DNA of 64,000 bases from an uncultured Actinomycetes bacterium (GTDB lineage Bacteria; Actinomycetota; UBA4738; HRBIN12): positions 690,692-754,691 of the forward strand of contig CAWHTI010000012.1 in assembly GCA_963832225.1 (NCBI GenBank). Direction: 5' to 3'. Both the position numbers and the translations under genes were made by a program. This document shows, one piece after another, positions 1-64,000 of the stretch. The notes beneath the pieces are model-generated. The model saw only the letters and a program-made list of their open reading frames with translations. It had not been told where the DNA came from and did no database searches. How positions within the stretch are numbered: position 1 is the stretch's first letter; each line of letters starts with the position of its first letter.

Positions 1-1
1 C

Positions 2-682
2 ACCGTTGGGGACCACGAGATCGAGGTGTCGTTCGCTGGATACGGATCGTTCGGAGCGTCGTCAGCGACCACGACGCTCAAGGTGCGGCCCCCGGCGACC
101 GTCACGGTGCGCACGCGCGACGAGTTGCTCGCGCCGGGCACGCCGTTTGACGTCCACGCGCGGGTCACGCCGGTGCCGGCGTCGGGCACCGTCTCCTTCT
201 CCATCTCCGATTGGATCGACCCCTGCCGGGACCTGCCGATCGACCCGGTCACGGGTCGCGTGTCGTGCCACGTCGTGCCCGACGTGACCGGCCGCCACCG
301 TGCCGTCGTCTGGTTCTCGGGGAACGACGATCTCGCCGTCTCCGGCGGCTCCGTTCCGATCGTGTTGTCGACGTTCGACCTGGCCTTCGTGCACCCACGG
401 CGCGGCGCGACCGTCGAGCACGGGTCGCGGCTCGAGGTCGGCCTCGAACTGTCGGAGAACGCTCAACCCCTGGCCGGGCCTCTCGCGCCGGACGTCGTCG
501 AGCGATGTGGCGTGAAGGTGGTCGCGTTCGGACGTTCGTGGTGCGCCGATCGCTACGAGCGCGAGACCTTCTGGGTGCGGATGCGGATCCCGAACGACGC
601 CGAGGGTCGCGTGGTTCTCGACGCAGCGTTCCGTGGGTGGGGGCAACGGGTCGCGACGGCCACCCGCGCGATCTCCGTCTAG
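2..682 (+). CDS. hypothetical secreted/Ig-like domain protein, 5'-partial (continues upstream of window)
   Basis: Open frame runs from window edge (frame 2) to stop at 682; beta-rich, Ig-like low-complexity composition; no start inside window required. Confidence 0.4.
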   Translation, partial: TVGDHEIEVSFAGYGSFGASSATTTLKVRPPATVTVRTRDELLAPGTPFDVHARVTPVPASGTVSFSISDWIDPCRDLPIDPVTGRVSCHVVPDVTGRHRAVVWFSGNDDLAVSGGSVPIVLSTFDLAFVHPRRGATVEHGSRLEVGLELSENAQPLAGPLAPDVVERCGVKVVAFGRSWCADRYERETFWVRMRIPNDAEGRVVLDAAFRGWGQRVATATRAISV

Positions 683-801
683 AACTGATTCGGACCGCGA
701 CGCCCAACGTCGGGCGTGGTGTGGGCCGCCTCAACTTGACCGTCCGCTACCAACGTGCGATTGTATCGACACAATGATACAGACCGAATGAGGAGGCACC
801 G

Positions 802-1656
802 ATGTTGGGCCCCATCGAGGTTCTCGCGATCGTCGTGCTGGTCGTGGTCGTGCTGGTCGGGGTCACACGGCGCGCGAGCGCGGACGACGCCGATATCAGT
901 CGGTGGGCCGACGCCGCCGGGGTCGAGCTCACGTCCCAGAACGCCCCGGTCGTGCAGCGCTACCTCATCCGGCACCGGCACAGCCGCAGGGTGGGCGCGC
1001 TCGTCGGCTTCATCTCGCCGTGGCTCTATTCCGGCGTCTCGGGCACGACGTTCGACGAGGGTGCATGGGCTCTCACCCTGATGCTCGCCGGGTATCTGCT
1101 CGGTGCGTTGGTCGCCGAGGTCGGGGTGCATCGGTTCCGAGAGACCGAGACCACTGCCGTGATGCGACCTCGTCGCCTCGTCGACTATCTCTCGGTGCGC
1201 CTGCTCACGTTGCAGCGGGCCCTCGGCGTCGTCGCGTTGGCGATGATCCTGCCGTACGGTCTCCTCCAGCCCGACGCCGATATCGACCTCCCCGGCGTGG
1301 GTTCCATCGCGTTGTACGCGCTCGGTGGCGCATCGATCGCCGTCGTCGTCGAGATGATCGAGCGCCGGATCGTGGCACGCCGACAGTCGCTCGCGGACAT
1401 CACCGACGTCGAGGTCGACGACGCGATGCGATCCACCTCGATCCATACGGTCGCGGGAGCCGGCTTGGCCCTGCTCATCCAGTTCGCCGGCCCCCTGGTC
1501 GCACTCACCCTCGCCGCCGCGATCCCCGGGGAGGCGGGAGGGATCGTCGCCGGGGTGGTGATCGTCCTTGCGCTACTGCTCTCCTTCGTGTGTTGGATCA
1601 ACGTCGCTCACCCCACCGGCTTCCGGGTCCGGCGCGGTTTGCGGAGCTCAGGATGA
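802..1656 (+). CDS. integral membrane protein, unknown function
   Basis: 284-aa ORF with several hydrophobic helices (LAIVVLVVVVLVGV, LLIQFAGPLVALTLAAAIPG, VVIVLALLLSFVCWI); GAGGAGG RBS 6 nt upstream of ATG; stop overlaps downstream GntR start (ATGA). Confidence 0.6.
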   Translation: MLGPIEVLAIVVLVVVVLVGVTRRASADDADISRWADAAGVELTSQNAPVVQRYLIRHRHSRRVGALVGFISPWLYSGVSGTTFDEGAWALTLMLAGYLLGALVAEVGVHRFRETETTAVMRPRRLVDYLSVRLLTLQRALGVVALAMILPYGLLQPDADIDLPGVGSIALYALGGASIAVVVEMIERRIVARRQSLADITDVEVDDAMRSTSIHTVAGAGLALLIQFAGPLVALTLAAAIPGEAGGIVAGVVIVLALLLSFVCWINVAHPTGFRVRRGLRSSG

Positions 1657-2039
1657 TCGTCCGCGTGGAACCGTCCTCACCCGTTCCCCCCTTCGAGCAG
1701 ATCCGCATGCAGATCGCGACGATGACCCTCTCCGGCGTGCTCGTCGTGGGAGCACGGTTGCCGACGATCCGTCAGCTCGCGAAGGATCTCGGGGTCGCCG
1801 GCGGGACCGTCGCACGGGCGTACCGCGAGCTCGAAGCCGACGGAGTGATCGTGACGCGCGGGCGACACGGATCGTTCGTCGCCAAACCGAACCCGGCCGC
1901 GCGTGGCCGGTCCCGCGACGCGCTCCGCGACGCGGCGACCGCGTTCGCGGTGCGGGCTCATCAACTCGGGGCCGACCCGCAGGGTGCCTTGGAACTCGCA
2001 CGCCAGGCGCTCACGTCGCTCCCAGGGTCACGACCCTAG
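1653..2039 (+). CDS. GntR-family (YtrA-like short) transcriptional regulator
   Basis: 128-aa protein with winged HTH motif LPTIRQLAKDLGVAGGTVARAYRELEADGVIVTRGRHGSFV; ATG overlaps stop of upstream membrane protein gene (translational coupling). Confidence 0.8.
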   Translation: MIVRVEPSSPVPPFEQIRMQIATMTLSGVLVVGARLPTIRQLAKDLGVAGGTVARAYRELEADGVIVTRGRHGSFVAKPNPAARGRSRDALRDAATAFAVRAHQLGADPQGALELARQALTSLPGSRP

Positions 2040-2159
2040 GGCGCTCATGCTCCGGCTTCCGGGGCTCCCCGTCCGCGGCTCATCAACCCCGCACCATGAG
2101 GCGATCCAGGCGTGTGGTGGGCCCGTCCCGTGGACGGGCCCACCACATCCTGTCGGGGA

Positions 2160-2609
2160 CTACGCGCAATTGACGGGTTGCGCCTCGTCGATCCGCGGTG
2201 ATTGCCCGATCGGCACGCCGAGATACGTGGCGTTCAGTACGGTCGCGACCGTCCCTTCGTTCACCGCCTGGTGAACGACGCTCGGATGCTCGATGAAGAC
2301 CTCACCTGCGGTGTACGTGGTGCCCGCGCAGGCGGGATCGGACCCGCGATACAACGTGATCGATCCGCGGGCCACCCCGACGATGACCTTGCCGGGATGC
2401 GAATGCCATCCCGTGAGTCCGCCCGGTGCGAAGCTGAACTCCGTCACGACGATATCGCGATTGACGAAGTGTGCGGTGAGCTTCGGCACGGACTGACGTG
2501 CCAGCTCCGTGTTGACGGCGTTGCTTCCGGGCGTGGCGAGCGCCAGTCCCGTCACCGCCATGCCGATCGCGAGCGCCATGATGGCGATGATCGCCAGATT
2601 CCGTCTCAC
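2160..2609 (-). CDS. secreted cupin-domain protein
   Basis: Signal peptide (RRNLAIIAIMALAIGMAVTGLALATPGS) then cupin-like beta-barrel motifs (GWHSHPGKVIVGVARGSITLY, GEVFIEHPSVVHQAVNEG); GTG start preceded by GGAGG 5 nt upstream. Confidence 0.65.
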   Translation of the reverse strand: MRRNLAIIAIMALAIGMAVTGLALATPGSNAVNTELARQSVPKLTAHFVNRDIVVTEFSFAPGGLTGWHSHPGKVIVGVARGSITLYRGSDPACAGTTYTAGEVFIEHPSVVHQAVNEGTVATVLNATYLGVPIGQSPRIDEAQPVNCA

Positions 2610-2982
2610 GTCTGCCTCCCTCCGTCCGATCGGGGAGCGCAGCTTCGCACGCAGACCGTGCCGGCGCCAGCACGGAGCGGCCGAACCTTGCGCTACCCCT
2701 TGCCGCGTGTGCCCGGCGTCGCCGGAGCTCCTACGTGATCTGCGCAACTCCTCGTCCTGGTCACAACTCCACTTCTCTGTACGCGGGCGGCGTTGCTCGG
2801 GCGGCCGAGTCTAGCCCGGAGCAGCGTCGGAAGTACATCGTTCTTTCGGGTCCAGGTAGCTACGAGGGAGGGCGAGCGGCGGGGTGGCCCACGCCCGTGC
2901 GATGATGTTCGGCCGGCGGAGATCGTCGGATCTGCCCGGTCGCGACGACGCGGGCACAGCTGTCAACGAAGGTGGGGCGGCC

Positions 2983-3765
2983 ATGAGTCGGAGTGAGACG
3001 AACGGCGAGCGCGAACCTGAGGTGATCGCCGGATCGGCCGGCCCCGGGCAACCGGGACCTTCCCTGGGATGGCCCCGCTTGCAGATCATCGCGGCCGTCG
3101 CCGTCCTGGCGTCGCTGCTGATCCCCATGCTGATCACGCTCAGTCTGCAGCCCTTCCTCCTCGCGATGGCTGCCCCCTTCGTCATCGGGTTGCTCGTGAT
3201 GCGGGCCCGGCCACGGGTCGGGATCGTGTGGCTGGGCGTCGTTTCCCTGGCCGTTCTGCTGTTCAGTGCTCCGTTCCTGGTGGACGCGCTCGGCCATCCG
3301 GAGTCCGTGGTCGACTTCCTGCCGCTCTGCGTCTTCACGGTCGCCCTGCTCGTCGGCATGATCGCCGTCGTCCCGTCCCGCCGCTCGCGAACCGACGAGG
3401 CGTCGCGGGGAGCGCGCACGGTCGCCGTCGCGGCGGGTGCGGTCCTCCTCCTCGCCTGCATCGCCGCCGTGATCGCGTTCGCGGGCGTGGAGAGCGTCCC
3501 GGCACAGCCCGGCGACGTCGACGTGGTCGCGGAGGACATCGAGTTCCGTCCGGCCGCGATCGAGGCCACGGCCGGGAGCGTCTCGGTCCATGTCACGAAC
3601 GAGGACAACACTCGACACACCTTCACGATCGAGGAGCTCGGCGTCGACCTGAGCGTGCCGCCGAACAGCGAGCAGCGAGTCAGTTTCGACGCGGAGCCGG
3701 GAACCTACGTCTTCGAATGTCTCCCCCACGCTCCCGGGATGCAGGGCGAACTCGTCGTCAGGTGA
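2983..3765 (+). CDS. membrane-anchored cupredoxin (blue copper protein-like) protein
   Basis: Four N-terminal TM helices followed by a plastocyanin/azurin-like domain containing candidate type-1 Cu ligands (His in HTFTIEE, and C-L-P-H-A-P-G-M in FECLPHAPGMQGELVV). Confidence 0.6.
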   Translation: MSRSETNGEREPEVIAGSAGPGQPGPSLGWPRLQIIAAVAVLASLLIPMLITLSLQPFLLAMAAPFVIGLLVMRARPRVGIVWLGVVSLAVLLFSAPFLVDALGHPESVVDFLPLCVFTVALLVGMIAVVPSRRSRTDEASRGARTVAVAAGAVLLLACIAAVIAFAGVESVPAQPGDVDVVAEDIEFRPAAIEATAGSVSVHVTNEDNTRHTFTIEELGVDLSVPPNSEQRVSFDAEPGTYVFECLPHAPGMQGELVVR

Positions 3766-3818
3766 TTCCGCCCGGCGAGCATCTCCAAGCACCCGCCCGG
3801 GGCTGAACGGACGGCTCT

Positions 3819-5306
3819 GTGATCGTTGACCAGAGAGGTCTCGCTCACGTAGGTTGCCCTATCACGAACCCGGAGGCCCCGCTGCCACGACGACCAGCCC
3901 TTCGACTCGCCGGCGCGCTCGCCCTCCTCGCGTCGGTCGCCGGGACGCTCGCGGTCGCCCGCCCCGCTCGCGGTCCCTCCGTCCGGGCCGAGGACATGCC
4001 GCCCGACATCGTGTTCATCGTGACGGACGACATGCGGCTGGATCAGCTCTGGGCGATGCCGGTGGTGAACTCGAGGCTCGCCGGGCACGGGATGACGTTC
4101 ACGAACGCGTTCGTGCCGAATCCGTGGTGCTGCCCCAGCAGGGCAAGCATCCTCACCGGGACGTACTCGCACACCAACCTGGTCTACCGCAACTACGCGC
4201 CGTACGGCGGGTACGCGAGCTTCGACGCCTCGAGCACGGTCGCGACGTGGCTCGACGGCGCCGGGTATCACACGGGCCTCGTCGGCAAGTACCTGAACGG
4301 ATATCGGAGCGGCACTCCGCCCGGATGGGACGAATGGCACGCATTCTCGGGCGGCGTGTTGAACGAGGGCGGGGCATACTACGACTACGACTTCGTGGAC
4401 AACGGGCTCATCACCCATCGTGGGAAAGCTCCGAGCGACTACTCGACCGACGTCCTCGCTGGCCGCGCCGAGGCGTTCATCCATGACGCTCCCGCCGAGC
4501 AGCCGCTGTTCCTGTACTTCACTCCTTTCGCCCCGCACGGCCCACCGATCCCGGCAGATCGGCACGCCACGGCGTTCTCCTCCGTCGGATTCGAGCCGCG
4601 GCCGCCGAGCTTCAACGAGCGCGACGTCAGCGACAAGCCGGCATACATCCGGACGAAGCCCCGGCTCACCGACGAGGACATCGTCGGTGTCGACGCCGGT
4701 CGCAGGAAGATGCTGCGGACGCTCCTGGCCGTCGATGAGGCGATCGACCGGCTGCTCACCGCGCTGGCCGACACGGGCCGGCTCAGGTCCACACTCATCG
4801 TGTTCTCGTCGGACAACGGCCTGCTGCGGGGCGAGCATCGATGGACCTCGAAGCAAGCACCGTACGAGGAGGCGATCCGGGTTCCGCTCGTGATCCGCTA
4901 CGACCCACTCACCGTCGACGGAGCGACCGACCGGCATCTCGTGCTCAACATCGACTGGGCCCCCACCGTCGCCGACCTCGCCGGGGTCGAGGCGCCGGGC
5001 GCCGACGGCATGGCGATGACAGCGCTGCTGTCGGGGGCCCCGCGTCCGCAGTGGCGGCGCGAATTCCCGATCGAGCATCTCAAGGGAGGGTCGTACGACC
5101 CGGTGCCGACCTACTGCGCGGTGCGGACGAGAACCGCCACGTACGTCGCCTACTCGACCAAGGAGGAGGAGTTGTACGACCTCGTCCACGATCCCTTCGA
5201 GCTGCACAACCTCGCCCACGACCCCGCCTCGGAGCAGTTCAAGGCGTCGCTCCGAGCACGTGCCCAAGCCCTGTGCGATCCGGCTCCGCCCGGCTTCTCC
5301 TGGTAG
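3819..5306 (+). CDS. sulfatase (formylglycine-dependent arylsulfatase family)
   Basis: Signal peptide; the sulfatase signature C-C-P-S-R-A-S-I-L-T-G (CxPxR formylglycine motif) and the N-terminal metal-binding DD motif (IVFIVTDDMR); 495 aa intact. Confidence 0.85.
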   Translation: MIVDQRGLAHVGCPITNPEAPLPRRPALRLAGALALLASVAGTLAVARPARGPSVRAEDMPPDIVFIVTDDMRLDQLWAMPVVNSRLAGHGMTFTNAFVPNPWCCPSRASILTGTYSHTNLVYRNYAPYGGYASFDASSTVATWLDGAGYHTGLVGKYLNGYRSGTPPGWDEWHAFSGGVLNEGGAYYDYDFVDNGLITHRGKAPSDYSTDVLAGRAEAFIHDAPAEQPLFLYFTPFAPHGPPIPADRHATAFSSVGFEPRPPSFNERDVSDKPAYIRTKPRLTDEDIVGVDAGRRKMLRTLLAVDEAIDRLLTALADTGRLRSTLIVFSSDNGLLRGEHRWTSKQAPYEEAIRVPLVIRYDPLTVDGATDRHLVLNIDWAPTVADLAGVEAPGADGMAMTALLSGAPRPQWRREFPIEHLKGGSYDPVPTYCAVRTRTATYVAYSTKEEELYDLVHDPFELHNLAHDPASEQFKASLRARAQALCDPAPPGFSW

Positions 5307-5640
5307 CGGCATCCGGGGGGGACAGTGTTGGGCATCCTGATCTGGTGATCGTTGGATGGGGTGGCTTGCGGAGGCAATCCGAGGCGGCGCATGGTTGGTC
5401 CACACATCCAGAGGGATCCTCGGTCGCTGCTCTCACGGACGACGAGCAGGGGCAGCTCTGCACGACCGGGGACCTGACGTGGTCCGTGTCCAGAACAGAG
5501 ACCTCGTCATCCCAGGTCGCAGCTCCGATCCTCGATGCTCGGATCCGCGTCCGGTTCGATGCGCACAGCGTTGAGCCCGTCGTCGGATCAGGTCCTAACG
5601 AACGAGACCGAAGAGGAGACGCGCGTGGGCACGCCGTCGA

Positions 5641-6807
5641 TCAGGCGCGGCTCATGATCGTGCGCCGCAACAGCGCCGTGGCGATGGCCAGCAACCCCAC
5701 GGCGTAGACGGCGAGCACGGAGAGCTCGAGGCCAACCTCAGCCGGGCCCGCACCGGTCGTGATCGACGCCGTGAGCGATTCGATCGCCCATGCGTGTGGG
5801 GTGACGTGCGCGATCGTGTTCATCACCGGAGGAAAGATGTCGAGCGGAACCATGCACCCGCCCAGCGCCGCCAGCACCAATCCCAGGAACACACCGACGC
5901 TGCCGGCCTGCGCGGCGTCCTTCAGGATCGAGCCCATCACCATCGCCGCGCCGGTCGCCGCCAGGGCGAACAGCAACACCACCAGTCCCGTGGTGAGGGG
6001 ATCACCCCAATGGACCCGGAAGAGGAGCGCACAGCCCACCACGATCAGCGCGCCCTGGAGCAGCGCGATCGCGTAGCGCCCGAGCGTCTCCCCGGCCAGG
6101 ATCGTGCGCACGGTCGTGGGGGAGGCCAGCATGCGGCGCGTGATGCCGAGTCGTCGCGTCTCGATCAGCATGGATGAGGCCGACAGCGACGTCACGAAGA
6201 TGAACAGGACGAGCTCCTGCGCCGCGCCCGTGTCGAAGCCGCCGATGCCGCCGCCGCCGGCGATGCGCGTCGCGACCCGCACCCGGGGAAGATCCTGCGC
6301 CAGGGCCTCGGCGCGATCGAGCCCTTGGTCGAACCCGGCGGCGGCTCCCTCGTCGACCGCGAATCGCGCGGCGCTGATCTGGATGCTCTGCTCGTCCACG
6401 ACGGCGCCGACGGCGACCCGGAGCTCTTGGCCGGCACCGGTCTGGCGCGCCAGATACTCGAGGGACAGCGTCGCCCCCTCCCTGATCCGAGCGTCGTAGT
6501 CGGCGGGGATCACCAGACCGCCCTCGATCTCCCCTCGCTCGACGGCGGTTCGCAGCGCCTCCGCGTCCGCGAACGACTGCACATCCAGCCCCCCGGTCCG
6601 CTCCAGCCGTGCCGCGAGATCCTCGACGAGCACCCCGGACCCCTCGGCGACCACGCCGAGCCGCGGCGTGAATCCCGAGCCGAACGCGGCCCCGAGCGCC
6701 AGGATGATCAGGAACGGGAAGACGAACACGAAGAATATGGCGGTCTTGTCCCGCATGAGCCGTCGCAGGTTGGTCCCGGCGATCGCGAGCACCTTCCGGA
6801 TGTTCAT
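5641..6807 (-). CDS. ABC-2 type transporter permease
   Basis: 389-aa protein MNIRKVLAIAGTNLRRLMRDKTAIFFVFVFPFLIILALG..., 6 TM ABC-2 architecture; ATG overlaps stop of upstream permease (ATGA). Confidence 0.8.
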   Translation of the reverse strand: MNIRKVLAIAGTNLRRLMRDKTAIFFVFVFPFLIILALGAAFGSGFTPRLGVVAEGSGVLVEDLAARLERTGGLDVQSFADAEALRTAVERGEIEGGLVIPADYDARIREGATLSLEYLARQTGAGQELRVAVGAVVDEQSIQISAARFAVDEGAAAGFDQGLDRAEALAQDLPRVRVATRIAGGGGIGGFDTGAAQELVLFIFVTSLSASSMLIETRRLGITRRMLASPTTVRTILAGETLGRYAIALLQGALIVVGCALLFRVHWGDPLTTGLVVLLFALAATGAAMVMGSILKDAAQAGSVGVFLGLVLAALGGCMVPLDIFPPVMNTIAHVTPHAWAIESLTASITTGAGPAEVGLELSVLAVYAVGLLAIATALLRRTIMSRA

Positions 6808-7965
6808 CGAATCACCATCCGCCTCGCCCGACCCCACGCCATCGTCCCGGTGACGATCGCGATCCCCAGTACGGCCGCCAGCGGAACGGCGATCTCGGCG
6901 ATGGAGGCACCGAAGCTCAGGCGCTGGAAGCCGTCCATCAGCCACCCCTGCGGCGAGAGGAACCGCAGGGTGCCGAGGAGCCCTGCCTGCGAGATCGGGA
7001 AGAACGTCCCGCCAAGCAGGCCGCCCACGACCGCCACGATCGACACGTAGGAGCCGGCCTGTGAGGTGGTGGTTGCGAGCGTGGCGACGAGCGCCATCAC
7101 TCCGACCGCCGCGAGCACACCCGCCACCACCATCAAGGCGACCCCGGCCGGCCGGCCCCACGTCGCATCCAGCAACCACGTCGTCGCGACGACCAACAGC
7201 ACCGTGCTCACCAGGCCCATCGCGAAGCTCGCGAGCGCCTTGCCGCCGATCACCGACGCCGGACGGATCGGGGCCGCCAGGAGCCTCGCCAACGTGCCCT
7301 CCTCGCGCTCCTCCAGCAGTCCGCGGACGCCGAACTCCACCGCGAAGAACAGGAAGAACACCGCCATGCCGATCGCGAAGAAGGTCGACTGAGAGGCGAC
7401 CTGATCCTCGGCGTCGGCGGGTCGGATCTCCGCGGCGGGCGGAACCGCTCGGGCTCGCACCACCACCGCCGGGTCGACCGCCCCGCCGTCCAGCCCCGCG
7501 ATCACCGCGACGGACAGTCCGATCGCGTTCAGATCCGACACGAACGACCGGGCGAGCGAGGTGGCCACGAGCGCTCCGACACTCGAATCGGGGGACCCGA
7601 TCACCTCGATCGTGCCTCCCCGCCCGGCTTCCACGCTCGCGGCTGAACCCGGCGGGAAACACGATCGCGGCATCGATCTCGCCCCCGCCGGCCAGCGTTT
7701 CCGCCGCAGCCGCCGATCCCGTCGCCCGCAGGCGCACGAAGTCGAGGCTCCTCAGCAGTTCCGTGAACTCCAGAGGAAGAGTGCCCTCCGGGTCCTCGTT
7801 CGCAACGGCGAGGTTCGCCTCGAACCGGTCACCCTCGACGCCGCTCAGTGTCTGACTGAAGATCATCGCCATCGCGAACGGGAGGATCACCGCCACCAGC
7901 AGCGCCGTACGGTCGCGCATCCGCCGGCGCAGATCCTTGAGCGCGATCGTCCACGCGTCGCGCAC
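6804..7965 (-). pseudogene. ABC-2 type transporter permease, interrupted by a frameshift near 7640-7680
   Basis: N-terminal part (MRDAWTIALKDLRRRMRDRTALLVAVILPFAMAMIF...) in one frame from 7965; C-terminal TM bundle (ORF 6804..7673) in another frame; both halves have ABC-2 permease features. Confidence 0.65.
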
Positions 7966-7969
7966 CTCG

Positions 7970-8917
7970 TCACCCCTCGTCCCGCAGGGCCTTGCCGGTC
8001 AGGTGGAGGAAGACCGCCTCCAGGTTGGGCTCCTGCACCTCCATGGAGGTGATGCTCGTGCCCGTCGCGTCGACCGCGCGGACGATCTCGGCGAGGGAGG
8101 CGCGGACGTCGCGCGCGAGCAGATCGAGACCCCCGTCGCGGGCAACGGCCTCCTCGACGCCGGCCACCGCCTGCGCTGCCGTGGCCGCAGCTCGGAGGTC
8201 CCCACTGGCGTCGATGCGGAGACGGTCCCGCTCGCCGACCCTCGCGATCAGCTCTCGGCGGCTGCCCTCCGCCTTCAGCATGCCCTCGTCCAGGATGCCG
8301 ACGCGATCGCAGAGACGCTCCGCCTCCTCCATGTAGTGGGTGGTGTACAGCACGGCCATCCCCTCGGACGCGAGTGCCTCGACCGAGTCCAGGATGGCGT
8401 TGCGGCTCTGCGGGTCGACCCCGACCGTGGGCTCGTCCAGGACCAGCAGGGTGGGCTCGTTCAGCATGCCTAGGCCGATGTTGAGGCGACGCTTCATGCC
8501 GCCGGAGTAGGCGTCCGTGCGCTCGTCGGCCCGGTCGGCCAGGCCGATCGTCTCCAGGATGCGGTCGATCCGGGCCTCGAGATCACGCCCGGGCCGCGTG
8601 TAGAGCGTGCCGAAGAAGCGCAGGTTCTCCCGGCCTGTGAGGTCGGCGTAGATCGCGATCTCCTGCGGCACGTACCCGATCGCCGCCTTCGCTGCCAGGG
8701 TCTGTGTGTCCATTCGCTTGCCGTCGACGACGACGTCGCCGGCGTCGGGACGGAGCAGGCCACAGATGATGGAGATCGTGGTGGTCTTGCCCGCTCCGTT
8801 GGGTCCGAGCAGCCCGTAGGTCTCACCGGCTGCCACGGTGAAGCCGACGTCGACGACGGCCGGCCGGTCCCCGAAGGACTTGCGCAGACCCGTGCAGCCG
8901 AGTATCGCCTCACCCAT
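7970..8917 (-). CDS. ABC transporter ATP-binding protein
   Basis: Walker A GPNGAGKTT, ABC signature SGGMKRRL, Walker B LLVLDEPT; 315 aa; first gene of ATPase-permease-permease operon. Confidence 0.9.
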   Translation of the reverse strand: MGEAILGCTGLRKSFGDRPAVVDVGFTVAAGETYGLLGPNGAGKTTTISIICGLLRPDAGDVVVDGKRMDTQTLAAKAAIGYVPQEIAIYADLTGRENLRFFGTLYTRPGRDLEARIDRILETIGLADRADERTDAYSGGMKRRLNIGLGMLNEPTLLVLDEPTVGVDPQSRNAILDSVEALASEGMAVLYTTHYMEEAERLCDRVGILDEGMLKAEGSRRELIARVGERDRLRIDASGDLRAAATAAQAVAGVEEAVARDGGLDLLARDVRASLAEIVRAVDATGTSITSMEVQEPNLEAVFLHLTGKALRDEG

Positions 8918-9169
8918 CCGAACCCCCCGAACGTTGCGACGATGCCCCGGTCGCGGGACGGCGCCTCGTCGGTACGACCGCGTCAGGATGTGCTCGAGTC
9001 GCGGGGAGGACGCAACCCAGCAGCGCGGGCCCGGTCGCAGGGACGGTGGCAGGTATCGTCAGCTCGTAACACCCTGGGATGCCTGCCCGAACGGTCCGCA
9101 GGGGGCTGGCGTTCGACGGGCGGGTTCGCGGCACCGGGCGGCCCGATCACGACCGGAGGATGACGCGGC

Positions 9170-11996
9170 ATGGGATCGCCACCAGACGGGCCACGAGACA
9201 GGATGGTGGGCCGAGCGAAGGAGCATGCCGCGCTCCTCCGGTTCGTGGAGGAGCTGGCCGAGCGTCCGCGCGTGCTCCTCCTCGAGGGCGAGGCGGGGAT
9301 CGGGAAGACGACCTTGTGGCGGGCGGGCGTGGTCGCCGCCGCCGGCGCCGGTCACCGCGTCCTGGTCTCCCGCCCAGCCGAGCGCGAGACCACGCTCACC
9401 TACTCCGCGATCGGAGATCTCCTCGGCGACGTGTTCGACGAGGCGCTCGCGGACGCTCCGGCGCCCCAGCGGCGGGCGCTGGAGATCGCGCTCCTTCGCA
9501 GGACCCATGGCCCACTGCAGCCGGATCAGCGGGCGATCGCGCTCGGGGTGCTCGAGGCGTTCCGGACGCTGAGCGCCTCGTCCCCGGTGGTGATCGGGCT
9601 GGACGACATCCAGTGGCTCGACGACTCCTCGGCTCGCGCCCTCTCGTTCGCGATGCGCCGGCTGGAGGGGTATCCGGTGGGCGTCCTCGCCGCTCGGCGC
9701 CTCGCACCCGGCTCGGTGGACCCTCTCGATCTGATGGGCGCGATCGCCGCCGGGGACACCGTTCGCCTCCATGTGGGCCCGCTCGGCCTCGCGGAGGTCT
9801 CCCGCATTCTCCGGGCCGGTCTGGAGCGACCGCTCTCGCCGCCGCTCGTCGCGCGGGTGCACGAGGCCGCACGTGGGAATCCGTTCTTCGCCCTCGAGAT
9901 CGCCCACGCGCTCCGCGGCGCCGAGCCGGCGGCGGGGACGCCGCTTCCCATCGGGGGCAACGTGCGCGACGTCCTGCGCATGCGCCTCGACCGACTCTCG
10001 CCGGATGCGCGGGATGTCGCCCTCGTCGTCTCGGCGATGGCTCGCCCCACGGTCGGCGAACTTCGGATCGCACGTCCCGACCGGACGGCGACGGATCGCG
10101 GCCTGACGGAGGCGCAGGAGGCCGGCATCATCGTCGTCGAGGGCGACCACATCGGATTCGTCCATCCGTTGCTCGGCGCTGCCGTCTACTGGTCGGCCGC
10201 CGAGGGGACGAGGCAGGCCGTCCATGGCCGCCTCGCAGCGGTCACGACCGGTCTGGAGGAACGTGCCCGGCACATCGCGCTGACCGGCGCCGGCCCCGAT
10301 CCGGAACGTGCGTCGCTGGTCCAGGACGCGGCCACCCATGCGCGGCGGCGCGGGGCGCCCCTGGCCGCTGCGGAGCTCTGGGAGCTTTCGGCCGAGCTCA
10401 CCCCGCGTGATGACGAGGCGGGGCGCTGCCGCCGCATTCGGTCCGCCGCCCTGGAGCGCTGGGATGCGGGCGACGTGCCCGGCGCCCGCGCACGGTTGGA
10501 AACGCTGATCGAGACGACCACCTCCCGGCAGCAGCAGGCGATGACGCGGATGGAGGTCGCGATCAGGTCCTACAACGACGTGGACCGGGTGGACAGTCTG
10601 CTCCGGGCCGCGCTTCCGGACCTCGGTGACGAGGAGTTCTTCACCGCGATCGTGCACGCGAACCTCGCGTGGGTGGCCCTGTGTCGATTGGAGCCGGTTC
10701 GCGCCGATCGAGCATGCCCGCGCCGCGGTCGGCTTCGCCGAACGCCGTGCCGATCCGCTGGCGCTCCGCGTGGCGCTCGACGTGCTCGGTGATGCGGAGT
10801 CGCTGCTCGGGCTGGAGACGGAGCCGACGATGCGCCGGGCGTCGGCGATCGGCGTCGACCTCGGTCCCGGCGAGACGGTTCAGCCCGCGAGGATCCGCGG
10901 CAGTCAGCTCCTCCGCGAGGGGAGGATCGAGCAGGCGTTGGCGTCGGCCCGGCAGGCGGATCGCCACCTCGTCGAGTCCGGCCTCGAGCTCATGCGTCAC
11001 GACACGCTGCCCCTGCTCAGCGAGGTGGAGTGCGCTGCCGGCGAGTGGGCCACCGCGGCCCGGCACGCGGACGCGGGCTACGACATCGTCCTCGATGCGG
11101 GCCTGGATGAGCTCCGCGATCGGATGTTGTACGCGAGGGCGCGCGTCGCCGCCCTCATGGGTCGCACCACCGATGCCGAGCGGGACGCATCCGAGGGGCT
11201 CGCTCTCGCCACTGCGATGGGGCATCGTGTGACGCAGGTCGAGCATCGCAGCGTCCTGGGGTTCCTCGCGGTGTCGATGGACGATCCCCTCGAGGCCGTC
11301 CGGTTGCTGGAACCCGCCGAGCGACTGCTGGCCGGCAGCAGTGTCGCGGAGCCGGGAGCGTTCCCCTTCGTTCCCGACCTCGCCGAGGCGCTGGTGAGCG
11401 TCGGCCGGGTCGAGCGCGCGAAGGAGGTGGTCGATCGGCTGCAGGACCAGGGCGCCGCGCTCGACCGGCCGCTCGCGCTGGCCACCGCGGGGCGGTGCCG
11501 AGGGCTCATCGCGGCGGGCCTGGGCGATCCGCAGGGTGCGCTGCTCGAGCTCGAGGAGGCGCTCGCAACGCATGAGCACATCCCGATCCCGTTCGAGTCA
11601 GCGCGCACGCGTCTGATCCAGGGCGAGACGCTGCGGCGCATGAAACGGAGGCGCGAGGCCCGTGACGCCCTCGAGCGGGCACGGTCGCAGTTCGACGAGC
11701 TCGGGGCGCCGCTGTGGACGGCCAGAGCCGACGGCGCGCTGGCGAGGATCGGCGGGCGCACGGCCTCACCGACCGACCTGAGCGAGACGGAGCGACGCGT
11801 CGCCGACGTCGTCGCCCTCGGCCTCACGAACAAGGAGACCGCCGAGCGACTCTTCATGAGTGTGAACACCGTGGAATCGAACCTGCGTCGCATCTACCGC
11901 AAGCTCGGCATCAGGTCGCGCGCGGAGCTCGCCACCCGGCATCGCCCCCCGGCAGCGCCCAACGAGGACGGATCGGATCAGGTCGATCGGACGTAG
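9170..11996 (+). CDS. large ATP-binding LuxR-family regulator (AAA/STAND ATPase - TPR-like - LuxR HTH), one frameshift near 10685
   Basis: Walker A GEAGIGKTT, Walker B IGLDDIQWLDDSS, C-terminal LuxR HTH (LSETERRVADVVALGLTNKETAERLFMSVNTVESNLRRIYRKLGIRSRAEL); reading frame changes once between ORFs 9170..10792 and 10626..11996. Confidence 0.8.
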
Positions 11997-12030
11997 AGGA
12001 AGACGGGTGCTCGGCTGCTGCTCGGCGGTG

Positions 12031-12789
12031 TCATGCCGGGCTCGCAGGCACCCGGACCGTGGCGATCACCCGCTCCGCCCGTGGTGCGAAGACCCCCATG
12101 TCGGTCGATCCATCGGGGGAGATGACGGCGACGAACAGGTGGTCCACGCCCCCGTAGGTCACGTCGGAGAGATAGAAGCGCTGCACCTCGGTTCCGGCGA
12201 TCCCGAAGACGCCGTCCCACTGGGGGAATCCCAGGAAGAGGGCGCAGGTCCGCACGCGACACCACGGATTGTCCCGCTCGTCGTTGACGGCGTCGGCGGC
12301 CACGCGGATGTCGACCACGGTGGCCGGCAGTGCCCCGATCGATCCCTCGGAGGATCCGGAGACGTCCAGCTGCGTGCTCGATCTGAGACCGCGCAGCAAC
12401 CCGGCGGCGGTCATCGGCACCCGGACACGCCTGCCGTCCTCGACGGGATAGGTGTCGACCCAGAAGAGGATCCGATCCTGATGGGACGCCACGGAGAACT
12501 CGCCCGTGCTGTCCTCCGGACTCGTCCAGCCGGCGTCGACGGTCAGCCGCATCTCGCCCCCGAAGAACCAACCGGTCTCGTACTCGCCCGGGGACAGGCG
12601 CCCCGGCTCGATGATCCCGGTGGGTCCACAGGCGGGGATGCAACCGTCGATCTCGTCCGGCTCGGCGTCGGCATCAGGCGATCTCGCTGCCTGCGCCGAT
12701 GCCGGCGGGGCCACGGATTCGGGGGGGACGCCGGCATCGTCGCACGCCGGACCGAGCATCGCGCAGACGACGAGCACGATCCGCACCAT
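12031..12789 (-). CDS. lipoprotein, unknown function
   Basis: MVRIVLVVCAMLGPACDD lipobox-like signal; paralogous to the adjacent gene 12843..13586 (shared GxYxTGWxxGG / GWT motifs). Confidence 0.5.
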   Translation of the reverse strand: MVRIVLVVCAMLGPACDDAGVPPESVAPPASAQAARSPDADAEPDEIDGCIPACGPTGIIEPGRLSPGEYETGWFFGGEMRLTVDAGWTSPEDSTGEFSVASHQDRILFWVDTYPVEDGRRVRVPMTAAGLLRGLRSSTQLDVSGSSEGSIGALPATVVDIRVAADAVNDERDNPWCRVRTCALFLGFPQWDGVFGIAGTEVQRFYLSDVTYGGVDHLFVAVISPDGSTDMGVFAPRAERVIATVRVPASPA

Positions 12790-12842
12790 CCAGCTGTGCG
12801 TGTCGATCCCGTTCGTTCCGTTGCGCAACGGCGAGCGGGGCA

Positions 12843-13586
12843 TCAGCCCTGCCATGAGAACGCCAACGACGCGACGATCTCGCCGCCGGTCTCGAGCAGC
12901 TCGCCGTGTGGCAGGCCGCCCGGATCGTCCTCGACGTTCACGATGAGGACGCCCGTATCGGTCTCGAGGATGTGCCACCGCAGCGATTGTCCGCGGACGA
13001 TGGCCCAGTTGTACCCGCCCAGCCGGGCCCCGTTGTAGATCAGCGGCACCACCGGCTTGCCCTCGCTGAAGAAGCACGTGCGCTTCCACGCCGGATCGAT
13101 CCGGAGATCGAGCTGCATCCCCTCGAGTCCGCCGACCGTGACCGGAGTCGGTTCGCTCACGTCGAGGCCGGGCGCCGCCTCGAGCCACGTGACGAGGTCA
13201 TCCACGGACCGGCCGACGCCAGGCTCCTCCGTCTCCCGGCAGTCCTGCGACGCGATGGCGGGATCGTGGAGGAAGTAGACACCGTCGGGGATGTAGAGGC
13301 CCTCGACCGAGGCGGTATCGCCGGACACGATCCGGAAGCCGCCGGAGTAGTACCACGTCCATCCGGGCGACGGGATCTCGAAATCGATCGTCGGCTCGGA
13401 GAAGGTCCACCGGTACTGGCCCGGCTCGAGCGGTCCCTGACACGGCAGGACCGGGCAGTCCGAGAGGATGCGGGGGCCCGGTGTGGTGCGCTCGGCGGGT
13501 GTCACACGGGGTGGATCCTCCGCCGCCGAGCACGCGACGGCGACGAACATGGCGGCTCCCACCATGACCCTCATCGCGCGCTGCAT
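12843..13586 (-). CDS. lipoprotein, unknown function (paralog of 12031..12789)
   Basis: Signal peptide MQRAMRVMVGAAMFVAVACSAAED with lipobox Cys; 247 aa. Confidence 0.55.
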   Translation of the reverse strand: MQRAMRVMVGAAMFVAVACSAAEDPPRVTPAERTTPGPRILSDCPVLPCQGPLEPGQYRWTFSEPTIDFEIPSPGWTWYYSGGFRIVSGDTASVEGLYIPDGVYFLHDPAIASQDCRETEEPGVGRSVDDLVTWLEAAPGLDVSEPTPVTVGGLEGMQLDLRIDPAWKRTCFFSEGKPVVPLIYNGARLGGYNWAIVRGQSLRWHILETDTGVLIVNVEDDPGGLPHGELLETGGEIVASLAFSWQG

Positions 13587-13697
13587 CGCCCTTCCCTTCC
13601 ACGCGAGCCGGCGGCCGCGGACGCAGCCGCTCTCCGGCGTCCGACGTTAGGCCAGCGTTAGGCCGAGGCAACCCCGGGAATCCGTGCGATTGATGCG

Positions 13698-16383
13698 GTG
13701 GTGGGGAACTACCGGGCCTCCGTTCCCCTGACGTACTGTGCTGCGATGCGCGACCTGCCCACCGGCACGGTGACGTTCCTGTTCTCCGACATCGAGGGGT
13801 CGACCCGGATGCTGCAGGGGCTCGGGCGCGACGGCTTCGTGCGCCAGCTGGACCGACACGCCGAGATCCTGCGGACCGCGATCGCCGAGCAGGGGGGTGT
13901 CGAGATCCGTACCGAGGGCGACTCGTTCTTCGTGGCGTTCGCATCGGCGGAGGCCGCGGTGAGAACGGCCGTGGCCGCCCAGCGTGGGCTCGCGGCGCAT
14001 CCGTGGGACGACGGAGCCGCCGTTCGGGTCCGGATCGGGATGCACACGGGCGAGGGCGAGCTGGGCGGCGACGACTACGTCGGCATCGACGTCCACAAGG
14101 CCGCCCGCATCGCCGCCAGCGGCCACGGCGGGCAGGTGGTGCTCTCCGGACGCCACGCGGACGTTGCTGGCGGACCGGCTCCCCGACGGCGTCGCTCTCC
14201 GCGCGTTGGGAGCGCACAAGTTGAAGGACTTCGATCGCGACGAGCCGCTGCACGACCTCGTGATCGAGGGGCTGGAGGCAGGGCTTCCCCCCGCTCTCGA
14301 CGGCGGGCGGACGCCGGACGAACCTGCCGGAGCCGCGGACCTCGTTCGTCGGTCGCGGCTCGGCGATCGCGGAGGTCGGTGCGATGCTCGACGACGCCCG
14401 ACTGGTGACGCTTGACCGGCCCCGGCGGCACCGGCAAGACCCGGCTCGCGCTCGAGGTCGCGGCCGCGCGCCTCGATCGGTACGACGAGGTCACGTTCGT
14501 CGACCTGAGCCCCCTCGACGACGCCTCGCTCGTGATGCCGGCGATAGCCGCCGCGTTGCGCGTGCGCGCGACGCCCGGCGCCGACCCCTCGCAGGCGTTG
14601 TACGAGCGGCTGCGCCGGGCAGACCACCTGCTGGTGCTCGACAACCTGGAGCAGCTCGCGTCCGAGGCCTCGTTCGTCGGCGACCTGCTGGATGCGGCGC
14701 CCCAGCTCACGGTGCTCGCCACCAGCCGCATCGTGCTGCACGTGGCGGGGGAGCGGGAGTACCGGGTAGCCCCGCTCGAGCTCCCCGGCGGCGCGGACGA
14801 GCTCGACGTGTCCGCCGATCGCGTCATCGGAGGCGGTGCGTCTCTTCGCGGAACGCGCCTCCGCGTCGGATCCGGGATTCGAGGTGACCCAGGGGAACGC
14901 GGCGGCCGTCGCCGAGATCGTCGCCCGGCTCGACGGGCTGCCGCTCGCCCTCGAGCTGGCGGCGAGCCGGCTTCGCGTCCTCGATCCTGCGACGCTGGCC
15001 GGCCGCCTCGGGGAGCGGCTCCCGCTGCTGACGGGCGGGCCGCGCGACGCGCCCGAGCGCCAGCGGACCCTCGAGGAGACGATCAGGTGGAGCGAGGAGG
15101 CGCTGCCCGACGATGCTCGACGCCTGTTCGCACGGCTCGCCGTGTTCCCCGGTGGGTGCACGGTCGAGACCGCCGAGGCGGCCTGCGGCGCCGACGTCGA
15201 CGTGCTGGACGGGCTCGGCGTGCTCATGGATCACAGCCTCGTCCGGCGGCTGGACGCGCCGGACGGATCGGTGCGGTTCACGATGCTCGAGACGATCCGC
15301 GAGTACGCCGCCACACGGTTCGCGTCGTTCGACCCCGACGAGCGGTCCTCGATCGAGCGGTTGCAGGCCGAAGGGGTCCGAGACCTCGCCGAGCGCGCGG
15401 AACCGCACATCACGGGGCAGCAGCAGCTCCGCTGGCTGGAGACGCTCGACCTCGAGCTCGAGAACATCCGGGCCGCGCTCGACCGAGCCGAACACGCCAC
15501 GGATCCCGACGAGGTCGCGACGGGGTTGCGTACGGCGGCGGCGCTCTGGCGCTACTGGCAGCGACGCGGCCACTTCGCCGAGGGGCGGGCGAGGCTCGAG
15601 CGACTCCTCTCGCTGCCGGGAGCGCAGGCACGCGACGCCCCCCGAGCTCGGGCGCTCGGCGCGCTCGGCAGCATCGACTACTGGCTCATGAACTACGACG
15701 CGATGAGCGCGTCGTACGAGGAGGCCGCCGACATCGCCCGTGCGCTCGGGGATCGTCGGCTCCTCGCCAGAGCGCTGCTCAACCTGTCGTTCACGCCGGT
15801 CTCCTCGGGACACCCCGAGGAAGCGCAGCGGCTGCTCGAGCAGTGCCTGGAGGTCGTCGAGCCGGACGACCTCTCGATGCAGGCGGAGATCTGGAGCGGC
15901 ATCGGGTTCGGGCGGCTCCTCTCTGGGGACGCGGTCGGGGCGACGGAACCGATCGAGCGGAGCATCTCTCTGTACCGCGAGGTCGCCGAGCAGCTCGCGC
16001 TGTGCGAGGCGTTGCTCGCGCTGACCGGGGTGTACCTGGTGAGCGAGCGCCTGGACGAGGGCCTCCCGTATCTCGCCGAGGCCGCGGCGATCGCGAGCGC
16101 CTCCGGGAACCCGATCCTGCTGGCGACCGTTCTGTTCCCCCACGCCCTGCTCGCGAACATCATGGGGCGCCCGAGCCGGGCCGCGCTTCTGGTCGGCGCG
16201 TCGAACCGGCTCGAACGCGACTACGACGTGCACTTCCCCGAGATCGGCCTCGCGTTCTTCGGGGACCCCGCCGATCAAGCGCGCGCCGCACTCGGCGACG
16301 AGGCGTTCGAGCACGGGCAGGCCAAGGGCGACGCGATGACGCTCGCGCAGATGATCGAGCTCCTCGAGGACGACGCCGAGTAG
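13698..16383 (+). pseudogene. adenylate/guanylate cyclase (class III CHD) - STAND ATPase - TPR regulator, at least 3 frameshifts (about 14148, 14405, 14830)
   Basis: CHD motifs FLFSDIEGST, GDSFFVAFAS, GIDVHKAARIAASGHGGQVVLS; Walker A TGPGGTGKTRLAL; TPR-like region to 16383; protein continuity only recovered by switching among frames of ORFs 13698..14408, 13984..14415, 14412.., 14836..16383. Confidence 0.75.
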
Positions 16384-16475
16384 GTCCCTCGGTCCCGCCA
16401 CGGACCTCGCCGTCGAGCCGGCCCGACCACCACCGGAGCGGTACGCTCGGAGCCACCGGCCGAAGGAATCCGCAC

Positions 16476-19400
16476 GTGTCAGTCCCGGATCCGAACACGA
16501 CGGCGCTCGCGCCGCTGCTCGAGGCCTTCTCCCCGATGGCGCTGCACGTCCGCCGATCCTCGGGCCCGGTCGTCGGTCGCCAGGCCGAGCAGGACGCGAT
16601 CCGTCAGGAGCTGGCGTCGGCCACCGCCGGCCACCTCGCGGGGCTGACGTTCGAGGGCGAGCCCGGCATCGGCAAGACGCGGCTGCTGCTCGCCGCGGCT
16701 GAGATGGCCTCGGCGGCCGGGTTCACGACGATCGCGGTGACCGCCGACGAGGAGCTCCGCGGCCCGTTCCTGCTCGCGCGCTCGGTCCTGGGATCGGCGG
16801 CCTCCGCGCCGGTCGCCCGGGACCGGCCCGAGGTCGGCGAGGCGCTCACCCGGGGCCTCGACGCGATGTCGGGTCAGGACGATCCGGGCCTCGCGACGCT
16901 CCCCGCCGATCGCCGCCTGCTGCGCACGTTCGATCTGGGCGCCGTCGCGTTCCGAGCCGCCGCCGCCGAGGCGCCGCTCGCCGTTCTCATCGACGACCTC
17001 CAGTGGAGCGACGACGACAGCCTGCGTCTGCTCCGCTACGTGGTTCGCTCCATCGCCACGAGCCCGATCTTCCTGCTGTTCGCGATCCGCCCGGAGGAGC
17101 TCGCGCTCGTGACCGAGGCGGTGAACCTGCTCGCCGACATGGAGCGGATGGGCCTCGTCCGGCGCATGAGGGTCGACCGGCTCACGCGGCCCGAGACGCG
17201 GACGCTGATCGCCTCGGTCCTCGGAGGTCCGGTCGACGAGGGCGGCGCGTCGGTCATGCACACGCAGGCCGAGGGCGTCCCGTTCATCGTCGAGGAGATG
17301 GCCCGCGCCTACCGCGACGGCGGGATGGTGCAGCAGATCGACGGCGTGTGGAGGCTCGCCGGCAACACCGAGCGGCTCGTGCCCTCGGCGGTGCGGACGC
17401 TGATCTCGCGGCGCACCGCGCATCTGCCCGACGAGACGAAGGGGCTGCTCGCCGTCGCCGCGGTCCTCGGCCGCCGGTTCAGTCTGGAGGACCTGCGCGA
17501 GGTCGAGGTCCGCGTGGACACCGAGCGGCCCGCTCCGGATCCCGACCTGCTCGCGCGTACCCTCGTCCCGGCCGTGACCGCCGGGCTGCTCGCCGAGCAC
17601 GACGAGGCTGCGGCCGCGGACTACAGCTTCCTGCACGAGCAGGTCCGTGACTTCGCCGCGACGACGCTCACGCCGGCGCGACGTCGTGCGATCCATGCGG
17701 CGATCGTCGAGCTGCTGCTGTCGGGCGAGCCGTCGCCCGCGAGCCTGCCCCTGCTCGCCCACCACGCGAAGGCGGCGGGCAACGCCGCCGTGTGCGTGCG
17801 GTTCTCGGTGGAGGCGAGCCGCAACGCGCTCGCCGCCAACGCTCCCGAGGAGGTCCTGCGCGTCGTCGAGGTGGCGCTCCCGTCTGCAGCCTCCCCCAGG
17901 AGCGGCTCGAGCTGCTGGAGGCGCGCGATCGCGCGTTCGACATGCTCCGGCGGCCGACGGACCGCCTCGAGGGCCTCGCCGAGCTGAGCGCGCTCGCGGA
18001 AGCGCTGGGCAACTCGCACCTGGAGCTCGACGTGCGACTGCGCCGCGCTGCCGCGCTCCGTACGGCCGAGGAGTACGACCGGGCCGTCGAGCTCGCGCGC
18101 GAGGTCCGGCCGCTCGCGAAGGAGCGGGGCGAGGCCGACGTGGAGCTCGCCGCGTGCATGGAACTGGGGCAGGACCTCCTGCGTGCGACCGCGGGCGAGG
18201 CGTTCGTCCCCACGCCTCGCGAGGTGGACCTGGACGCGGCGGAGGAGGCGTTCCGTGCAGCGGTCGAGCTGGCCCGCGAGCTCGGCGACGACGCCACGCT
18301 CGCCACGGCCCTGCGGGAGATCGCGGTCGTGCAGCTCGGCCGGATCCGCGCGTGGTTCGTCGAGCAGTTGGAGATCGGCGCCCATCTCCCGATCGTCCAA
18401 CGGATCGCCGCCGGCGAGGCGCTCGAGGACATCGTGCTCGAGTTGCCGATCGCGCCGATCGTGCAGGAGGCGCACGAGCTGCTGCAGCAGGCGCTCGAGA
18501 TCTTCGAACGGCTCGGCGACCGGCGCGGGGCGATGGCCACGATCATCGCGATGGGCTACCACAGCTGGGCGGCCGACATCCATCTGGGTTCGGGCTCGGC
18601 ACGCCACATCGAGGAGATCCGCCGGCTCACGTCGAAGGCGAAGGCGTTCACGAACGAGAGTGAGCGCGCGGCGTTCGAGGCGCAGATGCTCTTCGGCGTC
18701 CACGTGTTCGCCCGGGCCAAGCTGATCCCCGACCTCGCGATCTCCAGGGGGGAGCAGGCCTGCCACCACGCGCGGGAGATGGGGGATCGCTCGCTGGAGT
18801 TCGCGGCCGCCGGCGGCACGGCGATGGCGTACCTGGACCTGGGCGACGTGGCGCCGGCGGAGCCCTGGATCGAGCGCGCCGCCGCGATCGCGTCGGAGCA
18901 CCCGACGCCGCTGCGGGCGCGCCGTCTGGAGACGTGGCGCGGGATGGTCGCCGCCACTGCGGGGGACGCCGGGGGGATGCGGACGCACCTCGAGCGGGCG
19001 GTGCAGCTCGCGGCCGAGTCGGGCCTGCCCGCGGCGAGGTGCGAGGCGCTGGCCCGCCTGGCGTTGGAGGCGGCCCGGCTGGGCGCCGAGGGAGCCGACG
19101 ACGACCTCCTCGACGCTGCGGAGCGGGCGGCGAACGAGGCGAGGGAACTGGCGGCCGCGATGCCCGGGCATCCGCCGTGGGGTGCGGAGGCAGATGCGGC
19201 ACTGGCCCGGATCGAGCTCGCGCGGGGTCGGGAGGACCGGGCCGCCGGCCACGCCCGCAGCGCGCTGCACGCGATCGAGTCCGCGAGGCACGAGGACGCG
19301 CACCTCGACGTCGCGGTGCCGGTGGCGAACGCGCTCGTCGCGGCCGGGGCGCCGGAGTGGGAGATGCTCCGTCCGTTCCTGCAGCAGACCCTCGCGATGA

Positions 19401-19717
19401 TCGCGCAGCGGACCGTGGACGAGGACGTGCGCGTGCGGTGGTTCCGCGGCCCGATCGGACGCGAGCTGACGCGGCTCGTGGGACCGGTCGACCCGCTGCC
19501 CGCCGCCGACGGCGTCAAGAAGGCGAGCAGGACGGGGGCGCGGACGCGGCGCTGTTGAAGAGCCTGATACAGGGGAAGACGAACGGTGAGATCGCCGAGG
19601 AGCTCGGGATCGACGAACCGTCCGTCGCGACGACGACTCGCGGAGCTGTACACGCACATCGGCGCGTCGTCGCGCGCCGAGGCCACCGCGTTCGCGTTCC
19701 GGGAGCGGGTCCTGTGA
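16476..19717 (+). pseudogene. large ATP-binding LuxR-family regulator (ATPase-TPR-LuxR HTH), about 3 frameshifts (about 17880, 19540, 19630)
   Basis: GTG start with GAAGGA RBS; Walker A GEPGIGKTRLL, Walker B LIDDLQWSDDDS; long TPR region (ORF 17792..19558); LuxR HTH split over two further frames (LLKSLIQGKTNGEIAEELGIDEPSVA ... RLAELYTHIGASSRAEATAFAFRERVL stop at 19717). Confidence 0.75.
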
Positions 19718-19720
19718 GGC

Positions 19721-19756
19721 GCGGGTGGGAGGGGCGCCGCGGGTGGGAGGGGCGCC
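19721..19756. repeat. perfect 18-bp tandem duplication (gcgggtgggaggggcgcc x2) carrying a GGGAGG Shine-Dalgarno, immediately upstream of the ferredoxin-cyclase start codon
   Basis: Read directly: gcgggtgggaggggcgcc gcgggtgggaggggcgcc gaag ATG. Confidence 0.8.
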
Positions 19757-19760
19757 GAAG

Positions 19761-20495
19761 ATGCCGCTGAGGGCCCGCGTCGACCGTCATCGCTGCATCG
19801 GTGCAGGCACGTGTATCACGATCGCTCCCACCGCCTTCGACTGGCACGAGGGGGACTTCGCGAAGGCCGGCGTCATCGACGCGGCGAGCGTCGAGGACGA
19901 GGTGCTCCGCGAGGCGGCGCTCGCCTGCCCGACGGCCGCCATCACGGTGGAGGAGGTCGAGGAACTGTTGCCGTGGCAGCTACGGGGCAGGGAGGCGCCG
20001 CGTCGCGTCGAGAAGACGTTCATGTTCACCGACATCGAGGGGTCGACGAACCTCGTGGAGGCGCTCGGAGACGAGGCGTGGCAGGGCGTGCTGCGGTGGC
20101 ACGACGAGACGCTGCGTCTGCTCTTCGCCGAGCACAAGGGCGAGGAGGTCGTCGCGACCGGCGACGGGTTCTTCGTGGGGTTCGACTCGCCGGATCAGGC
20201 GCTCGCGTGCGCCGTGGCGATCCAGCGCCAGCTCGCGGAGCATCGGCGGACGGCCGGGTTCGCGCCGAAGGTGAGGATCGGTGTGCACGCCTCCGGTGCG
20301 ACGCAGGTGGGGAAGAACTTCTCGGGCAAGGGCGTGCACGAGGCGGCCAGGATCGCGGCGCTCGCCGGTGGCGACCAGATCCTGTCGAGCCGAACGACGG
20401 CCGCCGACGGGAGGTTCCCGATCTCGGAGGCGGAGACCGTCACCCTCCGAGGGACGTCCGAGCCCGTCGAGATCGTCACGGTCGACTGGTCGTAG
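19761..20495 (+). CDS. ferredoxin-domain / class III adenylate cyclase (CHD) fusion protein
   Basis: N-terminal single-cluster ferredoxin motif (RHRCIGAGTCITIAP ... ALACPTAAI), then CHD motifs FMFTDIEGSTNLVE, GDGFFVGFDSPDQA, KVRIGVHASG, GVHEAARIAALAGGDQILSS. Confidence 0.8.
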   Translation: MPLRARVDRHRCIGAGTCITIAPTAFDWHEGDFAKAGVIDAASVEDEVLREAALACPTAAITVEEVEELLPWQLRGREAPRRVEKTFMFTDIEGSTNLVEALGDEAWQGVLRWHDETLRLLFAEHKGEEVVATGDGFFVGFDSPDQALACAVAIQRQLAEHRRTAGFAPKVRIGVHASGATQVGKNFSGKGVHEAARIAALAGGDQILSSRTTAADGRFPISEAETVTLRGTSEPVEIVTVDWS

Positions 20496-20536
20496 CGAAC
20501 CCCGGGCTGGCGTCGGCGGTTCGCAGGTGGTCGTTC

Positions 20537-20917
20537 TCAGGTCGCGGCAGCCGGCAGGGGAGCGAGGACGCAGAACTCGTTCCCCTCGGGATCGACCATC
20601 ACGACCCAGGTGACGTCGTCGGGCTGTCCGATGTTGACGCGACGCGCACCGAGGTCGATGAGGCGCTTGACCTGCGCATCCCGATCGACGGGGCGGAGAT
20701 CGAGATGCAGCCGGTTCTTCACCGTCTTCGCCTCCGGCACCTTCACGAACAGGATGTCCGGCGCGACATCGACGGGCGGGCTGCCCTCCGGCGGCTCGAT
20801 GACCCACTCCTCGGCGCTCTCATGGGTGATGCGCCATCCCAACGCCTCGGACCAGAAGCGGGCGAGCCGTTCGCAGTCGGCGGCATCGATCACGCTGCAC
20901 TGGATACCGATGTCCAC
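20537..20917 (-). CDS. VOC/glyoxalase-family protein
   Basis: Glyoxalase-like beta-alpha-beta-beta-beta motifs (VIDAADCERLARFWSEALGW, NRLHLDLRPVD, WVVMVDPEGNEFCVL); start uncertain (GTG at 20917 chosen; the ORF extends to ATG at 21124). Confidence 0.5.
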   Translation of the reverse strand: MDIGIQCSVIDAADCERLARFWSEALGWRITHESAEEWVIEPPEGSPPVDVAPDILFVKVPEAKTVKNRLHLDLRPVDRDAQVKRLIDLGARRVNIGQPDDVTWVVMVDPEGNEFCVLAPLPAAAT

Positions 20918-21111
20918 GGGACGAGGATACGCGTCGTCGAGCCACGTCGGGGACCCAGCGCCCTCGGCGTGGTCCCGAACGGATCCGCGGATGGGTCCCG
21001 GGACGATGGTCCCATTGCCGCCCTCGCGCAGGGGTGACAGGTTTGCTGAGAAGTCGGCAGCGCGCGTCTTCACAAGCTCTTGCGACCACCTACTGCCCGA
21101 GGAGGTTCGAC

Positions 21112-21693
21112 ATGGTGACACCACGTTCCCGGCGACGCCTGGTCGTCGTTCTGCTGGCGGGGCTGACCGCCGTCCTGGCGCCCGCGACGTCCGCGTCGGC
21201 CGCGAAGTCGCTCTTCTTCGAGGAGACGGCCGCTGCCTTCTGGGCGGTCCCCCACGAGTGCGCCGACGGCTCGACCGTGGAAGCCACGCTGCTGGTCCAG
21301 ACCACGCGCGACTTCGAGTCGCCCGACACGGAGGACGCCGACCCCACGGCCCGGGTGCAGTACCTCGCCGTCTGCCCCGACGGCACGTCGTTCAGCTGGG
21401 GCGCGATCGTGCCCGCGACCATCACGAGCACGAACAAGCTCAAGAGCGTCAGCGTTTCCGGATCGGGGACCGCCACCGACATCCTCGGTGAGACCCATCA
21501 GGTCTCCTTCGACGTCACATGGACGGCGGTCGGACCGTTGGTGACGACCGTCAACGGGCCGGGGAGCAAGCGGCAGCAGCGGGAGGCCACCGCGACCGGT
21601 CAGGTGACGTTCGACGGTGAGGTCCTCGTCAACGGCCCGGCCAACCACCCGACCCGGCCGGCCCCGTTCATCCGCATCGACACGGAGAAGTAG
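21112..21693 (+). CDS. secreted hypothetical protein
   Basis: GAGGAGG RBS; Sec signal peptide MVTPRSRRRLVVVLLAGLTAVLAPATSASA; 193 aa. Confidence 0.55.
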   Translation: MVTPRSRRRLVVVLLAGLTAVLAPATSASAAKSLFFEETAAAFWAVPHECADGSTVEATLLVQTTRDFESPDTEDADPTARVQYLAVCPDGTSFSWGAIVPATITSTNKLKSVSVSGSGTATDILGETHQVSFDVTWTAVGPLVTTVNGPGSKRQQREATATGQVTFDGEVLVNGPANHPTRPAPFIRIDTEK

Positions 21694-21747
21694 CGGGCCC
21701 GGCCGACCCACGAGTTCGGCTGCGTCGTGATTGACGATGCTCGAGCG

Positions 21748-22099
21748 TCAGGCGCTGACCTTGTCGAGCATCTGCAACAGGTCGTGGGCGGCCTGCTCGA
21801 TCTCCTTGTGACGCCACTCGCTCGCGCGGTACACGCACGCCATCAGGCCGGTCCGGTGCACCCGCCGGAAGTCCCCGTAAACGAAGCCGTAGCGTCCCTT
21901 CGTCTCGTCGGACGCGCGCGTCCGTCAGAGCGAGGAACCACTCCCCGTATTCGGTCCAGGAATGGGACTCGAGGAAGTCGTTCTCGGACGGGGTCGTTGG
22001 CTGCACCTCACCCCAATCGCTGTCGAGCACGTACTGGTGCGCCTCGATCAGGTGCCGGGCCTTGGCCACGGCAGGCTTGTTCAGCGAATACGTCGCCAT
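21748..22099 (-). pseudogene. small conserved hypothetical protein with an internal frameshift near 21910
   Basis: N-terminal 62 aa (MATYSLNKPAVAKARHLIEAHQYVLDSDWGEVQP...EWFLALTDA) in one frame; plausible C-terminal continuation (KGRYGFVYGDFRRVHRTGLMACVYRASEWRHKEIEQAAHDLLQMLDKVSA, stop 21748) only in another frame. Confidence 0.4.
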
Positions 22100-22147
22100 G
22101 TTTCGGAGGTACCCGGCACGGAACGGCCGAAACGCCTGGGTGGCAGT

Positions 22148-23485
22148 TCAACGCGTGACCGCGTAGAGCCGCCACGTTCCGGGCGCGCCCTTGAGCTCGT
22201 GCTCGCCCCGATCGAGGAAGTCGACTTCCGAGCCCGCGAGCAGGTCCCTGACGGTGCTCGAGGTCAGCACCTCGCTCGGTGATGCGCTCGCGGCCACCCG
22301 GGCCGCGATGTGCACGGCGAGCCCTCCGAGATCGGCTCCCCGGACCTCGACCTCTCCCGTGTGGACGCCCGCCCGGATCTGGATCCCCAGCGGGGAGACC
22401 GCGAGCACCATCGCGCATGCGCATCGGACGGCCGACACGGGTCGGTCGAACGCCGCGAAGAATCCATCGCCGGTGGTCGAGACCTCTCGGCCCCCGAACC
22501 GGACGAGCTCGGCTCGCATCACCTCGTGGTGCTGATCCAGGACGTCGCGCCAGCGCCGATCGCCCATGTTCGCAGCGAGCTCGGTCGACTGCGCGATGTC
22601 GGTGAACAACAGCGTGGTGAGGAGGCGGTCCGGGTCCGCGCCGGTGCGCGAACCCGTCAGAAACTCCTCGATCTCGTCGACCATCTCGTCGATGCCCTCG
22701 GAGAACGCGAGATGGTCCGTCCCGGACAGTGCGACGAACCGTGCACCGTCGATGGCGGCCGCTGCCTCGCGCGAACGATCGGCGGGCACGATGAGGTTCC
22801 CTGCACGGGTCAACACCAGCGTCGGCGTCCGGATGGAAGGCATCACGTCGGTGAGATCGGCCTCCATCGTCTGCCGATAGAAGTGGCCGTATGCCCCCGG
22901 CCGCACCGAGAACCGTTGGAGACGCGCGAGGTGTCCGTCGAACTGCTCGTCGCCGACACGACTCGGAGCCAGGAACTCGACGCCGCTGTCGTTCGAGACC
23001 GCGCTGGCCTCGATGACGGCGATCACCTCGTCGATCGACTCCATCGGCATCCCGGCCGCGAGCGAATGGGAGGCCGCGAACGTGAAGAGGACGAGCGCTC
23101 GGCACCGCTTGGGCTCCGCCGCGGCGAGCATGGACGCGACGATCGTGCCGTCGTTGAGCCCGATGACCGCGGGACGGTCGGATCCGGCCGCCTCCAGGAC
23201 GGCAACCGCGTCGTCGACCTGGGTCTGGAAGTCGGGGAGCTGGTCGAGGGGCACCGAATCGGAGAGTCCCGTGCCTCGGCGGTCGAAGTGGATCAGCCTG
23301 CCGAGCGAGCTCAGCCGCCGAAGGAACCTGGCGAAGTCGGGGAAGTCCCACACCGCCTCGACGTGGTGGACCCACGTGTCGATCAGGAGGATGTCGAGGT
23401 CGCCCTCACCGACGACCTGGTATGCGAGATGGACGTCGCCGTTCTTCGCGTACCGAGTTCGCGGATGCTCCGCCATCCGTTGCAT
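22148..23485 (-). CDS. alpha/beta-hydrolase-fold / adenylate cyclase (CHD) fusion protein (LipJ-like architecture)
   Basis: N-terminal alpha/beta-hydrolase region (HFDRRGTGLSD, IGLNDGTIVA); C-terminal CHD (LLFTDIAQSTELA, GDGFFAAFDRP, IRAGVHTGEVEV, GLAVHIAARVAASASPSEVLTS); intact 446 aa. Confidence 0.8.
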   Translation of the reverse strand: MQRMAEHPRTRYAKNGDVHLAYQVVGEGDLDILLIDTWVHHVEAVWDFPDFARFLRRLSSLGRLIHFDRRGTGLSDSVPLDQLPDFQTQVDDAVAVLEAAGSDRPAVIGLNDGTIVASMLAAAEPKRCRALVLFTFAASHSLAAGMPMESIDEVIAVIEASAVSNDSGVEFLAPSRVGDEQFDGHLARLQRFSVRPGAYGHFYRQTMEADLTDVMPSIRTPTLVLTRAGNLIVPADRSREAAAAIDGARFVALSGTDHLAFSEGIDEMVDEIEEFLTGSRTGADPDRLLTTLLFTDIAQSTELAANMGDRRWRDVLDQHHEVMRAELVRFGGREVSTTGDGFFAAFDRPVSAVRCACAMVLAVSPLGIQIRAGVHTGEVEVRGADLGGLAVHIAARVAASASPSEVLTSSTVRDLLAGSEVDFLDRGEHELKGAPGTWRLYAVTR

Positions 23486-23567
23486 CCTAGTGTGGCCGAT
23501 CCGGCTCGAAGTTCGGTCCAGTAGGCTTGCCGTGAGGGCGGCGCATGATGGATCGAGGGCGGTGTGC

Positions 23568-24893
23568 ATGACGCTCCTGGACTCGACCCCCAGGACGTTC
23601 GGTGAGTACGTGGCGACGGGTGGGGGTCGCGGACTCGAGATCGCGCTGCGGGCCGCGCCCGACGCGGTGATCGATGAGATCGCTCGAAGCGGTCTCCGAG
23701 GGCGCGGCGGAGCCGGCTTCCCCACGGGTGAGAAGTGGCGCTCGATCCGAACGACCGGCACCGGTACGAGGTTCGCGGTCTGCAACGGCGCCGAAGGAGA
23801 ACCTGCCACCTACAAGGACCGGACGCTGCTGCGCACGAACCCCTATCAGGTCCTGGAGGGCCTCGCGATCGCCGGCTACGCGGTCGGTGCCGAGCGGTGC
23901 TACGTCGGCATCAAGGAGGCGTTCACCGAGGAGCTCGAAGTGACGCGACGCGCGCTCGAGGAGATGGATGCCGCCGACGCGCTCGGAGGGATCCCGTTCG
24001 AGGTGGTTCCGGGCCCGGACCTGTACCTGTTCGGTGAGGAGACGGGGCTGGAGGAGGTCATCGAGGAACGATTGCCCCTGCCGCGCCTGGCCCGACCGTT
24101 CATGCTCGGATTGTTCGCAACACCGCCGAACGACAATCCGACGCTCATCAACAACGTCGAGACCCTGGCGAACGTGCCGCACATCGTGGCGGACGGCCCC
24201 GATTGGCTTCGCGCGAGTGGCACGGACACCTCCCCCGGCCACATGGTGTTCACCGTCTGCGGCGACGTTCAACGCGAGGGCGTATTCGAGATGGCGCTCG
24301 GGACGACCATTCGCGACCTGCTCGAGGGCCAGGCGGGCGGGCCGGCGGATGGGAGATCGATCAAGGCCGTCTTCCCAGGCGCCTCGAACACGGTGCTCGT
24401 TCCCGAGCAGTTCGATACGCCGTTGGACTTCGACTCGATGCGGCAGGTCGGATCGGGGCTGGGAGCTGGCGGCTTCGCGGTCTTCGATGACACGGCCTGC
24501 CTGGTGCGTGCTGCATACCTGTATTCGCGGTTCCTTTCAGTGGAGTCCTGCGGCCAGTGCCCGGCGTGCAAGTTCGGCACGAGCGAGGTCACGCGAGTGC
24601 TGCGCACGATCGAGAGCGGGCAGGGATCGGACCAGGATCTCGAGTTCATCCTGGCACGGGCGAGAGCCTCGACCGACGGGCAGAAGTGTGCGCTGCCCAC
24701 CGGCGAGAGCCTGCTGATCCAGAGCTTGATTCAGGTGTTTCCAGAAGAGTTCGGCGCCCACCTCAACTCCTCGTGCACATCGTCCCGGGATCTCCCCTTC
24801 CACAAGATCGTCGGGTGGGACGCCGGCGGAGCGCGGTTCATATACGACTCCACGTATGCACGAAAGCAGCCGGACTGGACCTCTTCGGTCTGA
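23568..24893 (+). CDS. NuoF-like NADH-binding FMN / 4Fe-4S flavoprotein (NADH dehydrogenase 51-kDa subunit family), stand-alone
   Basis: FMN/NADH site GLRGRGGAGFPTGEKW, GAEGEPATYKDR; C-terminal 4Fe-4S motif ESCGQCPACKFGT; no other nuo genes nearby. Confidence 0.8.
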   Translation: MTLLDSTPRTFGEYVATGGGRGLEIALRAAPDAVIDEIARSGLRGRGGAGFPTGEKWRSIRTTGTGTRFAVCNGAEGEPATYKDRTLLRTNPYQVLEGLAIAGYAVGAERCYVGIKEAFTEELEVTRRALEEMDAADALGGIPFEVVPGPDLYLFGEETGLEEVIEERLPLPRLARPFMLGLFATPPNDNPTLINNVETLANVPHIVADGPDWLRASGTDTSPGHMVFTVCGDVQREGVFEMALGTTIRDLLEGQAGGPADGRSIKAVFPGASNTVLVPEQFDTPLDFDSMRQVGSGLGAGGFAVFDDTACLVRAAYLYSRFLSVESCGQCPACKFGTSEVTRVLRTIESGQGSDQDLEFILARARASTDGQKCALPTGESLLIQSLIQVFPEEFGAHLNSSCTSSRDLPFHKIVGWDAGGARFIYDSTYARKQPDWTSSV

Positions 24894-24965
24894 CCGATCT
24901 CCGCGTGGTCAGGTCGGGCCCGAGACTCATTGCGCGACCACTGCGCCCCCGCATAGTCTCCGGCG

Positions 24966-27900
24966 ATGAGGACCTGCGCCTCCTGCGGCACCGAGAACCC
25001 TGACGGGGCGAAGTTCTGCAACGAGTGCGCCACGCCTCTCGGAGCGCCCGCCCGCCCGGTCGCAGAGGAACGCAAGGTCATCACCGCGCTGTTCTGTGAC
25101 CTGATCGGGTTCACCGCCACCTCGGAGTCCGCGGATCCCGAGGACATCGACAAGATGCTCTCCGCCTACGCGACGATGGCCCGCAGCACAGATCGAGGCT
25201 CACGGCGGGGTCGTGGAGAAGTTCATCGGCGACGCGGTGGTTGGGGTCTTCGGGGTGCCGGCCGCCCACGAGGACGACCCCGAGCGCGCCGTGCGCGCCG
25301 GTCTTCGGATCGCCGAAGAGGCCGGAGGAGCTTGAAGGCCGTGGGCGGAGCACCGCTCCGTCTGCGCGTCGGGATCAACACCGGCGAGGTCTTGGTGCGT
25401 CTGGGGATCACGCCGGGCTCGGGCGAAGGCTTTCTCGCGGGCGATGCGATCAACACCGCGTCGCGGCTCCAGTCGGTGGCTCCGGAGATGGGAGTCGCGG
25501 TCGGGCTCGCGACCTACGAGGCGACAGCTGTGGTCTTCGACTACTCGGAGCTCGAACCAGCGACCCTCAAGGGCAAGTCCGAGCCGGTCCGTGTCTTCCA
25601 CGCGACGGCCGCACGGTCGCGTCTCGGCACCGATCTCACCCGGACACACGACACCCCGTTCATCGGCCGGGAGATCGACCTCGCGTTGCTCAAGGGGATC
25701 TTCGACAAGGCCGTCGCCGCCGACACGGTCCAGCTCGTCACGGTCGTCGGCGAGCCCGGAATCGGCAAGAGCCGGATCGTCGCCGAGCTCGGCTCGCTAC
25801 ATCGACACCCGATCCGACCTCGTCACCTGGCGTCAGGGACGATGCCTGCCCTACGGGGAGGGCATCACGTTCTGGGCGCTGGGGGAGATCGTGAAGGCCC
25901 ACGCGGGGATCTTGGAGTCCGACCCGCCCGACGCTGCCAGAGCGAAGCTCGACGTGGTCCTTCCGCAGGGCCCGGAGCGTGGGTGGTTCCGGCAGCGCCT
26001 GCTGCCGCTGCTGGGGATCGAGGCCGCTTCGTCGGCCGAGCGGGAGGAGCTGTTCACCGCGTGGCGGCGGTTCCTGGAGCAGATCGCCGAGGACGATCCG
26101 ACCGTGCTCGTGTTCGAGGACCTGCACTGGGCCGACGACGCGATGCTCGCCTTCCTGGAGCACCTGGGCGGTCGCGCCGAGGGTGTGCCGCTGCTCGTGG
26201 TCGGCACCGCCCGCCCCGAGCTGTTCGAGCGCCATCCCGACTTCGCGTGCGGGGCTGCGGAACGCGACGCCCGATCAACCTGTCGCCGCTCTCGTCCGCA
26301 GGAGACCGCCCGTCTGGTGTCGGCCCTGCTCGAGAGCAGCGTGATCCCCGCCGAGTTGCAGCAGCCGATCCTCGACCGCGCCGGCGGGAACCCGCTCTAC
26401 GCCGAGGAGTTCGTCCGGCTGCTGAAGGACCGGGAACTGCTCGTCCGGAAGGGCTCGAGCTGGGAGCTCGGGCAGGGGCCGAGGTGCCCTTCCCCGACTC
26501 GGTGCAGGCGCTGATCGCCGCTCGACTGGACACGCTGGCACCCGACGCGAAGTCGATGCTCGCCGACGCCGCGGTCATGGGCAAGGTGTTCTGGGCGGGC
26601 GCCGTCGCCGCGATGGGCGAGCGTGACCCCGCCGAGGTGACCGAGGCGCTGCGTGAGCTCTCGCGCAAGGAGCTCGTGCGCCCGGCCCGGCGATCGTCGA
26701 TCGAAGGCGAGGCGGAGTACGCGTTCTGGCACGTCCTCACCCGCGACGTCGCGTACGCGCAGCTGCCCCGAGCCTCACGGGCCTCGCGCCACGTCGCCGC
26801 CGCAACGTGGATCGAGTCCAAGGCCGCCGAGCGTGCGGAGGACCTCGCCGACGTGCTCGCCTACCACTACGCCACGGCGCTGGAGCTCGCGCGCGCAGCC
26901 GGGCAGGCCGACCAGGCCGCCGAGCTGGAGGGGCCCGCGCTCCGGTTCCTCACCCTGGCCGGCGACCGCGCCCTCGGCCTCGACACGGCCGCGGCTCTGG
27001 AGCATTCGAGCGGGCGCTCGCCCTCACGCCGCCGGGGCACCCCGAACGCCCGGGCGCGCTCGCTCGCTTCGGCGAGGCCGCTTTCCAGGCCGGCCGCGCG
27101 GTCGAGGCGGCGGAGGCCCTGGAGGAGGCGATCGCGTCCTTCCGGGCGCGAGGCGATCTCGCCGCCGCCGCCAACGCCATGGCCACGCTCGGCAACGCGT
27201 ACTTCGACGGCGGGGATCCGCGGTGGGCGGGGTTGCCCGCGGAGGCGTCGGCGCTCCTGGAGCCGCTGCCGCCCGGCCCCGAGCTCGTCGGGGCGCTCAC
27301 CGAGCTCGCCAGGGTGGAGACCCTCCAGGGGAGGCACGAGGCGGGCGCACGGTACGCCGAGCGGGCGCTCGCGCTCGCCGAGGAGCTCGGGCTCGGGCGG
27401 CCCGCGCGCACCCTCGGCTATCGCGGTCTGGCCCGCGCCGGACTCGGAGATCCCGCGGGCCTCGAGGACATGCGTGAGGCGATCGCGCTCGCGACCCAGG
27501 CCGGAGAGGGCCGCGAGGTGGCCTTGCTCCACAACAACCTCGGGGAGATGCTCTGGATCTTGAAAGGCCCCGAAGCCTCGCTGGAGGTCCTGCGCTCGGG
27601 GACCGCCTTCGCACGGGCTCGGGGGCTCGCCGAGATGAGCGACGCCATCACGACGAGCACGATCGATCCGCTCATCGATCGCGGCGAGCTGGATGAAGCG
27701 CTCGCCGCCGCCGCCTCCGTCGCCGAACGCCTCGAGTCGAGCGACGTCGTGTGGGATCTCGTCGGGGTTCGCGCCGCGCAGGCTCGGATCCAGGCCCTGC
27801 GCGGCCAGGCCGCGAAGGTGGCCGGCTCACTCGATTGGCTCGAGTCGACCGCTCGCGGAGCCGGGGACGCGCAACTCGTCGTCCTCGGCCTGGGGCCGGC

Positions 27901-28390
27901 AGCCCTCGTACGCGCCGGGCTCGGACAAGGCGATGCTGCGGCCGAGCTGCTGACGGAGATCGACGCGACCCTCGGCGCTCGCAAGACCGTGTACTACCCG
28001 GTCATCCTGCCCACGCTGGTGCGCACCGCACTGCGGATCGACCACCCGGATCTCGCCGAGCGTCTCGCGGCTGGTCTCGATCACCCGTTCCCCTACGCCG
28101 AGCACGCGCTCGCCGCGGCGAGCGCGGCGCTCGACGAGGCTCGCGGGGACCTGCCGGCCGCCGCCGTTGCCTACGCCGATGCCGCCGGGAGCTGGGAGCG
28201 GTTCGGGGTCGTCCCCGAGCATGCGTTCGCGCTCCTCGGACAGGGCCGGTGCCTGGTCGGGCTGTCCCGTCCGACCGAGGCCTCCTCGACCCTGCAGCAC
28301 GCTCACGAGATCTTCGAACGGCTCCAGGCGGTCCCCGCGCTCGGCGAGACCGACGAGCTTCTGCAGCAGGCCGCCGTAGCTCGGTCGTAG
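24966..28390 (+). pseudogene. zinc-ribbon - adenylate cyclase (CHD) - STAND ATPase - TPR regulator, about 5 frameshifts (about 25185, 25330, 25800, 26480, 27004)
   Basis: N-terminal Zn-ribbon CASCGTENPDGAKFCNEC; CHD motifs ALFCDLIGFT, FIGDAVVGVFG, VGINTGEVLV, GDAINTASRLQS; Walker A GEPGIGKSRIV, Walker B LVFEDLHWADDA; TPR region to 28390; continuity needs three reading frames. Confidence 0.75.
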
Positions 28391-28469
28391 GCGAGCTCGA
28401 CCAATCTGTCAGCCGAGCCCGCGGACTTCGACCCCCCGGGTCCTGGCTTCATCGATCGGGGAGGAGCGG

Positions 28470-29653
28470 AACCCGAGGCCCCTCCCGGCGCCCGAGGAGG
28501 ACGCCCTCGGGTGACGGCGGACGATCCGAACCGTTCGTGCAGGCGATCGAGGGTCGTGTCCATCGCCGGCGCGAGCGAGCCGTCGAACGGCAGCGCCAAC
28601 TGGACCGCGTCGTCAGCGAACAGGTTGCTGAACGTGATGCCGATCAGCGTGATGCCGCGACGCTGCGATCTCCGGGCAGGGCGTCGGCGAGCAGGGTCCG
28701 GCCGGCCGCCAGCAGCGTCACAGTGTCGGCTGTCGCCTGGGGCAGCGTGTGCGAGCGCGTGGCTCGTGAGAGATCGTCGAACCGGAGGCGCAGCGTCACC
28801 GTTCGGCAGACGCGGTGGGCGTTCCGCAGGCGCCGGGCGAGCCGGTCGACCAGCGCGATCAGGTCGATCTCGCAGCGTCTCGGGTGAACGTCGACGCCGC
28901 GCCGAGCGCTCGCTGGGTGCCCATCGAGCGACGACGGCGACCGACCTCCACCCGGCGCGGATCGCGGTTGTGCGCGAGGGCGTGGAGATGACGTCCGGCC
29001 GCCCGTCCCAGGATCCGCACCAGCGCGGGCTCGCCGAGCGCCCGCCACGTCGTGCGACGGTCGTGATCGAGCGGTCCCGCAGCTTCCGCGCCGTCACCGG
29101 CCCGACGCCCCACAGCCGCTCGACCGGCAATCGCGTGCAGGAACGTGAGCTCGTCGTCGATCGGAACGACGAGCAGGCCGTCGGGCTTGGCGACGCGCGC
29201 TGGCGACCTTCGCCAGGAACTTCGTGCGCGCCACGCCCACCGTGACGCGGATCCCGACCCGCTCGAGCACCGTCTCGCGCGCAGGCCCACTGCGATCTCG
29301 GTCGGCGTGCCGGAGATCCGGCGCAGCCCGCCGACGTCCAGGAACGCCTCGTCGATCGAGAGCCCCTCGACGAGCGGCGTCGTGTCGTGGAAGACCGCGA
29401 ACATCGCCTTGCTCGCCTCGCTGTAGGCCTCCATCCGCGGTCGGACGACGATCGCCTGCGGGCAGAGGCGTCGCGCCTGCGTCTCGCCCATCGGCGTCCG
29501 CACGCCGCACGCCTTGGCCTCGTAGCTGGCCGCCAGCACGACCCCGCCCCCGACGATCACCGGGCGGCCGCGCAACGCCGGGTCGTCGCGCTGCTCGACC
29601 GACGCGTAGAAGGAGTCGGCGTCCGCGTGCAGGATCGTGCCCTCGCTCGCCAC
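28470..29653 (-). pseudogene. dinB: DNA polymerase IV (DinB), heavily frameshifted (at least 5 frame changes)
   Basis: Y-family motifs ILHADADSFYASVEQ, PVIVGGGVVLAASYEAKACGVR, SIDEAFLDV, VGVARTKFLAKVAS, PVERLWGVGPVTARKL, TVTLRLRFDDLSRATRSHTL, ITLIGITFSNL scattered across three frames of the minus strand. Confidence 0.7.
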
Positions 29654-29732
29654 CGGTCGATGCTCGCACCGGCCACCGACACGCTCGGCGTCTCGAGTGG
29701 AGGATGGGGTGGCGCGACGGTGACCGCCTAGC

Positions 29733-31898
29733 ATGGAGCTCGATCCCGCGGCGTCGGCGATCATGCGAGGATCGGCGGAGGGAGTCCGAGCCATGGAACA
29801 GCCAGCGACAGCTTCCCGCCGCGAGGGCGTCATCGACGTCTCCGACCGGCACGGACGCTTCCGGCGCCCGACCGGAGCGCCGCCGCCACTACCCAAGAAG
29901 ATCGGCGCCACCGGTGTCGCCCGACTGGCCGTGGTCGTGCTCGTCGTCATCCCGGCCTGCATCTGGCTGCACTACGATCCTGTGCCGTTGGACCGGTTCG
30001 ATGCCGCGATCACCCGTGCGGTGGTCTCACTGCGTGTTGGGTGGCTCGACACGCTGGCCCGATCCGTCAATGCCGCCGCCTCGCGGTACGGGCTCGCGCT
30101 CCTCAGCGTGCTGACGGTGGTGGCCGTTGCCGCGTTCCGTCGGTGGCGGCACCTCACCCTCTTCTTCATCGGCGTGGCGCTCGTGGGACTCTCAGCGGAA
30201 GTGCTGTTGCTACTCGCGGCGCGGCCGCGCCCGTTCGATGTGACGATCATCGGGGCGTGGGAGGGCTTCTCGGCCCCCTCGATCCCCATGACGGGTCTCG
30301 CGGTCGTGGTCGTCGGCATCGCGTACATGCTCGTGATCCCTGGCCGCCCCCGGATGGTCGCCAAGTGCATCGGTCCGGTCGTGCTGATCCTGGCCGCCCT
30401 CCTCCGCGTGTACCTCGGGATCGACCACTTCACCGACGCGATGTTCGGGGTGATCCTCGGCGTCTCGATCCCGGTCGCCCTCTTCCGCGCGTACGCGCCG
30501 AACGACATCTACCCGGTGCGATACGGCCCACAGGGCAAGGCGGCCCACCTCGACGTGTCCGGCGCGCGTGGCGAGGCGATCAGGGTCGCCATGAAGGAGC
30601 AGCTCGGCTACGAGGTCCTGACCATGAAGCCGGTCGGGCTCGAGGGCTCGGGCGGCTCCACGCCCCTGAAGATGCGGGTCGTCGACGATCAGGGCGTCGA
30701 GCGGTCGGTCTTCGCGAAGCTGTACGCGAAGAGCCATGTGCGGGCGGACCGCTGGTACAAGCTCGGGCGCACGATGCTCTACGGCCGCCTCGAGGACGAG
30801 ACCCCCTTCAGCACGGTCCGCCGCTTCGTGGAGTACGAGGACTACACCCTGCGACTCCTCGGCGAGAAGGGCTTCTCGACGCCCGAGCCGCTCGACATCG
30901 TCGAGATCACGCCCGAGCGCGAGTACCTGATCGCGATGGAGTTCTTCGAGGACGCGGTCGAGATCAGCGAGGTCGAGGTCGACGAGCAGATCATCGACGA
31001 CGGATTGCAGCTGATCCGCCGGATGTGGGACGTCGGGCTGTCCCACCGCGATATCAAGCCGGCGAACCTGATGGTGCAGGACGGGAGGCTGCGCCTGATC
31101 GACGTGTTCTTCGTGCAGGTACGTCCATCGCCGTGGCGCCAGGCGGTCGACCTCGGCAACATGATGCTGGTGCTCGCCCTGCGCTCGAACCCGGAGGTCG
31201 TCTACGAGCGGGCCCTCGCCAATTTCACACCCGAGGAGCTGTCCGAGGCGTTCGCCGCGACCCGGGGCGTGGCCAGCCCCACGCAGCTGCGGACATCGTT
31301 GAAGGCGGACGGACGCGGCCTGCTGGAGACGTTCCGGGAGCTCGCACCGTCCCGTAAGCCCATCGGGATCCAGCGGTGGAGTGTCCGCCGCGTGGTGTTG
31401 ATCCTCTGTACGACGCTGTTGCTGTGCCTGGCCGTGCTGACGGGCATCGCGCTGTTCATCCCCTCGCGCGGCGACGTGTGGAACGCCACGTGCGGCACGG
31501 GCCGCACGATGCAGCTGATGGCGCAGGCGGTCCCGACGGCGGCGAAGCTGCCGTGCATCGGCGACCTCCCGCTCGGTTGGGGCACGGAGCAGGCGACGGT
31601 TGCCCGAGGCAGGGCGACCTTCACCGTGGGGATCGGGTCGGACCTGGTGAGCCCGGTCACCGTGACGTTGGTGGAGACCTGTCCGCCGGACAGCGCGCTC
31701 CAGTCGATCCCGATCGAGGGTGGATGTGTCACCTACCAGGTGCCGCCAGTGACCGAGGCCGGGTCGGTGCCGTCGTTCGACCACGGGGGAGGCCTCGCGT
31801 TCATCGACCGGGATGTGCTCGTCGCCGCAGTCGAGCAGGACGAGGATCTCGTGCTCTGCGGCGCGCACGCTCCGTGCGCCCCGGCACCCGCACGATGA
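29733..31898 (+). CDS. PAP2-like membrane phosphatase domain fused to protein-kinase-like domain, C-terminal TM and Cys-containing extracytoplasmic domain
   Basis: 6 TM N-terminus with PAP2-like motif 3 (RVYLGIDHFTD) but degenerate motif 2 (PSIP instead of PSGH); kinase-like Gly loop GLEGSGGS, VFAKLY lysine, catalytic loop HRDIKPANLM, IDVFF; TM (VVLILCTTLLLCLAVLTGIALF) then domain with 6 Cys; 721 aa intact; true start may be ATG at 29793. Confidence 0.7.
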   Translation: MELDPAASAIMRGSAEGVRAMEQPATASRREGVIDVSDRHGRFRRPTGAPPPLPKKIGATGVARLAVVVLVVIPACIWLHYDPVPLDRFDAAITRAVVSLRVGWLDTLARSVNAAASRYGLALLSVLTVVAVAAFRRWRHLTLFFIGVALVGLSAEVLLLLAARPRPFDVTIIGAWEGFSAPSIPMTGLAVVVVGIAYMLVIPGRPRMVAKCIGPVVLILAALLRVYLGIDHFTDAMFGVILGVSIPVALFRAYAPNDIYPVRYGPQGKAAHLDVSGARGEAIRVAMKEQLGYEVLTMKPVGLEGSGGSTPLKMRVVDDQGVERSVFAKLYAKSHVRADRWYKLGRTMLYGRLEDETPFSTVRRFVEYEDYTLRLLGEKGFSTPEPLDIVEITPEREYLIAMEFFEDAVEISEVEVDEQIIDDGLQLIRRMWDVGLSHRDIKPANLMVQDGRLRLIDVFFVQVRPSPWRQAVDLGNMMLVLALRSNPEVVYERALANFTPEELSEAFAATRGVASPTQLRTSLKADGRGLLETFRELAPSRKPIGIQRWSVRRVVLILCTTLLLCLAVLTGIALFIPSRGDVWNATCGTGRTMQLMAQAVPTAAKLPCIGDLPLGWGTEQATVARGRATFTVGIGSDLVSPVTVTLVETCPPDSALQSIPIEGGCVTYQVPPVTEAGSVPSFDHGGGLAFIDRDVLVAAVEQDEDLVLCGAHAPCAPAPAR

Positions 31899-31943
31899 CA
31901 AAGCTCGTTGAGCTCCGCCAGCAATGAGCAGGGATCGCGTGCG

Positions 31944-32525
31944 TCACCTCACCGGTTCGAATCGAAGATGGGTCGCTCCCGGCGTCTCGATCGAACTCGT
32001 CCTCCTCAGCTCGATCCGTCCGGGGCCGAGACCCTCGAAGAGTCTGGTGCCGCGGCCGAACAGGACGGGGATGAGGTGGAGCTGCATCTCGTCCAGCAGT
32101 CCCGCCTTCAGATACTCCCTGATGATGTTCGCTCCGCCCCAGATGCCCACGTCCCTCTCGCCGGCGGCGGCACGAGCCAGTTTGAGGGCGGCCCCGATCC
32201 CATCCCTCACGAAGGTGTAGGTCGTACCGCCCTGCATGGGCAGGGGGTCTCGCTCCTTGTGCGTCACGATGAACACCGGCATCCCGAACGGGGGAGGATC
32301 GCCCCACGGCTCGAACCCGACGTCGAACATCCGCTTCCCGATCAGGACCGCCCCGGTCGAGGCATAGATCTCGTCCACGATCGCGGCATCGGTCTCGGTC
32401 TTCGCATCGAACCGCCAATCGTGAAGGCGATCACCATCGTCCCCCATCCCGTTGCCGACCCGCACGTTCGGTCCGCTGATGAACCCGTCCAGCGACATCG
32501 AGATCTCGCATGTGACCTTACCCAT
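31944..32525 (-). CDS. dihydrofolate reductase-family protein (RibD C-terminal reductase domain family)
   Basis: MGKVTCEISMSLDGFISGP ... GAVLIGKRMF ... WGGANIIREYLKAGLLDEMQLHLIPVLFGRG typical of bacterial RibD-C/DHFR-like family. Confidence 0.75.
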   Translation of the reverse strand: MGKVTCEISMSLDGFISGPNVRVGNGMGDDGDRLHDWRFDAKTETDAAIVDEIYASTGAVLIGKRMFDVGFEPWGDPPPFGMPVFIVTHKERDPLPMQGGTTYTFVRDGIGAALKLARAAAGERDVGIWGGANIIREYLKAGLLDEMQLHLIPVLFGRGTRLFEGLGPGRIELRRTSSIETPGATHLRFEPVR

Positions 32526-32565
32526 CACGGCCCTCCTCAACGGATCGTCCGTGAGAGGGTAGACC

Positions 32566-33534
32566 TCAACTCGCCGCGGCCGGACCCCAGTCGATGAACC
32601 GCGGTCTGAGCGACGAGAACGGCAAGACTGTGTGCTCATCGTGGCCGTTGGGGCGAACGATCATCAATGCGCTCTGGTCCCCATGCTCGAGCCGGTAGGT
32701 GATCCACTTGCCGTTCGGCGAGTAGCCGCCGGCGAGGGCGAGCCGATCGGGCCTGCGCAGATGTGTCAGGTATCGCAGGCCGGTCCCGTCGGGCCGGATC
32801 GTGAGGACGTTCGCCGGGTGATCGGGGTTGCCCGCGTTGTCACTCATCACGAGCCGGGAGCCATCCGGCGCCCAGTCGTGCTTGAACGTGATGCCCCACA
32901 AGGTGGGCGTCACCTGTCGGGCGTCGCCCCCGTCGATGCTCACCGCGAACAGCGCCGTCAGGTCACCGGGCGTGAACGACAGGAACGTGACGGTCTGTCC
33001 GTCGGGTGACACCTCGGCGGTTGCTGCGCCCGCCGGACCTGTCCCCAGGAGACGCCGTCCGGTGCCGTCGCGGTTCATGATCCAGACCGTCTCTTCGTCC
33101 GCGATCGGGTCGTACCGCGAGAACACCAAATGCTCACCGTCGGGAGTAAACGCCGGATCGGTCTCGCAGCCGCCGGGGGTCTGTGACGGGATGATGTGCC
33201 GGTGGGTCCCGTTCGCGCGGATCAGCGCGATCGCGCACTCGTTGCGGGAGAAGGCCAGCCACCGTCCATCGGGGGACCAGTCGGGAGTCGAGGCTTCACC
33301 GGGGCCATGCGTGATCTGCTGCAGATGGAGACCGTTGCGTCGGACCGTGAAGAGCTGGATGCCGTCGTCGGTCTCAGCGCTGAACGCGATCAGCCCGTTC
33401 TCGGCGGGGAACGCGGCATGGGCCGGCATCTGGCTCACCAGCAGTGAGACCACGACCATCCCGACCGCCAAGCTGAACGTGATCAGGATCGACTGCATCA
33501 ACCGAAGTGTGCCGCCGCTACGTGACGCCCCCAT
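32566..33534 (-). CDS. secreted TolB-like PD40 beta-propeller protein
   Basis: GGAGG RBS; signal peptide; repeated PD40 units (DWSPDGRWLAFS, FTPDGEHLVFS, VSPDGQTVTF, WAPDGSRLV, YSPNGKWITY). Confidence 0.7.
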   Translation of the reverse strand: MGASRSGGTLRLMQSILITFSLAVGMVVVSLLVSQMPAHAAFPAENGLIAFSAETDDGIQLFTVRRNGLHLQQITHGPGEASTPDWSPDGRWLAFSRNECAIALIRANGTHRHIIPSQTPGGCETDPAFTPDGEHLVFSRYDPIADEETVWIMNRDGTGRRLLGTGPAGAATAEVSPDGQTVTFLSFTPGDLTALFAVSIDGGDARQVTPTLWGITFKHDWAPDGSRLVMSDNAGNPDHPANVLTIRPDGTGLRYLTHLRRPDRLALAGGYSPNGKWITYRLEHGDQSALMIVRPNGHDEHTVLPFSSLRPRFIDWGPAAAS

Positions 33535-33798
33535 GGGAGGACCCCCTTTTCCCCGCCCGGTGTGATCGGCGGATCGTGAAGCTCCCGAGGTGCGGGCGGC
33601 CGAGGGGCGCTCCTGCTTGAGTTGCACGCTAGACCGGTCGGCGCATCGGGTCAACGGGACCTTCCGGGTCCCGGGAAGGTGATCCGGCGGCCGTGGCAAC
33701 GCACTGGTGATGTTCGACGGTGAGGAGGTACCGCGTGTCGTCGTCGCACGCCGCCTGAGGCTGGCCCACGGTATGGCGCCAGATCGGGCGGGCTCGCG

Positions 33799-34701
33799 TC
33801 AGGGCAGCACGAGGACGCGTTGGACCGGCGGGAGCCCGGAGGCGAGCTCGTTCCAGGAGGCGCCCTCGTCGGTCGAATCGTAGAGGTGCCCGTCGGAGGT
33901 GCCGAACGAGGCGAGGGTTCCGTCGGGCAGTGCGTCCAGACAGTAGGTGTCGATGTTGTCGTGGAACCACTCGGGGAGCCCGGCGCGGCAGCGCTCGAAC
34001 GTGCCCCCGGAGAGGTCGCCCCGATACACGGCGGCCCAGCCGCCGCGAGGTCCGTTCGAGGCGGACATGAGGACACTTCCACCGCAGACCGCGACGGCTC
34101 GCGAGTAGCGGGCCTCGAGGCCATCGGTCCGGTACGCCCAGGTGGCACCTCGATCGGTACTCACCGCGAGCCCGCCCGCACATGCCGCGAGCACCATCCC
34201 CGCTGCGGTCGTGACGTGATGGACGTCGGCGTCGACGTCGATCGTGGGTGTCCACGTCCCGCCCTCATCGTCGCTCCGAAGGATCCCGCCGACGTGGACG
34301 TTGACGTAGATCTCGTCTTCCCAGTTCGCCATGGAGCGGGTGTCGGGCGGTCCGCCCCAAGGGGTGTGCCAGATCTCGCGGCCGCTCGTGTGGTTGAACG
34401 CGTCGACCGGTTCGAGCGCCTCGCCGTCGAGCCGGAACAACCGCGCCTCCGACGAACCCACGAAGACGTCGGCACCGATACCGGTGACACAGGTGGCCCG
34501 AAGGGCGTCGAGATCCGTGACGTGGGACCAGTCGCCGCCGGTCGCGTGCCAGAGCTCGGACGCGTCGACGATCTCCCAGAGCTCCGTGCCTGCGCGTCCG
34601 AGCGCCGTCACGGACCGACCGACGTGGTCCTTCCCTCGCAGCTGGCCGTCATCGTCGAACGTGTGCATGCCGTTTCGTGTCGCCACGAGGATCGTTGGCA
34701 T
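33799..34701 (-). CDS. BNR/Asp-box-like beta-propeller hypothetical protein
   Basis: 300-aa intact ORF with Asp-box-like motifs (SDDEGGTW, STDRGATW, STDEGASW). Confidence 0.5.
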   Translation of the reverse strand: MPTILVATRNGMHTFDDDGQLRGKDHVGRSVTALGRAGTELWEIVDASELWHATGGDWSHVTDLDALRATCVTGIGADVFVGSSEARLFRLDGEALEPVDAFNHTSGREIWHTPWGGPPDTRSMANWEDEIYVNVHVGGILRSDDEGGTWTPTIDVDADVHHVTTAAGMVLAACAGGLAVSTDRGATWAYRTDGLEARYSRAVAVCGGSVLMSASNGPRGGWAAVYRGDLSGGTFERCRAGLPEWFHDNIDTYCLDALPDGTLASFGTSDGHLYDSTDEGASWNELASGLPPVQRVLVLP

Positions 34702-34843
34702 GGTCCCATGCTCTCACCTCCACGGAATCGCCCTCGAGCGGCCCAGGTGTTGTCTCAGCAGCGTCAGCCTGTCGGGTGGGAACGACAAGGCAATGAAGAG
34801 GCTCGACGCGCCGAGCGCGTGGCCGGCCTTTCGCTACACGTCC

Positions 34844-35428
34844 TCAGGGCTCGCGGACGAATGGCGCGCTTGTGTAGAGCGCAGTCGTGTACAGGAGGTG
34901 CGTCTTGAGGTTCTCGGACGTTCCCGTCTCCTTCTGATGCACGAGCTCGAGCGACAGCGTGTCGTTGGAGAGCGTCGCGTCGAACACGTACGCATCTCCC
35001 AGATCCGGGAGTGACAGGCGTAGCTGCCCGTCGGCGAACGCGTAGGTGCCGGACTCATCGACCGCAAGGGGGAAGTGCACATCTTCTCTCGAATGGCTGA
35101 AGTCGGAGGAGTCGAACTGGAGCTCGAAGGTGATCTCTGGAGGAGATCGTTGATCCTTGATCCACCCGTCGACAGCATGCTCATCCAGCTCGGCAGCCAG
35201 CATCGCGGCACGGATGTCCTCGATCGGGACCGGCCCAGTTGACCAGACGCCCTCCAAGGATTCTGCCTCGACCGAGGTGGAGGCGCTCCCACTCTGCGCC
35301 GGGGATGTGGCCCCTTCCGTCCGCGTCGAGGAGTCGCACGACGCCGACCCCATCAACACGAATACGATGAGCGCCACGGGGCCGAGGGCGCTGCGCATTG
35401 GTCCCGACATCCTCACAAGCTCGATCAT
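34844..35428 (-). CDS. lipoprotein, unknown function
   Basis: Signal peptide with lipobox (LIVFVLMGSASC); 194 aa. Confidence 0.5.
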   Translation of the reverse strand: MIELVRMSGPMRSALGPVALIVFVLMGSASCDSSTRTEGATSPAQSGSASTSVEAESLEGVWSTGPVPIEDIRAAMLAAELDEHAVDGWIKDQRSPPEITFELQFDSSDFSHSREDVHFPLAVDESGTYAFADGQLRLSLPDLGDAYVFDATLSNDTLSLELVHQKETGTSENLKTHLLYTTALYTSAPFVREP

Positions 35429-35609
35429 GGACCCTGCCCGATTTGCCGTCGAACCGCCTCAAGAGAGATACCGCACGCATTGACCGTTCCACCACGGGTG
35501 GTTACGTTCACGACCTGCTTGCTGGGTGATTTCGTGACGCCCTGCCGTCGGAGCGAGGGGTGGTAGCCGCCGCACGAGGATCGTCCCGAGACGAGAGGGC
35601 GGAGGCGCG

Positions 35610-36851
35610 ATGTTTCGGATGCGACATGCGACTCGGATGACCGGGGAGAACACGTACCAACCAGGAGGTCTGGCGAGCACCGCTGTTGCCGCGACGACCG
35701 CGTTGCTGGCGGCGGGCCTGCTCCTGTGGCCGGCGGATGCAGCTCGAGCCGCGACACCCACGTGCTCCGGTCGGGCCGCGACCATCGTGGGCACCTCCGG
35801 AGACGACAACCCTCTGCCCGGGACGTCCGGGGACGACGTCATCGTCGGACGGGGAGGAGACGACGTGATCCGAGGAGGCGGTGGCAACGACCTCATCTGT
35901 GGCAAGGGCGGCGCGGACACGCTCAGCGGCGACGCTGGGGACGATGACCTCCTCGGGGGGGTCGGTGAGGACGTTGCGGACTATTCACAGTCGTATTTCC
36001 CATCGACGGCCGACGGGGTGAACGTCAACCTCGGCACGGGGCAGGCGACGGGCGAGGGAACCGACCAGCTGACCGGCATCGAGGGCGTGAACGGCTCCGA
36101 CTACGGCAGCGACATCCTCACCGCGAGCGACGCGGGCTCGACGTTGGACGGAGGCTTCGAGGCCGACACCCTCATCGGCGGCGCGTCGGCAGACGTCCTC
36201 CGTTCGGGTGCGACCGACGCCGAGCCCGATACGGTGGAGGGAAGGGGTGGCGACGACACGCTCGATCTCGGCGACCAGGATGTGCTCTCGTATGCCCACG
36301 CTCCGAGTGCCGTCCACGTCGATCTCGGTCTGTCGACGGTGAGCGGCGGCGACGGCGCCGACGTCCTCATGGGTTCGCCCCACTACGTCATCGGATCCAG
36401 GTACGGCGACGACATCTTCGGCGACGAGAACGGAAACATCCTCGTCGGCGGTCCCGGACGCGACACGATGGACGGCGAAGGCTATTACGACACGCTCTAC
36501 CCGGGCCGCGGCGACGATACGCTTGACGGTGGTCCTGGATCGGACACCGTGGTCTACGGCGACGGGACGGCGACGGCGGGCGTGACGGTCGATCTCAAGC
36601 TCGACTCAGTGCTCGGTGGTTCAGGCAACGACATCGTGAGCAGTATCGACGCCGTCGTCGGCACGGAGTTCGACGATGTCATCAAGGGCGGCGGCCATTC
36701 CAACTTCCTGTCCGGACTCGCGGGTGATGACAGGTTGAGGGGCCGGAGAGGGACTGACTTCCTGAACGGCGGTGAGGGGAACGACCGGGTGATCGGCGGA
36801 AACGGATTCGATAGTTGCGAGGGCGAGTTCACCCTCTCTTGCGAATCCTGA
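35610..36851 (+). CDS. secreted calcium-binding protein with hemolysin-type (RTX) GGxGxD repeats
   Basis: Signal peptide; more than 12 nonapeptide repeats (GTSGDDVIVG, GRGGDDVIRG, GGGNDLICG, GKGGADTLSG, GGPGSDTVVYG ...); 413 aa. Confidence 0.7.
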   Translation: MFRMRHATRMTGENTYQPGGLASTAVAATTALLAAGLLLWPADAARAATPTCSGRAATIVGTSGDDNPLPGTSGDDVIVGRGGDDVIRGGGGNDLICGKGGADTLSGDAGDDDLLGGVGEDVADYSQSYFPSTADGVNVNLGTGQATGEGTDQLTGIEGVNGSDYGSDILTASDAGSTLDGGFEADTLIGGASADVLRSGATDAEPDTVEGRGGDDTLDLGDQDVLSYAHAPSAVHVDLGLSTVSGGDGADVLMGSPHYVIGSRYGDDIFGDENGNILVGGPGRDTMDGEGYYDTLYPGRGDDTLDGGPGSDTVVYGDGTATAGVTVDLKLDSVLGGSGNDIVSSIDAVVGTEFDDVIKGGGHSNFLSGLAGDDRLRGRRGTDFLNGGEGNDRVIGGNGFDSCEGEFTLSCES

Positions 36852-36924
36852 GTCGCCTGCCGACGGTGACCCCGAATGTCAGACGATGGGCGGCCGCAGG
36901 GGTCGTTCGGATGGTGAGCGCTTC

Positions 36925-38292
36925 ATGATCGAGATGCCCGAGACGCGGTACGTGAAGACCGCAGACGGCACCCGGCTGGCCTACCAGGTCTTCGGCAGCG
37001 GCAAGCGAGACATCCTCTACCTGCCCGGACACATCGGGCATGTGGAAGTGCATTGGGAGGACCCGCTCTACGCAGCGTTCCTTCGGGGTCTCGGGTCGTT
37101 CGCGCGGGTCATCGCCGTCGACCGACGCGGTCAGGGATTGTCCGATCGGCTGTCTCCGGGGGACCTGCCGCCGCCCGAGGTCCTGGTCGACGACGTCGTT
37201 AGCGTGATGGCAGAGATCCGATCCCACGACACGGTGGTGCTGGGTCACGACGAGGGCGCACAGATCGGTGTCTTGCTCGCGGCGAGCCACCCGGACGCGG
37301 TGCGCGGCCTGATCCTCTACGGGAGCTCACCGAGCGGCGCGTGGTCGCCGGCGACGCCCTGGGGTGATACCGAGGAGGAATGGATGTCGTGGTTGGCGTG
37401 GGTCATCCCCAGGTGGGGCAGCATGGAGAGCGCCATCGTGGACGTCCAGGAGGCCGCCCCGGAGCGTGTCGGCGACGAGGCGTTCACCCGCTGGGTCGCG
37501 AAGCTGTACCGCTATGGCGTGAGTCCCAACGCCGCCTCCGCTCTGTATCAGCTGGCGCTCGGACTCGACGTCACTGATGTGCTGCCGGCCGTGAGGGTGC
37601 CGACGATGGTGGCGCACCGGACGGGCGACCGGATGACGCCGATGGAGGCCGGTCGATTCATGGCCGCACGGATCCCCGAGGCCAGGTTCGTCGAACTCCC
37701 CGGCGAGGATCATTTCCCGAACGGTCCCTCGTGGGAGGCACTCGTGGACACGATCCGCGGCTTCGTCGACGGATCGCAGGACCGGCCGACGGACAGCCGG
37801 CGGTTGGCCACCGTGCTGTTCACCGACGTCGTGGGATCGACTGCGCGCTCCGCCGAGCTCGGCGACGCCGCGTGGAAGGTGATGCTCGAGTCCCACCACT
37901 CAGCCGTGAGAAGGGAGCTCGAGCTCCACGGTGGCCACGAGCTCAGCACCGCGGGAGACGGCTTCTTCGCGACGTTCGGGGGACCTGCGGCGGCTGCGGA
38001 GTGCGCTCGCGCGATCGCCGACGCCGTGAGACGGATCGGGCTCGAGATCCGGGCGGGGGTCCACACCGGCGAGGTCGAGACGATCGACGGCGAGGTGGGT
38101 GGCATCGCCGTGACGATCGGCGCCCGGATCGGCGCGTTGGCCGGGCCGTCGGAGGTGCTCGTCTCCTCGACCGTGAAGGACCTGACCATGGGATCGAGAC
38201 TCACGTTCGAGGACGCGGGCCGGCATCAGTTGAAGGGGGTGCCAGGCCGCTGGCGTCTCTTCAAGGTTGCGGAGCCTTCTTTGGAGACGTGA
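36925..38292 (+). CDS. alpha/beta-hydrolase-fold / adenylate cyclase (CHD) fusion protein (second LipJ-like paralog)
   Basis: Hydrolase region (VDRRGQGLSD, LGHDEGAQIGV); CHD (VLFTDVVGSTARS, GDGFFATFGGP, IRAGVHTGEVE, GIAVTIGARIGALAGPSEVLVS). Confidence 0.8.
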   Translation: MIEMPETRYVKTADGTRLAYQVFGSGKRDILYLPGHIGHVEVHWEDPLYAAFLRGLGSFARVIAVDRRGQGLSDRLSPGDLPPPEVLVDDVVSVMAEIRSHDTVVLGHDEGAQIGVLLAASHPDAVRGLILYGSSPSGAWSPATPWGDTEEEWMSWLAWVIPRWGSMESAIVDVQEAAPERVGDEAFTRWVAKLYRYGVSPNAASALYQLALGLDVTDVLPAVRVPTMVAHRTGDRMTPMEAGRFMAARIPEARFVELPGEDHFPNGPSWEALVDTIRGFVDGSQDRPTDSRRLATVLFTDVVGSTARSAELGDAAWKVMLESHHSAVRRELELHGGHELSTAGDGFFATFGGPAAAAECARAIADAVRRIGLEIRAGVHTGEVETIDGEVGGIAVTIGARIGALAGPSEVLVSSTVKDLTMGSRLTFEDAGRHQLKGVPGRWRLFKVAEPSLET

Positions 38293-38331
38293 CCTCAGTT
38301 CGCGTGCAGAGCGAAGGCTGAACAACGAGGT

Positions 38332-38367
38332 ATGTACCTTGACTGGTACGTACCGAACAGGGTACAT
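38332..38367. promoter_or_regulatory. candidate ArsR/SmtB operator: nested inverted repeats ATGTACC-n6-GGTACGTACC-n6-GGTACAT, 9 bp upstream of the ArsR start codon
   Basis: Read directly: atgtacc ttgact ggtacgtacc gaacag ggtacat; the inner 10-mer is a perfect palindrome and the outer 7-mers are perfect reverse complements. Confidence 0.4.
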
Positions 38368-38375
38368 TCGGTGGC

Positions 38376-38702
38376 ATGGACGCCGTGATGCACGCGTTGT
38401 CGGACGCCAGCCGACGCACCGTGCTGGAGGCGCTCGGTCAGGGTGAGGCAACCGCGGGTCAGTTGGCGACCTTGCTGCCGATCGCGCGCCCCGGTGTCTC
38501 CCGCCACCTGCGTGTGCTCCGCGAGGCGGGGCTGGTCGAGGTGCGTCGGGAGGCGCAACGGCGCGTGTACAGCCTGCGGCCCGAGCCACTCGCAGAGCTC
38601 GACGACTGGCTGGGGCGCTACCGCTCGCTGTGGGAAGCACGACTCGGCGCCCTGCACACCGAGGTCGCCCGAGGGAACCGACGACGAAGGAGCACGACAT
38701 GA
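38376..38702 (+). CDS. ArsR/SmtB-family transcriptional regulator
   Basis: HTH motif ATAGQLATLLPIARPGVSRHLRVLREAGLV; 108 aa; stop overlaps start of downstream SRPBCC gene. Confidence 0.85.
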   Translation: MDAVMHALSDASRRTVLEALGQGEATAGQLATLLPIARPGVSRHLRVLREAGLVEVRREAQRRVYSLRPEPLAELDDWLGRYRSLWEARLGALHTEVARGNRRRRSTT

Positions 38703-39214
38703 TGTCCGATCGAACCGGATCCATCGACCTCGTGGGCTCCCTCCGAACCGCCGATGGCAAGGCCGTGGTCCGCATGGAGGATCGCTACCGGACGGACGTC
38801 GACGACCTGTGGTCGGCGCTCACCGATCCGGAGCGGCTGGCACGCTGGGTCGCTCGGGTGGACGGCGATCTCCGGGTGGGCGGCGCGTTCCACGCCAGCT
38901 TCACGAGTGGCTGGGAGGGCCCGGGACGGGTGGATGCGTGCGAGCCGCCACGGCGGCTCCTGCTCACCCTGTCTCCCGGCGAAGACGATCAGACCGAGAT
39001 CGAGGTCGAGCTCGCCCCCGACGGTGACCTGACCCGACTGGTGATCGAGGAGCGCGGCCTGCCGCTCGACGAGGGTGCGGACCACGGTGCGGGATGGCAG
39101 GCCCACGTCGAGGATCTCGGGTCCTACCTCGCCGGCCGGCCGACGGCCGAGTGGCACACGCGATGGACCGAGCTGATCCCGGCGTACCGCGAGCAGCAGT
39201 GTCCTCTTGGATGA
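38699..39214 (+). CDS. SRPBCC-superfamily protein (Aha1/activator-of-Hsp90-ATPase-like)
   Basis: Typical ArsR-Aha1 operon partner; 171 aa (MMSDRTGSIDLVGS...WSALTDPERLARWV...). Confidence 0.7.
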   Translation: MMSDRTGSIDLVGSLRTADGKAVVRMEDRYRTDVDDLWSALTDPERLARWVARVDGDLRVGGAFHASFTSGWEGPGRVDACEPPRRLLLTLSPGEDDQTEIEVELAPDGDLTRLVIEERGLPLDEGADHGAGWQAHVEDLGSYLAGRPTAEWHTRWTELIPAYREQQCPLG

Positions 39215-39372
39215 CGAAGATCGTCGTCGCCCGCCGACGTGCCGTTCGTGTCAGGTCGTGCGGTACGCCACGGTTGCGTAGTCGAGGCGGGTCGTCGCCC
39301 ATTCCAGCCCAGGACACGACGCAGCCAGGTAGAGCAGTGCCCGCAAGGGGAGCCTTGTCTCGGTGGACGAGC

Positions 39373-40746
39373 CTACGGTGCGATGTTCTGGTTCACGCGG
39401 AAGAGGTTGTCCGGGTCGTACGTTCGCTTCACCTCGACCAGCCGATCGTAGTTGCCGCGGTAGCTGGCCCGTAGCTGACCCTGATCGTCTCCGGACATGA
39501 AGTTCACGTAGCCGCCCGCTTCAGCGTGCGGCGCCGTCGCGTCGAAGTACTCCCGGACCCAGGCGATGTTCGCGTCGTTCGTCGCAGGATCGGGCCACAT
39601 CCCCGCGATCACCGTGGCGAACGTCGCGTCGCGATAGGCGAACGCCGTCGCGTCGGCGGCGACACGGTGACACGCTCCGTTGATGGGATAGATGTGCACC
39701 GTCGACTGCAGGCTGGGTACCTTCGGTCCGTGCTCGAGGTGGACGTCGATCGCCTCGTCGGTGAGCTCCGTGGAGAAGTGCGTCTTCCAGTAGTGCTGCA
39801 GGGCCCCTGCCGGATACAGGGCGTCGAAGGCGGCGTTCAGCGCCGGGTACGGCATCGGTCCGACGTGTTCCGCGACGACCGGCGCGACGTCGCGCAGCGG
39901 CTTCAGCACGGCCTCGCCTTCATCGACCGGGCCGGCCCAGCAGGCAACGAAGGCGAGGAACGTGTCGCCGTGCCGATCCTCAGGGATGAACGGCAGCGGC
40001 GGCGCGATCTGGAACGCCGGGAACCCGCCGAACTGCTCGGGCGCGTCGCGGATGAATTCCCGGTAGAACCGGAGCACGTCCCCCGCGGCGGCGAGCTCGA
40101 AGAACATCGGGCCGCCGTAGATCGTGTCGACCGGATGGAGGCGGAACTCGAACGACGTGACCACGCCGAAGTTGCCGCCCCCGCCGCGAAGCCCCCAGAA
40201 CAGATCCTCGTTCTCCCGTTCACTCGCCGTGAGGACGCGACCGTCAGCCGTCACGACCTCGGCCGACACCAGGTTGTCGATCGATAGGCCGGCGCCGCGC
40301 GCGAGGTAGCCGATCCCGCCTCCGAGGGTCAGCCCACCCACGCCCGTGGTCGAGACGACCCCACCCGTCGTGGCGAGGCCGTGTGCGTGCGTCGCGTCGT
40401 TGAAGTCGCCCCACGTGGCGCCGCCCTGCGCACGCGCGATGCCGCCGCCGGCGTCGACGTCGACGTTGCGCATCCCCGAGAGGTCGATCACGACCGCGTC
40501 GTCGGCGGTTCCGAAACCGGGAACGCTGTGGCCGCCGCCGCGGACCGCGACGGGCGATCCGGACGCTCGTGCCTGCGCCACCGCGGCGCGCACATCCCCG
40601 AGGTCGGTCGCTCGCACGATGACTGCCGGCCGTCGGTCGATCATCGCGTTGAAGACGCGCCTGGCGTCGTCATACGACGGATCGTCGCGCATGATCACCT
40701 CGCCTCGAACCGCGGACCGCAGTGCCGTCGCATCGATCGTGCCCAT
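39373..40746 (-). CDS. FAD-binding oxidoreductase (PCMH-type / BBE-like FAD-linked oxidase)
   Basis: FAD-binding domain motifs (VAVRGGGHSVPGFG, GLTLGGGIGYLARGAGLSIDNLV, WGLRGGGGNFGVVTSFEF) and C-terminal BBE-like ending (RLVEVKRTYDPDNLFRVNQNI). Confidence 0.8.
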   Translation of the reverse strand: MGTIDATALRSAVRGEVIMRDDPSYDDARRVFNAMIDRRPAVIVRATDLGDVRAAVAQARASGSPVAVRGGGHSVPGFGTADDAVVIDLSGMRNVDVDAGGGIARAQGGATWGDFNDATHAHGLATTGGVVSTTGVGGLTLGGGIGYLARGAGLSIDNLVSAEVVTADGRVLTASERENEDLFWGLRGGGGNFGVVTSFEFRLHPVDTIYGGPMFFELAAAGDVLRFYREFIRDAPEQFGGFPAFQIAPPLPFIPEDRHGDTFLAFVACWAGPVDEGEAVLKPLRDVAPVVAEHVGPMPYPALNAAFDALYPAGALQHYWKTHFSTELTDEAIDVHLEHGPKVPSLQSTVHIYPINGACHRVAADATAFAYRDATFATVIAGMWPDPATNDANIAWVREYFDATAPHAEAGGYVNFMSGDDQGQLRASYRGNYDRLVEVKRTYDPDNLFRVNQNIAP

Positions 40747-40914
40747 GCCAGGCTCCCTTCTCGGTGCGCCCTCGGCGCCGGTGAGCCACGGATGATATTC
40801 CCGCGACTCCAGATGCGCGAGTCGGGTGGGGTCGAGGCACGCCGAGCGGTGGTCCCGCCGGAGCACCGGGTCGGAGGTGCTCGTCTCTTCCACCGATCAG
40901 CACGGGATGGATCC

Positions 40915-41337
40915 GACGAGAGGGTGGTTGTCGAGATCACGGAGTCCTCGGCGATGCGCGACCCGCAGCGTGCGCACGACGTGCTGTGGGACCTGCACTC
41001 GCGGGGACTCCGCGTGGCGATCGACGACTTCGGCACGGGATACTCGTCATTGTCACGGTTGCGGTCCTTCCCGGTCGACGTGCTCAAGATCGACAGATCC
41101 TTCGTGAGTCACCTCGACCAGGATCCCGGTCTGGCGCACATCGTCGCCGCCTTCATACAGCTCGGCCGTGGCCTCGGCATGACGACGCTCGCGGAGGGCA
41201 TCGAGAACGAAGGAGAGTGGCGGTTCCTCGCGGAACAGGGGTGCGAGCTGGGACAGGGGTACTTCTTCAGCCGACCGGTCCCGGCCGACGACATCACCGA
41301 GCGCATCAAGGCCGGCGGCTTGATCGTCGCCTCGTGA
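40915..41337 (+). pseudogene. EAL-domain (c-di-GMP phosphodiesterase) remnant, 5'-truncated (C-terminal ~140 aa only)
   Basis: EAL C-terminal motifs (VEITESS, RVAIDDFGTGYSSLSRL, DVLKIDRSFV, EGIENEGEWRFLAEQGCELGQGYFFSRP) with no N-terminal half: the upstream region is occupied by the FAD oxidase gene on the opposite strand. Confidence 0.6.
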
Positions 41338-41371
41338 ACCCGGGACGTTGAGAGGTCCGTAGCCGTCCTCC

Positions 41372-42673
41372 TCAACGCCGAACGAGGCGGAGGGTTCGGT
41401 TGGTCAGGTCGGAGAGGGTGGAGTGGTCGTAGCCCATGATCGCGCTGCGGACGCGGTCGTTGAGCGGATCGACCCAGTGCCCGGGGAGCGCATCGGTCCC
41501 GTGCATGGCGCCGAAGACGGAACCGGCGGTGGCGCCGGTGCAATCGGTGTCCCAGCCCCCCTGGACCGCAAGGCCGATCGTCCTGGAGTAATCGTCACGT
41601 CCCCACAGGAGGCCCGCCGTCACCAGCGCAGCGTTGTTGACCGTATGGACGAAGGCGTAGTGGCCGTAGCGTTCCTCGATCTGATCTCTGGCGTCCTCCC
41701 AATCCAGATCCTTCGCATGCAGGTCCATGGCTTCCCTGACCGCCTCCGCAAGCCTCGTGCGGGGTGGGACGTAGGCGAGGGAGATCTCGAGCGCCGTTCG
41801 CATGTCGTCGGTGACGAAGCAGGCGGCGATCAGCGCCGCGACCCACATCTCTCCGTAGATCCCGTTCTGCGTGTGGGAGAGCGATGCATCCTGGAACGCG
41901 AGCAGCGACGCGCGCTCCGGGTCGCCGGGGTACACGTAGCCCCACATGTCGGCTCGGATCTGCGCACCGATCCATTCGCGATAGGGGTTGCGATGCGTGG
42001 CCGTCTCCGGGGCGGTATGGCCGTGGATCAGGTTCCGGTACGCGGCTCGCTCGGCCGTGTAGACCTGCGTGAAGGGGAGATGATCGAGCCACTCCTCGGC
42101 GACGTCCATGGGCCCGAACTCGAACCCCCGATCCTCCAGGATGTGCATGCCGAGGATCGTGTAGTCGGTGTCGTCGTCGCGCGCCATGAACTCCACGTTG
42201 CCTCGCGTGGTCTCGGGCCAGCACCAGTTGAGCTTCAATCCGTCCGGCCATGGATCGAGGACCGGCAGGTAATCGTCGATCGGGTAGGCATCCGCGAGCT
42301 CGAGGTATCGCCGGATCCTCTCGCGGCTCCAACCCTCGACCGGCTTGCCGAGGTTGCAGCCCGCACAGCGCCCGAGCCACGCGGCCAGCAGCCGGTCGCG
42401 AAGACCGTCGTCGTCGAGGGTCAGCGGGGGAACGTCCGGCGGCGGCCCCAGCGCCGCGCGGATCTCCTCGAGCGAGGAGGGTTCGTCGAGATGCCAGTCG
42501 GCGCGCAGCGACGTCTCCTCCAGCGCAGCGTGGGCCCTCGCGATCTCCTCCGTCGACCCGCTCTCCAGAGCGCGCCGGCAGACCTCGTCGACCTCATCGA
42601 CGTCGTACCCGGACTCCCGGCGCTGCGCCAGCTCATCCGACAGCATCTCTGCCACGTCCAACACGTCGTGCAC
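41372..42673 (-). CDS. ADP-ribosylglycohydrolase-family protein
   Basis: ARH fold motifs (GCNLGKPVEGW, GGWDTDCTGATAGSVFGAMHG); 433 aa intact. Confidence 0.75.
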   Translation of the reverse strand: MHDVLDVAEMLSDELAQRRESGYDVDEVDEVCRRALESGSTEEIARAHAALEETSLRADWHLDEPSSLEEIRAALGPPPDVPPLTLDDDGLRDRLLAAWLGRCAGCNLGKPVEGWSRERIRRYLELADAYPIDDYLPVLDPWPDGLKLNWCWPETTRGNVEFMARDDDTDYTILGMHILEDRGFEFGPMDVAEEWLDHLPFTQVYTAERAAYRNLIHGHTAPETATHRNPYREWIGAQIRADMWGYVYPGDPERASLLAFQDASLSHTQNGIYGEMWVAALIAACFVTDDMRTALEISLAYVPPRTRLAEAVREAMDLHAKDLDWEDARDQIEERYGHYAFVHTVNNAALVTAGLLWGRDDYSRTIGLAVQGGWDTDCTGATAGSVFGAMHGTDALPGHWVDPLNDRVRSAIMGYDHSTLSDLTNRTLRLVRR

Positions 42674-42698
42674 GGTCGCTCCTCCCCTTCGATCCGTC

Positions 42699-43697
42699 CT
42701 AGGTCGACCCGCGATCGACGAGCCGTGAATGCAGAACGACCTCGCGCCGCTCGCCCGAGTAGCCGCCGCCGATCCGCTCGGCGAGCAGGCGACCCGCGAC
42801 CCGTCCCGCCTCGTAGGCCGGGTTGATGATCGTCGTCAGCGGCGGGTTGACGAGCGCGGCGGCCTCGATGTCGTCGTACCCGACCAGCGCGAGATCCTCG
42901 GGGATGGAGAGCGTCGCCTCCCGCGCCGCGTCCATGGCCCCGATCGCCATCAGGTCGTTCGCCGAGAAGACGGCCGTGGGCGGCTCCGGCAGCGCCAGGA
43001 GTGTCCGCATGGCGTGCGCACCGCCCGAACGGGTCCAGGCGCCATCCGACGTGAGCTCCGCCTCGAACCGGATCTCCGACTCGGCGAGCCCCCGCCGGTA
43101 GCCGTTGTATCGCTGGAGATCCGTCCCCCGGGCCCCGCGGATCATCCCGACACGCACGTGTCCTCGACGGATCAGATGCCGGGTGGCCTCGAACGCTCCG
43201 TGTTCGTCGTCGGTGAGCACCACGTCGACCCGCGCGTCGTCGACCCTGGCTCCGAGGCTGACCACCGGCATGCCCAGATCGAGGATGTGGTGCAGGTCGG
43301 CCGCCTCGAGCTGGAAGGAGACGATCACCATCCCGTCGACGTGCCGGTCGGCGACGTCGGCGATGAACTCGAGCTCACGCTCCCGCACCGCGTCCGTGTT
43401 GCAGATGTAGGTCCGATATCGCCCCGACACCGCGTCGTCGAGCCCCCGCGCGAGCATCGGATAGTAGGGATTCGTGATGTCGGGGATCACCAGTGCGATC
43501 GTGTCGGAGCGCCGGGTCCGCAGGCTCCGCGCGACGCCGTTGGGCCGGAACCGCAGCTCGTCGATCGTCCGTTCGACCCGTTCGCGCGTGGCCGCGGCCA
43601 CGGGGCGGTTCCCGCTCAGGACGTGCGAGACCGTCGTGCGGCTGACCCCAGCCAGCGCCGCCACCTCGGCGATCGTGGTCCTGCCGTTTCGGGCCAT
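42699..43697 (-). CDS. LacI-family transcriptional regulator
   Basis: N-terminal HTH TIAEVAALAGVSRTTVSHVLSG plus periplasmic-binding-fold sugar-sensor domain; divergent from the sugar ABC operon. Confidence 0.85.
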   Translation of the reverse strand: MARNGRTTIAEVAALAGVSRTTVSHVLSGNRPVAAATRERVERTIDELRFRPNGVARSLRTRRSDTIALVIPDITNPYYPMLARGLDDAVSGRYRTYICNTDAVRERELEFIADVADRHVDGMVIVSFQLEAADLHHILDLGMPVVSLGARVDDARVDVVLTDDEHGAFEATRHLIRRGHVRVGMIRGARGTDLQRYNGYRRGLAESEIRFEAELTSDGAWTRSGGAHAMRTLLALPEPPTAVFSANDLMAIGAMDAAREATLSIPEDLALVGYDDIEAAALVNPPLTTIINPAYEAGRVAGRLLAERIGGGYSGERREVVLHSRLVDRGST

Positions 43698-43879
43698 GGT
43701 CGCGGCCGACTCTGCCGAAAATCGATTTGCATGTCAACCGGCGTGCCTGGCGTGTCTTGCTCACCCCCTGGCACCGGGTCTACACTCCGCCGCAGCCAAA
43801 ACGATTTGGAAGTCGGGCGAACGTCGTGGCGAGCGGGGGCTGAGGCCACGGTCATCGACCGTTTCCGGAATGGATCAGG

Positions 43880-45061
43880 GTGGCGGGTATCTCGCTGGAG
43901 GCCGTGACCAAGACGTACCCGGACGGCACGCGCGCCGTCTCCTCCCTGGATCTGGACGTTCCCGACGGCAGCCTCATGGTGCTCGTCGGACCGTCCGGGT
44001 GCGGCAAGACGACCGCGTTGATGATGGTCGCCGGCCTCGAGGAGGTCACGGAGGGGACGATCCGGATCGGTGACCGGATCGTGAACGACGAGATGCCGAA
44101 GGATCGCGACATCGCGATGGTGTTCCAGAACTACGCGCTGTATCCGCACATGTCCGTCTACAAGAACATGGCGTTCGGTCTGAAGATCCAGAAGGTCGAT
44201 CGACGCGAGATCGATCGACGCGTCCGCGAGGCGGCCCGCACCCTGGAGCTGGGCGACGACCTGTTGGAGAAGAAGCCCAAGCAGCTCTCCGGAGGCCAGC
44301 GGCAACGGGTGGCGATGGGCAGGGCGATCGTCCGGCAGCCTCAGGCGTTCCTGATGGACGAGCCGCTCTCCAACCTCGATGCGAAGCTGCGCGTCGAGAT
44401 GCGGGCGGAGATCTCCCGGATCCAGCGCGAGCTCGGCGTCACCACCATCTACGTGACGCACGATCAGACCGAGGCGATGACGCTCGGGAGCCTCGTCGCC
44501 GTGCTCAACGACGGCGTGCTGAAGCAGGTCGGACCTCCTCAGGAGGTGTATGACCGCCCCGCGGACCTCTTCGTCGCCGGCTTCATGGGTTCTCCGGCGA
44601 TGAACCTGGTCGAGGCCGACCTCTCGGTGGCCGACGGGGGCCGGTTCGTGGAGTTCGGTCACCATCGGCTCCGTTTGGCCGACGACGCCCTCGCGAGACG
44701 TCCGGCCCTCGCCGCCCACGAGGGGAGGAGGATCGTCGTGGGGATCCGCCCGGAGCACATGGAGGACGCGAGCATGATCGACGGCGTGCCCGAGGACCGG
44801 CGGATGCGCGCCGTGGTGGAGATGCGCGAGGCGATGGGGTCCGAGGCATACCTGCATTTCCACGTGCCGGGACCGACGGTGGTCGGTGCCCCGAGTGGAG
44901 GCGACGCCGAAACGGCGGCGGACGTGAACGGCAGTCAAGGATCGAAGTTCGTTGCCCGCGTGCACGCGCAGACGCGGGTCGATGCAGGAGACAACATCGA
45001 ACTGGCCGTGGACACGGCCTCCATGCACTTCTTCGAACCCGGAACCGGGGACAGGATCTGA
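43880..45061 (+). CDS. sugar ABC transporter ATP-binding protein (MalK/UgpC/MsmK type)
   Basis: GTG start; Walker A GPSGCGKTT, signature LSGGQRQRVAMGRAIV, Walker B FLMDEPLSNLD, C-terminal MalK-like regulatory domain; intact 393 aa. Confidence 0.9.
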   Translation: MAGISLEAVTKTYPDGTRAVSSLDLDVPDGSLMVLVGPSGCGKTTALMMVAGLEEVTEGTIRIGDRIVNDEMPKDRDIAMVFQNYALYPHMSVYKNMAFGLKIQKVDRREIDRRVREAARTLELGDDLLEKKPKQLSGGQRQRVAMGRAIVRQPQAFLMDEPLSNLDAKLRVEMRAEISRIQRELGVTTIYVTHDQTEAMTLGSLVAVLNDGVLKQVGPPQEVYDRPADLFVAGFMGSPAMNLVEADLSVADGGRFVEFGHHRLRLADDALARRPALAAHEGRRIVVGIRPEHMEDASMIDGVPEDRRMRAVVEMREAMGSEAYLHFHVPGPTVVGAPSGGDAETAADVNGSQGSKFVARVHAQTRVDAGDNIELAVDTASMHFFEPGTGDRI

Positions 45062-45083
45062 ACCGAGAGAACGGGGGCACGAG

Positions 45084-46370
45084 ATGAGACTCGGGCGTGG
45101 TGCGGCGATGATCGCGGTGTTCGTCATGATCGCGAGCGGGTGCACGGGCGGCGACGACGAACCGCCGGCGGGCGGGGCGGCGCCGAGCGGACCGGTGACC
45201 CTCAGCCTGTGGATCTTCGAGGGCGAGGAGGAGTTCCTGCCGGCGCTGACGGAGGCGTTCGAGGCGGAGCATCCGAACATCACGCTGAAGGTCACCGACA
45301 TCCCCGAGGACAACTACGTCACGAAGATGGACACGGCGCTCGCCGCCGACAGTCCGCCGGATATCGGGTGGGTGTACGAGGCGCGCTGGATGAAGGCCGG
45401 CAGGGTGCTCCCGATCGACGACGTGATCGCGTCCCACCAGATCGACACCTCCGTGTTGAACCAGAACGCCCTCTCCGGCTGCATGTACGAAGGGAGCACG
45501 TATTGCCTGGGGTCGTACACCGGCGCCGTGATGCTGTTCTACAACAAGGACCTCTTCGACGAGGCCGGCCTGCCGTACCCATCGGCCACGGATCCCGATG
45601 TCGGTCGACGAGTACGCGAACGTCGCTCGCAAGCTCACGCAACCCGACGAGGATCTCTCCAAGCACGTCTTCGGCGGGTCGGCCGATCCGCCGTTCTGGT
45701 GGGTCGGCACGAACACCCACTTCAGCGAGGACGGGAAGACGATCGAGGGCCTCGTGAACGACGCCCCGACGGTCCACATGTACGACGTTCTGACGTCGAT
45801 GACCCGCGACAAGGTCGCTCCCAGCGAGTCCGACTACCAGTTCTACGGCAACACGGAGATCCTCGCGACGGGCCAGCTCGCGATGAGCATCACCGACAAC
45901 CTCTCCGCCATCCCGATCCTCGAGAAGGCGGGGGTCAACTGGGGAGCGGCGCCCACGCCCGTCGAGGATGCCGGCGAGCCTGCCTTCGTCAGCGCGTGGA
46001 CGGACCAGTTCGGGCGTCTTCGAGGGAAGCGAGAATCCCGAGGCGGCCAAGGAGTTCATCGCGTTCCTGAGCACGGAGGGGAATCAGCTGCGGGCGGAGA
46101 AGGGCGACGCCCTTCCGCTCGACTCGACGGTCGCAGAGGAGACGGACTGGGCGGGAGAGAGCGAGGGCCGCGCCGAGACGCTGGAGGTCGTCAAGCTCGC
46201 CGAGGACGAGATGTTCGTTCCGGGATTCTGGGAGGTGACGAACCCGCTGTGGGACTCCTTCGCCCTCGTCGTTGAGGGAGAGATGACCGCCCAGGAGGCG
46301 CTGGACGAGGCGGCCCCGAAGATGCAGGAGAGCCTCGATCGAGCCTGGCAGACGTGGGAAGACGACGTAG
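45084..46370 (+). pseudogene. sugar ABC transporter substrate-binding lipoprotein, at least 2 frameshifts (about 45590, 45990); 3' end uncertain
   Basis: Lipoprotein signal MRLGRGAAMIAVFVMIASGC; SBP family-1 sequence continues across ORFs 44952.., 45598.., 45968.. Confidence 0.65.
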
Positions 46371-46374
46371 TCGG

Positions 46375-47290
46375 CCGGGCGACGCAACGTGCGCCGCGTC
46401 GCGGAGGGAGGACGCGGGCGGGATTCCTGTTCGCGTCTCCCTGGCTCATCGGGGTGGTCCTCCTCCTGATCGGCCCGATCATCGCGTCGGTGATCCTGAG
46501 CCTGACCAACTGGAACCTGATCTCGTCGCCGCGATGGGTCGGGTCTGGAGAACTACCGCGACCATGATCGCCAGCGAGAGCTTCTGGCAGTCGATCAAGG
46601 TGACGCTCTTCTACACGGTCGCTCGCCGATCCCGCTCTACCAGGTCGCCGGGCTGGCGCTCGCGCTCCTCCTCAACCAGCGTGTGAAGGGGATGTACATG
46701 TTCCGGACGATCCTGTTCCTGCCGGCGGTCCTGAGCGGCGTGGCCGTGGCGGTGCTGTGGGTCTCGCTCCTCAACCCCGACCTCGGCGTCGTCAACCAGG
46801 GTCTGCGGGCGATCGGCATCGACGACCCGCCACGCTGGCTGCAGAGCCCCACGTGGGCGGTCCCGGCGGTGGTGCTGATGGGGCTGTGGGGGGTGGGGGG
46901 CGGGGCGATCATCTACCTCGCCGGCCTGCAGAACATCCCGCCCGTGCTGTACCAGGCCGCCAAGATGGACGGGGCGGGTCCGTGGCAGACGTTCCAGCCA
47001 CATCACGCTGCCGCTGCTGACGCCGACCCTGCTGTTCACGCTTCTGATCGGGCTCATCGAGGCGTTCCAGGTGTTCGACACGGCCTTCGTGCTGGGCGGC
47101 GGAAGCCGGGGAGGGACCAGGGGTGCGTTGCTCTTCTACGTCCTCAACCTGTGGAACGAGGGATTCCGCAACGGCCGGTTCGGCTACGCATCTGCACTGG
47201 CCTGGGTGCTGGTGGTCGCGGCCGCCGTCGTGATCGTCCTGATCTTCAAGACGTCGAGCCGCTGGGTCTACTACGAGTCGGAGAGACAAC
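46375..47290 (+). pseudogene. sugar ABC transporter permease (MalF/UgpA-like), multiple frameshifts; ends approximate
   Basis: Permease segments (RAGFLFASPWLIGVVLLLIGPIIASVILSL; FRTILFLPAVLSGVAVAVLWVSLLNP; EAA-like loop AAKMDGAGPWQTF; VFDTAFVLGGG...LLFYVLNLW) lie in at least three frames. Confidence 0.6.
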
Positions 47291-47360
47291 TGACGTGCGC
47301 GACCGCCGTCGATCCGATCGGACCGGCCGCGCCCACGATGCACGCCCGGAATCCCGGAGC

Positions 47361-48203
47361 ATGCTCCGACACGCGCTCTATCTGGTGCTGACCTACGCGG
47401 CGCTGCTGGGGCTGTGCGCGCTGATCATCTTGCCGCTGAGCTGGATGATCACGGTCGCGCTCAAGCCCGACAACGCACCGGTCTTCACGTTCCCGCCCGA
47501 GTGGCTCCCGACCGAACACTGGCACTGGGAGAACTTCAGCCGGGCGCTGCTGCGATCCGGCACGGCCGTTCCTGCGCTACACGCTCAACACGCTGATCAT
47601 CGTCGCTGGGAACATCGTCGGCACGCTGTTCTCCTGCTCGCTCGTCGCCTATGCGTTCGCAAGGCTCCGCTTCCGGGGTCGCGAGTTCCTGTTCAACGTG
47701 CTGATCATCACGATGCTCATCCCGTGGCAGACGCTGATGATCCCCCAGTTCCTGATGTTCTTCCAGCTCGGGCTGGTACGGCACCTACCTGCCGCTGATC
47801 GTGCCGTCGTTCTTCGCCAACGCCTTCTTCATCTTCCTGATCCGCCAGTACATGCGGACGATCCCGAAGGAGCTCGAGAACGCGGCCAGGGTGGACGGCT
47901 GCAACCACTTCCAGGTCTTCTGGCACATCGTGCTGCCGCTCTGCAAGCCGGTGCTGGCCGTCTGCGTGGTCTTCGTCTTCCTCGGGCGAATGGAACGACC
48001 TGCTGGGACCGCTCATCTACCTCGACAGCAACGAGGAGTTCACCGTCGCGATCGGGATGGCCAACATCGTGACGCGCGGGGATCCGGCCACGAACCTGCT
48101 GATGGCCGCGAACCTGATCATGATGCTGCCCGCGATCGTCCTGTACTTCTTCGCCCAGGAGAAGCTGATCGGCGGCATCGCGTCGGTCGGACTCAAGGGA
48201 TGA
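47361..48203 (+). pseudogene. sugar ABC transporter permease (MalG/UgpE-like), at least 4 frameshifts
   Basis: MLRHALYLVLTYAALLGLCALIILPLSWMITVALKP; IITMLIPWQTLMIPQFLMFFQLGL; EAA motif region PKELENAARVDGCNHFQVFWHIVLP; C-terminus NLLMAANLIMMLPAIVLYFFAQEKLIGG found in different frames. Confidence 0.6.
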
Positions 48204-48204
48204 C

Positions 48205-50718
48205 ATGAGCACGCGGCCGCCAGAGGCTCCCTTCGAGACGATCGATCTCTCCGCCGTCTGCAACGTGACGTGGGACGCGTTCCGAGGTGGCACGGACGAA
48301 GCGGAAGCGCCCACGGGTGAACGGTCCTACCGAGGGATCCCGTTCCTCGTCGGTGCTCGGGACGGCTCGGCACGGCTGATCGCGCTCGGCGGGGAGGGAG
48401 CGGATCGTCTCCGGATCCCGATCGGCCGGCGGGCCAGACACGTCGTGTTCGCGCACTGCCTGCATCATCACGACGACTCGCTCGATCCGGGGGAGCCGTG
48501 TGCCACGTACGAGTTCGCGTTCGAGGACGGGGACGTCGTCGAGGTCCCCATCCGGATCCGGATGGAGATCGGCGCCGCGGACGACCCGTGGGGACTGCAC
48601 CCCCTGCTGGCGCGGAGCGACCGGATGGCGGCGGTGATGCCGCGTCACGAGGGAGCCTGGATCGACGCGGGGATTCGGCAGACGGAGGTCGACGGCGAGC
48701 TCCCGGTCGACCACTTCTATCTGTGGGCGTGGACGAACCCGCGACCCGACCAGACGATCGAGGCGGTGTCCGTCCGAGCCGCCGGACCGCCCTTCGCGAT
48801 CGGCGCCATCACGCTGGGGCACCTGGAGGAGCCGGTCTTCTTCCGCGCCGCCAGACGCGCGGTGCGGATCGACCTGCCCGATCCCGCCGACGCCGCCAGG
48901 CCGTTCGCTCTGGAGGTCGAGGTCGATCGCGGCGTGGCCACCTACCCGTACCCGCTGCCCGGGGAGGGGCCGGAGGCGTTCCTGGACGATCCCCTGCGCG
49001 GCTTCGGTCAGCCGTGGGATCGCTCGAGCAGCCCCGCGTACGTCGAGATCGCGGCGAGTCCCTCGGCGACGGTCACGCTCCGGCAGGGGGACGAGGTGCT
49101 CGGCTCGTTCTCCTACGGTGACCTCGAGGCGAGCGAGCGGCTCGAGCCCTCCGAGCGGCTGCGCGTCGAGCTGTCGGATCCCGGTCGGAACTGGGTCCGC
49201 ACCGTCGTGGTCGACGACCGGACCGGCGAACCGATCCCGTGCCGGATCCATCTCCGCTCGCGCGACGGGATCCCGTTCCAGCCGCACGGGCACCACTCGC
49301 ACATCGTCTCGGACCTGTCGCCCTGGAACGTCGACGTCGGCGGCGATCTGCAGCTCGGCCACGCGACGTACGCGTACATCGACGGGCGGTGCGAGGGGTG
49401 GTTGCCGCGAGGCGATGTGATCGTCGACGTCGCCCGGGGGTTCGAGTACGAACCGCTCCGGCAGACGGTCCGGATCGAGCCCGGACAGCGGGACCTCACC
49501 CTCCGCCTCAGACGATCCGTCGACATGGCCGCCGAGGGCTACTACAGCGGTGACACCCACGTGCATTTCCTGTCGACGCCGGGCGCGCACCTGGAGGCCG
49601 CCGCCGAGGGAGTGAACGTCGTGAACCTGCTGCAGGCGCAGTGGGGGCACCTGTTCACGAGCACCGAGGAGTTCACCGGTGAGCCGAGCTCCGGCCACGG
49701 CGGAGAGACGATCGTGTACGTGGGCCAAGAGAATCGCCAGCACACGCTCGGACATCTCGGTCTGCTCGGGCTGACGCGGCCGGTCATGCCCTGGAGCTCG
49801 GACGGTCCGGACGAGGCCGAGCTCGGCGGCAACCTGGAGACCTCGCTGTCGCGCTGGGCGGACGCCTGCCACGAGCAGGGGGGCACGGTCGTGCTCCCGC
49901 ACTTCCCCTACCCCTACTGCGAGGGGGCCGCCCTGATCGCGACCGGACGGACGGACGCGGTGGAGTGGCTCCTGCAGGATCCCGGCGGCCATCGGGAGCT
50001 CTACCGGTACCTCAACCTCGGGTACCGGCTGCCGCTCGCGGGCGGGACGGACAAGATGGGTTCGGACACGGCGGTCGGTCTGTGCCGCACGTACGTGCGG
50101 ATCCCCGCGGCCGAGCCGTTCACGTACGAGACCTGGTGCCGCAACCTCCGGGCGGGGCACACGTTCATGACCACCGGGCCGCTCCTCGACCTGCAGGTCG
50201 AGGGCGCGGGCCCGGGCGATGACGTCCGGATGTCGGCGGGGGGTGGCACCGTCGCCGTCCAGGCGACGGTCCGGAGCATCTTCCCGATCCACACGCTGCA
50301 GATCGTGATGAACGGCGAGGTCGTTGCGAGCACGGAGAGCTCCTCCGGTGAGCGAGCGCTGAGCATCAGCGAGACGATCGCGGTCGATCGGCACTCGTGG
50401 ATCGCGGCCCGATGCGGCGGGCCGGGCTACTTCGGAGGCACGCCGCACCGTGACGAGTGGGCGCGACCGATCTTCGCGCACACGTCGGCCGTGTACGTCG
50501 GGGTGGGCGGACCCTGGGAGATGTTCGACCCGGAGCTGGCGAGGGCCCCGCTCGCGCTGCTCGAGGGTGGTGTGCGGTACATCCGTGAGCACGGTCTGCA
50601 GTGGGAGGCCGATCGTGTGACCCACCATCACGAGGCACCCGATCACGTCGCATACGTCGAGGCGCCGATGCGGGAGGCGATCGAGCGGCTCGAGGAGCGG
50701 GTCCGTCGGGGACGCTGA
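48205..50718 (+). CDS. large PHP-domain (CehA/McbA-like) metallohydrolase-like protein with N-terminal domain of unknown function
   Basis: Intact 837 aa; C-terminal half has PHP/amidohydrolase-like metal-ligand motifs (YYSGDTHVHF, VNLLQAQWGH, NRQHTLGHLG, HFPYPYCEG); start codon abuts stop of the last permease. Confidence 0.55.
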   Translation: MSTRPPEAPFETIDLSAVCNVTWDAFRGGTDEAEAPTGERSYRGIPFLVGARDGSARLIALGGEGADRLRIPIGRRARHVVFAHCLHHHDDSLDPGEPCATYEFAFEDGDVVEVPIRIRMEIGAADDPWGLHPLLARSDRMAAVMPRHEGAWIDAGIRQTEVDGELPVDHFYLWAWTNPRPDQTIEAVSVRAAGPPFAIGAITLGHLEEPVFFRAARRAVRIDLPDPADAARPFALEVEVDRGVATYPYPLPGEGPEAFLDDPLRGFGQPWDRSSSPAYVEIAASPSATVTLRQGDEVLGSFSYGDLEASERLEPSERLRVELSDPGRNWVRTVVVDDRTGEPIPCRIHLRSRDGIPFQPHGHHSHIVSDLSPWNVDVGGDLQLGHATYAYIDGRCEGWLPRGDVIVDVARGFEYEPLRQTVRIEPGQRDLTLRLRRSVDMAAEGYYSGDTHVHFLSTPGAHLEAAAEGVNVVNLLQAQWGHLFTSTEEFTGEPSSGHGGETIVYVGQENRQHTLGHLGLLGLTRPVMPWSSDGPDEAELGGNLETSLSRWADACHEQGGTVVLPHFPYPYCEGAALIATGRTDAVEWLLQDPGGHRELYRYLNLGYRLPLAGGTDKMGSDTAVGLCRTYVRIPAAEPFTYETWCRNLRAGHTFMTTGPLLDLQVEGAGPGDDVRMSAGGGTVAVQATVRSIFPIHTLQIVMNGEVVASTESSSGERALSISETIAVDRHSWIAARCGGPGYFGGTPHRDEWARPIFAHTSAVYVGVGGPWEMFDPELARAPLALLEGGVRYIREHGLQWEADRVTHHHEAPDHVAYVEAPMREAIERLEERVRRGR

Positions 50719-50797
50719 GTATCGGTCGGGTGTTAGCCGCCGCCGTTCTCGGGCAGCAGGCCGGGCACGGAGCGCGTCCGGCGGGCGAGTTCGTCGC

Positions 50798-52162
50798 TCA
50801 CGCCGGTCTCTCGGTGGGGCCCGGGTGCCCCCAAACCCGCGGCGGCCCGCCGTGGGCGAGCGCCGACGCCACCAGTCCGGCCCACCCGAGCAGGAGCTCG
50901 TCGTGCCCAGGCGCCGCGACGAGTTGGAGGCCCAGCGGCATCCCCTCGGGCCCGTCGAGGATCGGCAGCGACACGCAGGGGAGACCGGCGTACGACCAGA
51001 GGCCGGTCATCCAGCTGTCGCCCGTGTCGTCGTAGCCGATCGGGGCGACGCCGGTCGCCGAGGGGCAGACCCAGCAGTCGACCCCCGCCGTGGACATGCG
51101 CTCCACCAGCAGCTCGGTGAGCACGGGCTGAGCGGCACGGCACTCCCGCAGACGCTCGGCCGCGATCCCGCGTCCCGCCCGGATCGCCGCTGCCGTTCGA
51201 GGGCGATAGAGGGGTGCGAAGCGATCGAACCATCCGGCGTGCGCGAGCGCCATCTCGGCGTGCAGGAGATCGCCGACGCGCATGCTCCAGTCCCGAAGCT
51301 CCGCGGGCGTGTCCCACGGGACGCTCGCAGACCTGAGATCGAAGCCACGATCGCGGAGCACGTCGAGGTGCATCTGATGGGCAGCCCAGCCCCGAACGCC
51401 CGGTGGCTGGGGCCACCACGTCTCGGGCACGCCGATGGCGGGGTGCCGGGAGGAGGCGGGCTCGTGCCAGTCCGGGATGACCGCCCGGGCCGCGCCGTGC
51501 ACGTCCGCGACGTCGGACGCGAGGAACCCGACGGTGTCGATCGACGGCGAGAGCGGCAGTCCGTCGAACGCCAGGCGGCCGAACGTGGGCTTGTATCCGA
51601 CGACGCCGCAGTAGGCGGCCGGCACCACGATCGATTGCAACGTCTGTGAGCCTATGGCCACCCGGCAGATCCCGGCCGCGACCGCGGCCGCCGATCCGCC
51701 ACTGGATCCGCCCGGTGTCCGTCTAGGGTCGCGCGGGTTCTTCGTCGTCGGCGGTTCGCAGTAGGCGAACTCGTCCATGGCCGTCTTGCCCAGCACGATC
51801 GCCCCGGCGCGTCGCAGCTCCCGGACGATCGCCGACTCTTCGCCGTCGAAGAGCGATACGGGCAGGCGCGACCCGCCCGTGGTGGGCAGGCCCTCGACCC
51901 GGTAGAGATCCTTCACCCCCACCGCGACGCCGTGGAGCGGCCCGTCGGCAGGACGGGTGGATCCGAGTCGGATCCTGCGGTCCGGCTCGTCCACGAACGC
52001 GTTGACGCCCGGGTCGATCGCCTCGAGCCGTTCGAGGGCGGTTGGCACGTCAGGTTCGAAGCCCGCCTCGCCGCCCCGATGCAGATCCGGTGTCTCGCGG
52101 GGGTCGGATGGCGTCGCGCCTGCAGGATCATGCACGGCCCTCACTGTGGCATGTCGGGCCAT
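50798..52162 (-). CDS. amidase (amidase-signature family, GatA-like)
   Basis: AS signature GGSSGGSAAAVAAG and Ser-cisSer-Lys region (GVKDLY...); 455 aa from ATG at 52162. Confidence 0.8.
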   Translation of the reverse strand: MARHATVRAVHDPAGATPSDPRETPDLHRGGEAGFEPDVPTALERLEAIDPGVNAFVDEPDRRIRLGSTRPADGPLHGVAVGVKDLYRVEGLPTTGGSRLPVSLFDGEESAIVRELRRAGAIVLGKTAMDEFAYCEPPTTKNPRDPRRTPGGSSGGSAAAVAAGICRVAIGSQTLQSIVVPAAYCGVVGYKPTFGRLAFDGLPLSPSIDTVGFLASDVADVHGAARAVIPDWHEPASSRHPAIGVPETWWPQPPGVRGWAAHQMHLDVLRDRGFDLRSASVPWDTPAELRDWSMRVGDLLHAEMALAHAGWFDRFAPLYRPRTAAAIRAGRGIAAERLRECRAAQPVLTELLVERMSTAGVDCWVCPSATGVAPIGYDDTGDSWMTGLWSYAGLPCVSLPILDGPEGMPLGLQLVAAPGHDELLLGWAGLVASALAHGGPPRVWGHPGPTERPA

Positions 52163-52320
52163 TCGAATGCGACCACGTCGGCAGGTCCACCGTCCGCCTA
52201 CGATGCCTTCGCCGTGATCCACCCTCCGATGGTCCGGGGTTGCGCTGTTCCGGGGCAAGGTGTAGAAGTTGTGGATCGCGCTCAGGCGATTGCCCGCCAG
52301 CGTGAGAGGCGGCTTCGAGG

Positions 52321-53283
52321 ATGCCGATCGGTCGGCGCCGAGCTTCGGGCAACGGTGGGGGTCCGCTCCTCCGCGCCTGCCTCCTCTGCCTCGCGACAAC
52401 CTTGGTCTGCGCGCTGATCGTGACGCCTGCGCTGGCGACGTTCCCCGGCGCCGACGGGCGGATCGCGTTCGTAAGCGAACGCGCGGGATCGCCGCAGATC
52501 TTCTCGATGGCCCCGGATGGGAGTGACGTTCGCCAGCTCACCTCATTCGAGAAGGCGCTGGCATTCGACCCGGCGTGGGCTCCCGACGGCAGCACGATCG
52601 CCTTCATGAAGGTCCCCACCGGCAGGCGGCTGGACTCGATCTGGGTCATGGATGCCGACGGCACCGACCAGCATCGGGTAGTGGGGGACCGATGGTTCCG
52701 CTACATCCAGCCGAGCTACTCGCCGGACGGATCGACGATCGTCTTCTCGCGCTGCTATCCGAACTTCACGGCGTGCGACCTGGAGACCGCGGACGCGGGC
52801 GGCGGCAATATCCAGCGCCTCACGCCGTTCGTGCCCGACGTCTACGACCAGGCGGCGCAGTTCTCTCCCGACGGAACCCAGATCGCCTTCTCGGGCTACG
52901 GCCGAGAAGGGGTGGTGGCCGCAACGTACGTCATGGCGTCGAACGGCACGGACATCACGCGTGTCACGCCGGTGCGCCTGGGAGCCTCGGGGCCGGACTG
53001 GGCGCCGGACGGGTCCATGCTCGCCGTATGGACCCACTGCTGCGACCCGAAGATCGCGGAGATCGCCTCGCTAAACCCGGACGGAACCGGCCTCGCGACG
53101 TTGACCGACCCGGCCCCGTCGCACGACTTCCTTCCCGCCTACTCGCCCAGCGGTGAGGCGATCGTGTTCGAACGCGACCTCCCCGACTTCTCTCGCTTCG
53201 ACATCTGGGTCATGGCTTCCGACGGTTCCGAACAGACACGGCTCACGAGGGACGGGTATGCGCCGGCGTGGGGGCCGGCATGA
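52321..53283 (+). CDS. secreted TolB-like PD40 beta-propeller protein
   Basis: Signal peptide; PD40 units (WAPDGSTIAF, YSPDGSTIVFS, FSPDGTQIAFS, WAPDGSMLA, YSPSGEAIVF). Confidence 0.7.
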   Translation: MPIGRRRASGNGGGPLLRACLLCLATTLVCALIVTPALATFPGADGRIAFVSERAGSPQIFSMAPDGSDVRQLTSFEKALAFDPAWAPDGSTIAFMKVPTGRRLDSIWVMDADGTDQHRVVGDRWFRYIQPSYSPDGSTIVFSRCYPNFTACDLETADAGGGNIQRLTPFVPDVYDQAAQFSPDGTQIAFSGYGREGVVAATYVMASNGTDITRVTPVRLGASGPDWAPDGSMLAVWTHCCDPKIAEIASLNPDGTGLATLTDPAPSHDFLPAYSPSGEAIVFERDLPDFSRFDIWVMASDGSEQTRLTRDGYAPAWGPA

Positions 53284-54314
53284 TCGTGAGCGCCGTTGCG
53301 ACGATGCGAACGGGAGGACGCGGGCTCCCGGCTGGCCGTACCTGGCTCCGCCGTCTCGTCGCCTTCGGTACGGTGCTGATCTCGATGACGCCGTCCCTCT
53401 CCGCCGCACCGCAGGCCTCCGCGACGTACCCGGGTGTCAACGGGCGGATCGCGTTCACGGCCAATCTGACCGGGAGGAGCTGGCAGCTGTACACGATGGC
53501 GGTGAACGGCACGGACGTGCGGCAGCTCACGCACATCCCAGGGTCGGCCGACGTCTCGCTGGCGCCCGATTGGTCCCCCGATGGGACGCAGATCGTGTTC
53601 CACAGCAGCAAGAGCGGCCGGCTCGCGCTCTACGTGATCGATGCGGACGGTACCGGGAGGCATCGCGTCTTCTTCGATTCCAAGCACGATCTCTTCCCGA
53701 CATGGTCACCGGACGGGTCGACGATCCTGTTCTCCCGGGTCTTCCGCTCGACCGGCAACGCGGCGCTGTTCACGATCCACGCCGACGGAACGGCGCTCAC
53801 ACGCATCACGGGCGCCCGCGTCGATCATGCCGGGGCCCGATACACGCCCGACGGTTCGCGGATCCTGTACAACCGGTCGGGAGACGGCGAGATCGCCTCC
53901 ATCTGGAGCATCGCCGCCGACGGGTCGGACCCCAGGCGGCTCACGCCGACGGCGATCCGTGCCGGGTTCTTCGACATCTCACCCGATGGATCGAAGGTGG
54001 TCTTCTACGACGGCCAGAACGGACCGCTGCCGAACTCCCTGTGGATGATGGACATCGACGGTGGTGGCCTCGTTCAGTTGACCGACGCCGAGTGCTGCTA
54101 CCACGACGTGGGTCCCGGCTTCTCGCCCGACGGCACGAGGATCCTGTTCACCACGGATCGGAACTACGTGCGCGAGTGCTGCGCCGAGCTCTGGTCGATG
54201 GACACGGACGGTTCTCATGTGCTGGAGCTCACCTCGAACCTCACGGTCGGCGGTTGCCCCAGCCGGGAACTCGGCAACTGCTCGTACGGCGATTGGGGTC
54301 CGGCCGCGGCGTAA
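53280..54314 (+). CDS. secreted TolB-like PD40 beta-propeller protein (tandem paralog)
   Basis: Start overlaps previous gene stop; PD40 units (WSPDGTQIVF, WSPDGSTILFS, YTPDGSRILY, ISPDGSKVVF, FSPDGTRILF). Confidence 0.7.
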   Translation: MIVSAVATMRTGGRGLPAGRTWLRRLVAFGTVLISMTPSLSAAPQASATYPGVNGRIAFTANLTGRSWQLYTMAVNGTDVRQLTHIPGSADVSLAPDWSPDGTQIVFHSSKSGRLALYVIDADGTGRHRVFFDSKHDLFPTWSPDGSTILFSRVFRSTGNAALFTIHADGTALTRITGARVDHAGARYTPDGSRILYNRSGDGEIASIWSIAADGSDPRRLTPTAIRAGFFDISPDGSKVVFYDGQNGPLPNSLWMMDIDGGGLVQLTDAECCYHDVGPGFSPDGTRILFTTDRNYVRECCAELWSMDTDGSHVLELTSNLTVGGCPSRELGNCSYGDWGPAAA

Positions 54315-54364
54315 CGCGGATCAGTGGACAAACGATGTCGGCGGAACACACTGCTACCCGACGG

Positions 54365-54958
54365 CCGAGCTGAGGTGCGTTCATTCTGTTCTCGCTCCCC
54401 GGCACACCGGTGCTGTTCTACGGGGAGGAGATCGGCATGGGTGAGAATCTCGCGATCGACGGGCGGGCGAGCGTGCGCTCGCCGATGCAGTGGACCGACG
54501 AGAAGAACGGCGGATTCTCGGGTGCGGCCCCCTCGCGCCTCCGCCGCCCGGTGGTCGATGGCAGGTTCGGACCGCTCGCCGTGAACGTGGCGGCACAGCG
54601 ACGAGACCCGGATTCCCTGCTGAACTGGATGGAGCGTGTGATCCGCCGCCGGCGCGAGACACCGGAGCTCGGGTGGGGGTCCTGGCAGGTGCTCGAGACC
54701 GACTCACCGGCGGTTCTGGCGCACCGGTGTGACTGGGAAAACCGCCGGATCGTGGCGGTGCACAACCTCGGCGAGGAGCCGAGCGTCGTCCGCATCCAGC
54801 TCGGGGGTGACATCCCGAGCGGCGCCCGTCTGCACGATCTGCTGGCCGAGTCGGCCGAGGCGCACGAGATCGAGACCGACGCACTGGACCTCAAGCTCGA
54901 GGGATACGGGTTCCGCTGGCTCAGGCTGCAGTCACCCGGGCAGCACACGGCGCCGTGA
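54365..54958 (+). pseudogene. glycoside hydrolase family 13 (trehalose synthase / alpha-amylase-like) remnant, 5'-truncated
   Basis: Begins abruptly with GH13 conserved region VII (FSLPGTPVLFYGEEIGMGENL) and the C-terminal beta-sandwich domain only; about 195 aa of an expected ~600. Confidence 0.6.
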
Positions 54959-54990
54959 GCCACGGCGATCCGGCCACTGCCGCCGCTGGC

Positions 54991-55575
54991 TCATTCCGTG
55001 GGTCTCCCGTCGAATCCCCGCTGAGCGAGCCCGCGCAGCGCGCGATGTTGCAGGACTCGAACGGTGCCTTGTCGCTTGGCGAGGACCTCGGCGACCTCCG
55101 AGACCGTGAGGCCGGCAACCACCCGCAGAAGGAGAACGTCCGCCTGATCGGGAGAGAGGGCGGTGAGTCGAGAGATCGTTCGGTCCGCTTCGATCCGGTT
55201 CACTGCCTCTTCCTCCGCGTCTCCGGTGGCCCCGAGCGCGGCGAGGACATCGGGCGGAACCGACACGGCGCGTCGACGCTCGACCTTCCGACGCAGGTCC
55301 AGCATCCGTCGCCGGGCGATCGTGAAGATCCAGGCGTGGAAGTCGCCCTCGTCTCCGGAGAACCGACGCAGACCTTGGGCGACGCCGATCCAGACCTCCG
55401 ATGCCAGGTCGTCAGCGGAGGTGGGCTCGTGCAGGGCGAGGTACCGCAGGAGTCGCGGCTGGAGATCTCGATAGATGGCGGCGAGCGCCCACTCGGCTCC
55501 CGTTCGAGCCGCGTCGAGGACGGCGGGAAAATCGCTTCCGATGGTCATCGAGGGGACCGGAAGTGTAACGCTCAT
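54991..55575 (-). CDS. ECF-subfamily RNA polymerase sigma-70 factor
   Basis: Region 2 (LRYLALHEPTSADDLASEVWIGV, FHAWIFTIARRRMLDLRR) and region 4 HTH (LSPDQADVLLLRVVAGLTVSEVAEVLAKRQGTVRVLQHRALRGL); AGGGGG RBS before ATG 55575. Confidence 0.8.
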   Translation of the reverse strand: MSVTLPVPSMTIGSDFPAVLDAARTGAEWALAAIYRDLQPRLLRYLALHEPTSADDLASEVWIGVAQGLRRFSGDEGDFHAWIFTIARRRMLDLRRKVERRRAVSVPPDVLAALGATGDAEEEAVNRIEADRTISRLTALSPDQADVLLLRVVAGLTVSEVAEVLAKRQGTVRVLQHRALRGLAQRGFDGRPTE

Positions 55576-55629
55576 CCCCCTCGGCGCGATGTCTTGAATA
55601 GAGGCCAACCCAGGACAGGAGGTGGATGG

Positions 55630-56037
55630 ATGAAGAAGCTGTTGACAGGTGCTCTCCTCATCGTGCTCTCGGTCGGAACGCTCACACTCGGAACGACGAC
55701 GGTGGCCCTCTCGATCGGCTGCACGATCACGGGCAGCAGCGCATCCGAGAAGATCTGGGGCACTAGGCATGCCGACGTGATCTGCGCTCAGGCGGGCAAC
55801 GATCGCATCATCGCCAGGCGCGGTCGCGACGTGCTGCGCGGCGCCGGTGGCCACGACCGCCTGGTCGCCAGGAGAGGACACGATCGCCTCTTCGGCGGCG
55901 CTCGTGGCGATCGTCTCGTCTCGGCTGATGGTGTCTCCGGCAACGACAGGGTCTTCGGTCGGAGCGGGCACGATGTGTGCCGCATCGACGAAGGGGACTT
56001 CACGTCCGGGTGCGAGCGCGTCGTGATCGTCTCTTAG
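55630..56037 (+). CDS. small secreted protein with degenerate GGxGxD (RTX-like) repeats
   Basis: Signal peptide MKKLLTGALLIVLSVGTLTLG; repeats GNDRIIARRG, GGHDRLVARRG, GGARGDRLVS, GNDRVFGRSG; divergent from ECF sigma gene (55-bp spacer). Confidence 0.5.
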   Translation: MKKLLTGALLIVLSVGTLTLGTTTVALSIGCTITGSSASEKIWGTRHADVICAQAGNDRIIARRGRDVLRGAGGHDRLVARRGHDRLFGGARGDRLVSADGVSGNDRVFGRSGHDVCRIDEGDFTSGCERVVIVS

Positions 56038-56556
56038 GCGAAGCGGTTTCGCACCAGTGCAAACCCGAGGCTCGGGCGATCCCCCCACATGGTCCGAAAC
56101 TCGGTGTGAGGCGGCGACCTGGGGTCTGGCGGAGATCTCTCCAACGACCCCGGGTTGCTGGCTTCACCGCACGACTCAGGCTGGAGTGCAGAGGTTTGCG
56201 AACGATGACCGATGCACCGATCGCCACCATATCGTTCACCTGACTTCATCCTGCTGACGGCCCGATCCTCGGCTGGAGCGCTCCCGTGGACAGCGTGTTC
56301 TCCACAGGCCTGTCGGCGATTCGGAGTCGTTGCGACGCCCCCACCCGGGGCGGCTCCCACGCAAGCGTGGTCCTTCCTGGTGCGCGGGACGACCGCTCGA
56401 CCGCGACCCTTCGAACATGGATGGGCCGTTCGACGTAACGCACGTGCGTCACACGGAGCGTGCCCCGCGTAGGGCAGCCAACTAGCGTCTGACACTCCGC
56501 TACGGGAGGAACCGACGGAGGTGGCTGGATCGATGCGAGGAGCAGAGGGAGTAGCG

Positions 56557-56637
56557 ATGGCCCCGGAGTCGACGCCCGCGAACGTCGAGGCCGTCCTCGA
56601 GGACCTTCCACCGACTATGGCCTGGAGCAACTCATGA
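56557..56637 (+). other. candidate 26-codon upstream ORF (MAPESTPANVEAVLEDLPPTMAWSNS) overlapping the epimerase start by ATGA
   Basis: GAGGGAG RBS 5 nt upstream of ATG; stop TGA overlaps epimerase ATG; speculative. Confidence 0.2.
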
Positions 56638-57650
56638 CGAAGCGAGTATTGGTCACGGGCGCGGGCGGATTCATCGGCCATCACCTCGTCAAATACTTGG
56701 TGAATCGCGGTTACTGGGTACGCGGGGTCGACATCAAGTACCCCGAGTACGAGACTACCTTCGCCCAGGATTTCCAGCGGGCAGACCTGCGCGAGTTCGA
56801 CAACTGCGTCGCGGCAGCGGCCGGAATGAACGAGGTCTATCACCTCGCGGCGGACATGGGCGGCATCGGCTATATCACCGAGTCGCACGCCGTGGTCACG
56901 CGTAACAACATCTTGATCGACGCCAACGTGCTGGGAGCCGCGCGACGAGCCGAGGTCGAGCTGATGTTCTACTCGTCCTCGGCATGCATCTATCCGATGT
57001 ACAAGCAGTACGAGGCTGACGTCACACCGCTCAAGGAGGAGGACGCCTACCCGGCAGATGCCGAGAAGGGATACGGCTGGGAGAAGCTGTGGATGGAACA
57101 GCTGTGCCAGTACTTCCTCGAGGACTACGGCCTGCAGACGCGGGTCGCCAGATTCCACAACGTGTACGGACCGCTCGGCACGTACGATGGAGGCCGGGAG
57201 AAGGCGCCGGCCGCCATCAGCCGCAAGGTCGCACTCGCGAACGAGGGCGACGAGATCGAGGTGTGGGGCGACGGCGAGCAGACTCGATCGTTCATGTACG
57301 TGGACGACTGTGTGGACGGGATCTACCGCCTGACCCAATCTGATCACCATGAGCCGCTCAACCTCGGGTCGGATGAGCTCATCACCATCAATGGGTTGGT
57401 CGACCTGATCTGCGGCGTCGCGGGCAAGACCCTCGTGAAGAAGCACGACCTCTCCAAGCCCCAAGGCGTGCGAGGGCGGAACAGCGACAATACGAAACTC
57501 CGGGAGGTTCTGGGATGGGAGCCGCACTCCTCCTTGCGGGAGGGGCTCGCCGAGACGTACGACTGGATCGAGAAGCAGCTCGTGGGGTCCGGTCGTGGAT
57601 CTTCGGGGCGCACATCGAGCAGCGTCGGCGCAACGGGAGCCAGTCTGTGA
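56634..57650 (+). CDS. NAD-dependent epimerase/dehydratase (GDP-mannose 3,5-epimerase-like sugar-nucleotide epimerase)
   Basis: Rossmann GAGGFIGHHLV, catalytic YxxxK region (YGWEKLWMEQLC), conserved MYVDDCVDGI; GC and codon usage visibly lower than upstream genes. Confidence 0.8.
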   Translation: MTKRVLVTGAGGFIGHHLVKYLVNRGYWVRGVDIKYPEYETTFAQDFQRADLREFDNCVAAAAGMNEVYHLAADMGGIGYITESHAVVTRNNILIDANVLGAARRAEVELMFYSSSACIYPMYKQYEADVTPLKEEDAYPADAEKGYGWEKLWMEQLCQYFLEDYGLQTRVARFHNVYGPLGTYDGGREKAPAAISRKVALANEGDEIEVWGDGEQTRSFMYVDDCVDGIYRLTQSDHHEPLNLGSDELITINGLVDLICGVAGKTLVKKHDLSKPQGVRGRNSDNTKLREVLGWEPHSSLREGLAETYDWIEKQLVGSGRGSSGRTSSSVGATGASL

Positions 57651-57689
57651 TCTCAGCCGAGGGCATCTCTCCGATCACCGGGTCCATTC

Positions 57690-59441
57690 ATGCTCGGAGA
57701 CGTTGACGATGGTCGAACTCCCCCCTCCGCTCGAGTTCTCGTTGCTCTGCTGATCGCGAGCCTCTCTGTGCAGACGCTCGTGACAGCCGATGCGGTGCGC
57801 GCCGCGGTCACCATCCGAGTTCCTCAGGACTATGCGACCATCCAGGCGGCCGTGAACGCCGCATCGCCTGAAGACACGATCAAGGTCGCCCCGGGGACCT
57901 ACACCGAGAACGTGACGATCGATCGATCGATATCACTCGTGGCAGCGACGTACGATCAGAGCGATCCGCGGAACAACACGGCGATCTTGGACGGGGCCGG
58001 TGGGACCGTCGTCACGATCTCCAGGGGGATCGATCCGGGTCCCACGATCACAGGTTTCGTCATCCGCAACGGAAATAACGGGATCGCAGTCCAGAGTCCG
58101 GCGACCATCGAGCATTCCCATATCATCGATAATCAAGACGCTATCGACTACGTGAGAGGCGGAGGGGGGATCGCCGTCGGCAACGTCATGGAGCGATCCA
58201 TCGATGACAACATCGACAGCAACCATCCCACCGTCGATCTAACGATCGAGGACAACGAGATCCTGCAGGCAGGTGGCGATGGCATCGAAGTGCGACTGCA
58301 CGACGATGCGATCGCCGAGACGACGGTGATCACGATCCGTGGAAACGAGATCGTGGGAAATAGACAGGACGGCATCCAGATCATCGACTATTTCGATGAC
58401 ACGGACCGCCTGCTCGTCATCGAGCGGAACCTGATCAAGAGTGCGGGGTTGGCCGGCATCGGTCTGATGGACAACGGTGTAACCCGCGAGGACTTTCGCG
58501 CGGCTAGCATCCGTGAGCCCATCCGCGTGTTCCACAACACGTTCGTAGACAACGATCACGGAATCTCCGGCGGTGACAACCTGATCGCTCTCAACAACAT
58601 CTTCCAACACCACACCCTGGCGATGAAGAACGTCGACGCGAACTCCATCGCCAGCTACAACATCTTCTGGAACAATGCGGTCGACGCGCAGGGCAGCATC
58701 ATCGATGCGGCAACGACCCTCTCGGCCGATCCGCTCCTCGACGTAAGCAGCCAACTGCGGCCGGGCAGTCCGGCCATCGACGCTGGTACGGCGCACTTCG
58801 AGTGGCGCGGTGAGGTTGTCATGGACCAGCCCTCCGCGGCCTACTACGGCGCCGCGCCCGATCTCGGGTGGCTCGAGTACGTGCTAGGGCGCGTCACAGT
58901 CGCCGACTTCTCGTTCGAGCCAGAAGCCCTCCTGGTCAATCCTGGGAGCGTGGTGAAGTGGGTCTTCCGGGGACCCAGCTCGCACGCAGCGACCGACTCC
59001 ATCGGGCTCGGTCCCACGCGCGCCCCCCTATTCGACTCGGGACCAAAGGGCACCGGCGAGGTGTACAAGTTCAAGTTCGCGGCGGCCGGCCAGTACCCGT
59101 ATTCCTCGACGGCCGCGGCGCCCACGGCGATGAGCGGCACGATCACGGTTCCCGTCACCATCGCACCGATCAGGGGCTCCACCGCGACCCGATTCACGGT
59201 CACCTGGGCCTCGAAGAGCCTCTCGGGTTTCGGTTTCTCGGTCCAATCCCGGTTCAAGCCCGAGGGCTCCTCCTCGTTTACGACGTGGACGAGCTTCGGA
59301 CCCGTCCAGACCGCCCCGTCGGCGGTCTTCGTGCCGGATCGCGGTCCGGGCACGTATCAGTTCAGGTCACAACTTCGGAACGCAACGACCGGTGCGACGT
59401 CGTTGCGTTCCACGCCGACCTCCATCACCGTGACTTCCTGA
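57690..59441 (+). CDS. secreted right-handed parallel beta-helix (pectate-lyase/NosD-like) protein with C-terminal cupredoxin-like and Ig-like domains
   Basis: Signal peptide; beta-helix repeats (ITGFVIRNGNNGIAVQ, GGGIAVGNV, IRGNEIVGNRQDGIQI, NTFVDNDHGISGGDN, NIFWNNAVD); C-terminal domain resembling cupredoxin fold but without the Cys ligand. Confidence 0.6.
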   Translation: MLGDVDDGRTPPSARVLVALLIASLSVQTLVTADAVRAAVTIRVPQDYATIQAAVNAASPEDTIKVAPGTYTENVTIDRSISLVAATYDQSDPRNNTAILDGAGGTVVTISRGIDPGPTITGFVIRNGNNGIAVQSPATIEHSHIIDNQDAIDYVRGGGGIAVGNVMERSIDDNIDSNHPTVDLTIEDNEILQAGGDGIEVRLHDDAIAETTVITIRGNEIVGNRQDGIQIIDYFDDTDRLLVIERNLIKSAGLAGIGLMDNGVTREDFRAASIREPIRVFHNTFVDNDHGISGGDNLIALNNIFQHHTLAMKNVDANSIASYNIFWNNAVDAQGSIIDAATTLSADPLLDVSSQLRPGSPAIDAGTAHFEWRGEVVMDQPSAAYYGAAPDLGWLEYVLGRVTVADFSFEPEALLVNPGSVVKWVFRGPSSHAATDSIGLGPTRAPLFDSGPKGTGEVYKFKFAAAGQYPYSSTAAAPTAMSGTITVPVTIAPIRGSTATRFTVTWASKSLSGFGFSVQSRFKPEGSSSFTTWTSFGPVQTAPSAVFVPDRGPGTYQFRSQLRNATTGATSLRSTPTSITVTS

Positions 59442-59588
59442 GGACCGCGACGGCGATCCGGCACGCGGACCGGAAGGGACCTGCAGCTAGGCAAGTCGCT
59501 CGACGTCTTGGAGGTCGCTGCGGCGACGCAAGGCAACGCTTCGCCGTTGCTGCTTCCTCGCCGTCACGTGTGGTGCCGCAGGAGTCGA

Positions 59589-60470
59589 CTATCTCGCGTA
59601 CCCGAGCCGAGCGACGAGATCCGACGTTTCCCCGTCGAACGCTGCTTGGACCGCCGGTGTGAAGTGGTTGCGCCAATCCCCGGCAACGCCCTTCCGCAGC
59701 TTCGAACCCGTATCCTCTTGTCCCGGCTGGCGCCCGGAGAGGGCACGGAAGCTATACCGCGCCAGGAGGTCGGCGCGTTCGGCCGCCGAGAGCGAAACGC
59801 CGCAATGCTCGAGCAGCCGCTCCCACGATCGCTCGGCGTCCTCGCCGATCAGGTCTTCGTAGCGCACGAGGATGATGTGCGGCTCATCGACCCCGCTCCA
59901 GCTCCGGAGGGCGCCGAACAGGCCGTACGTGCCGAGTCGTTGGATGCTGTCGATCAGCCCCTGTTCCTTGTTCAGCGACGCGAGATGCTCGCGGGTCCGC
60001 TGCATGCCTCGGCTACTGTTCGTCGGGTGCGCGCTGACCGAGGAGAAGTACCAGCTGACGACGATATCGCGAGGGTCCCGGAGCACGAAGAACGCACGCC
60101 ACGGGTCCGCCTTGGGCAGCGCGGCGAAGCCTTCGTAGGGGATGTAGAGCGGTGACACGATCCTGCGGACAGGGAACGGCCGGTCGAACGAGATGTCACG
60201 GTACGGGCGGCTCCTGTCACCCGCGTCGAGCCGCGGACCATAGGCGTAGGTTCGAAGTCCTGTGACACGGTAGACCGTTGGATCAGCGAACACCTTGCGG
60301 ATCCACTGGCTGCCGGTCTTGTGGACGCAGCAGTGGTAGATGTTGCGGACCTCGCTGCGGTGTGCGACGTGCCGCAGACGCACACGGTTCTCCGCGAATG
60401 CCGCCTTCGCCCACGGAGGAACGACGTTGCGGAAGCGCTGATTCCGGAGTAGTCGCTCGTGAACGGACAC
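59589..60470 (-). CDS. sulfotransferase-family protein (PAPS-dependent)
   Basis: 5'-PSB loop CCVHKTGSQW and 3'-PB motif VLRDPRDIVVSWYF; GTG start 60470 chosen (AAAGG RBS); 294 aa. Confidence 0.7.
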   Translation of the reverse strand: MSVHERLLRNQRFRNVVPPWAKAAFAENRVRLRHVAHRSEVRNIYHCCVHKTGSQWIRKVFADPTVYRVTGLRTYAYGPRLDAGDRSRPYRDISFDRPFPVRRIVSPLYIPYEGFAALPKADPWRAFFVLRDPRDIVVSWYFSSVSAHPTNSSRGMQRTREHLASLNKEQGLIDSIQRLGTYGLFGALRSWSGVDEPHIILVRYEDLIGEDAERSWERLLEHCGVSLSAAERADLLARYSFRALSGRQPGQEDTGSKLRKGVAGDWRNHFTPAVQAAFDGETSDLVARLGYAR

Positions 60471-60490
60471 GTCGTCGACCTTTCGCGTAC

Positions 60491-62050
60491 CTACCTCAGA
60501 CGGATGACGCGCCGGGCTCGACTCAACAGCCACCTGCGCTGCACCTCGGACAACCCTCCGAAGACCGCGGCCGCCACCAAGACCACCCCCGAGAGAGCCG
60601 ACGCGACGACCAAACTCACCCACGTCCCGACCGTCACGACGGATCCCAGAGCGGCAGCCGCCCCGAAGAGCCCTGCCGTGACGAGTCCTGCTCGAAGCAT
60701 CGCCACGACCTGAGCAGAGGTCGGGATCGCCAGGATCCGACCGATCATCAGCGGATAGGTGACGCTCTGGACGGCTCGGCCCGCGATGAAGCCCGCGGCC
60801 ACGCCTCCGATGCCGAGGTCGAGCCGCGCGACGAGGAACCACGCGAAGCCGATGGACAGAGCGGCTGACAACAGCCCCAACAGCACCTTCCGACGGATGT
60901 TCAGCGTGAGGTCGATGATGTTCGCATCGACCCGGATGAACGTGAGCTGCAGGATCATCAGCACGATGAGCAGGGTCGGCCCCACGCCCGGGAAGTACCG
61001 CTGCCCGACCCACAACCGGAGGAAGGACTCCTCCCACAGCAGGACCCCTGCCCCGGCCACGGTCGCCATGAGCCAGGCCACCGCCATCGTCTCACTGCGT
61101 ACCCGTGCTGCCCGAACCATCTCTCCCGCGCCGATGAGGCCGCCGAGACCGGGCGCCATGCCGAAGATCACGCTGGTGACCGCTGAGGTGATCGTGAGCG
61201 GGATGAATCGAGTGAGCGAGTAGGTCGTGACCTGCGTCGCAGAGCCGGCGATGCCCAGCACCACGATATCGCCGCCCATCGTGATCCTCGTCACGAAGTT
61301 CCACAGCAGGAACCACCAGCTTAGCCCCAAGAACCGACGAACCGCAGATGCCTCCGGTCTGGCGACACCGAACCAGGGGATGTATCTGCGGGCCAGCCAG
61401 AGGAACAGCGCACCGCTCATCACCGTGACCACGACGGTGGCCACGGCGAGGCCGACCAACCCGGCCCCCGACACCGCCGCCACGACCATCAACCCACCGC
61501 CGACGAACTCGAAGGCGGCCGTGATGCCCATACGCTTGTAGCCGAGGTTCTCGCCTGCGAGCGCGGCCCACGGGATGTTCGTGAGACCCATGATCACCAC
61601 GCCCGCGACCAAGACCGCCGCGGTCAGTCGAACGACGGCGTAGTCGGCGGGTGGCACGTGCAGCCAGATCGGCGCGAACCATCCCACGACCGCGCCGATC
61701 GGAAGGAGGACCGGGATGAAGATCAGCCACACCACGATCGCGCTCGCGACGGCTTGTCGCTTGACCTGGAGGTCGTCGGAGGACTGGCGGTTCGCGATGA
61801 ACCACTTGAGGGCCTCGCTCGGCCGCCCGCCTGCGGGGTTGGTCTGACCGATCAGGCGGTAGACGACCTGCCAGTGTCCGAACGTGACGTCTCCCAGGTA
61901 CCGCAGCAAGAGCGGGTTGACGACGAAGCCGACGATGGCTCGGGCGCCCTGGTTCAGCGCAGTGGCGACCGAATTCAGCGACGCCTTCTTCGTCAAGCTG
62001 CCGTCGGAGAAGACCCTGGACCTGAAGCGAGTCACGAGATCGGCACCCAT
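60491..62050 (-). CDS. polysaccharide biosynthesis protein / Wzx-like MOP-family flippase
   Basis: About 14 TM helices, 519 aa, Wzx/MOP exporter architecture. Confidence 0.7.
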   Translation of the reverse strand: MGADLVTRFRSRVFSDGSLTKKASLNSVATALNQGARAIVGFVVNPLLLRYLGDVTFGHWQVVYRLIGQTNPAGGRPSEALKWFIANRQSSDDLQVKRQAVASAIVVWLIFIPVLLPIGAVVGWFAPIWLHVPPADYAVVRLTAAVLVAGVVIMGLTNIPWAALAGENLGYKRMGITAAFEFVGGGLMVVAAVSGAGLVGLAVATVVVTVMSGALFLWLARRYIPWFGVARPEASAVRRFLGLSWWFLLWNFVTRITMGGDIVVLGIAGSATQVTTYSLTRFIPLTITSAVTSVIFGMAPGLGGLIGAGEMVRAARVRSETMAVAWLMATVAGAGVLLWEESFLRLWVGQRYFPGVGPTLLIVLMILQLTFIRVDANIIDLTLNIRRKVLLGLLSAALSIGFAWFLVARLDLGIGGVAAGFIAGRAVQSVTYPLMIGRILAIPTSAQVVAMLRAGLVTAGLFGAAAALGSVVTVGTWVSLVVASALSGVVLVAAAVFGGLSEVQRRWLLSRARRVIRLR

Positions 62051-62057
62051 CGGGTCG

Positions 62058-63584
62058 TCAGATCCTCGACCACACGGCGGACTTGATCTCGGCGAGCACC
62101 TCGTCCTTCGGGCGACTCGCATCGATCACGACCGCGGGGAGCCGGTCCCAGTCCAGACGCCGGATTTCCTCGCACCGGCTGCGTACGACGTCCTCGTCGT
62201 CGATGCCGCGCTTGCGCTCGACCGCGAGATCGGGATCAACGTTCAGGACGACCAGGATGTCCGGATCGAGGATCCTCGCGTAGTAGTGCCGCTCGAGTCG
62301 AGCCAGGGACCTCACGAGCGGGCTCCCTCCGGGGGTGTCCAGCATCTTGCCCGCCAGTGGTCCGTCCATCAGCTCGATCTCGCGAAGCGGGAAGCGATCG
62401 CTGACGACGATCCCGCCGGCGGTGGCGAACCGACGGGCTCGTCGATACATCAAGTACCGGTCGCGCGCGACCGTGACCTGTTGGACCAACCTCGCGGATG
62501 CGCGACGGCTCATGGACCGTCCGTCCGAGGCAGCCAGCGAAGCGCCGGAGACGGACGGTTCCTTCATGAGTCCACGCACGCCTCGTCGCCAGACACGCCT
62601 CACGACCGACGAGGTCAATGAGCTCGGAGGCTGCCCGAGGTGCACGCGGGTCGTCGCGAAGTCCTTCGAGAGCCAGGCGTGGAGCTCGTTCACGGCCGTG
62701 GACTTTCCCGCTCCATCGCCTCCGACCACGGCGATCAGGACTCCACCGTCCAGCCGAGCCCGAGGCGACGGCCGGTGCAACGCGTGGCGGCGGACCATGA
62801 TGCGCACCCTCCGTGACAGCCTCAGGACGGCGTCGGTACCGTGCCGGCGCCGTGCGTAGGGCGCCAACGCACGTTCCAAGCGATGGGCGGTTCGGATCCG
62901 GACCCAGCCGGTGGCCCCGCCTTCGACGCACCGTCGGCACCGATCCCACAGGGCATCGCCGATGAACGGCAAGTGCTCGCGCACGACGGCCCGCACCTCC
63001 TCGAGGTCCGCACGCTGTGTAAGGAAGTCGAGCTCCCGGGTCTCGCTGGCCGCGAGCCGCCCCTTGTGCGACGCGATCGCGTCCCACGTCGAGTGTTTCA
63101 GCACCATCCGCACGACGAAGGCGGCGAGCTCGAACTCCGGAGCCGGGATCGGAAGCGGAAGCACCCCGTTGCGATCGACCGAGGCGAGGTAGGCGTCCTC
63201 GATCGGGAGCCGGTAGTTCTTCGTTGTGTCGTCGCCGAGCACGAGCTGGTAATGAGCGTGGATGTGCACGAGCTTCCCGGACGCCCCATCGAGCCCGTAC
63301 GAGTGGAACACACCCGGCACCCGTTTCATGGACGGCGACCGAGCATCCTTGAAGCCCAGGCGGCGGATCGCCACGACGAATCGCTGAGCGTCCTGGCCAC
63401 GTACCAGCAGGTCGAGGTCGCTGTCGCCTCGAGCCGAGCGCTCCAGCACGTCATTGCTCTTCCAGTGGCAGTACGCGATCTCCTCTGCGGCCAGGGCATC
63501 ACACAATCTGACGACGAGCGCCAGCGCCACGGCGTACCGATCGTCGAGATCGGTCTCGGCTGGCACGGTCGATGCGCGCGTCAA
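62058..63584 (-). CDS. fusion protein: Pol-beta-like minimal nucleotidyltransferase domain + thymidylate-kinase-like P-loop kinase domain
   Basis: N-term NTase signature ERSARGDSDLDLLV (hG[GS]...SDhDhhV); C-term Walker A VVGGDGAGKSTAV, DRF motif (IVVSDRFPLRE), TMK-like LID/PGG loop (LDTPGGSPLVRS); 508 aa intact. Confidence 0.55.
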   Translation of the reverse strand: MTRASTVPAETDLDDRYAVALALVVRLCDALAAEEIAYCHWKSNDVLERSARGDSDLDLLVRGQDAQRFVVAIRRLGFKDARSPSMKRVPGVFHSYGLDGASGKLVHIHAHYQLVLGDDTTKNYRLPIEDAYLASVDRNGVLPLPIPAPEFELAAFVVRMVLKHSTWDAIASHKGRLAASETRELDFLTQRADLEEVRAVVREHLPFIGDALWDRCRRCVEGGATGWVRIRTAHRLERALAPYARRRHGTDAVLRLSRRVRIMVRRHALHRPSPRARLDGGVLIAVVGGDGAGKSTAVNELHAWLSKDFATTRVHLGQPPSSLTSSVVRRVWRRGVRGLMKEPSVSGASLAASDGRSMSRRASARLVQQVTVARDRYLMYRRARRFATAGGIVVSDRFPLREIELMDGPLAGKMLDTPGGSPLVRSLARLERHYYARILDPDILVVLNVDPDLAVERKRGIDDEDVVRSRCEEIRRLDWDRLPAVVIDASRPKDEVLAEIKSAVWSRI

Positions 63585-63717
63585 CCCGCGACCCCGACGG
63601 GGGATCGGGGTAGAGACCCGGCTCGCGAAACGGCCATCACCCTCTCACGGTATGCAACCCCCGTCGGCCGCGCACCGGTGCCCGGGGGTATCTCTCGTAC
63701 GTCAACAGCAGTAGGGA

Positions 63718-64000
63718 TCATGGGCGGATCGCGTCGGTGCGACGATCAACCTCGATCGGAGCGCGGGGCGGTATCCACGCCCAGCCGGCGGGAAAGACGT
63801 CGTCGCGCGTGTACACGTTCAGGTCGAACGCTTCCAGGATCTCCATCGCACGCGCCTCTTCGTCCGCGTCGACCTTGCGCCGCCATTTGTTGACGAGATC
63901 TGGGCGCCTGTCGACGCCGGTCTCGAACAACAGGTGCTGCGTCTCCTCGCTCGACTTGATCCTGACGTTCACCGAGGGCACGGCGAGCGCGTCCCTCATA
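63718..64000 (-). CDS. hypothetical protein, 5'-partial (start beyond window end)
   Basis: Open minus-strand frame from window edge to stop at 63718; no recognisable motif. Confidence 0.3.
   Translation of the reverse strand, partial: MRDALAVPSVNVRIKSSEETQHLLFETGVDRRPDLVNKWRRKVDADEEARAMEILEAFDLNVYTRDDVFPAGWAWIPPRAPIEVDRRTDAIRP

Follow-up and report, generated by a model that had tools for sequence, protein, structure and literature searches.

Five divergent class III cyclases and a LuxR/ferredoxin-cyclase operon in a cyclase-rich neighbourhood of an uncultured soil actinobacterium

Several described proteins combine a class III cyclase domain (CHD) with other modules. In Mycobacterium tuberculosis, the adenylyl cyclase Rv1900c (LipJ; PDB 1YBT/1YBU) joins an N-terminal alpha/beta-hydrolase fold to a C-terminal CHD, and Rv0386, Rv1358 and Rv2488c are CHD-ATPase-LuxR fusions, the "CHD+LuxR" subfamily (PMC3466318, PMC2447327). 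The proteobacterial ferredoxin-associated class IIIb adenylate cyclases, for example Q132R4 of Rhodopseudomonas palustris, consist of a six-transmembrane haem-binding anchor, a ferredoxin and a CHD (Beltz et al. 2016, PMC4821796). Ma1120 of Mycobacterium avium (PDB 4WP3 and others) is a minimal class III adenylyl cyclase that is active although the canonical transition-state Asn is absent, its place being taken by Ala (PMC4215837). The MalT/LAL STAND regulators are composed of AAA_16, TPR_MalT and GerE domains.

We compared these systems with a 64,000-nucleotide stretch of DNA (the window), a chromosomal segment of an uncultured high-GC soil actinobacterium whose relatives are Microflora Danica (MFD) and SMAG metagenome-assembled genomes (MAGs) classified as Actinomycetota/Actinomycetes, a few of them labelled Gaiellaceae or Solirubrobacterales. 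An earlier note on this DNA had described five CHD genes within 25 kb, each with a different partner domain. A search with the Pfam Guanylate_cyc profile (PF00211, gathering score 21.9 bits) confirmed all five at 32-53 bits, the partners being NB-ARC/AAA_22-TPR, ferredoxin, an alpha/beta-hydrolase in two genes, and Zn-ribbon-AAA_16-TPR, and in the two STAND cyclases both the CHD and the partner domains were also recovered from the frame-corrected translations. "Cyclase-rich neighbourhood" is therefore a correct description of the 25 kb. No further cyclases were found in the window outside these five genes by tblastn with the cyclase domains of related loci as queries, and Pfam scans of the other window ORFs revealed no extra cyclase domain. 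The features discussed below are:

9164-11996, plus strand: STAND-LuxR regulator 1; AAA_16, TPR and GerE, in this order, with one frame break near 10690
13698-16383, plus strand: STAND cyclase 1 (cyc1); CHD, AAA_22/NB-ARC ATPase and TPR (Pfam)
16476-19717, plus strand: STAND-LuxR regulator 2; AAA_16, TPR and GerE; about 1080 aa
19721-19756, no strand assigned: tandem repeat in the spacer between regulator 2 and the ferredoxin-cyclase; two copies of the 18-nt unit GCGGGTGGGAGGGGCGCC
19761-20495, plus strand: ferredoxin-cyclase; Fer4_13 followed by CHD; 244 aa, intact
22148-23485, minus strand: alpha/beta-hydrolase-CHD fusion 1 (Abh1); Abhydrolase_1/6 and CHD; 445 aa, intact
24966-28390, plus strand: STAND cyclase 2 (cyc2); Zn-ribbon, CHD, AAA_16 and TPR (Pfam)
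36925-38292, plus strand: alpha/beta-hydrolase-CHD fusion 2 (Abh2); Abhydrolase_1 and CHD; 455 aa, intact in the window

We consider it probable that these cyclases are old, independent paralogues with their own partner modules, that the LuxR/ferredoxin-cyclase operon is the sole fixed unit among them, and that the frame breaks found in some of the genes are assembly errors. Each of the five presumably works as a cyclase dimer gated by the module to which it is fused, the partner-domain mechanisms proposed below being drawn from domain identity; an AF2 monomer model was confident in the CHD only (pLDDT 80-97).

The motifs FxDIxGST, GDG(F/A) and ...AAR/ASR/GAR can be read in all five copies. 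With the catalytic positions set by alignment to Ma1120 and Rv1900c, and residue roles taken from PMC4215837, the two metal-binding Asp residues and the transition-state Arg were present in 5/5 CHDs, in agreement with the catalytic motifs reported earlier, and the transition-state Asn in cyc2 alone; three copies have His here, like Rv1900c, and Abh2 has Thr. The Lys/Asp/Asn positions hold Arg/Asp/His in cyc1, Val/Asn/His in the ferredoxin-cyclase, Ser/Asp/His in Abh1 and Ser/Glu/Thr in Abh2; only cyc2 has Lys and Asn together, and the other four copies lack the canonical combination of Asn with Lys/Asp. Because Rv1900c (His) and Ma1120 (Ala) deviate likewise, and Ma1120 is documented to be active, these residues do not argue against activity; they appear compatible with it and are no guide to substrate specificity. 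Most window CHDs, whose activity is predicted, resemble Ma1120 in lacking the canonical Asn.

By predicted architecture, both hydrolase fusions are Rv1900c/LipJ-type hydrolase-cyclases, here in a distant, uncultured actinobacterium. Abh1 (PF00211 E=3.6e-14) matches 1YBT over the whole CHD (E=1e-53) and has the D/H/R catalytic signature of Rv1900c, in which a non-canonical His replaces the transition-state Asn and the Asp and Arg are kept; at the Lys position, where Rv1900c has Asn, it has Ser. Abh2 (PF00211 E=2.9e-9; Abhydrolase_1 1.6e-16) also differs from Rv1900c, carrying Glu at the Asp position and Thr at the Asn position. Its best full-length homologues share 48-62% identity with it, and its CHD is 52% identical to that of Abh1. 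The nucleophile elbow read from the sequence contains no Ser in either hydrolase domain (GLNDG and GHDEG), and the alpha/beta-hydrolase-fold domain would act as in Rv1900c/LipJ. The strand of Abh1, minus, is a correction to the earlier note.

The STAND cyclases resemble Rv0386, Rv1358 and Rv2488c in their N-terminal CHD, STAND-type P-loop ATPase and helical repeats, and in having LuxR-type STAND regulators in their neighbourhood. In contrast to those fusions, neither corrected protein, nor the orthologues of either, has a GerE/LuxR domain according to Pfam; among the window STAND genes, GerE is confined to the regulators, which carry no CHD, and the cyclase following regulator 2 is a separate downstream gene bearing a ferredoxin. 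An N-terminal zinc ribbon further sets cyc2 apart from the Rv0386 type. The two STAND cyclases also differ from each other in their NTPase families: cyc1 has AAA_22/NB-ARC (with HTH_77, precomputed by Pfam for its orthologues), whereas cyc2 combines the Zn-ribbon with AAA_16. The cyc1 CHD (13698-14408) matches PF00211 at E=2e-11, and the frame-corrected protein of 877-893 aa has intact orthologues in P0241 (90% identity, 890 aa) and P0243 (80% identity, 877 aa). For cyc2, the PF00211 match rose from E=8e-9 uncorrected to 1.9e-16 (60.6 bits) after frame correction, alongside matches to Zn_Ribbon_1 (1e-6), AAA_16 and TPR; the corrected protein of about 1137 aa is 34-42% identical to an intact 1088-aa protein of the related locus L002. 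In such proteins, the TPR sensor and an ATP-driven STAND oligomerisation switch would unite the N-terminal CHDs.

Of the two ATPase-TPR-LuxR regulators that had been placed among the cyclases, regulator 2 lies inside their span and regulator 1 just upstream of it. Both are, by domain order and size, of the MalT/LAL type. Regulator 1 has its AAA_16 (2.7e-18) and GerE (2.1e-12) matches spread over two overlapping ORFs (Pfam) and shares only about 32% identity with regulator 2. The start codon of the latter was placed by alignment to L008, a short-read relative (MEGAHIT contig) with 92% nucleotide identity, in which cyc1, regulator 2 and the ferredoxin-cyclase are all intact. Regulator 2 is 95% identical at the amino-acid level to its counterpart there and 68-73% identical to intact homologues of 1077-1087 aa (tblastn); once corrected, it matches AAA_16 at 2.5e-15 and GerE at 20.8 bits, slightly below the 23.5 cut-off, and its intact orthologues have precomputed GerE matches. 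What distinguishes it from the described MalT/LAL regulators is its fixed operon with a cyclase gene, an arrangement that, as far as we know, has not been described for them.

That gene encodes the ferredoxin-cyclase (PF00211 E=1.2e-7; Fer4_13 2e-9; Fer4_15 5e-7; Pfam), the sole mildly novel element of the cluster. Its Fe-S module is of the single-cluster type with the motif CxxAxxC...CP; C12, C18 and C56-P57 do not vary across the aligned relatives, all of which have Ala at position 15, and the ferredoxin part matches the PDB ferredoxins 1ROF, 2Z8Q, 1SIZ and 1DAX at 3e-6 to 6e-4. The best PDB matches of the CHD are Ma1120 (E=5e-23), with the match spanning a short N-terminal linker segment, and Rv1900c (E=2e-18); Ma1120 itself differs in having the canonical Lys101/Asp157 and no ferredoxin domain. 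As in the class IIIb cyclases of Beltz et al. (2016), the ferredoxin lies directly N-terminal to the CHD, suggesting that cNMP synthesis is under redox control. Unlike those enzymes, the window protein is soluble and has no six-transmembrane haem-binding anchor, the ferredoxin starting at residue 4 and the intact relatives examined being 243-244 aa long; it also differs in its three-Cys, single-cluster ferredoxin, in its Ma1120/Rv1900c-like CHD with Val/Asn/His at the Lys/Asp/Asn positions, and in its location downstream of a STAND-LuxR gene. The protein has more than 2500 database matches (protein clusters at 90% identity), the best 120 at 85-93% identity, and its dN/dS of 0.04 indicates very strong purifying selection.

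In 76 of 79 related loci, a LuxR regulator directly precedes the ferredoxin-cyclase gene. This operon, in which the regulator is of the MalT-like AAA_16-TPR-LuxR kind, is the only evolutionarily fixed unit of the neighbourhood. In the window, its spacer contains the tandem repeat listed above, a 30-nt insertion relative to L008, whose unit GCGGGTGGGAGGGGCGCC includes the ribosome-binding-site-like GGGAGG. The operon is abundant in soil metagenomes and also occurs in MAGs labelled Chloroflexia. The single-cluster ferredoxin probably senses redox state, O2 or NO, and we tentatively propose that the operon might be an undescribed redox-, O2- or NO-gated cNMP module of soil Actinomycetota, in which the Fe-S state would switch the cyclase and the STAND-LuxR protein would serve as a dedicated transcriptional output or physical partner. 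If so, it would be analogous to the mycobacterial CHD-ATPase-LuxR fusions, but divided between two genes and equipped with a sensor. For uncultured soil actinobacteria, it offers a testable candidate for a link from Fe-S redox sensing to cNMP signalling and to transcription.

The earlier suggestion that the neighbourhood was assembled by duplication and domain shuffling stands in a deep, family-wide sense only. Local duplication is rejected: the five CHDs are 27-52% identical pairwise, the NTPase families of the STAND cyclases differ, cyc1 and the ferredoxin-cyclase have intact orthologues elsewhere with amino-acid identities of about 90% or more, and the two hydrolase fusions are each nearer to many foreign-genome proteins than to each other, Abh1 ranking below 120/120 of the best database matches of Abh2. 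Judged by their sequences, the five cyclases belong to a large known family, strongly expanded in the source lineage, and are independent paralogues of ancient divergence; the cluster is an ordinary class III cyclase family expansion as known from mycobacteria.

Might the cyclases nevertheless form an integrated cNMP island, one co-selected, multi-input module in which, for instance, a common cNMP pool is read by the STAND-LuxR proteins? Across the 79 related loci, anchored on the ferredoxin-cyclase, there is about one extra cyclase gene per 28 kb of flank, and only 1/79 has three within +/-10 kb, as the window does, so that the clustering is real and at the upper end for the lineage. Extra cyclases are also found about twice as often less than 5 kb from the operon as at a distance of 5-10 kb, and this enrichment, together with the above-norm density, means that some functional co-location may exist. 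Synteny gives a mixed answer: the cyc1-LuxR-ferredoxin-cyclase triple is kept intact and in the same order in L008, a cyc1-type cyclase preceding the operon, and in L002, L003 and about 25 more loci the pair has other STAND cyclases or hydrolase fusions nearby, but these extra cyclases vary in identity, order and strand between genomes, and in L010 the cyc1 orthologue has an unrelated context. Unrelated genes are moreover interspersed on both strands (glyoxalase, NuoF-like, DinB, PAP2/kinase-like, RTX and others), and the window ORFs scanned include no cNMP-binding, GAF or phosphodiesterase gene. We therefore regard such an island as unlikely. An anti-phage or conflict role, with the cyclase-STAND-TPR proteins acting as NLR/Avs-like sensors or as Pycsar-like cyclases making a nucleotide alarm signal, seems very improbable. 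The order of effector, STAND NTPase and TPR does resemble that of bacterial NLR-type defence proteins, and the cyc2 CHD matches the PADLOC PycC model at E=1.4e-15; the PADLOC matches nevertheless reflect the generic cyclase fold only, the other four proteins giving E values of 1e-4 or worse or no match, and no cNMP-binding effector gene is adjacent. The orthologues, 80-90% identical, under purifying selection and in chromosomal contexts, are likewise unlike rapidly diversifying defence islands. Pycsar was rejected as an assignment, given PycC likeness at the fold level only and no cNMP-binding protein among the window ORFs scanned.

The two STAND cyclases had further been singled out as the decayed ones. 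This view is most probably mistaken: breaks affect each of the four STAND genes as well as ABC-transporter genes, consist of +/-1 nt indels only and leave dN/dS unchanged downstream. Located against L008, cyc1 has four +1 insertions (14148, 14280, 14412, 14817) and regulator 2 three indels (17893, -1; 19514, -1; 19630, +1), all 7/7 being +/-1 nt; at least five breaks, near 25180, 25330, 25797, 26470 and 27004, were read from the junctions in cyc2, and about seven more lie in the unrelated ABC-transporter genes. The most likely source is single-base indel error of a long-read (Flye-style) metagenome assembly. The competing possibility is that the frameshifts are real and that recent pseudogenisation is removing the two STAND cyclases and the two STAND-LuxR regulators from this strain; the breaks are indeed clustered in some genes and absent from neighbours, and several of the indels lie outside homopolymer runs. 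We judge this quite unlikely. cyc1 and regulator 2 contain no nonsense codons or truncations, frame correction yields full-length proteins with higher domain scores, and dN/dS (0.27 for cyc1, 0.16 for regulator 2) is uniform on either side of each indel, at 0.09-0.31 per segment throughout, with no relaxed selection past the lesions. L007 (ENA contig_105577), another Flye-style contig, shares 99.5% identity with the window and has different indels, among them two 1-nt deletions in Abh2, there called as a truncated 367-aa protein. Among the relatives, broken LuxR or ferredoxin-cyclase genes are limited to long-read assemblies (10/30 long-read MFD contigs versus 0/~46 other assemblies; Fisher test, run on 10/30 versus 0/48, p=2e-5), and the closest short-read relative, L008, has all three genes intact. 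Assembly error thus remains our preferred reading, and a plausible story of decaying paralogues can come from indel noise in long-read metagenome assemblies, whose signs are lesions that are indels only, unrelated genes being hit, unchanged dN/dS past the breaks and intact copies in short-read relatives. Against this reading stands the patchiness of the breaks along the window: over the roughly 16 kb from 28.9 to 45 kb the genes examined show none, and about seven fall in the 3 kb directly after 45 kb.

The five class III cyclase domain (CHD; Guanylate_cyc, PF00211) genes that the earlier note placed at 13698-38292 were accurately located and their domains accurately called, with all five matching Guanylate_cyc above the Pfam gathering score. 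We mapped the span and its edges, in a 64-kb window of 64-74% GC, using GC3 frame plots and Pfam scans.

Genes of the span and its edges (window coordinates, strand, assignment)
9164-11996, plus: regulator 1, STAND-LuxR protein (AAA_16-TPR-GerE)
13698-16383, plus: cyc1, STAND cyclase 1 (CHD-AAA_22/NB-ARC-TPR)
16476-19717, plus: regulator 2, STAND-LuxR protein (AAA_16-TPR-GerE)
19761-20495, plus: ferredoxin-cyclase (Fer4_13-CHD, 244 aa)
20537-21124, minus: Glyoxalase_6
21034-21693, plus: ORF without assigned function
22148-23485, minus: Abh1, alpha/beta-hydrolase-CHD fusion
~23600-24893, plus: NuoF-like protein
24966-28390, plus: cyc2, STAND cyclase 2 (Zn-ribbon-CHD-AAA_16-TPR)
28859-29962, minus: DinB-like protein
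29733-31898, plus: PAP2/kinase-like protein
31944-32639, minus: RibD_C
32566-34701, minus: PD40 and BNR proteins
35610-36851, plus: RTX protein
36925-38292, plus: Abh2, alpha/beta-hydrolase-CHD fusion
38376-39214, plus: ArsR-like and AHSA1 genes

Abh1 lies on the minus strand, a correction to the earlier note, and of the two LuxR regulators said to sit among the cyclases, regulator 2 does so while regulator 1 falls just outside the span. A PLSDB megablast with 19590-24000, performed with plasmid origin in mind, returned no match, and exact look-up of the Abh2 and ferredoxin-cyclase proteins of the window found neither on record.

Alignment to the mycobacterial cyclases Ma1120 and Rv1900c, with residue roles as defined for Ma1120 (PMC4215837), located both metal-binding Asp residues and the transition-state Arg in all five CHDs. 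The canonical Asn is present in cyc2 only, being replaced by His in cyc1, ferredoxin-cyclase and Abh1, as in Rv1900c, and by Thr in Abh2; none of the catalytic Asp, Asn and Arg residues has disappeared from all copies. The Lys position is occupied by Arg in cyc1, Val in ferredoxin-cyclase, Ser in Abh1 and Abh2, and Lys in cyc2, and the substrate-specifying Asp position by Asp in cyc1 and Abh1, Asn in ferredoxin-cyclase and Glu in Abh2, with an uncertain assignment in cyc2. Nothing speaks against catalysis, although the residues do not reveal whether cAMP or another cNMP is made. Both hydrolase-fold domains lack the nucleophile-elbow Ser (GLNDG in Abh1, GHDEG in Abh2), pointing to a sensor role without catalysis or to an Asp nucleophile.

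The two STAND cyclases had been singled out as decayed. Three-frame reading and alignment to an intact relative showed that all lesions are single-base indels: four +1 insertions in cyc1 (14148, 14280, 14412 and 14817), three indels in regulator 2 (-1 at 17893 and 19514, +1 at 19630), at least five frame breaks in cyc2, two of them within the CHD, and at least one in regulator 1. Positions 14280, 14412 and 17893 are in C or T runs; 19630 and 14817 are outside runs. Splicing the frames yielded full-length proteins of 877 aa (cyc1), 1137 aa (cyc2) and ~1080 aa (regulator 2) and raised the domain scores, from 35.8 to 60.6 bits for the cyc2 CHD, with the cyc2 AAA_16 domain reaching 84.5 bits. Unrelated ABC sugar-transporter genes at 45100-48100 (a substrate-binding protein and two permeases) are likewise each spread over two to four frames, with ~7 breaks in these 3 kb. 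A seemingly in-frame cyc1 stop at 14406-14408 was rejected as a nonsense mutation, given that three-frame reading places it in a short out-of-frame stretch flanked by two indels.

No nonsense codons were found in the frame-broken genes, and dN/dS against L008, the closest short-read relative (a MEGAHIT k141 contig of 92% nucleotide identity), was 0.27 for cyc1 and 0.16 for regulator 2 and did not increase beyond any of the breaks. In L008, cyc1, regulator 2 and ferredoxin-cyclase are all intact and in the same order. L007, a contig found via a homology match (ENA ERZ25039588 contig_105577, Flye-style naming), matches window positions 31871-39374 at 99.5% identity with five single-base gap positions, two of which truncate Abh2, a gene that is intact in the window. 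Among the related loci of our 80-locus genome scan, 10 of 30 long-read Microflora Danica "contig_" assemblies had LuxR or ferredoxin-cyclase genes divided between frames, versus 0 of ~46 others, most of which have short-read contig names (Fisher test, run as 10/30 vs 0/48, p=2e-5), and frame-shift chimeras of the LuxR C-terminus with ferredoxin-cyclase are present in protein libraries. Because nonsense codons are absent and dN/dS stays flat past the breaks, and because L008 is intact, L007 carries other indels and split genes are confined to long-read assemblies, we infer that the frame breaks are very probably assembly errors rather than decay. The apparent decay, which extends to the LuxR regulators and the ABC-transporter genes, is thus most likely technical and does not set the two STAND cyclases apart.

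The frame-broken transporter genes still have recognisable conserved protein sequence. Same-strand neighbour ORF pairs at 52306-54314 (PD40/PD40), 32566-34701 (BNR/PD40) and 60491-63644 (unknown/thymidylate-kinase-like) overlap or meet at a single stop codon and may be further frame-broken single genes. The ORF at 54374-54958, directly following a PD40-repeat ORF, matches an alpha-amylase solely over its C-terminal portion (positions 337-445 of the 446-position Pfam profile, together with C-terminal domains); a gene fragment, rearrangement or mis-assembly may underlie this. The 34 substitutions between L007 and window positions 31871-39374 cluster at 32097-32629 and 38240-39157, with a lone one at 36577, a pattern suggestive of recombination between strains or of local heterogeneity in the population.

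The proposed assembly of the neighbourhood by duplication and domain shuffling held for shuffling at the family level only. Pairwise identity among the five CHDs is 27-52%; those of cyc1 and cyc2 are 29% identical, and the NTPase family and N-terminal extension also differ between these two proteins. Abh1 and Abh2 are 44% identical overall, and the best 120 database matches of Abh2 (48-62% identity) are all nearer to it than Abh1 is, 60 of them also being nearer to Abh1 than Abh2 is. Intact cyc1 orthologues reach 90% and 80% identity, and the top database matches of ferredoxin-cyclase 85-93%, with 98.8% amino-acid identity for the L008 protein. The CHD subtype of ferredoxin-cyclase was also found, in a search of 50%-identity representatives, at the C-terminus of ~650-aa proteins and of many other architectures. 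The CHD identities, together with closer relatives in other genomes, mark the five cyclases, on sequence grounds, as ancient paralogues within a very large family and not local duplicates.

Synteny in relatives was examined by scanning GTDB representative genomes, which yielded 80 loci, nearly all from uncultured Actinomycetota/Actinomycetes MAGs of soil projects and a few labelled Gaiellaceae, Solirubrobacterales, Chloroflexia or Limnocylindria; 79 have a recognisable ferredoxin-cyclase. An AAA_16-TPR-LuxR gene lies directly upstream of ferredoxin-cyclase, ~5-30 nt away on the same strand, in 76 of these 79 loci, and the pairing is kept even where the cyclase is only 61% identical and the regulator ~50%. 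The pair is fixed, whereas the other cyclases vary from locus to locus: within ±10 kb of it, 53 loci have no extra cyclase, 19 have one, six have two and one has three. Extra-cyclase density per 10 kb is 0.42-0.45 at <5 kb from the pair versus 0.17-0.23 at 5-10 kb, and the types include cyc2-like, ~650-aa CHD, hydrolase-CHD and cyc1-like proteins. With three extra cyclases inside ±10 kb and another 16 kb away, the window tops this distribution, and its composition is no conserved unit. Two contigs with a syntenic look, L002 and L003 (STAND cyclase upstream, hydrolase-CHD downstream), were rejected as orthologous loci, those genes being only 34-42% identical to their counterparts in the window. 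In the spacer that separates regulator 2 from the start codon of ferredoxin-cyclase, the 18-nt unit GCGGGTGGGAGGGGCGCC, which includes the ribosome-binding-site-like motif GGGAGG, is tandemly duplicated (19721-19756); L008 is 30 nt shorter here.

Class III cyclase CHDs must dimerise to form active sites. In cyc1 and cyc2, whose CHD takes the place of an N-terminal STAND effector, the CHDs would come together when the TPR arm senses a ligand and the proteins oligomerise in an ATP-dependent manner. Abh1 and Abh2 belong to the Rv1900c/LipJ type, and since the Ser nucleophile is absent, their hydrolase folds may be ligand-binding rather than catalytic modules. The three Cys of ferredoxin-cyclase lie in an invariant CxxAxxC...CP motif, which typifies single-cluster ferredoxins of the 3Fe-4S kind, or 4Fe-4S clusters with an open fourth site. 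This protein is the leading candidate for control of cyclase activity by redox state, O2 or NO, and the STAND-LuxR regulator with which it forms a fixed operon is the likely transcriptional arm. AlphaFold2, run on a shallow alignment (85-93% identity), modelled the CHD confidently and the ferredoxin domain with pLDDT <50. The NuoF-like gene (Complex1_51K, SLBB, NADH_4Fe-4S) stands alone between Abh1 and cyc2, with no further complex I genes close by.

Both STAND cyclases are similar to mycobacterial CHD-ATPase-LuxR proteins (Rv0386, Rv1358 and Rv2488c; PMC3466318) but, unlike them, have no LuxR domain and therefore fall outside that subfamily. Known ferredoxin-linked class III cyclases are proteobacterial six-transmembrane haem-anchor-ferredoxin-CHD proteins (PMC4821796), the only class that our literature searches for soluble ferredoxin-CHD fusions recovered; the protein described here is, in contrast, soluble, 244 aa long and accompanied by an obligatory LuxR-STAND neighbour, and the literature searched held no description of this form. 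Most apparent "new architectures" with a ferredoxin domain among the 50%-identity representatives are frame-shift chimeras with the LuxR C-terminus; P0363, P0364, P0381, P0411 and P0361 are such chimeras and inflate the seeming architecture diversity of what is a narrow family. A defence system, Pycsar or NLR-like, would agree with the PycC similarity reported by PADLOC, but that similarity is generic, at the level of the fold, and we regard the cluster as an ordinary, if dense, case of cyclase family expansion, in which the LuxR-STAND and ferredoxin-cyclase operon is the one element deserving follow-up.

The cyc1 orthologue in the related contig L010 has an unrelated context. Around 5672-7837 of that contig, ~2 kb separate it from a SulP-STAS transporter bearing a cNMP_binding domain, a protein without counterpart in the window and a possible cyclic-nucleotide effector.

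Follow-up and report, generated by a model that had tools for sequence, protein, structure and literature searches.

A conserved ferredoxin–cyclase fusion protein encoded together with a STAND-type LuxR regulator in uncultured Actinomycetota

The protein described here consists of a ferredoxin domain joined to a class III cyclase domain (CHD), hereafter Fd-CHD, and its gene forms a conserved two-gene operon with an upstream gene for a STAND-type ATPase-TPR-LuxR regulator. Both genes lie in a stretch of 64,000 nucleotides from an uncultured Actinomycetes bacterium (GenBank assembly GCA_963832225.1, contig CAWHTI010000012.1), referred to as the window. The conserved partner of Fd-CHD is this regulator, which a first-pass annotation of the same DNA had missed, and not the NuoF-like flavoprotein gene with which the annotation had paired it. 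We propose that Fd-CHD is a soluble sensor-cyclase under Fe-S redox or cluster control that works with the STAND-LuxR regulator, a reading to which we assign a probability of roughly 0.55. The features are collected in Table 1.

Table 1. Features of the Fd-CHD locus and its surroundings (coordinates of the window).
Feature	Position	Strand	Description and basis
Likely -10 promoter element	16440-16447	+	GGTACGCT; ~30 nt upstream of the regulator GTG
AAA_16 (STAND-type ATPase)-TPR/helical-GerE (LuxR HTH) regulator	16476-19717	+	~1,080 aa; tblastn, domains
Perfect 18-bp tandem duplication	19720-19757	+	Spacer between regulator and Fd-CHD; Tandem Repeats Finder: period 18, 2.1 copies, 100% match
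Fd-CHD gene	19761-20495	+	244 aa plus stop; ORF scan, Pfam, homologues
Ferredoxin domain	19779-19949	+	Residues 7-63; Cys12, Ala15, Cys18, Cys56, Pro57; Pfam and structure alignment
Conserved linker	19950-20015	+	Residues 64-85, EEVEELLPWQLRGREAPRRVEK; homologue alignment
Class III CHD	20016-20453	+	Residues 86-231; Guanylate_cyc and alignments to 4wp3, 1ybt
NuoF-like gene	23568-24893		Complex1_51K 132 bits, SLBB 29 bits, NADH_4Fe-4S 62.5 bits

The Fd-CHD reading frame starts at an ATG with GGGAGGGG on its 5' side and ends at a TAG; the first-pass annotation had identified this frame, and its length of 245 aa is to be corrected by one residue. The domain search that the annotation had suggested placed a Fer4_13 ferredoxin domain, a linker and a class III cyclase domain in this order along the protein, both domains scoring above their Pfam curated cut-offs. 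Fd-CHD has no 6TM membrane anchor, as the ferredoxin begins six residues in and ferredoxin, linker and CHD fill the 244 aa. An ORF of approximately 244 aa with this architecture was found in 80 loci, each from another species-level genome, and in at least 120 metagenome protein clusters, some of which comprise hundreds of metagenomic members. At least 88 species-level genomes carry the family, which is abundant in uncultured soil Actinomycetota and present in some Chloroflexota as well; the two phyla include homologues of 60–75% identity. Conservation was counted over 69 species-level homologues.

The fusion is neither a chance event nor an assembly artefact. Frame changes are frequent in the window and in related long-read MAGs, and several database proteins with an apparent GerE-Fd-CHD layout are visibly frameshifted, as one would expect if gene calling or an assembly indel had joined two separate genes. 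However, the ORF is exactly 244 aa long, without a stop between the domains, in 54 of the 69 species-level genomes, and it recurs in the at least 120 independent protein clusters, which derive from several sequencing sources, leaving a negligible probability for such a joining. The ferredoxin–cyclase fusion that had been proposed is therefore a genuine and conserved architecture. The literature searched contained no published characterization of a soluble Fer4-CHD protein, in line with the earlier statement that the architecture was not recognized as a characterized family.

A number of database candidates were rejected. P0166 aligns over the ferredoxin region, but contains neither the cysteines nor a Fer4 match and was not counted as a family member, and P0121, P0123, P0124, P0141 and P0171, considered as natural GerE-Fd-CHD or Fd-CHD-Pyr_redox fusions, contain plainly frameshifted stretches and were not taken as true fusions. 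The PADLOC defence models gave only weak PycC matches (E 1e-4, 19.7 bits), attributable to the shared CHD fold, and no match for the regulator. Neither the Rfam nor the tRNA scan found anything in the window.

The N-terminus of Fd-CHD matches Fer4_13 over the complete profile (positions 1–58 of 58; 38.9 bits, cut-off 24.5) and Fer4_15 at 31.5 bits (cut-off 22.4), and aligns end to end with the solved single-cluster ferredoxins of T. maritima (1rof/1vjw, E 3e-7) and P. furiosus (2z8q). Within this domain the single-cluster signature previously read as C-x5-C...C-P can be specified as C12-I-G-A15-G-T-C18 ... C56-P57, i.e., C-x2-A-x2-C...C-P with three cysteines. Cys12, Cys18 and Cys56-Pro57 occupy the cluster-ligand positions of 1rof and 2z8q, with Ala15 at the position of the second ligand. 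All three cysteines, a point on which the first-pass annotation had made its interpretation depend, are invariant (69/69), as are A15, P23 and P57. The motif CXX(A/G)XXC(X)nCP is that of [3Fe-4S] ferredoxins (PMC6237146), and since Ala15 stands in the place of a fourth ligand, the cluster of Fd-CHD is most likely [3Fe-4S]. The domain is homologous over its whole length, with the CxxXxxC...CP ligands aligned, to D. gigas FdII (1f2g) and M. tuberculosis Fdx/FdxE (8amp/8amq) as well as to 1vjw and 2z8q, and the classical [3Fe-4S] ferredoxins share the Ala at the variable position. Whereas ferredoxins of this group are free electron carriers or fused to a P450, that of Fd-CHD is fused to a signalling enzyme. 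Some [3Fe-4S] ferredoxins of this type are oxygen-stable (PMC6237146), so that sensing through destruction of the cluster is not a given.

The linker that follows is highly conserved across the 69 species-level sequences, and residues L69, L70, P71, W72, Q73, L74, R75, G76, P80, R81, R82 and V83 are invariant in an alignment of 29 homologues. Its conservation is as strict as that of the cluster ligands, which argues for intramolecular signalling. An AlphaFold2 model built from the 29-sequence alignment reached a mean pLDDT of 52 (22–37 in the ferredoxin domain) and resolved no ferredoxin–cyclase interface, owing to the shallow alignment, in which all homologues are at least 85% identical.

The C-terminal part is recognized as Guanylate_cyc (PF00211; 32.8 bits, cut-off 21.9), and the closest solved cyclase domains are those of Ma1120 (4wp3, E 5e-23) and Rv1900c (1ybt, E 2e-18; residue equivalences to the latter were read from the sequence alignment). 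The metal-binding aspartates D91 (69/69) and D135 (68/69) align with those of both proteins, and Arg197, the catalytic residue that acts on the transition state, is invariant (69/69). Like these residues, the phosphate-binding motif FTDIxxST is essentially invariant across the 69 species and 150 distant relatives. The canonical pair of lysine and aspartate that specifies adenine is absent, with V131 at the position of Ma1120 K101 and N186 at that of D157, although position 186 is an aspartate in 21 of the 69 homologues; the canonical transition-state asparagine is replaced by His193, a histidine found in 66 of them. The CHD had been described as intact, which holds for D91, D135 and R197 and not for these three positions. 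As the domain is non-canonical in V131, N186 and H193, cAMP as its product is an assumption, if a probable one. Its activity may be low, considering that the purine-specifying lysine is a valine.

Precedents for part of these deviations are found in the same relatives. Rv1900c (LipJ) and Ma1120/Rv1120c, both active mycobacterial enzymes, share with Fd-CHD the FTDIxxST and GDGF metal motifs and the sequence ..V-H/A-x-A-A-R.., and both depart from the canonical asparagine, Rv1900c with a histidine and Ma1120 with an alanine (A164); Ma1120 is nevertheless an active cyclase (PMC4215837). In the alignment Rv1900c has Asn, Asp and His at the three positions where Fd-CHD deviates, and the VH..AR motif is common to the two. 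Ma1120 retains the Lys-Asp pair, in contrast to the Val-Asn of Fd-CHD. The N-terminal partner of the CHD is an alpha/beta-hydrolase in Rv1900c, is lacking in Ma1120 and is the ferredoxin in Fd-CHD.

Among the 68 loci in which the upstream DNA extends for 3.3 kb or more, 67 have the full regulator gene directly upstream of Fd-CHD, on the same strand. The distance between its stop and the start of Fd-CHD ranges from -10 to +21 nt across homologues, with many overlaps. At the nucleotide level, related genomes are syntenic with the window over exactly 16438–20495 and nowhere else. The cassette has no other conserved neighbour; the best cluster, a multi-copy family, was found in 20 of 80 loci and varied in side and strand. 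Intact regulator ORFs of 1076 and 1087 aa, with AAA_16 and GerE, occur in loci L002 and L005. The window copy starts at a GTG, and in tblastn the intact L002 orthologue runs through 16485–17900 in frame 3 and 17897–19714 in frame 2. Its frame is shifted near 17894, 19540 and 19633 by 1-nt indels relative to the homologues, which may stem from errors in the assembly or from genuine decay. In the regulator, AAA_16 and GerE were the only domains above the threshold used (E 0.001), and no cyclic-nucleotide-binding domain was recognized.

A functional link between Fd-CHD and the regulator is most likely, and close relatives of the CHD provide Rosetta-stone evidence for it: P0133 and P0191 are single AAA_16-TPR-GerE-CHD polypeptides, and the N-terminal part of P0133 is similar in sequence to the cassette regulator (E 4e-17). 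In 97 representatives of the nearest CHD clusters, the domains that most often accompany the CHD are TPR, AAA_16, GerE and BTAD.

Scans of 16200–20800 for consensus sigma-70 promoters and terminators gave nothing useful. Of 66 loci, 41 have the hexamer TA[AC][CGT]CT, mostly as TACCCT, in the 160 nt that precede the conserved N-terminus of the regulator, against a background of 1.9% of 160-nt windows, and the corresponding element in the window is likely to be a promoter element of the cassette. The spacer between the two genes contains the tandem duplication listed in Table 1, with two exact copies where 0.06 are expected, which includes the Shine-Dalgarno-like GGGAGGGG and is absent from homologues.

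Taken together, our preferred reading would work as follows. Cys12, Cys18 and Cys56 would ligate a cubane Fe-S cluster in the ferredoxin domain, and the linker would connect this domain to a class III CHD of the Rv1900c/Ma1120 type. A change in the redox state, presence or integrity of the cluster would shift the seating of ferredoxin and linker on the cyclase dimer, and this shift would switch the synthesis of cyclic nucleotide on or off. Fd-CHD and the regulator would then most likely act jointly, by means of a locally made nucleotide or direct contact, so that transcription responds to a redox or Fe-S signal. In a stronger form, which we regard as tentative and on balance unlikely, the cassette would be a self-contained redox-to-transcription switch, in which the state of the [3Fe-4S] cluster gates the making of a cyclic nucleotide and the co-translated STAND-LuxR regulator is the dedicated receptor of this nucleotide or of Fd-CHD; in view of the Val and Asn at the specificity positions, the gated nucleotide is possibly other than cAMP.

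The changes in all three canonical residues (Lys, Asp and Asn) raise the alternative that the CHD is non-catalytic and that Fd-CHD is a redox-sensitive anti- or co-activator, binding the STAND-LuxR protein directly without a second messenger. Such a role would suit a CHD subfamily that is habitually joined to STAND/TPR and HTH modules, and a regulator without a known cNMP-binding domain. In a dead enzyme, however, the near-invariance of the metal aspartates, the catalytic arginine and FTDIxxST would be unexpected, and both the activity of Ma1120 with its alanine and the motif shared with Rv1900c speak against the loss of catalysis, for which reasons we consider a pseudo-cyclase doubtful. Still less probable is that the ferredoxin is an ordinary electron carrier, for instance for a P450 or other oxidoreductase, or a structural Fe-S module, while the cyclase answers another signal. 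The domain most resembles ferredoxins that transfer electrons, among them the P450-associated mycobacterial 3Fe-4S proteins 8amp and 8amq, and [3Fe-4S] ferredoxins of such type are typically stable carriers (PMC6237146). Yet the cassette has no P450, ferredoxin reductase or other oxidoreductase as a conserved neighbour, the Pyr_redox_2 'fusion' P0121 is one isolated case, and a linker to the CHD that is kept as strictly as the ligands favours signalling within the molecule.

A further alternative, put forward in the first-pass annotation, concerns the NuoF-like gene 3 kb downstream, the product of which would oxidize NADH and reduce the ferredoxin domain, the pair forming an NADH-to-cAMP transduction module. 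Its description as a stand-alone NuoF-family gene is borne out by the domains in Table 1 and by the absence of any nuo-type neighbour among the ORFs scanned around it; the score for the NuoF equivalog TIGR01959 is 328 bits, below the cut-off of 558.65. The two genes lie within 3 kb of each other in the window, the flavoprotein has FMN/NADH and 4Fe-4S domains, and a redox-cycled cluster would need some reductant. Against this, the suggested co-occurrence check, run as genomic linkage, found no NuoF-like gene within 10 kb of Fd-CHD in any of 80 loci (55 with more than 5 kb of downstream DNA), and the reciprocal survey found no Fd-CHD near any of 80 NuoF-like loci, which themselves have no conserved neighbour (best 7/80). 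In the window, three genes intervene, of which two lie on the other strand; the NuoF-like gene is divergent from a LipJ-like gene, and synteny stops at 20495. The neighbours of the NuoF-like gene encode this LipJ-like cyclase and a Zn-ribbon-CHD-AAA protein, and with five cyclase genes in approximately 25 kb of the region, such proximity is expected by chance. Matches of an alpha/beta-hydrolase-CHD query beside NuoF-like genes in 52 loci were an artefact, because the over-extended ORF 22148–23809 overlaps the NuoF-like gene in antisense. The NuoF-like flavoprotein is an unrelated neighbour, and a joint module is highly improbable; a tempting and unsupported link by proximity is thereby corrected by the linkage surveys.

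Class III cyclases have borrowed many sensor domains, and cyclases under redox regulation through Fe-S or haem are already known from S. meliloti CyaC and the 6TM-ferredoxin-CHD group (PMC4821796, PMC10463352). The activity of CyaC follows the redox state of quinone, and, as a precedent for the joint action proposed here, the protein is found in a complex with a transcription factor whose gene lies next to its own (PMC4821796, PMC10463352). In CyaC and the 6TM (dihaem cytochrome b)-ferredoxin-CHD proteins of alpha- and beta-proteobacteria the ferredoxin is directly N-terminal to a class III CHD, as in Fd-CHD. These are, however, class IIIb membrane proteins with a haem-binding 6TM anchor, whereas Fd-CHD is soluble and only 244 aa long. 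Fd-CHD further differs from CyaC by its three-cysteine motif of the cubane type, by the CHD subfamily and by a STAND-LuxR regulator in place of TetR. The cluster of CyaC is reported by Wissig et al. (2019) to be binuclear.

The modules of the cassette, i.e., class III CHD, STAND-type ATPase, TPR and LuxR HTH, are shared with P0133 and P0191 and with M. tuberculosis proteins of the Rv0386/Rv1358/Rv2488c type (PMC3466318). Proteins of the Rv0386 type are one polypeptide with an N-terminal CHD, whereas the cassette consists of two translationally coupled genes, AAA-TPR-LuxR followed by Fd-CHD, with the CHD last. A ferredoxin precedes the CHD in the cassette and is lacking in the fused AAA-TPR-LuxR/CHD forms examined.

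In the literature searched, no cyclase whose input domain is a soluble cubane Fe-S ferredoxin has been characterized, and with its 244 aa Fd-CHD offers a small and tractable system for the question of how an Fe-S cluster controls a cyclase. The cassette also bears on the purpose of the widespread association between cyclases and AAA-TPR-LuxR proteins, as in M. tuberculosis Rv0386, Rv1358 and Rv2488c. If the cassette indeed were a self-contained switch, a new class of effectors for cyclic nucleotides or cyclases would be found in the STAND ATPase-TPR regulators, and it would become possible to test what the enigmatic mycobacterial CHD-AAA-TPR-LuxR proteins do.

The gene Fd-CHD encodes a ferredoxin domain joined to a class III cyclase domain (CHD), as the first-pass annotation had proposed. 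Both domains score above their curated Pfam cut-offs, with residues 7-63 assigned to Fer4_13 (38.9 bits, cut-off 24.5; Fer4_15 is an additional match) and residues 86-231 to Guanylate_cyc (32.8 bits, cut-off 21.9). In alignments with solved structures, the first 65 residues cover single-cluster ferredoxins end to end, and the N-terminus thus aligns with Fe-S ferredoxins and not with a non-Fe-S fold. The best matches are the ferredoxins of T. maritima (1rof/1vjw, E 3e-7) and P. furiosus (2z8q/1siz), with weaker matches to D. gigas FdII and the M. tuberculosis 3Fe-4S ferredoxins 8amp and 8amq. Cys12 and Cys18 correspond to the first and third cysteines of CxxCxxC, Ala15 occupies the second ligand position (Cys in T. 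maritima, Asp in P. furiosus), and Cys56-Pro57 aligns with the distal CP. This register gives the signature C-x2-A-x2-C...C-P. The [3Fe-4S] ferredoxin motif is CXXA/GXXC(X)nCP (PMC6237146), and the most probable cofactor of the domain is a [3Fe-4S] cluster bound by C12, C18 and C56. The three cysteines are invariant in 69 full-length species-level sequences, as are A15, P23, P57 and, in the cyclase domain, D91 and R197.

The closest solved CHDs are M. avium Ma1120 (4wp3, E 5e-23) and M. tuberculosis Rv1900c/LipJ (1ybt, E 2e-18). Using the functional residues of Ma1120 as a ruler, equivalent positions were read off the alignment.

Active-site positions of Fd-CHD and related cyclases (Ma1120 residues from PMC4215837; Rv1900c as aligned)
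Role	Canonical	Fd-CHD	Ma1120	Rv1900c
Metal binding	Asp, Asp	D91, D135
Substrate position 1	Lys	V131	K101	Asn
Substrate position 2	Asp	N186	D157	Asp
Transition state 1	Asn	H193	A164	His
Transition state 2	Arg	R197	R168	Arg

Among the 69 sequences, D135 is found in 68, H193 in 66 and V131 in 58, and the position of N186 is Asn in 46 vs Asp in 21. The cyclase domain is real, though not canonical, and given the deviations the label "adenylate" cyclase is an assumption. The main rival explanation is a catalytically silent CHD whose only role is that of a partner protein for the regulator encoded upstream. The substitutions might be read in its favor, but Ma1120 is an active cyclase despite an Ala at the "Asn" position, and replacing this Ala by Asn abolishes activity (PMC4215837); the deviations in Fd-CHD are therefore no argument for a dead enzyme. 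Against a silent domain, the metal-binding Asp residues, the Arg and FTDIxxST are near-invariant in 69 close relatives and in 150 more distant ones.

Known redox-regulated class III cyclases with Fe-S or haem are the 6TM dihaem-b-ferredoxin-CHD proteins of alpha-/beta-proteobacteria, of which S. meliloti CyaC has been characterized (PMC4821796, PMC10463352). Unlike Fd-CHD these are membrane-bound, belong to class IIIb and have a regulator from another family. No description of a soluble Fer4_13-CHD protein was found in the literature searched, in line with the earlier view that the architecture is not a characterized family. Database auto-annotations of its members read "class 3 adenylate cyclase", "ferredoxin" or "4Fe-4S domain-containing protein".

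The conserved partner of Fd-CHD is the STAND-LuxR regulator encoded directly upstream, in which the Walker A motif of the AAA_16 domain (GEPGIGKT) is intact. Nucleotide synteny between the window and related genomes comprises exactly positions 16438-20495, ending there on both sides, and the closest relative (L077, 86% identity) shows the same limits. The full regulator is present in 67 of the 68 Fd-CHD loci with at least 3.3 kb of upstream DNA, the exception (L080) being a CHD-only match, and its C-terminus adjoins Fd-CHD in 76/78 loci. Regulator stop and Fd-CHD start lie -10 to +21 nt apart, with frequent TGATG-type overlaps, a spacing characteristic of translationally coupled operons. No other conserved flanking genes were found in the 80 loci surveyed. 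Upstream of the regulator, 41 of 66 loci have a -10-like hexamer, TA[AC][CGT]CT (mostly TACCCT), compared with 1.9% of 160-nt background windows; this two-gene cassette therefore seems to have a predicted promoter of its own. In loci L002-L074 the TACCCT-type hexamer is often preceded by G.

Features of the window around Fd-CHD
Feature	Position	Strand	Remarks
TPR-GerE regulator	about 9.5-12 kb		additional regulator
Cyclase gene	13773-14153	+	CHD 13773-14153
-10-like element	16440-16447		GGTACGCT, before regulator GTG start at 16476
Cassette regulator	16476-19717	+	~1,080 aa; AAA_16 (STAND-type), TPR/helical, C-terminal GerE (LuxR) HTH
Tandem duplication	19720-19757		18 bp, CGGGTGGGAGGGGCGCCG x2
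Fd-CHD	19761-20495	+	ATG start after GGGAGGGG, TAG stop; 244 aa; CHD
Glyoxalase-like gene		-	between Fd-CHD and NuoF-like gene
Hypothetical gene		+	between Fd-CHD and NuoF-like gene
LipJ-like alpha/beta-hydrolase-cyclase	22148-23480	-	between Fd-CHD and NuoF-like gene, divergent from the latter; CHD 22253-22627
NuoF-like gene	23568-24893		Complex1_51K-SLBB-NADH_4Fe-4S (Pfam)
Cyclase gene	24966-28390	+	CHD ~25.3-25.6 kb
Large PAP2-domain protein	29724-31895	+	no link to Fd-CHD seen
Cyclase gene	36793-38289	+	CHD 37810-38172
FAD_binding_4/BBE-type oxidase	39376-40896	-	no link to Fd-CHD seen

In the window, the regulator frame changes near 17894, 19540 and 19633; comparison with homologues attributes this to 1-nt indels, of which one lies beside a C run. 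Repeated frame changes affect other long genes (13.6-16.4 kb and 24.97-28.4 kb), and similar indels occur in the closest MAG, the long-read L077. The probable cause of these frame changes is error in long-read assembly, not decay or pseudogenization. The Fd-CHD ORF is intact. The perfect tandem duplication between regulator stop and Fd-CHD start is absent from homologues; it widens the spacer to 43 nt, beyond the range seen in homologues, and doubles the Shine-Dalgarno-like GGGAGGGG.

A functional link between Fd-CHD and the regulator has independent support from related proteins. The CHD subfamily of Fd-CHD is habitually wired to transcription-factor modules. Fusion partners among the 97 nearest CHD representatives are TPR_12 (26), AAA_16 (11), GerE (8), BTAD (7, as BTAD/Trans_reg_C) and protoglobin, a haem sensor (1). 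Fer4_13 is present in only 9 of the 97, several of which are fragments; with clustering at 50% identity, the fusion makes up a small clade. Two cluster representatives, P0133 (1158 aa) and P0191 (1220 aa), combine AAA_16-TPR-GerE-CHD in one chain; the modules follow the gene order of the cassette, but no stop codon intervenes and the ferredoxin is missing. P0133 can be aligned with the cassette regulator over its first 430 residues and its HTH (E 4e-17). The best NCBIfam match of the regulator is the STAND part of "TOMM kinase/cyclase fusion protein". Mycobacterial Rv0386 and its relatives share this module set, but arranged as CHD-AAA-TPR-LuxR (PMC3466318). A precedent among redox-regulated cyclases is S. 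meliloti CyaC, which forms a complex with CycR, the transcription factor of the adjacent gene (PMC10463352).

The first-pass annotation had also paired Fd-CHD with the NuoF-like gene, from which three genes separate it. The encoded protein scores 328 bits, well under the NuoF equivalog cut-off of 558.65. Its description as an orphan holds, as 80 homologous metagenomic loci lack a conserved neighbor (the best cluster occurs in 7/80). The proposed module finds no comparative support: a NuoF-like gene lies within 10 kb of Fd-CHD in 0/80 loci (55 with more than 5 kb of downstream DNA), and Fd-CHD is near NuoF-like homologues in 0/80 metagenomic loci. The window has an unusual number of cyclase genes (five CHDs within ~25 kb), and a cyclase near any given gene is therefore unremarkable. 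The other cyclase genes encode a CHD-AAA-TPR protein, two LipJ-like alpha/beta-hydrolase-CHD proteins and a Zn-ribbon-CHD-AAA_16-TPR protein. NuoF-like homologues (46-79% identity) are common in soil metagenomes, in variable contexts and without NuoE or NuoG.

With each species represented by a single GTDB genome, 88 Fd-CHD relatives were detected, and loci were retrieved for 80. Nearly all come from MAGs assigned to uncultured soil Actinomycetota, and a few, at 61-74% identity, carry a Chloroflexota/Limnocylindria label. In a metagenome protein collection, this ~244-aa protein forms at least 120 clusters at 85-93% identity, and the membership of some exceeds 200. Among L010, L066, L070, L071 and L074 are cassette loci from MAGs labeled Planctomycetaceae (85% identity; the binning or the label is probably wrong) and from the Chloroflexota/Limnocylindria MAGs, where the regulator is likewise upstream. 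Occurrence outside Actinomycetota suggests horizontal transfer or a wider vertical distribution.

Class III cyclases are dimers with active sites at the interface, and in the related mycobacterial cyclases Rv1264 and Rv1900c the N-terminal domains exert control by moving the two catalytic domains into different positions. The interdomain linker of Fd-CHD (LLPWQLRG...PRRV.KTF) is invariant in 29 homologues, and its conservation across the 69 sequences is high, comparable to that of the ligands. Because this linker is short, proline-containing and invariant, it suggests that the ferredoxin domain packs directly on the CHD and not via a coiled-coil transducer. In that arrangement, cyclase activity would respond when the cluster is oxidized or reduced, lost or acquired, and the co-translated STAND-LuxR regulator would be the target of either the product or the Fd-CHD protein. 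Candidate physiological signals would be cellular reducing power, O2, NO or iron. Sequence and conservation both support the idea of a ferredoxin-sensor-cyclase. Fd-CHD belongs to the modular class III cyclases, adding a new input domain and a conserved, distinctive operon partner, and represents a tractable, abundant and uncharacterized system that follows the familiar logic of modular cyclases.

Follow-up and report, generated by a model that had tools for sequence, protein, structure and literature searches.

A conserved Wzx/Wzy-type gene cluster predicted to make a sulfated polysaccharide in uncultured soil Actinomycetes, with an adjoining epimerase and beta-helix protein

The window analyzed here is a 64,000-nucleotide stretch of contig CAWHTI010000012.1 from an uncultured Actinomycetes bacterium, and the genes of interest lie at its right-hand end. 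All five genes named in the first-pass annotation (an epimerase, a beta-helix protein, a sulfotransferase, a flippase, and a nucleotidyltransferase-kinase fusion) are present. Rather than the single island behind one leader that had been proposed, they form two convergent units, a plus-strand pair at 56634–59441 and a long minus-strand cluster, of which the window has the 3′ end, running from 59589 to beyond 64000. A 147-bp intergenic spacer (59442–59588) separates the convergent beta-helix and sulfotransferase genes, and a search of this spacer for a terminator-like site found none. To the left, outside the cluster, are genes for an ECF sigma factor (54991–55548, minus strand) and a small secreted RTX-repeat protein (55630–56037, plus strand), both syntenic with the epimerase gene in two related contigs, L001 and L035. 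Upstream, 2 kb from the region, the sequence is variable, and a truncated trehalose-synthase-like alpha-amylase gene, a strain-variable remnant absent in L035, lies 4.6 kb off.

The plus-strand pair is preceded by a non-coding leader, previously described as 546 bp of gene-free sequence. The leader exists, but it extends over 56038–56633 (596 bp, G+C 66.1%); the 365-aa open reading frame ending at 56088 that had been used as its boundary spans the ECF sigma gene and overlaps the RTX gene, and we reject it as a gene. The core of the leader, ≈56385–56560, is almost invariant relative to a ≈92%-identical relative. A perfect 12-bp palindrome, ACGCACGTGCGT, is found at 56438–56449, and a 26-codon upstream open reading frame (56557–56637) overlaps the epimerase start codon. 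No Rfam family and no sigma-70-like promoter was matched in the leader. This sequence may have a regulatory role, and control of the pair by the ECF sigma factor is offered as conjecture.

The first gene of the pair (56634–57650, plus strand; 338 aa; G+C 62.4%, GC3 83.5%) has a PF01370 match (E = 1e-46), and the "epimerase" is, on sequence evidence, a GDP-mannose 3,5-epimerase (GME). It matches the solved plant enzymes over its full length, with 346.6 bits to 8sg0 (E = 1.6e-102) and 338 bits to Arabidopsis 2c59, and the conserved catalytic-site motifs SSACIYP, YGxEK, and GGREKAPAA align with those of solved GMEs. Its homologues, named GDP-D-mannose 3',5'-epimerase by JGI, are widespread in Actinomycetota. 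The predicted products from GDP-mannose are GDP-L-galactose and/or GDP-L-gulose. The closest known enzymes are the plant GMEs and the first bacterial one to be characterized, GM35E (PMC6678494); the gene described here adjoins a polysaccharide cluster and is not part of an ascorbate pathway.

The second gene (57690–59441, plus strand) encodes a 583-aa right-handed beta-helix protein (PF13229, E = 5e-10; NosD, E = 3e-5) with a signal-peptide-like N terminus and a single hydrophobic segment at residues 16–34. The protein comprises a helix of ≈390 aa, a Cys-free cupredoxin-like domain, and a C-terminal Ig/Fn3-like domain, and there is no Cys in its entire sequence. The AF2 model has a pLDDT of 80.9, exceeding 90 over the helix, and its best PDB folds are the mannuronan C5-epimerases AlgE6 and AlgE4, PL6 alginate lyases, chondroitinase B, and RbmB (E = 3e-5 to 4e-4). 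The AlgE4/AlgE6 A-modules, the PL6 enzymes, chondroitinase B, and Vibrio RbmB share with it a secreted, right-handed parallel beta-helix of ≈12 turns, and the RbmB gene likewise sits beside an exopolysaccharide locus. Sequence identities to these proteins are just 11–15%, TM scores are 0.3–0.5, and the cupredoxin-like and Fn3-like domains are additional here. The protein is a candidate polysaccharide lyase or epimerase that would act outside the cell. Its helix module is 50–65% identical across phyla, with variable C termini, and is common in many phyla as a stand-alone secreted protein.

The minus-strand unit ends with ST_A (59589–60470, 293 aa), a PAPS-type sulfotransferase (PF00685, E = 1.9e-17) whose nearest solved structures are cytosolic enzymes of the SULT2A1 family (E = 1.5e-9), with RDPRDIVVS and RKGVAGDWRNHFT as the aligned motifs. 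The PAPS-binding motifs are kept, with HKTGSQW in the 5′-PSB position. Upstream of it, a 519-aa protein (60491–62050) is probably a Wzx-like (MOP-type) flippase, as judged from a weak PF01943 match (E = 0.008), weak PF13440/PF01943 matches among its homologues, its hydropathy, and its position. The hydropathy profile has 13 peaks, several of them overlapping, and thus suggests ten or so membrane segments or more. The flippase gene begins 7 nt past the stop codon of the gene for the fusion protein (NTK; 62058–63584, ≈502–508 aa). The window edge cuts through the gene of a second sulfotransferase, ST_B, leaving only its C-terminal 93 codons (63718–63999); this gene was overlooked in the first-pass annotation. 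The whole protein, as encoded in L001 (17071–18081), has 336 aa, a PRSGSTW motif, and weak matches to PF00685/PF13469.

NTK joins an N-terminal Pol-beta-like nucleotidyltransferase of the PF14907 family to a C-terminal thymidylate-kinase-like P-loop domain (PF02223, E = 2.5e-7) in a cytoplasmic protein. Of the 35 aligned homologues, 30 match PF14907 and all match PF02223, and the elements KS...DLDLL, D99, GGDGAGKST, and DRF are invariant. The AF2 model (pLDDT 86.5) places the C-terminal domain on thymidylate kinases (TMKs) with TM scores of 0.65–0.71. This family is large and uncharacterized, with 931 clusters (50% identity, E ≤ 1e-30). Of 22 genome loci with sequence available beyond NTK on the downstream side, 17 have a flippase gene immediately after it; most distant loci have a Wzz homologue upstream, and 17 contain an ST3-type sulfotransferase. 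Four NTK loci outside the clade have no sulfotransferase within 10 kb, so NTK is not specific to sulfation. The distant locus of Methylobacter marinus also holds a pectate-lyase-like protein and two epimerases.

That the locus would continue past 64 kb into glycosyltransferase genes had been anticipated, and it does. L001, which is 99.8% identical over window positions 54386–64000, proceeds through ST_B, a P-loop protein, a member of a 284-aa protein family, and a GT4 enzyme, and L034 and L036 extend further through GT4b, a third sulfotransferase (STc), and GT4a. Relatives whose proteins share 62–85% amino acid identity with those of the window add Wzy, Wzz/PCP, and a fourth sulfotransferase. 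From 5′ to 3′, the cluster reads [ST3, Wzz/PCP, divergent], Wzy, GT4a, STc, GT4b, 284-aa protein, P-loop protein, ST_B, NTK, Wzx-like flippase, and ST_A, with Pfam matches in the relatives to O-ag_pol_Wzy, Wzz (+AAA_31), GT4, and Sulfotransfer_1/3. This 12-gene order is identical in L002, L003, L004, L006, L007, and L032 and degraded in L033, all metagenome-assembled genomes of uncultured Actinomycetes; ST_A orthologues keep the terminal position in L002–L004, L006, L007, and L031–L033. The window itself holds just 3.3 of the 12 genes, and the remainder is read from the near-identical L001 and from the relatives. No priming phosphoglycosyl transferase was identified within the 12-gene cluster, and no cysC or cysDN for PAPS synthesis was seen in the annotated parts of the window.

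Taken together, the region is likely the 3′ end of a conserved 12-gene Wzx/Wzy-type sulfated-polysaccharide cluster, native to uncultured soil Actinomycetes, accompanied by an accessory GME/beta-helix pair. Gene families and cluster context support the original reading of a locus for glycan synthesis, sulfation, and export, with sulfation itself predicted, and the most likely product is a sulfated sugar polymer that would be built and exported. The two GT4 enzymes would assemble a lipid-carried repeat unit on the cytoplasmic side of the membrane, where up to four cytoplasmic PAPS-type sulfotransferases may O-sulfate it and NTK, with the small P-loop protein, may supply or add a further activated group. 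The Wzx-like protein would then flip the unit, and polymerization by Wzy and PCP would give a sulfated polysaccharide that is either extracellular or associated with the wall. In the accessory pair, GME could provide GDP-L-galactose or GDP-L-gulose, and the secreted beta-helix enzyme could cut or epimerize the polymer outside the cell.

By gene content, the closest precedents appear to be the synechan (xss) and Actinoplanes wps-1 clusters. The xss cluster of Synechocystis sp. PCC 6803 directs Wzx/Wzy-dependent synthesis of a sulfated exopolysaccharide (PMC8205485); it likewise sets sulfotransferases of different subfamilies among glycosyltransferases, Wzx, Wzy, and PCP, and the shared logic would be a lipid-linked repeat unit that is sulfated, then flipped and polymerized. 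It differs in having two sulfotransferases, eight glycosyltransferases, a megaplasmid location, and an OPX exporter in a Gram-negative cyanobacterium, whereas the cluster here has four sulfotransferases, two GT4 enzymes, the NTK fusion, and the P-loop protein in uncultured Actinomycetes. The wps-1 cluster of Actinoplanes missouriensis, for a predicted sulfated exopolysaccharide required for sporangium formation (PMC13390465, 2026), is also an actinomycete Wzx/Wzy/Wzz system. Its sulfotransferases fall into two families, and it encodes a kinase-like protein together with an enzyme dedicated to cleaving the glycan; for both clusters, sulfation is a prediction. There, the set comprises two sulfotransferases, a methyltransferase, the protein-kinase-like WpsI, and a GH26 enzyme, in place of the four sulfotransferases, nucleotidyltransferase/TMK-like fusion, beta-helix protein, and GME found here.

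For NTK, an analogy may be drawn with the lasso peptide pseudomycoidin, the nucleotidyltransferase of which we take to be a PF14907 member. In its maturation, the kinase acts first, phosphorylating a hydroxyl, after which the nucleotidyltransferase places a hexose on the phosphate, and related clusters carry sulfotransferase genes (PMC8498205). A kinase and a nucleotidyltransferase acting in sequence would be the common feature, although the pseudomycoidin pair modifies a peptide and consists of two unfused proteins, with a kinase that resembles HPr kinase and not TMK.

The accessory role of the plus-strand pair is the part of this reading most open to a different account, in which the pair is a chance neighbour that serves another glycan or the breakdown of environmental polysaccharide. 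The pair is convergent to the cluster and has its own leader, and both the beta-helix module and GME are widespread in their own right. Both genes are found at the cluster end in L001 and L035, the beta-helix gene alone in L031, and GME alone in L036, but neither in L002–L007, L032, and L033; the link to the cluster is thus only at the strain or genus level, given this absence from the 62–85% relatives. Against chance, however, each gene is found against ST_A in differing arrangements, with a different upstream flank for GME in L036; the Methylobacter locus embeds comparable enzymes; and dedicated glycanases are common in polysaccharide clusters, as with WpsE of wps-1 (PMC13390465). We consider a chance association rather unlikely and favor the accessory role.

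The region had also been taken for a recently acquired island of lower G+C, a single unit from 56088 onward bringing in a glycan-modification module, on the basis of a fall in G+C from ≈72% to ≈60–63% and a change in codon usage (tac, ttg, aat). The decrease is real but was overstated: 56088–63999 is the lowest-G+C 7.9-kb stretch of the window (65.2% versus 69.5% in 1–56087), and the preceding 4 kb is at 66.7–68.2%. The 1-kb bins at 56–59 kb have 64.0, 63.3, and 60.7% G+C and those at 59–64 kb 65.5–68.3%, the latter within the usual window spread of 64–75%; only the epimerase and beta-helix genes (56.6–59.4 kb) reach ≈62%. GC3 of the genes at 56–64 kb (0.795–0.858; background 0.843 ± 0.042) and the mean synonymous-codon log-likelihood per gene (−0.89 to −1.02; background −0.963 ± 0.102) are within background, so the decrease lies in codon positions 1 and 2 and reflects amino acid composition. 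The greater frequency of TAC, AAT, AAC, ATC, and AAG follows from that of Tyr, Asn, Ile, and Lys; TAC:TAT is steady at ≈83–86%, AAC:AAT shifts only from 92% to 85%, and TTG does about double (6.0 to 13.2 per 1000 codons). The lower G+C is a consequence of the make-up of the encoded proteins and not of foreign codon usage.

Some variability would suit an import: the sequence to the right of the cluster is different in each of the 62–85% relatives, the presence of the GME and beta-helix genes varies among ≈90% relatives, a variable spot is nearby, and cluster G+C in L032 is 3–6 points below the right flank. Cluster and flank G+C are nevertheless equal in L002, L004, L006, L007, and L033, most of the relatives. 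The region boundary has no tRNA, the genes scanned include neither an integrase nor a transposase, and every named nearest homologue is from Actinomycetota, with those of NTK and the epimerase all from uncultured Actinomycetota or Actinomycetes. L035 (≈92% nucleotide identity) retains both flank and supposed island in the same order, PD40-PD40-ECF-RTX-epimerase-beta-helix-sulfotransferase, and the region is two convergent units. The locus looks native to this lineage, and we regard a recent import as improbable.

The sulfotransferases might instead modify a glycolipid, in the manner of mycobacterial Stf enzymes and rhizobial NodH, or a peptide or small molecule, with export of that product by the flippase-like protein; we consider this improbable. 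In its favor, ST_A is closest in the PDB to cytosolic small-molecule SULTs, lasso-peptide clusters also carry PF14907-like nucleotidyltransferase and sulfotransferase genes (PMC8498205), and the amylase remnant is nearby. That remnant is strain-variable, however. In all close relatives, a single co-directional block mixes the four sulfotransferase genes with those for two GT4 enzymes, Wzy, Wzz/PCP, and the flippase, and it contains no genes for a precursor peptide, a lasso cyclase, a PKS, or lipid synthesis. As a minor observation on the sulfotransferases, a 1-bp difference between the window and L001 at 63746 alters the last ≈15 residues of ST_B.

The first-pass annotation had described 56088-63999 as a horizontally acquired, low-GC island with a glycan locus; its gene calls and the glycan locus hold up, but the foreign island does not. 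The stretch instead contains the 3' end of a conserved 12-gene Wzx/Wzy-type cluster on the minus strand, met by two convergent plus-strand genes. A metagenome contig in ENA, L001 (ERZ25039588 contig_63497), encodes the window's epimerase protein exactly. It is 99.8% identical to window 54386-64000 (16 differences, three of them 1-bp indels) and reaches 3.3 kb past the window end, where it carries the full gene for the sulfotransferase ST_B and genes for a P-loop protein of 243 aa, a protein from a 284-aa family, and a glycosyltransferase of family GT4. Two noisier contigs, L034 and L036, continue through GT4b, a third sulfotransferase, and GT4a; both, like L033, are frameshift-ridden long-read assemblies. 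Glycosyltransferases had been expected beyond the window, and they are found there, with a GT4 just past 64 kb in L001 and more in L034 and L036. The closest loci that encode NTK, a fusion of a nucleotidyltransferase with a thymidylate kinase (TMK)-like domain, lie on long contigs and in MAGs labeled "uncultured Actinomycetes bacterium" (MFD bins, among them MFD05567.bin.1.91 and MFD09206.bin.2.30), with 62-85% amino acid identity to the window genes. In these loci, the 12 genes follow a fixed order: ST3 (-), Wzz/PCP (-), then Wzy, GT4a, STc, GT4b, the 284-aa protein, the P-loop protein, ST_B, NTK, the flippase, and ST_A, where ST3, STc, ST_B, and ST_A are sulfotransferases. Given this order, the window holds only the last three cluster genes and the end of the fourth from last. 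Sequence comparison establishes both the gene identities and the fixed order.

Precomputed Pfam matches identify Wzy (PF14296, O-ag_pol_Wzy) and Wzz (PF02706, with AAA_31) in L002, L003, L004, and L032, and both GT4a and GT4b occur in L034, in L036, and in the relatives; we infer from these loci that Wzy and Wzz/PCP are also encoded in the window's own genome. No priming phosphoglycosyl transferase of the WbaP/WecA type is found inside the 12-gene block. In L004, a PF00953 gene is located ≈7 kb past the cluster, and a Bac_transf gene adjoins NTK in the Methylobacter locus L019; the priming transferase may be encoded elsewhere in the genome. Genes for PAPS synthesis (cysC, cysDN) were likewise not seen in the annotated parts of the window. 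More distant Actinomycetota loci (≈50% identity) keep the adjacency of NTK and flippase, with a divergent Wzz homolog upstream and GT4 genes and an ST3-type sulfotransferase downstream.

The last cluster gene, ST_A (59589-60470), is a Sulfotransfer_1 member by Pfam (PF00685, 64 bits against a cut-off of 22) with all three PAPS-binding motifs. HKTGSQW is present, and RDPRDIVVS and RKGVAGDWRNHFT align to SULT2A1 by phmmer, in an alignment that does not include the region around the SULT catalytic His. Among solved structures, cytosolic SULTs come closest to it. ST_B, whose C-terminal tail occupies 63718-63999 before the gene runs off the window end, carries PRSGSTW; its precomputed Pfam matches are weak, and a comparison with the PDB gave no match. 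Neither sulfotransferase nor NTK has a clear membrane segment, and a cytoplasmic location is predicted for the sulfotransferases and NTK. The gene between ST_A and NTK (60491-62050) encodes the flippase candidate. This polytopic membrane protein has a weak Polysacc_synt match (PF01943, E 0.008, under the gathering score); its orthologs likewise match PF13440/PF01943 weakly. Comparison with relatives sets its start at 62050, so that the protein has 519 aa and 7 nt separate its gene from the stop codon before it, and it is always encoded inside polysaccharide loci. Two 1-base indels separate the window from L001 here: the one at 61353 splits the flippase gene in L001, and the one at 63746 changes the last ≈15 residues of the window ST_B. 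Either long-read homopolymer errors or real pseudogenization could account for both.

NTK (62058-63584) is a 508-aa protein with a thymidylate-kinase-like P-loop. In an alignment of 35 sequences (the window protein and 34 homologs), K42-S43, D56-L-D58, D99, G288-x-D-G-x-G-K294-x-T, and D396-R397 are invariant; the P-loop is intact, and both the motif of Pol-beta nucleotidyltransferases and the DR[YF] of TMKs are kept. All 35 members match PF02223, and 30 of them match PF14907; for the latter family, the match of the window protein is weaker than E 0.01. The AF2 model (pLDDT 86.5) has a C-terminal domain with the TMK fold. A word-indexed search returned more than 1,700 homologs, with 931 clusters at 50% identity and E ≤ 1e-30, and most are ≈500 aa long with both domains. 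The flippase directly follows NTK in 17 of the 22 genome loci with downstream sequence, and a P-loop protein of the family seen in L001 occurs together with NTK in nearly all loci long enough to show it. Neither that protein nor the 284-aa protein received a PDB or Pfam assignment. NTK represents a large uncharacterized family, almost always adjoining a flippase, that looks like an unstudied step in polysaccharide assembly.

The NTK homolog of Methylobacter marinus A45 (L019, NZ_KB912877.1 2709866-2731335; 45% identity) places the family in a cultured gammaproteobacterium. The gene order there is priming transferase, NTK, P-loop, pectate-lyase-like, two epimerases, flippase, Wzy-like, and GT4, and no sulfotransferase lies within 10 kb. 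NTK loci of this kind indicate that the protein is a component of polysaccharide assembly rather than one specific to sulfation, and M. marinus A45 offers a tractable organism for asking what NTK does. The combination of kinase and nucleotidyltransferase raises the alternative that NTK or the P-loop protein is a disguised PAPS synthase, combining ATP sulfurylase with APS kinase. This appears remote: neither APS_kinase nor ATP-sulfurylase is matched, and sulfotransferases are missing from NTK loci of Methylobacter, Gaiellaceae, and Gemmatimonadetes. A true thymidylate kinase is ruled out by scores of 29-31 bits against an 83-bit equivalog cut-off, by the extra 270-aa N-terminal domain, and by the constant placement of NTK in polysaccharide loci.

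A literature search on PF14907 returned nothing relevant; the family presumably includes the pseudomycoidin nucleotidyltransferase. Pseudomycoidin is phosphoglycosylated by a kinase/nucleotidyltransferase pair (PMC8498205). By analogy, and with low confidence, NTK may first phosphorylate the repeat unit and then attach a nucleotide-activated group to it. In distant actinobacterial loci, a further NTK-like gene, shorter and on the other strand, lies ≈10 kb downstream of NTK (L008-L029; for example, L011 20200-21471). It shows similarity to the small P-loop protein as well as to NTK's nucleotidyltransferase part, pointing to a two-domain theme duplicated within one locus.

The two plus-strand genes are transcribed toward the cluster and have their own leader. 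The first (56634-57650), an NAD-dependent epimerase by Pfam, aligns over its full length (residues 4-323) with the solved plant enzymes 8sg0 (346.6 bits) and 2c59 (338.2 bits), including the catalytic motifs SSACIYP, YGWEK, and GGREKAPAA, with the SDR Tyr/Lys and the acid/base Cys and Lys retained. The next-best family, UDP-glucuronate decarboxylase, scores just 109 bits, and homology assigns the product specifically as a GDP-mannose 3,5-epimerase (GME). GDP-fucose synthase (NCBIfam, 135 bits against a cut-off of 500) and GalE (74 bits against 262) are ruled out. The second gene (57690-59441) encodes a Beta_helix/NosD protein by Pfam with a single, N-terminal hydrophobic segment. Its AlphaFold model, built with 37 homologs, has a pLDDT above 90 through the helix, and the best PDB matches (E 3e-5 to 4e-4) are the AlgE4/AlgE6 mannuronan C5-epimerases, PL6 alginate lyases, chondroitinase B, GH87, and RbmB, a polysaccharide lyase of Vibrio. 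This signal is generic but consistent, and it suggests an enzyme acting on polysaccharides. Residues 402-487 resemble a plastocyanin/halocyanin-like domain (E 2.6e-5 to TIGR03102), in a part of the model with a low pLDDT of 37-60. A type-1 copper site is ruled out, since the whole protein lacks cysteine and the copper site of the plastocyanin-like domain must have been lost.

The presence of these two genes varies even among ≈90% relatives. Both GME and the beta-helix gene lie against ST_A in L001 (99.8% nucleotide identity to the window) and L035 (≈92%); the beta-helix gene alone does so in L031 (≈92% over the cluster), with another small secreted protein upstream, and GME alone (90% amino acid identity) in L036, where the upstream flank is different. 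Because each gene recurs at the same cluster end in differing combinations, we read them as accessory cluster genes that are gained and lost at the genus level. More distant relatives (62-85% amino acid identity) have neither gene against ST_A, and their right flanks carry succinate dehydrogenase, multicopper oxidase, DUF5122, or methyltransferase genes; that GME and the beta-helix gene are mere neighbors of the cluster strikes us as the less likely explanation, though one to be kept in mind.

A pathway can be proposed for the accessory genes and the cluster together. Following the Wzx/Wzy scheme (PMC8205485), the GT4 enzymes would build a lipid-linked repeat unit, which the four PAPS-type sulfotransferases are predicted to decorate in the cytoplasm. 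The Wzx-like protein would flip the repeat unit, and Wzy and the PCP would polymerize it. In strains that have it, GME is predicted to provide GDP-L-galactose or GDP-L-gulose as donor, and the secreted beta-helix enzyme is predicted to trim or epimerize the polymer. A more ambitious reading is that NTK and the P-loop protein form an unrecognized, widespread Wzx/Wzy module whose target is the lipid-linked repeat unit immediately before it is flipped. The module might phosphorylate a sugar hydroxyl and then place a nucleotide-activated group on that phosphate, by analogy with the pseudomycoidin pair; with four sulfotransferases and GME, the lineage would then produce a densely anionic sulfated polysaccharide that contains L-galactose or L-gulose. 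We regard this combined reading as speculative and improbable as a whole; if true, the product would be one of the first sulfated polysaccharides with a defined cluster from bacteria other than cyanobacteria and marine Gram-negatives.

Few sulfated polysaccharides are known from bacteria, and industry wants them; papers from 2021 and 2026 place them almost entirely in cyanobacteria, apart from a single actinomycete candidate still to be tested (PMC8205485, PMC13390465). Two known systems come closest to the cluster. The synechan xss cluster has two sulfotransferases, and its sulfated EPS has been demonstrated chemically (PMC8205485); the wps-1 cluster of Actinoplanes missouriensis also has two, with sulfation predicted only (PMC13390465). 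The cluster described here is the same kind of system as xss and wps-1 but differs in having four sulfotransferases, just two GT4 enzymes, and the NTK/P-loop module. It is known from uncultured soil Actinomycetes only. Its occurrence in the same order in several such bacteria suggests that the capacity is established in a soil lineage, and its 12 genes make a compact target for heterologous expression.

The base composition of the region does not set it apart as foreign DNA. The whole window is 69.0% G+C (1-kb bins, 60.7-74.7%), and 56088-63999, at 65.2% against 69.5% for the rest, is its lowest 7.9-kb stretch. The drop reported earlier is real to that extent, but the preceding 4 kb is 66.7-68.2% G+C rather than ≈72%. 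Most of the dip falls within 56.6-59.4 kb (62.4%); from 59.6 kb to the window end the value is 66.7%, and comparable lows occur at 47-48 kb (64.3%) and 24-25 kb (65.6%). Genes were called from frame-specific GC, and those of the flagged stretch were set against 37 background genes. Total GC is 0.624-0.675 against 0.695 ± 0.024, GC3 is 0.795-0.858 against 0.843 ± 0.042, and the mean log-probability of synonymous codons is -0.89 to -1.02 against -0.963 ± 0.102, with synonymous log-likelihoods at most 1 SD from background. The claimed change in codon usage finds no support, as GC3 and synonymous choice both fall inside the background range, and the GC deficit therefore sits in codon positions 1 and 2. 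The encoded proteins contain more Tyr, Asn, Ile, and Lys, which explains why TAC and AAT had appeared common; the TAC:TAT and AAC:AAT ratios barely shift. A dip of 4-7 points that arises from amino acid composition, with normal GC3, is no evidence of horizontal transfer.

Other observations agree. A tRNA scan of the window found none, which leaves no tRNA anchor for an island border, and no integrase or transposase domain occurs among the genes scanned at 19-64 kb. L035 keeps the order PD40-PD40-ECF-RTX-GME-beta-helix-ST_A, and cluster GC equals flank GC in five of six relatives. Homologs of NTK and GME that bear names, including the best matches, are all Actinomycetota, counter to the expectation of nearest homologs outside the host clade; GME identity is 87-95% within the same genus-level group and then forms a broad plateau of ≈70% across Actinomycetota. 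With native codon usage, no tRNA, no mobility gene among those scanned, and conserved synteny in L035, the evidence is against recent acquisition. The whole 12-gene block may have been relocated at an older date, since its right flank differs among the 62-85% relatives. The window and the relatives' loci have no flanking gene in common by which divergence inside and outside the block could be compared.

A variable hotspot does lie nearby, at 54322-54978, flanked by the second PD40 gene, whose end is at 54314, and by the ECF sigma gene. In the window it holds a 0.66-kb remnant, in which the C-terminal 182 codons survive from an alpha-amylase/sucrose-hydrolase-like gene (54410-54958); L001 has the remnant plus 5.8 kb, including the 5' part of the amylase gene, and L035 has nothing. 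The extra DNA of L001 includes a second version of the BNR-repeat gene found at 33799-34713 in the window: L001 2402-3357 matches window 33797-34751 at 94% identity, which marks a recent duplication or exchange of sequence between sites ≈20 kb apart.

The leader preceding GME is present as first annotated but spans 596 bp (56038-56633) rather than 546 bp. The long ORF ending at 56088 is spurious and overlies two genes, one for the ECF sigma factor on the minus strand (54991-55548) and one for a small secreted RTX-repeat protein on the plus strand (55630-56037). The leader core (56385-56560) is almost invariant between the window and L035, whereas coding DNA differs by 7-8%, and the leader holds a perfect 12-bp palindrome, ACGCACGTGCGT, at 56438-56449. 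The core and palindrome could serve as an operator or a 5'-UTR element, and a link with the neighboring ECF sigma factor is conceivable. An Rfam scan of the window, leader included, matched no family, which argues against a riboswitch in the leader; across 55.9-60.6 kb, a promoter scan gave no match, and a terminator scan gave a single site, inside the beta-helix gene and below chance expectation. A 26-codon upstream ORF (56557-56637), with GAGGGAG as its ribosome-binding site, terminates in an ATGA that overlaps the start codon of the epimerase. It has the same frame and length in L035 with 10 of 26 residues changed, so the peptide itself is probably not conserved.

Elsewhere, the window encodes several secreted RTX and PD40 beta-propeller proteins and three adenylate/guanylate-cyclase fusion proteins (19590-20495, 22148-23809, and 36793-38292); two of these fusions carry alpha/beta-hydrolase domains, and the other carries a ferredoxin domain.
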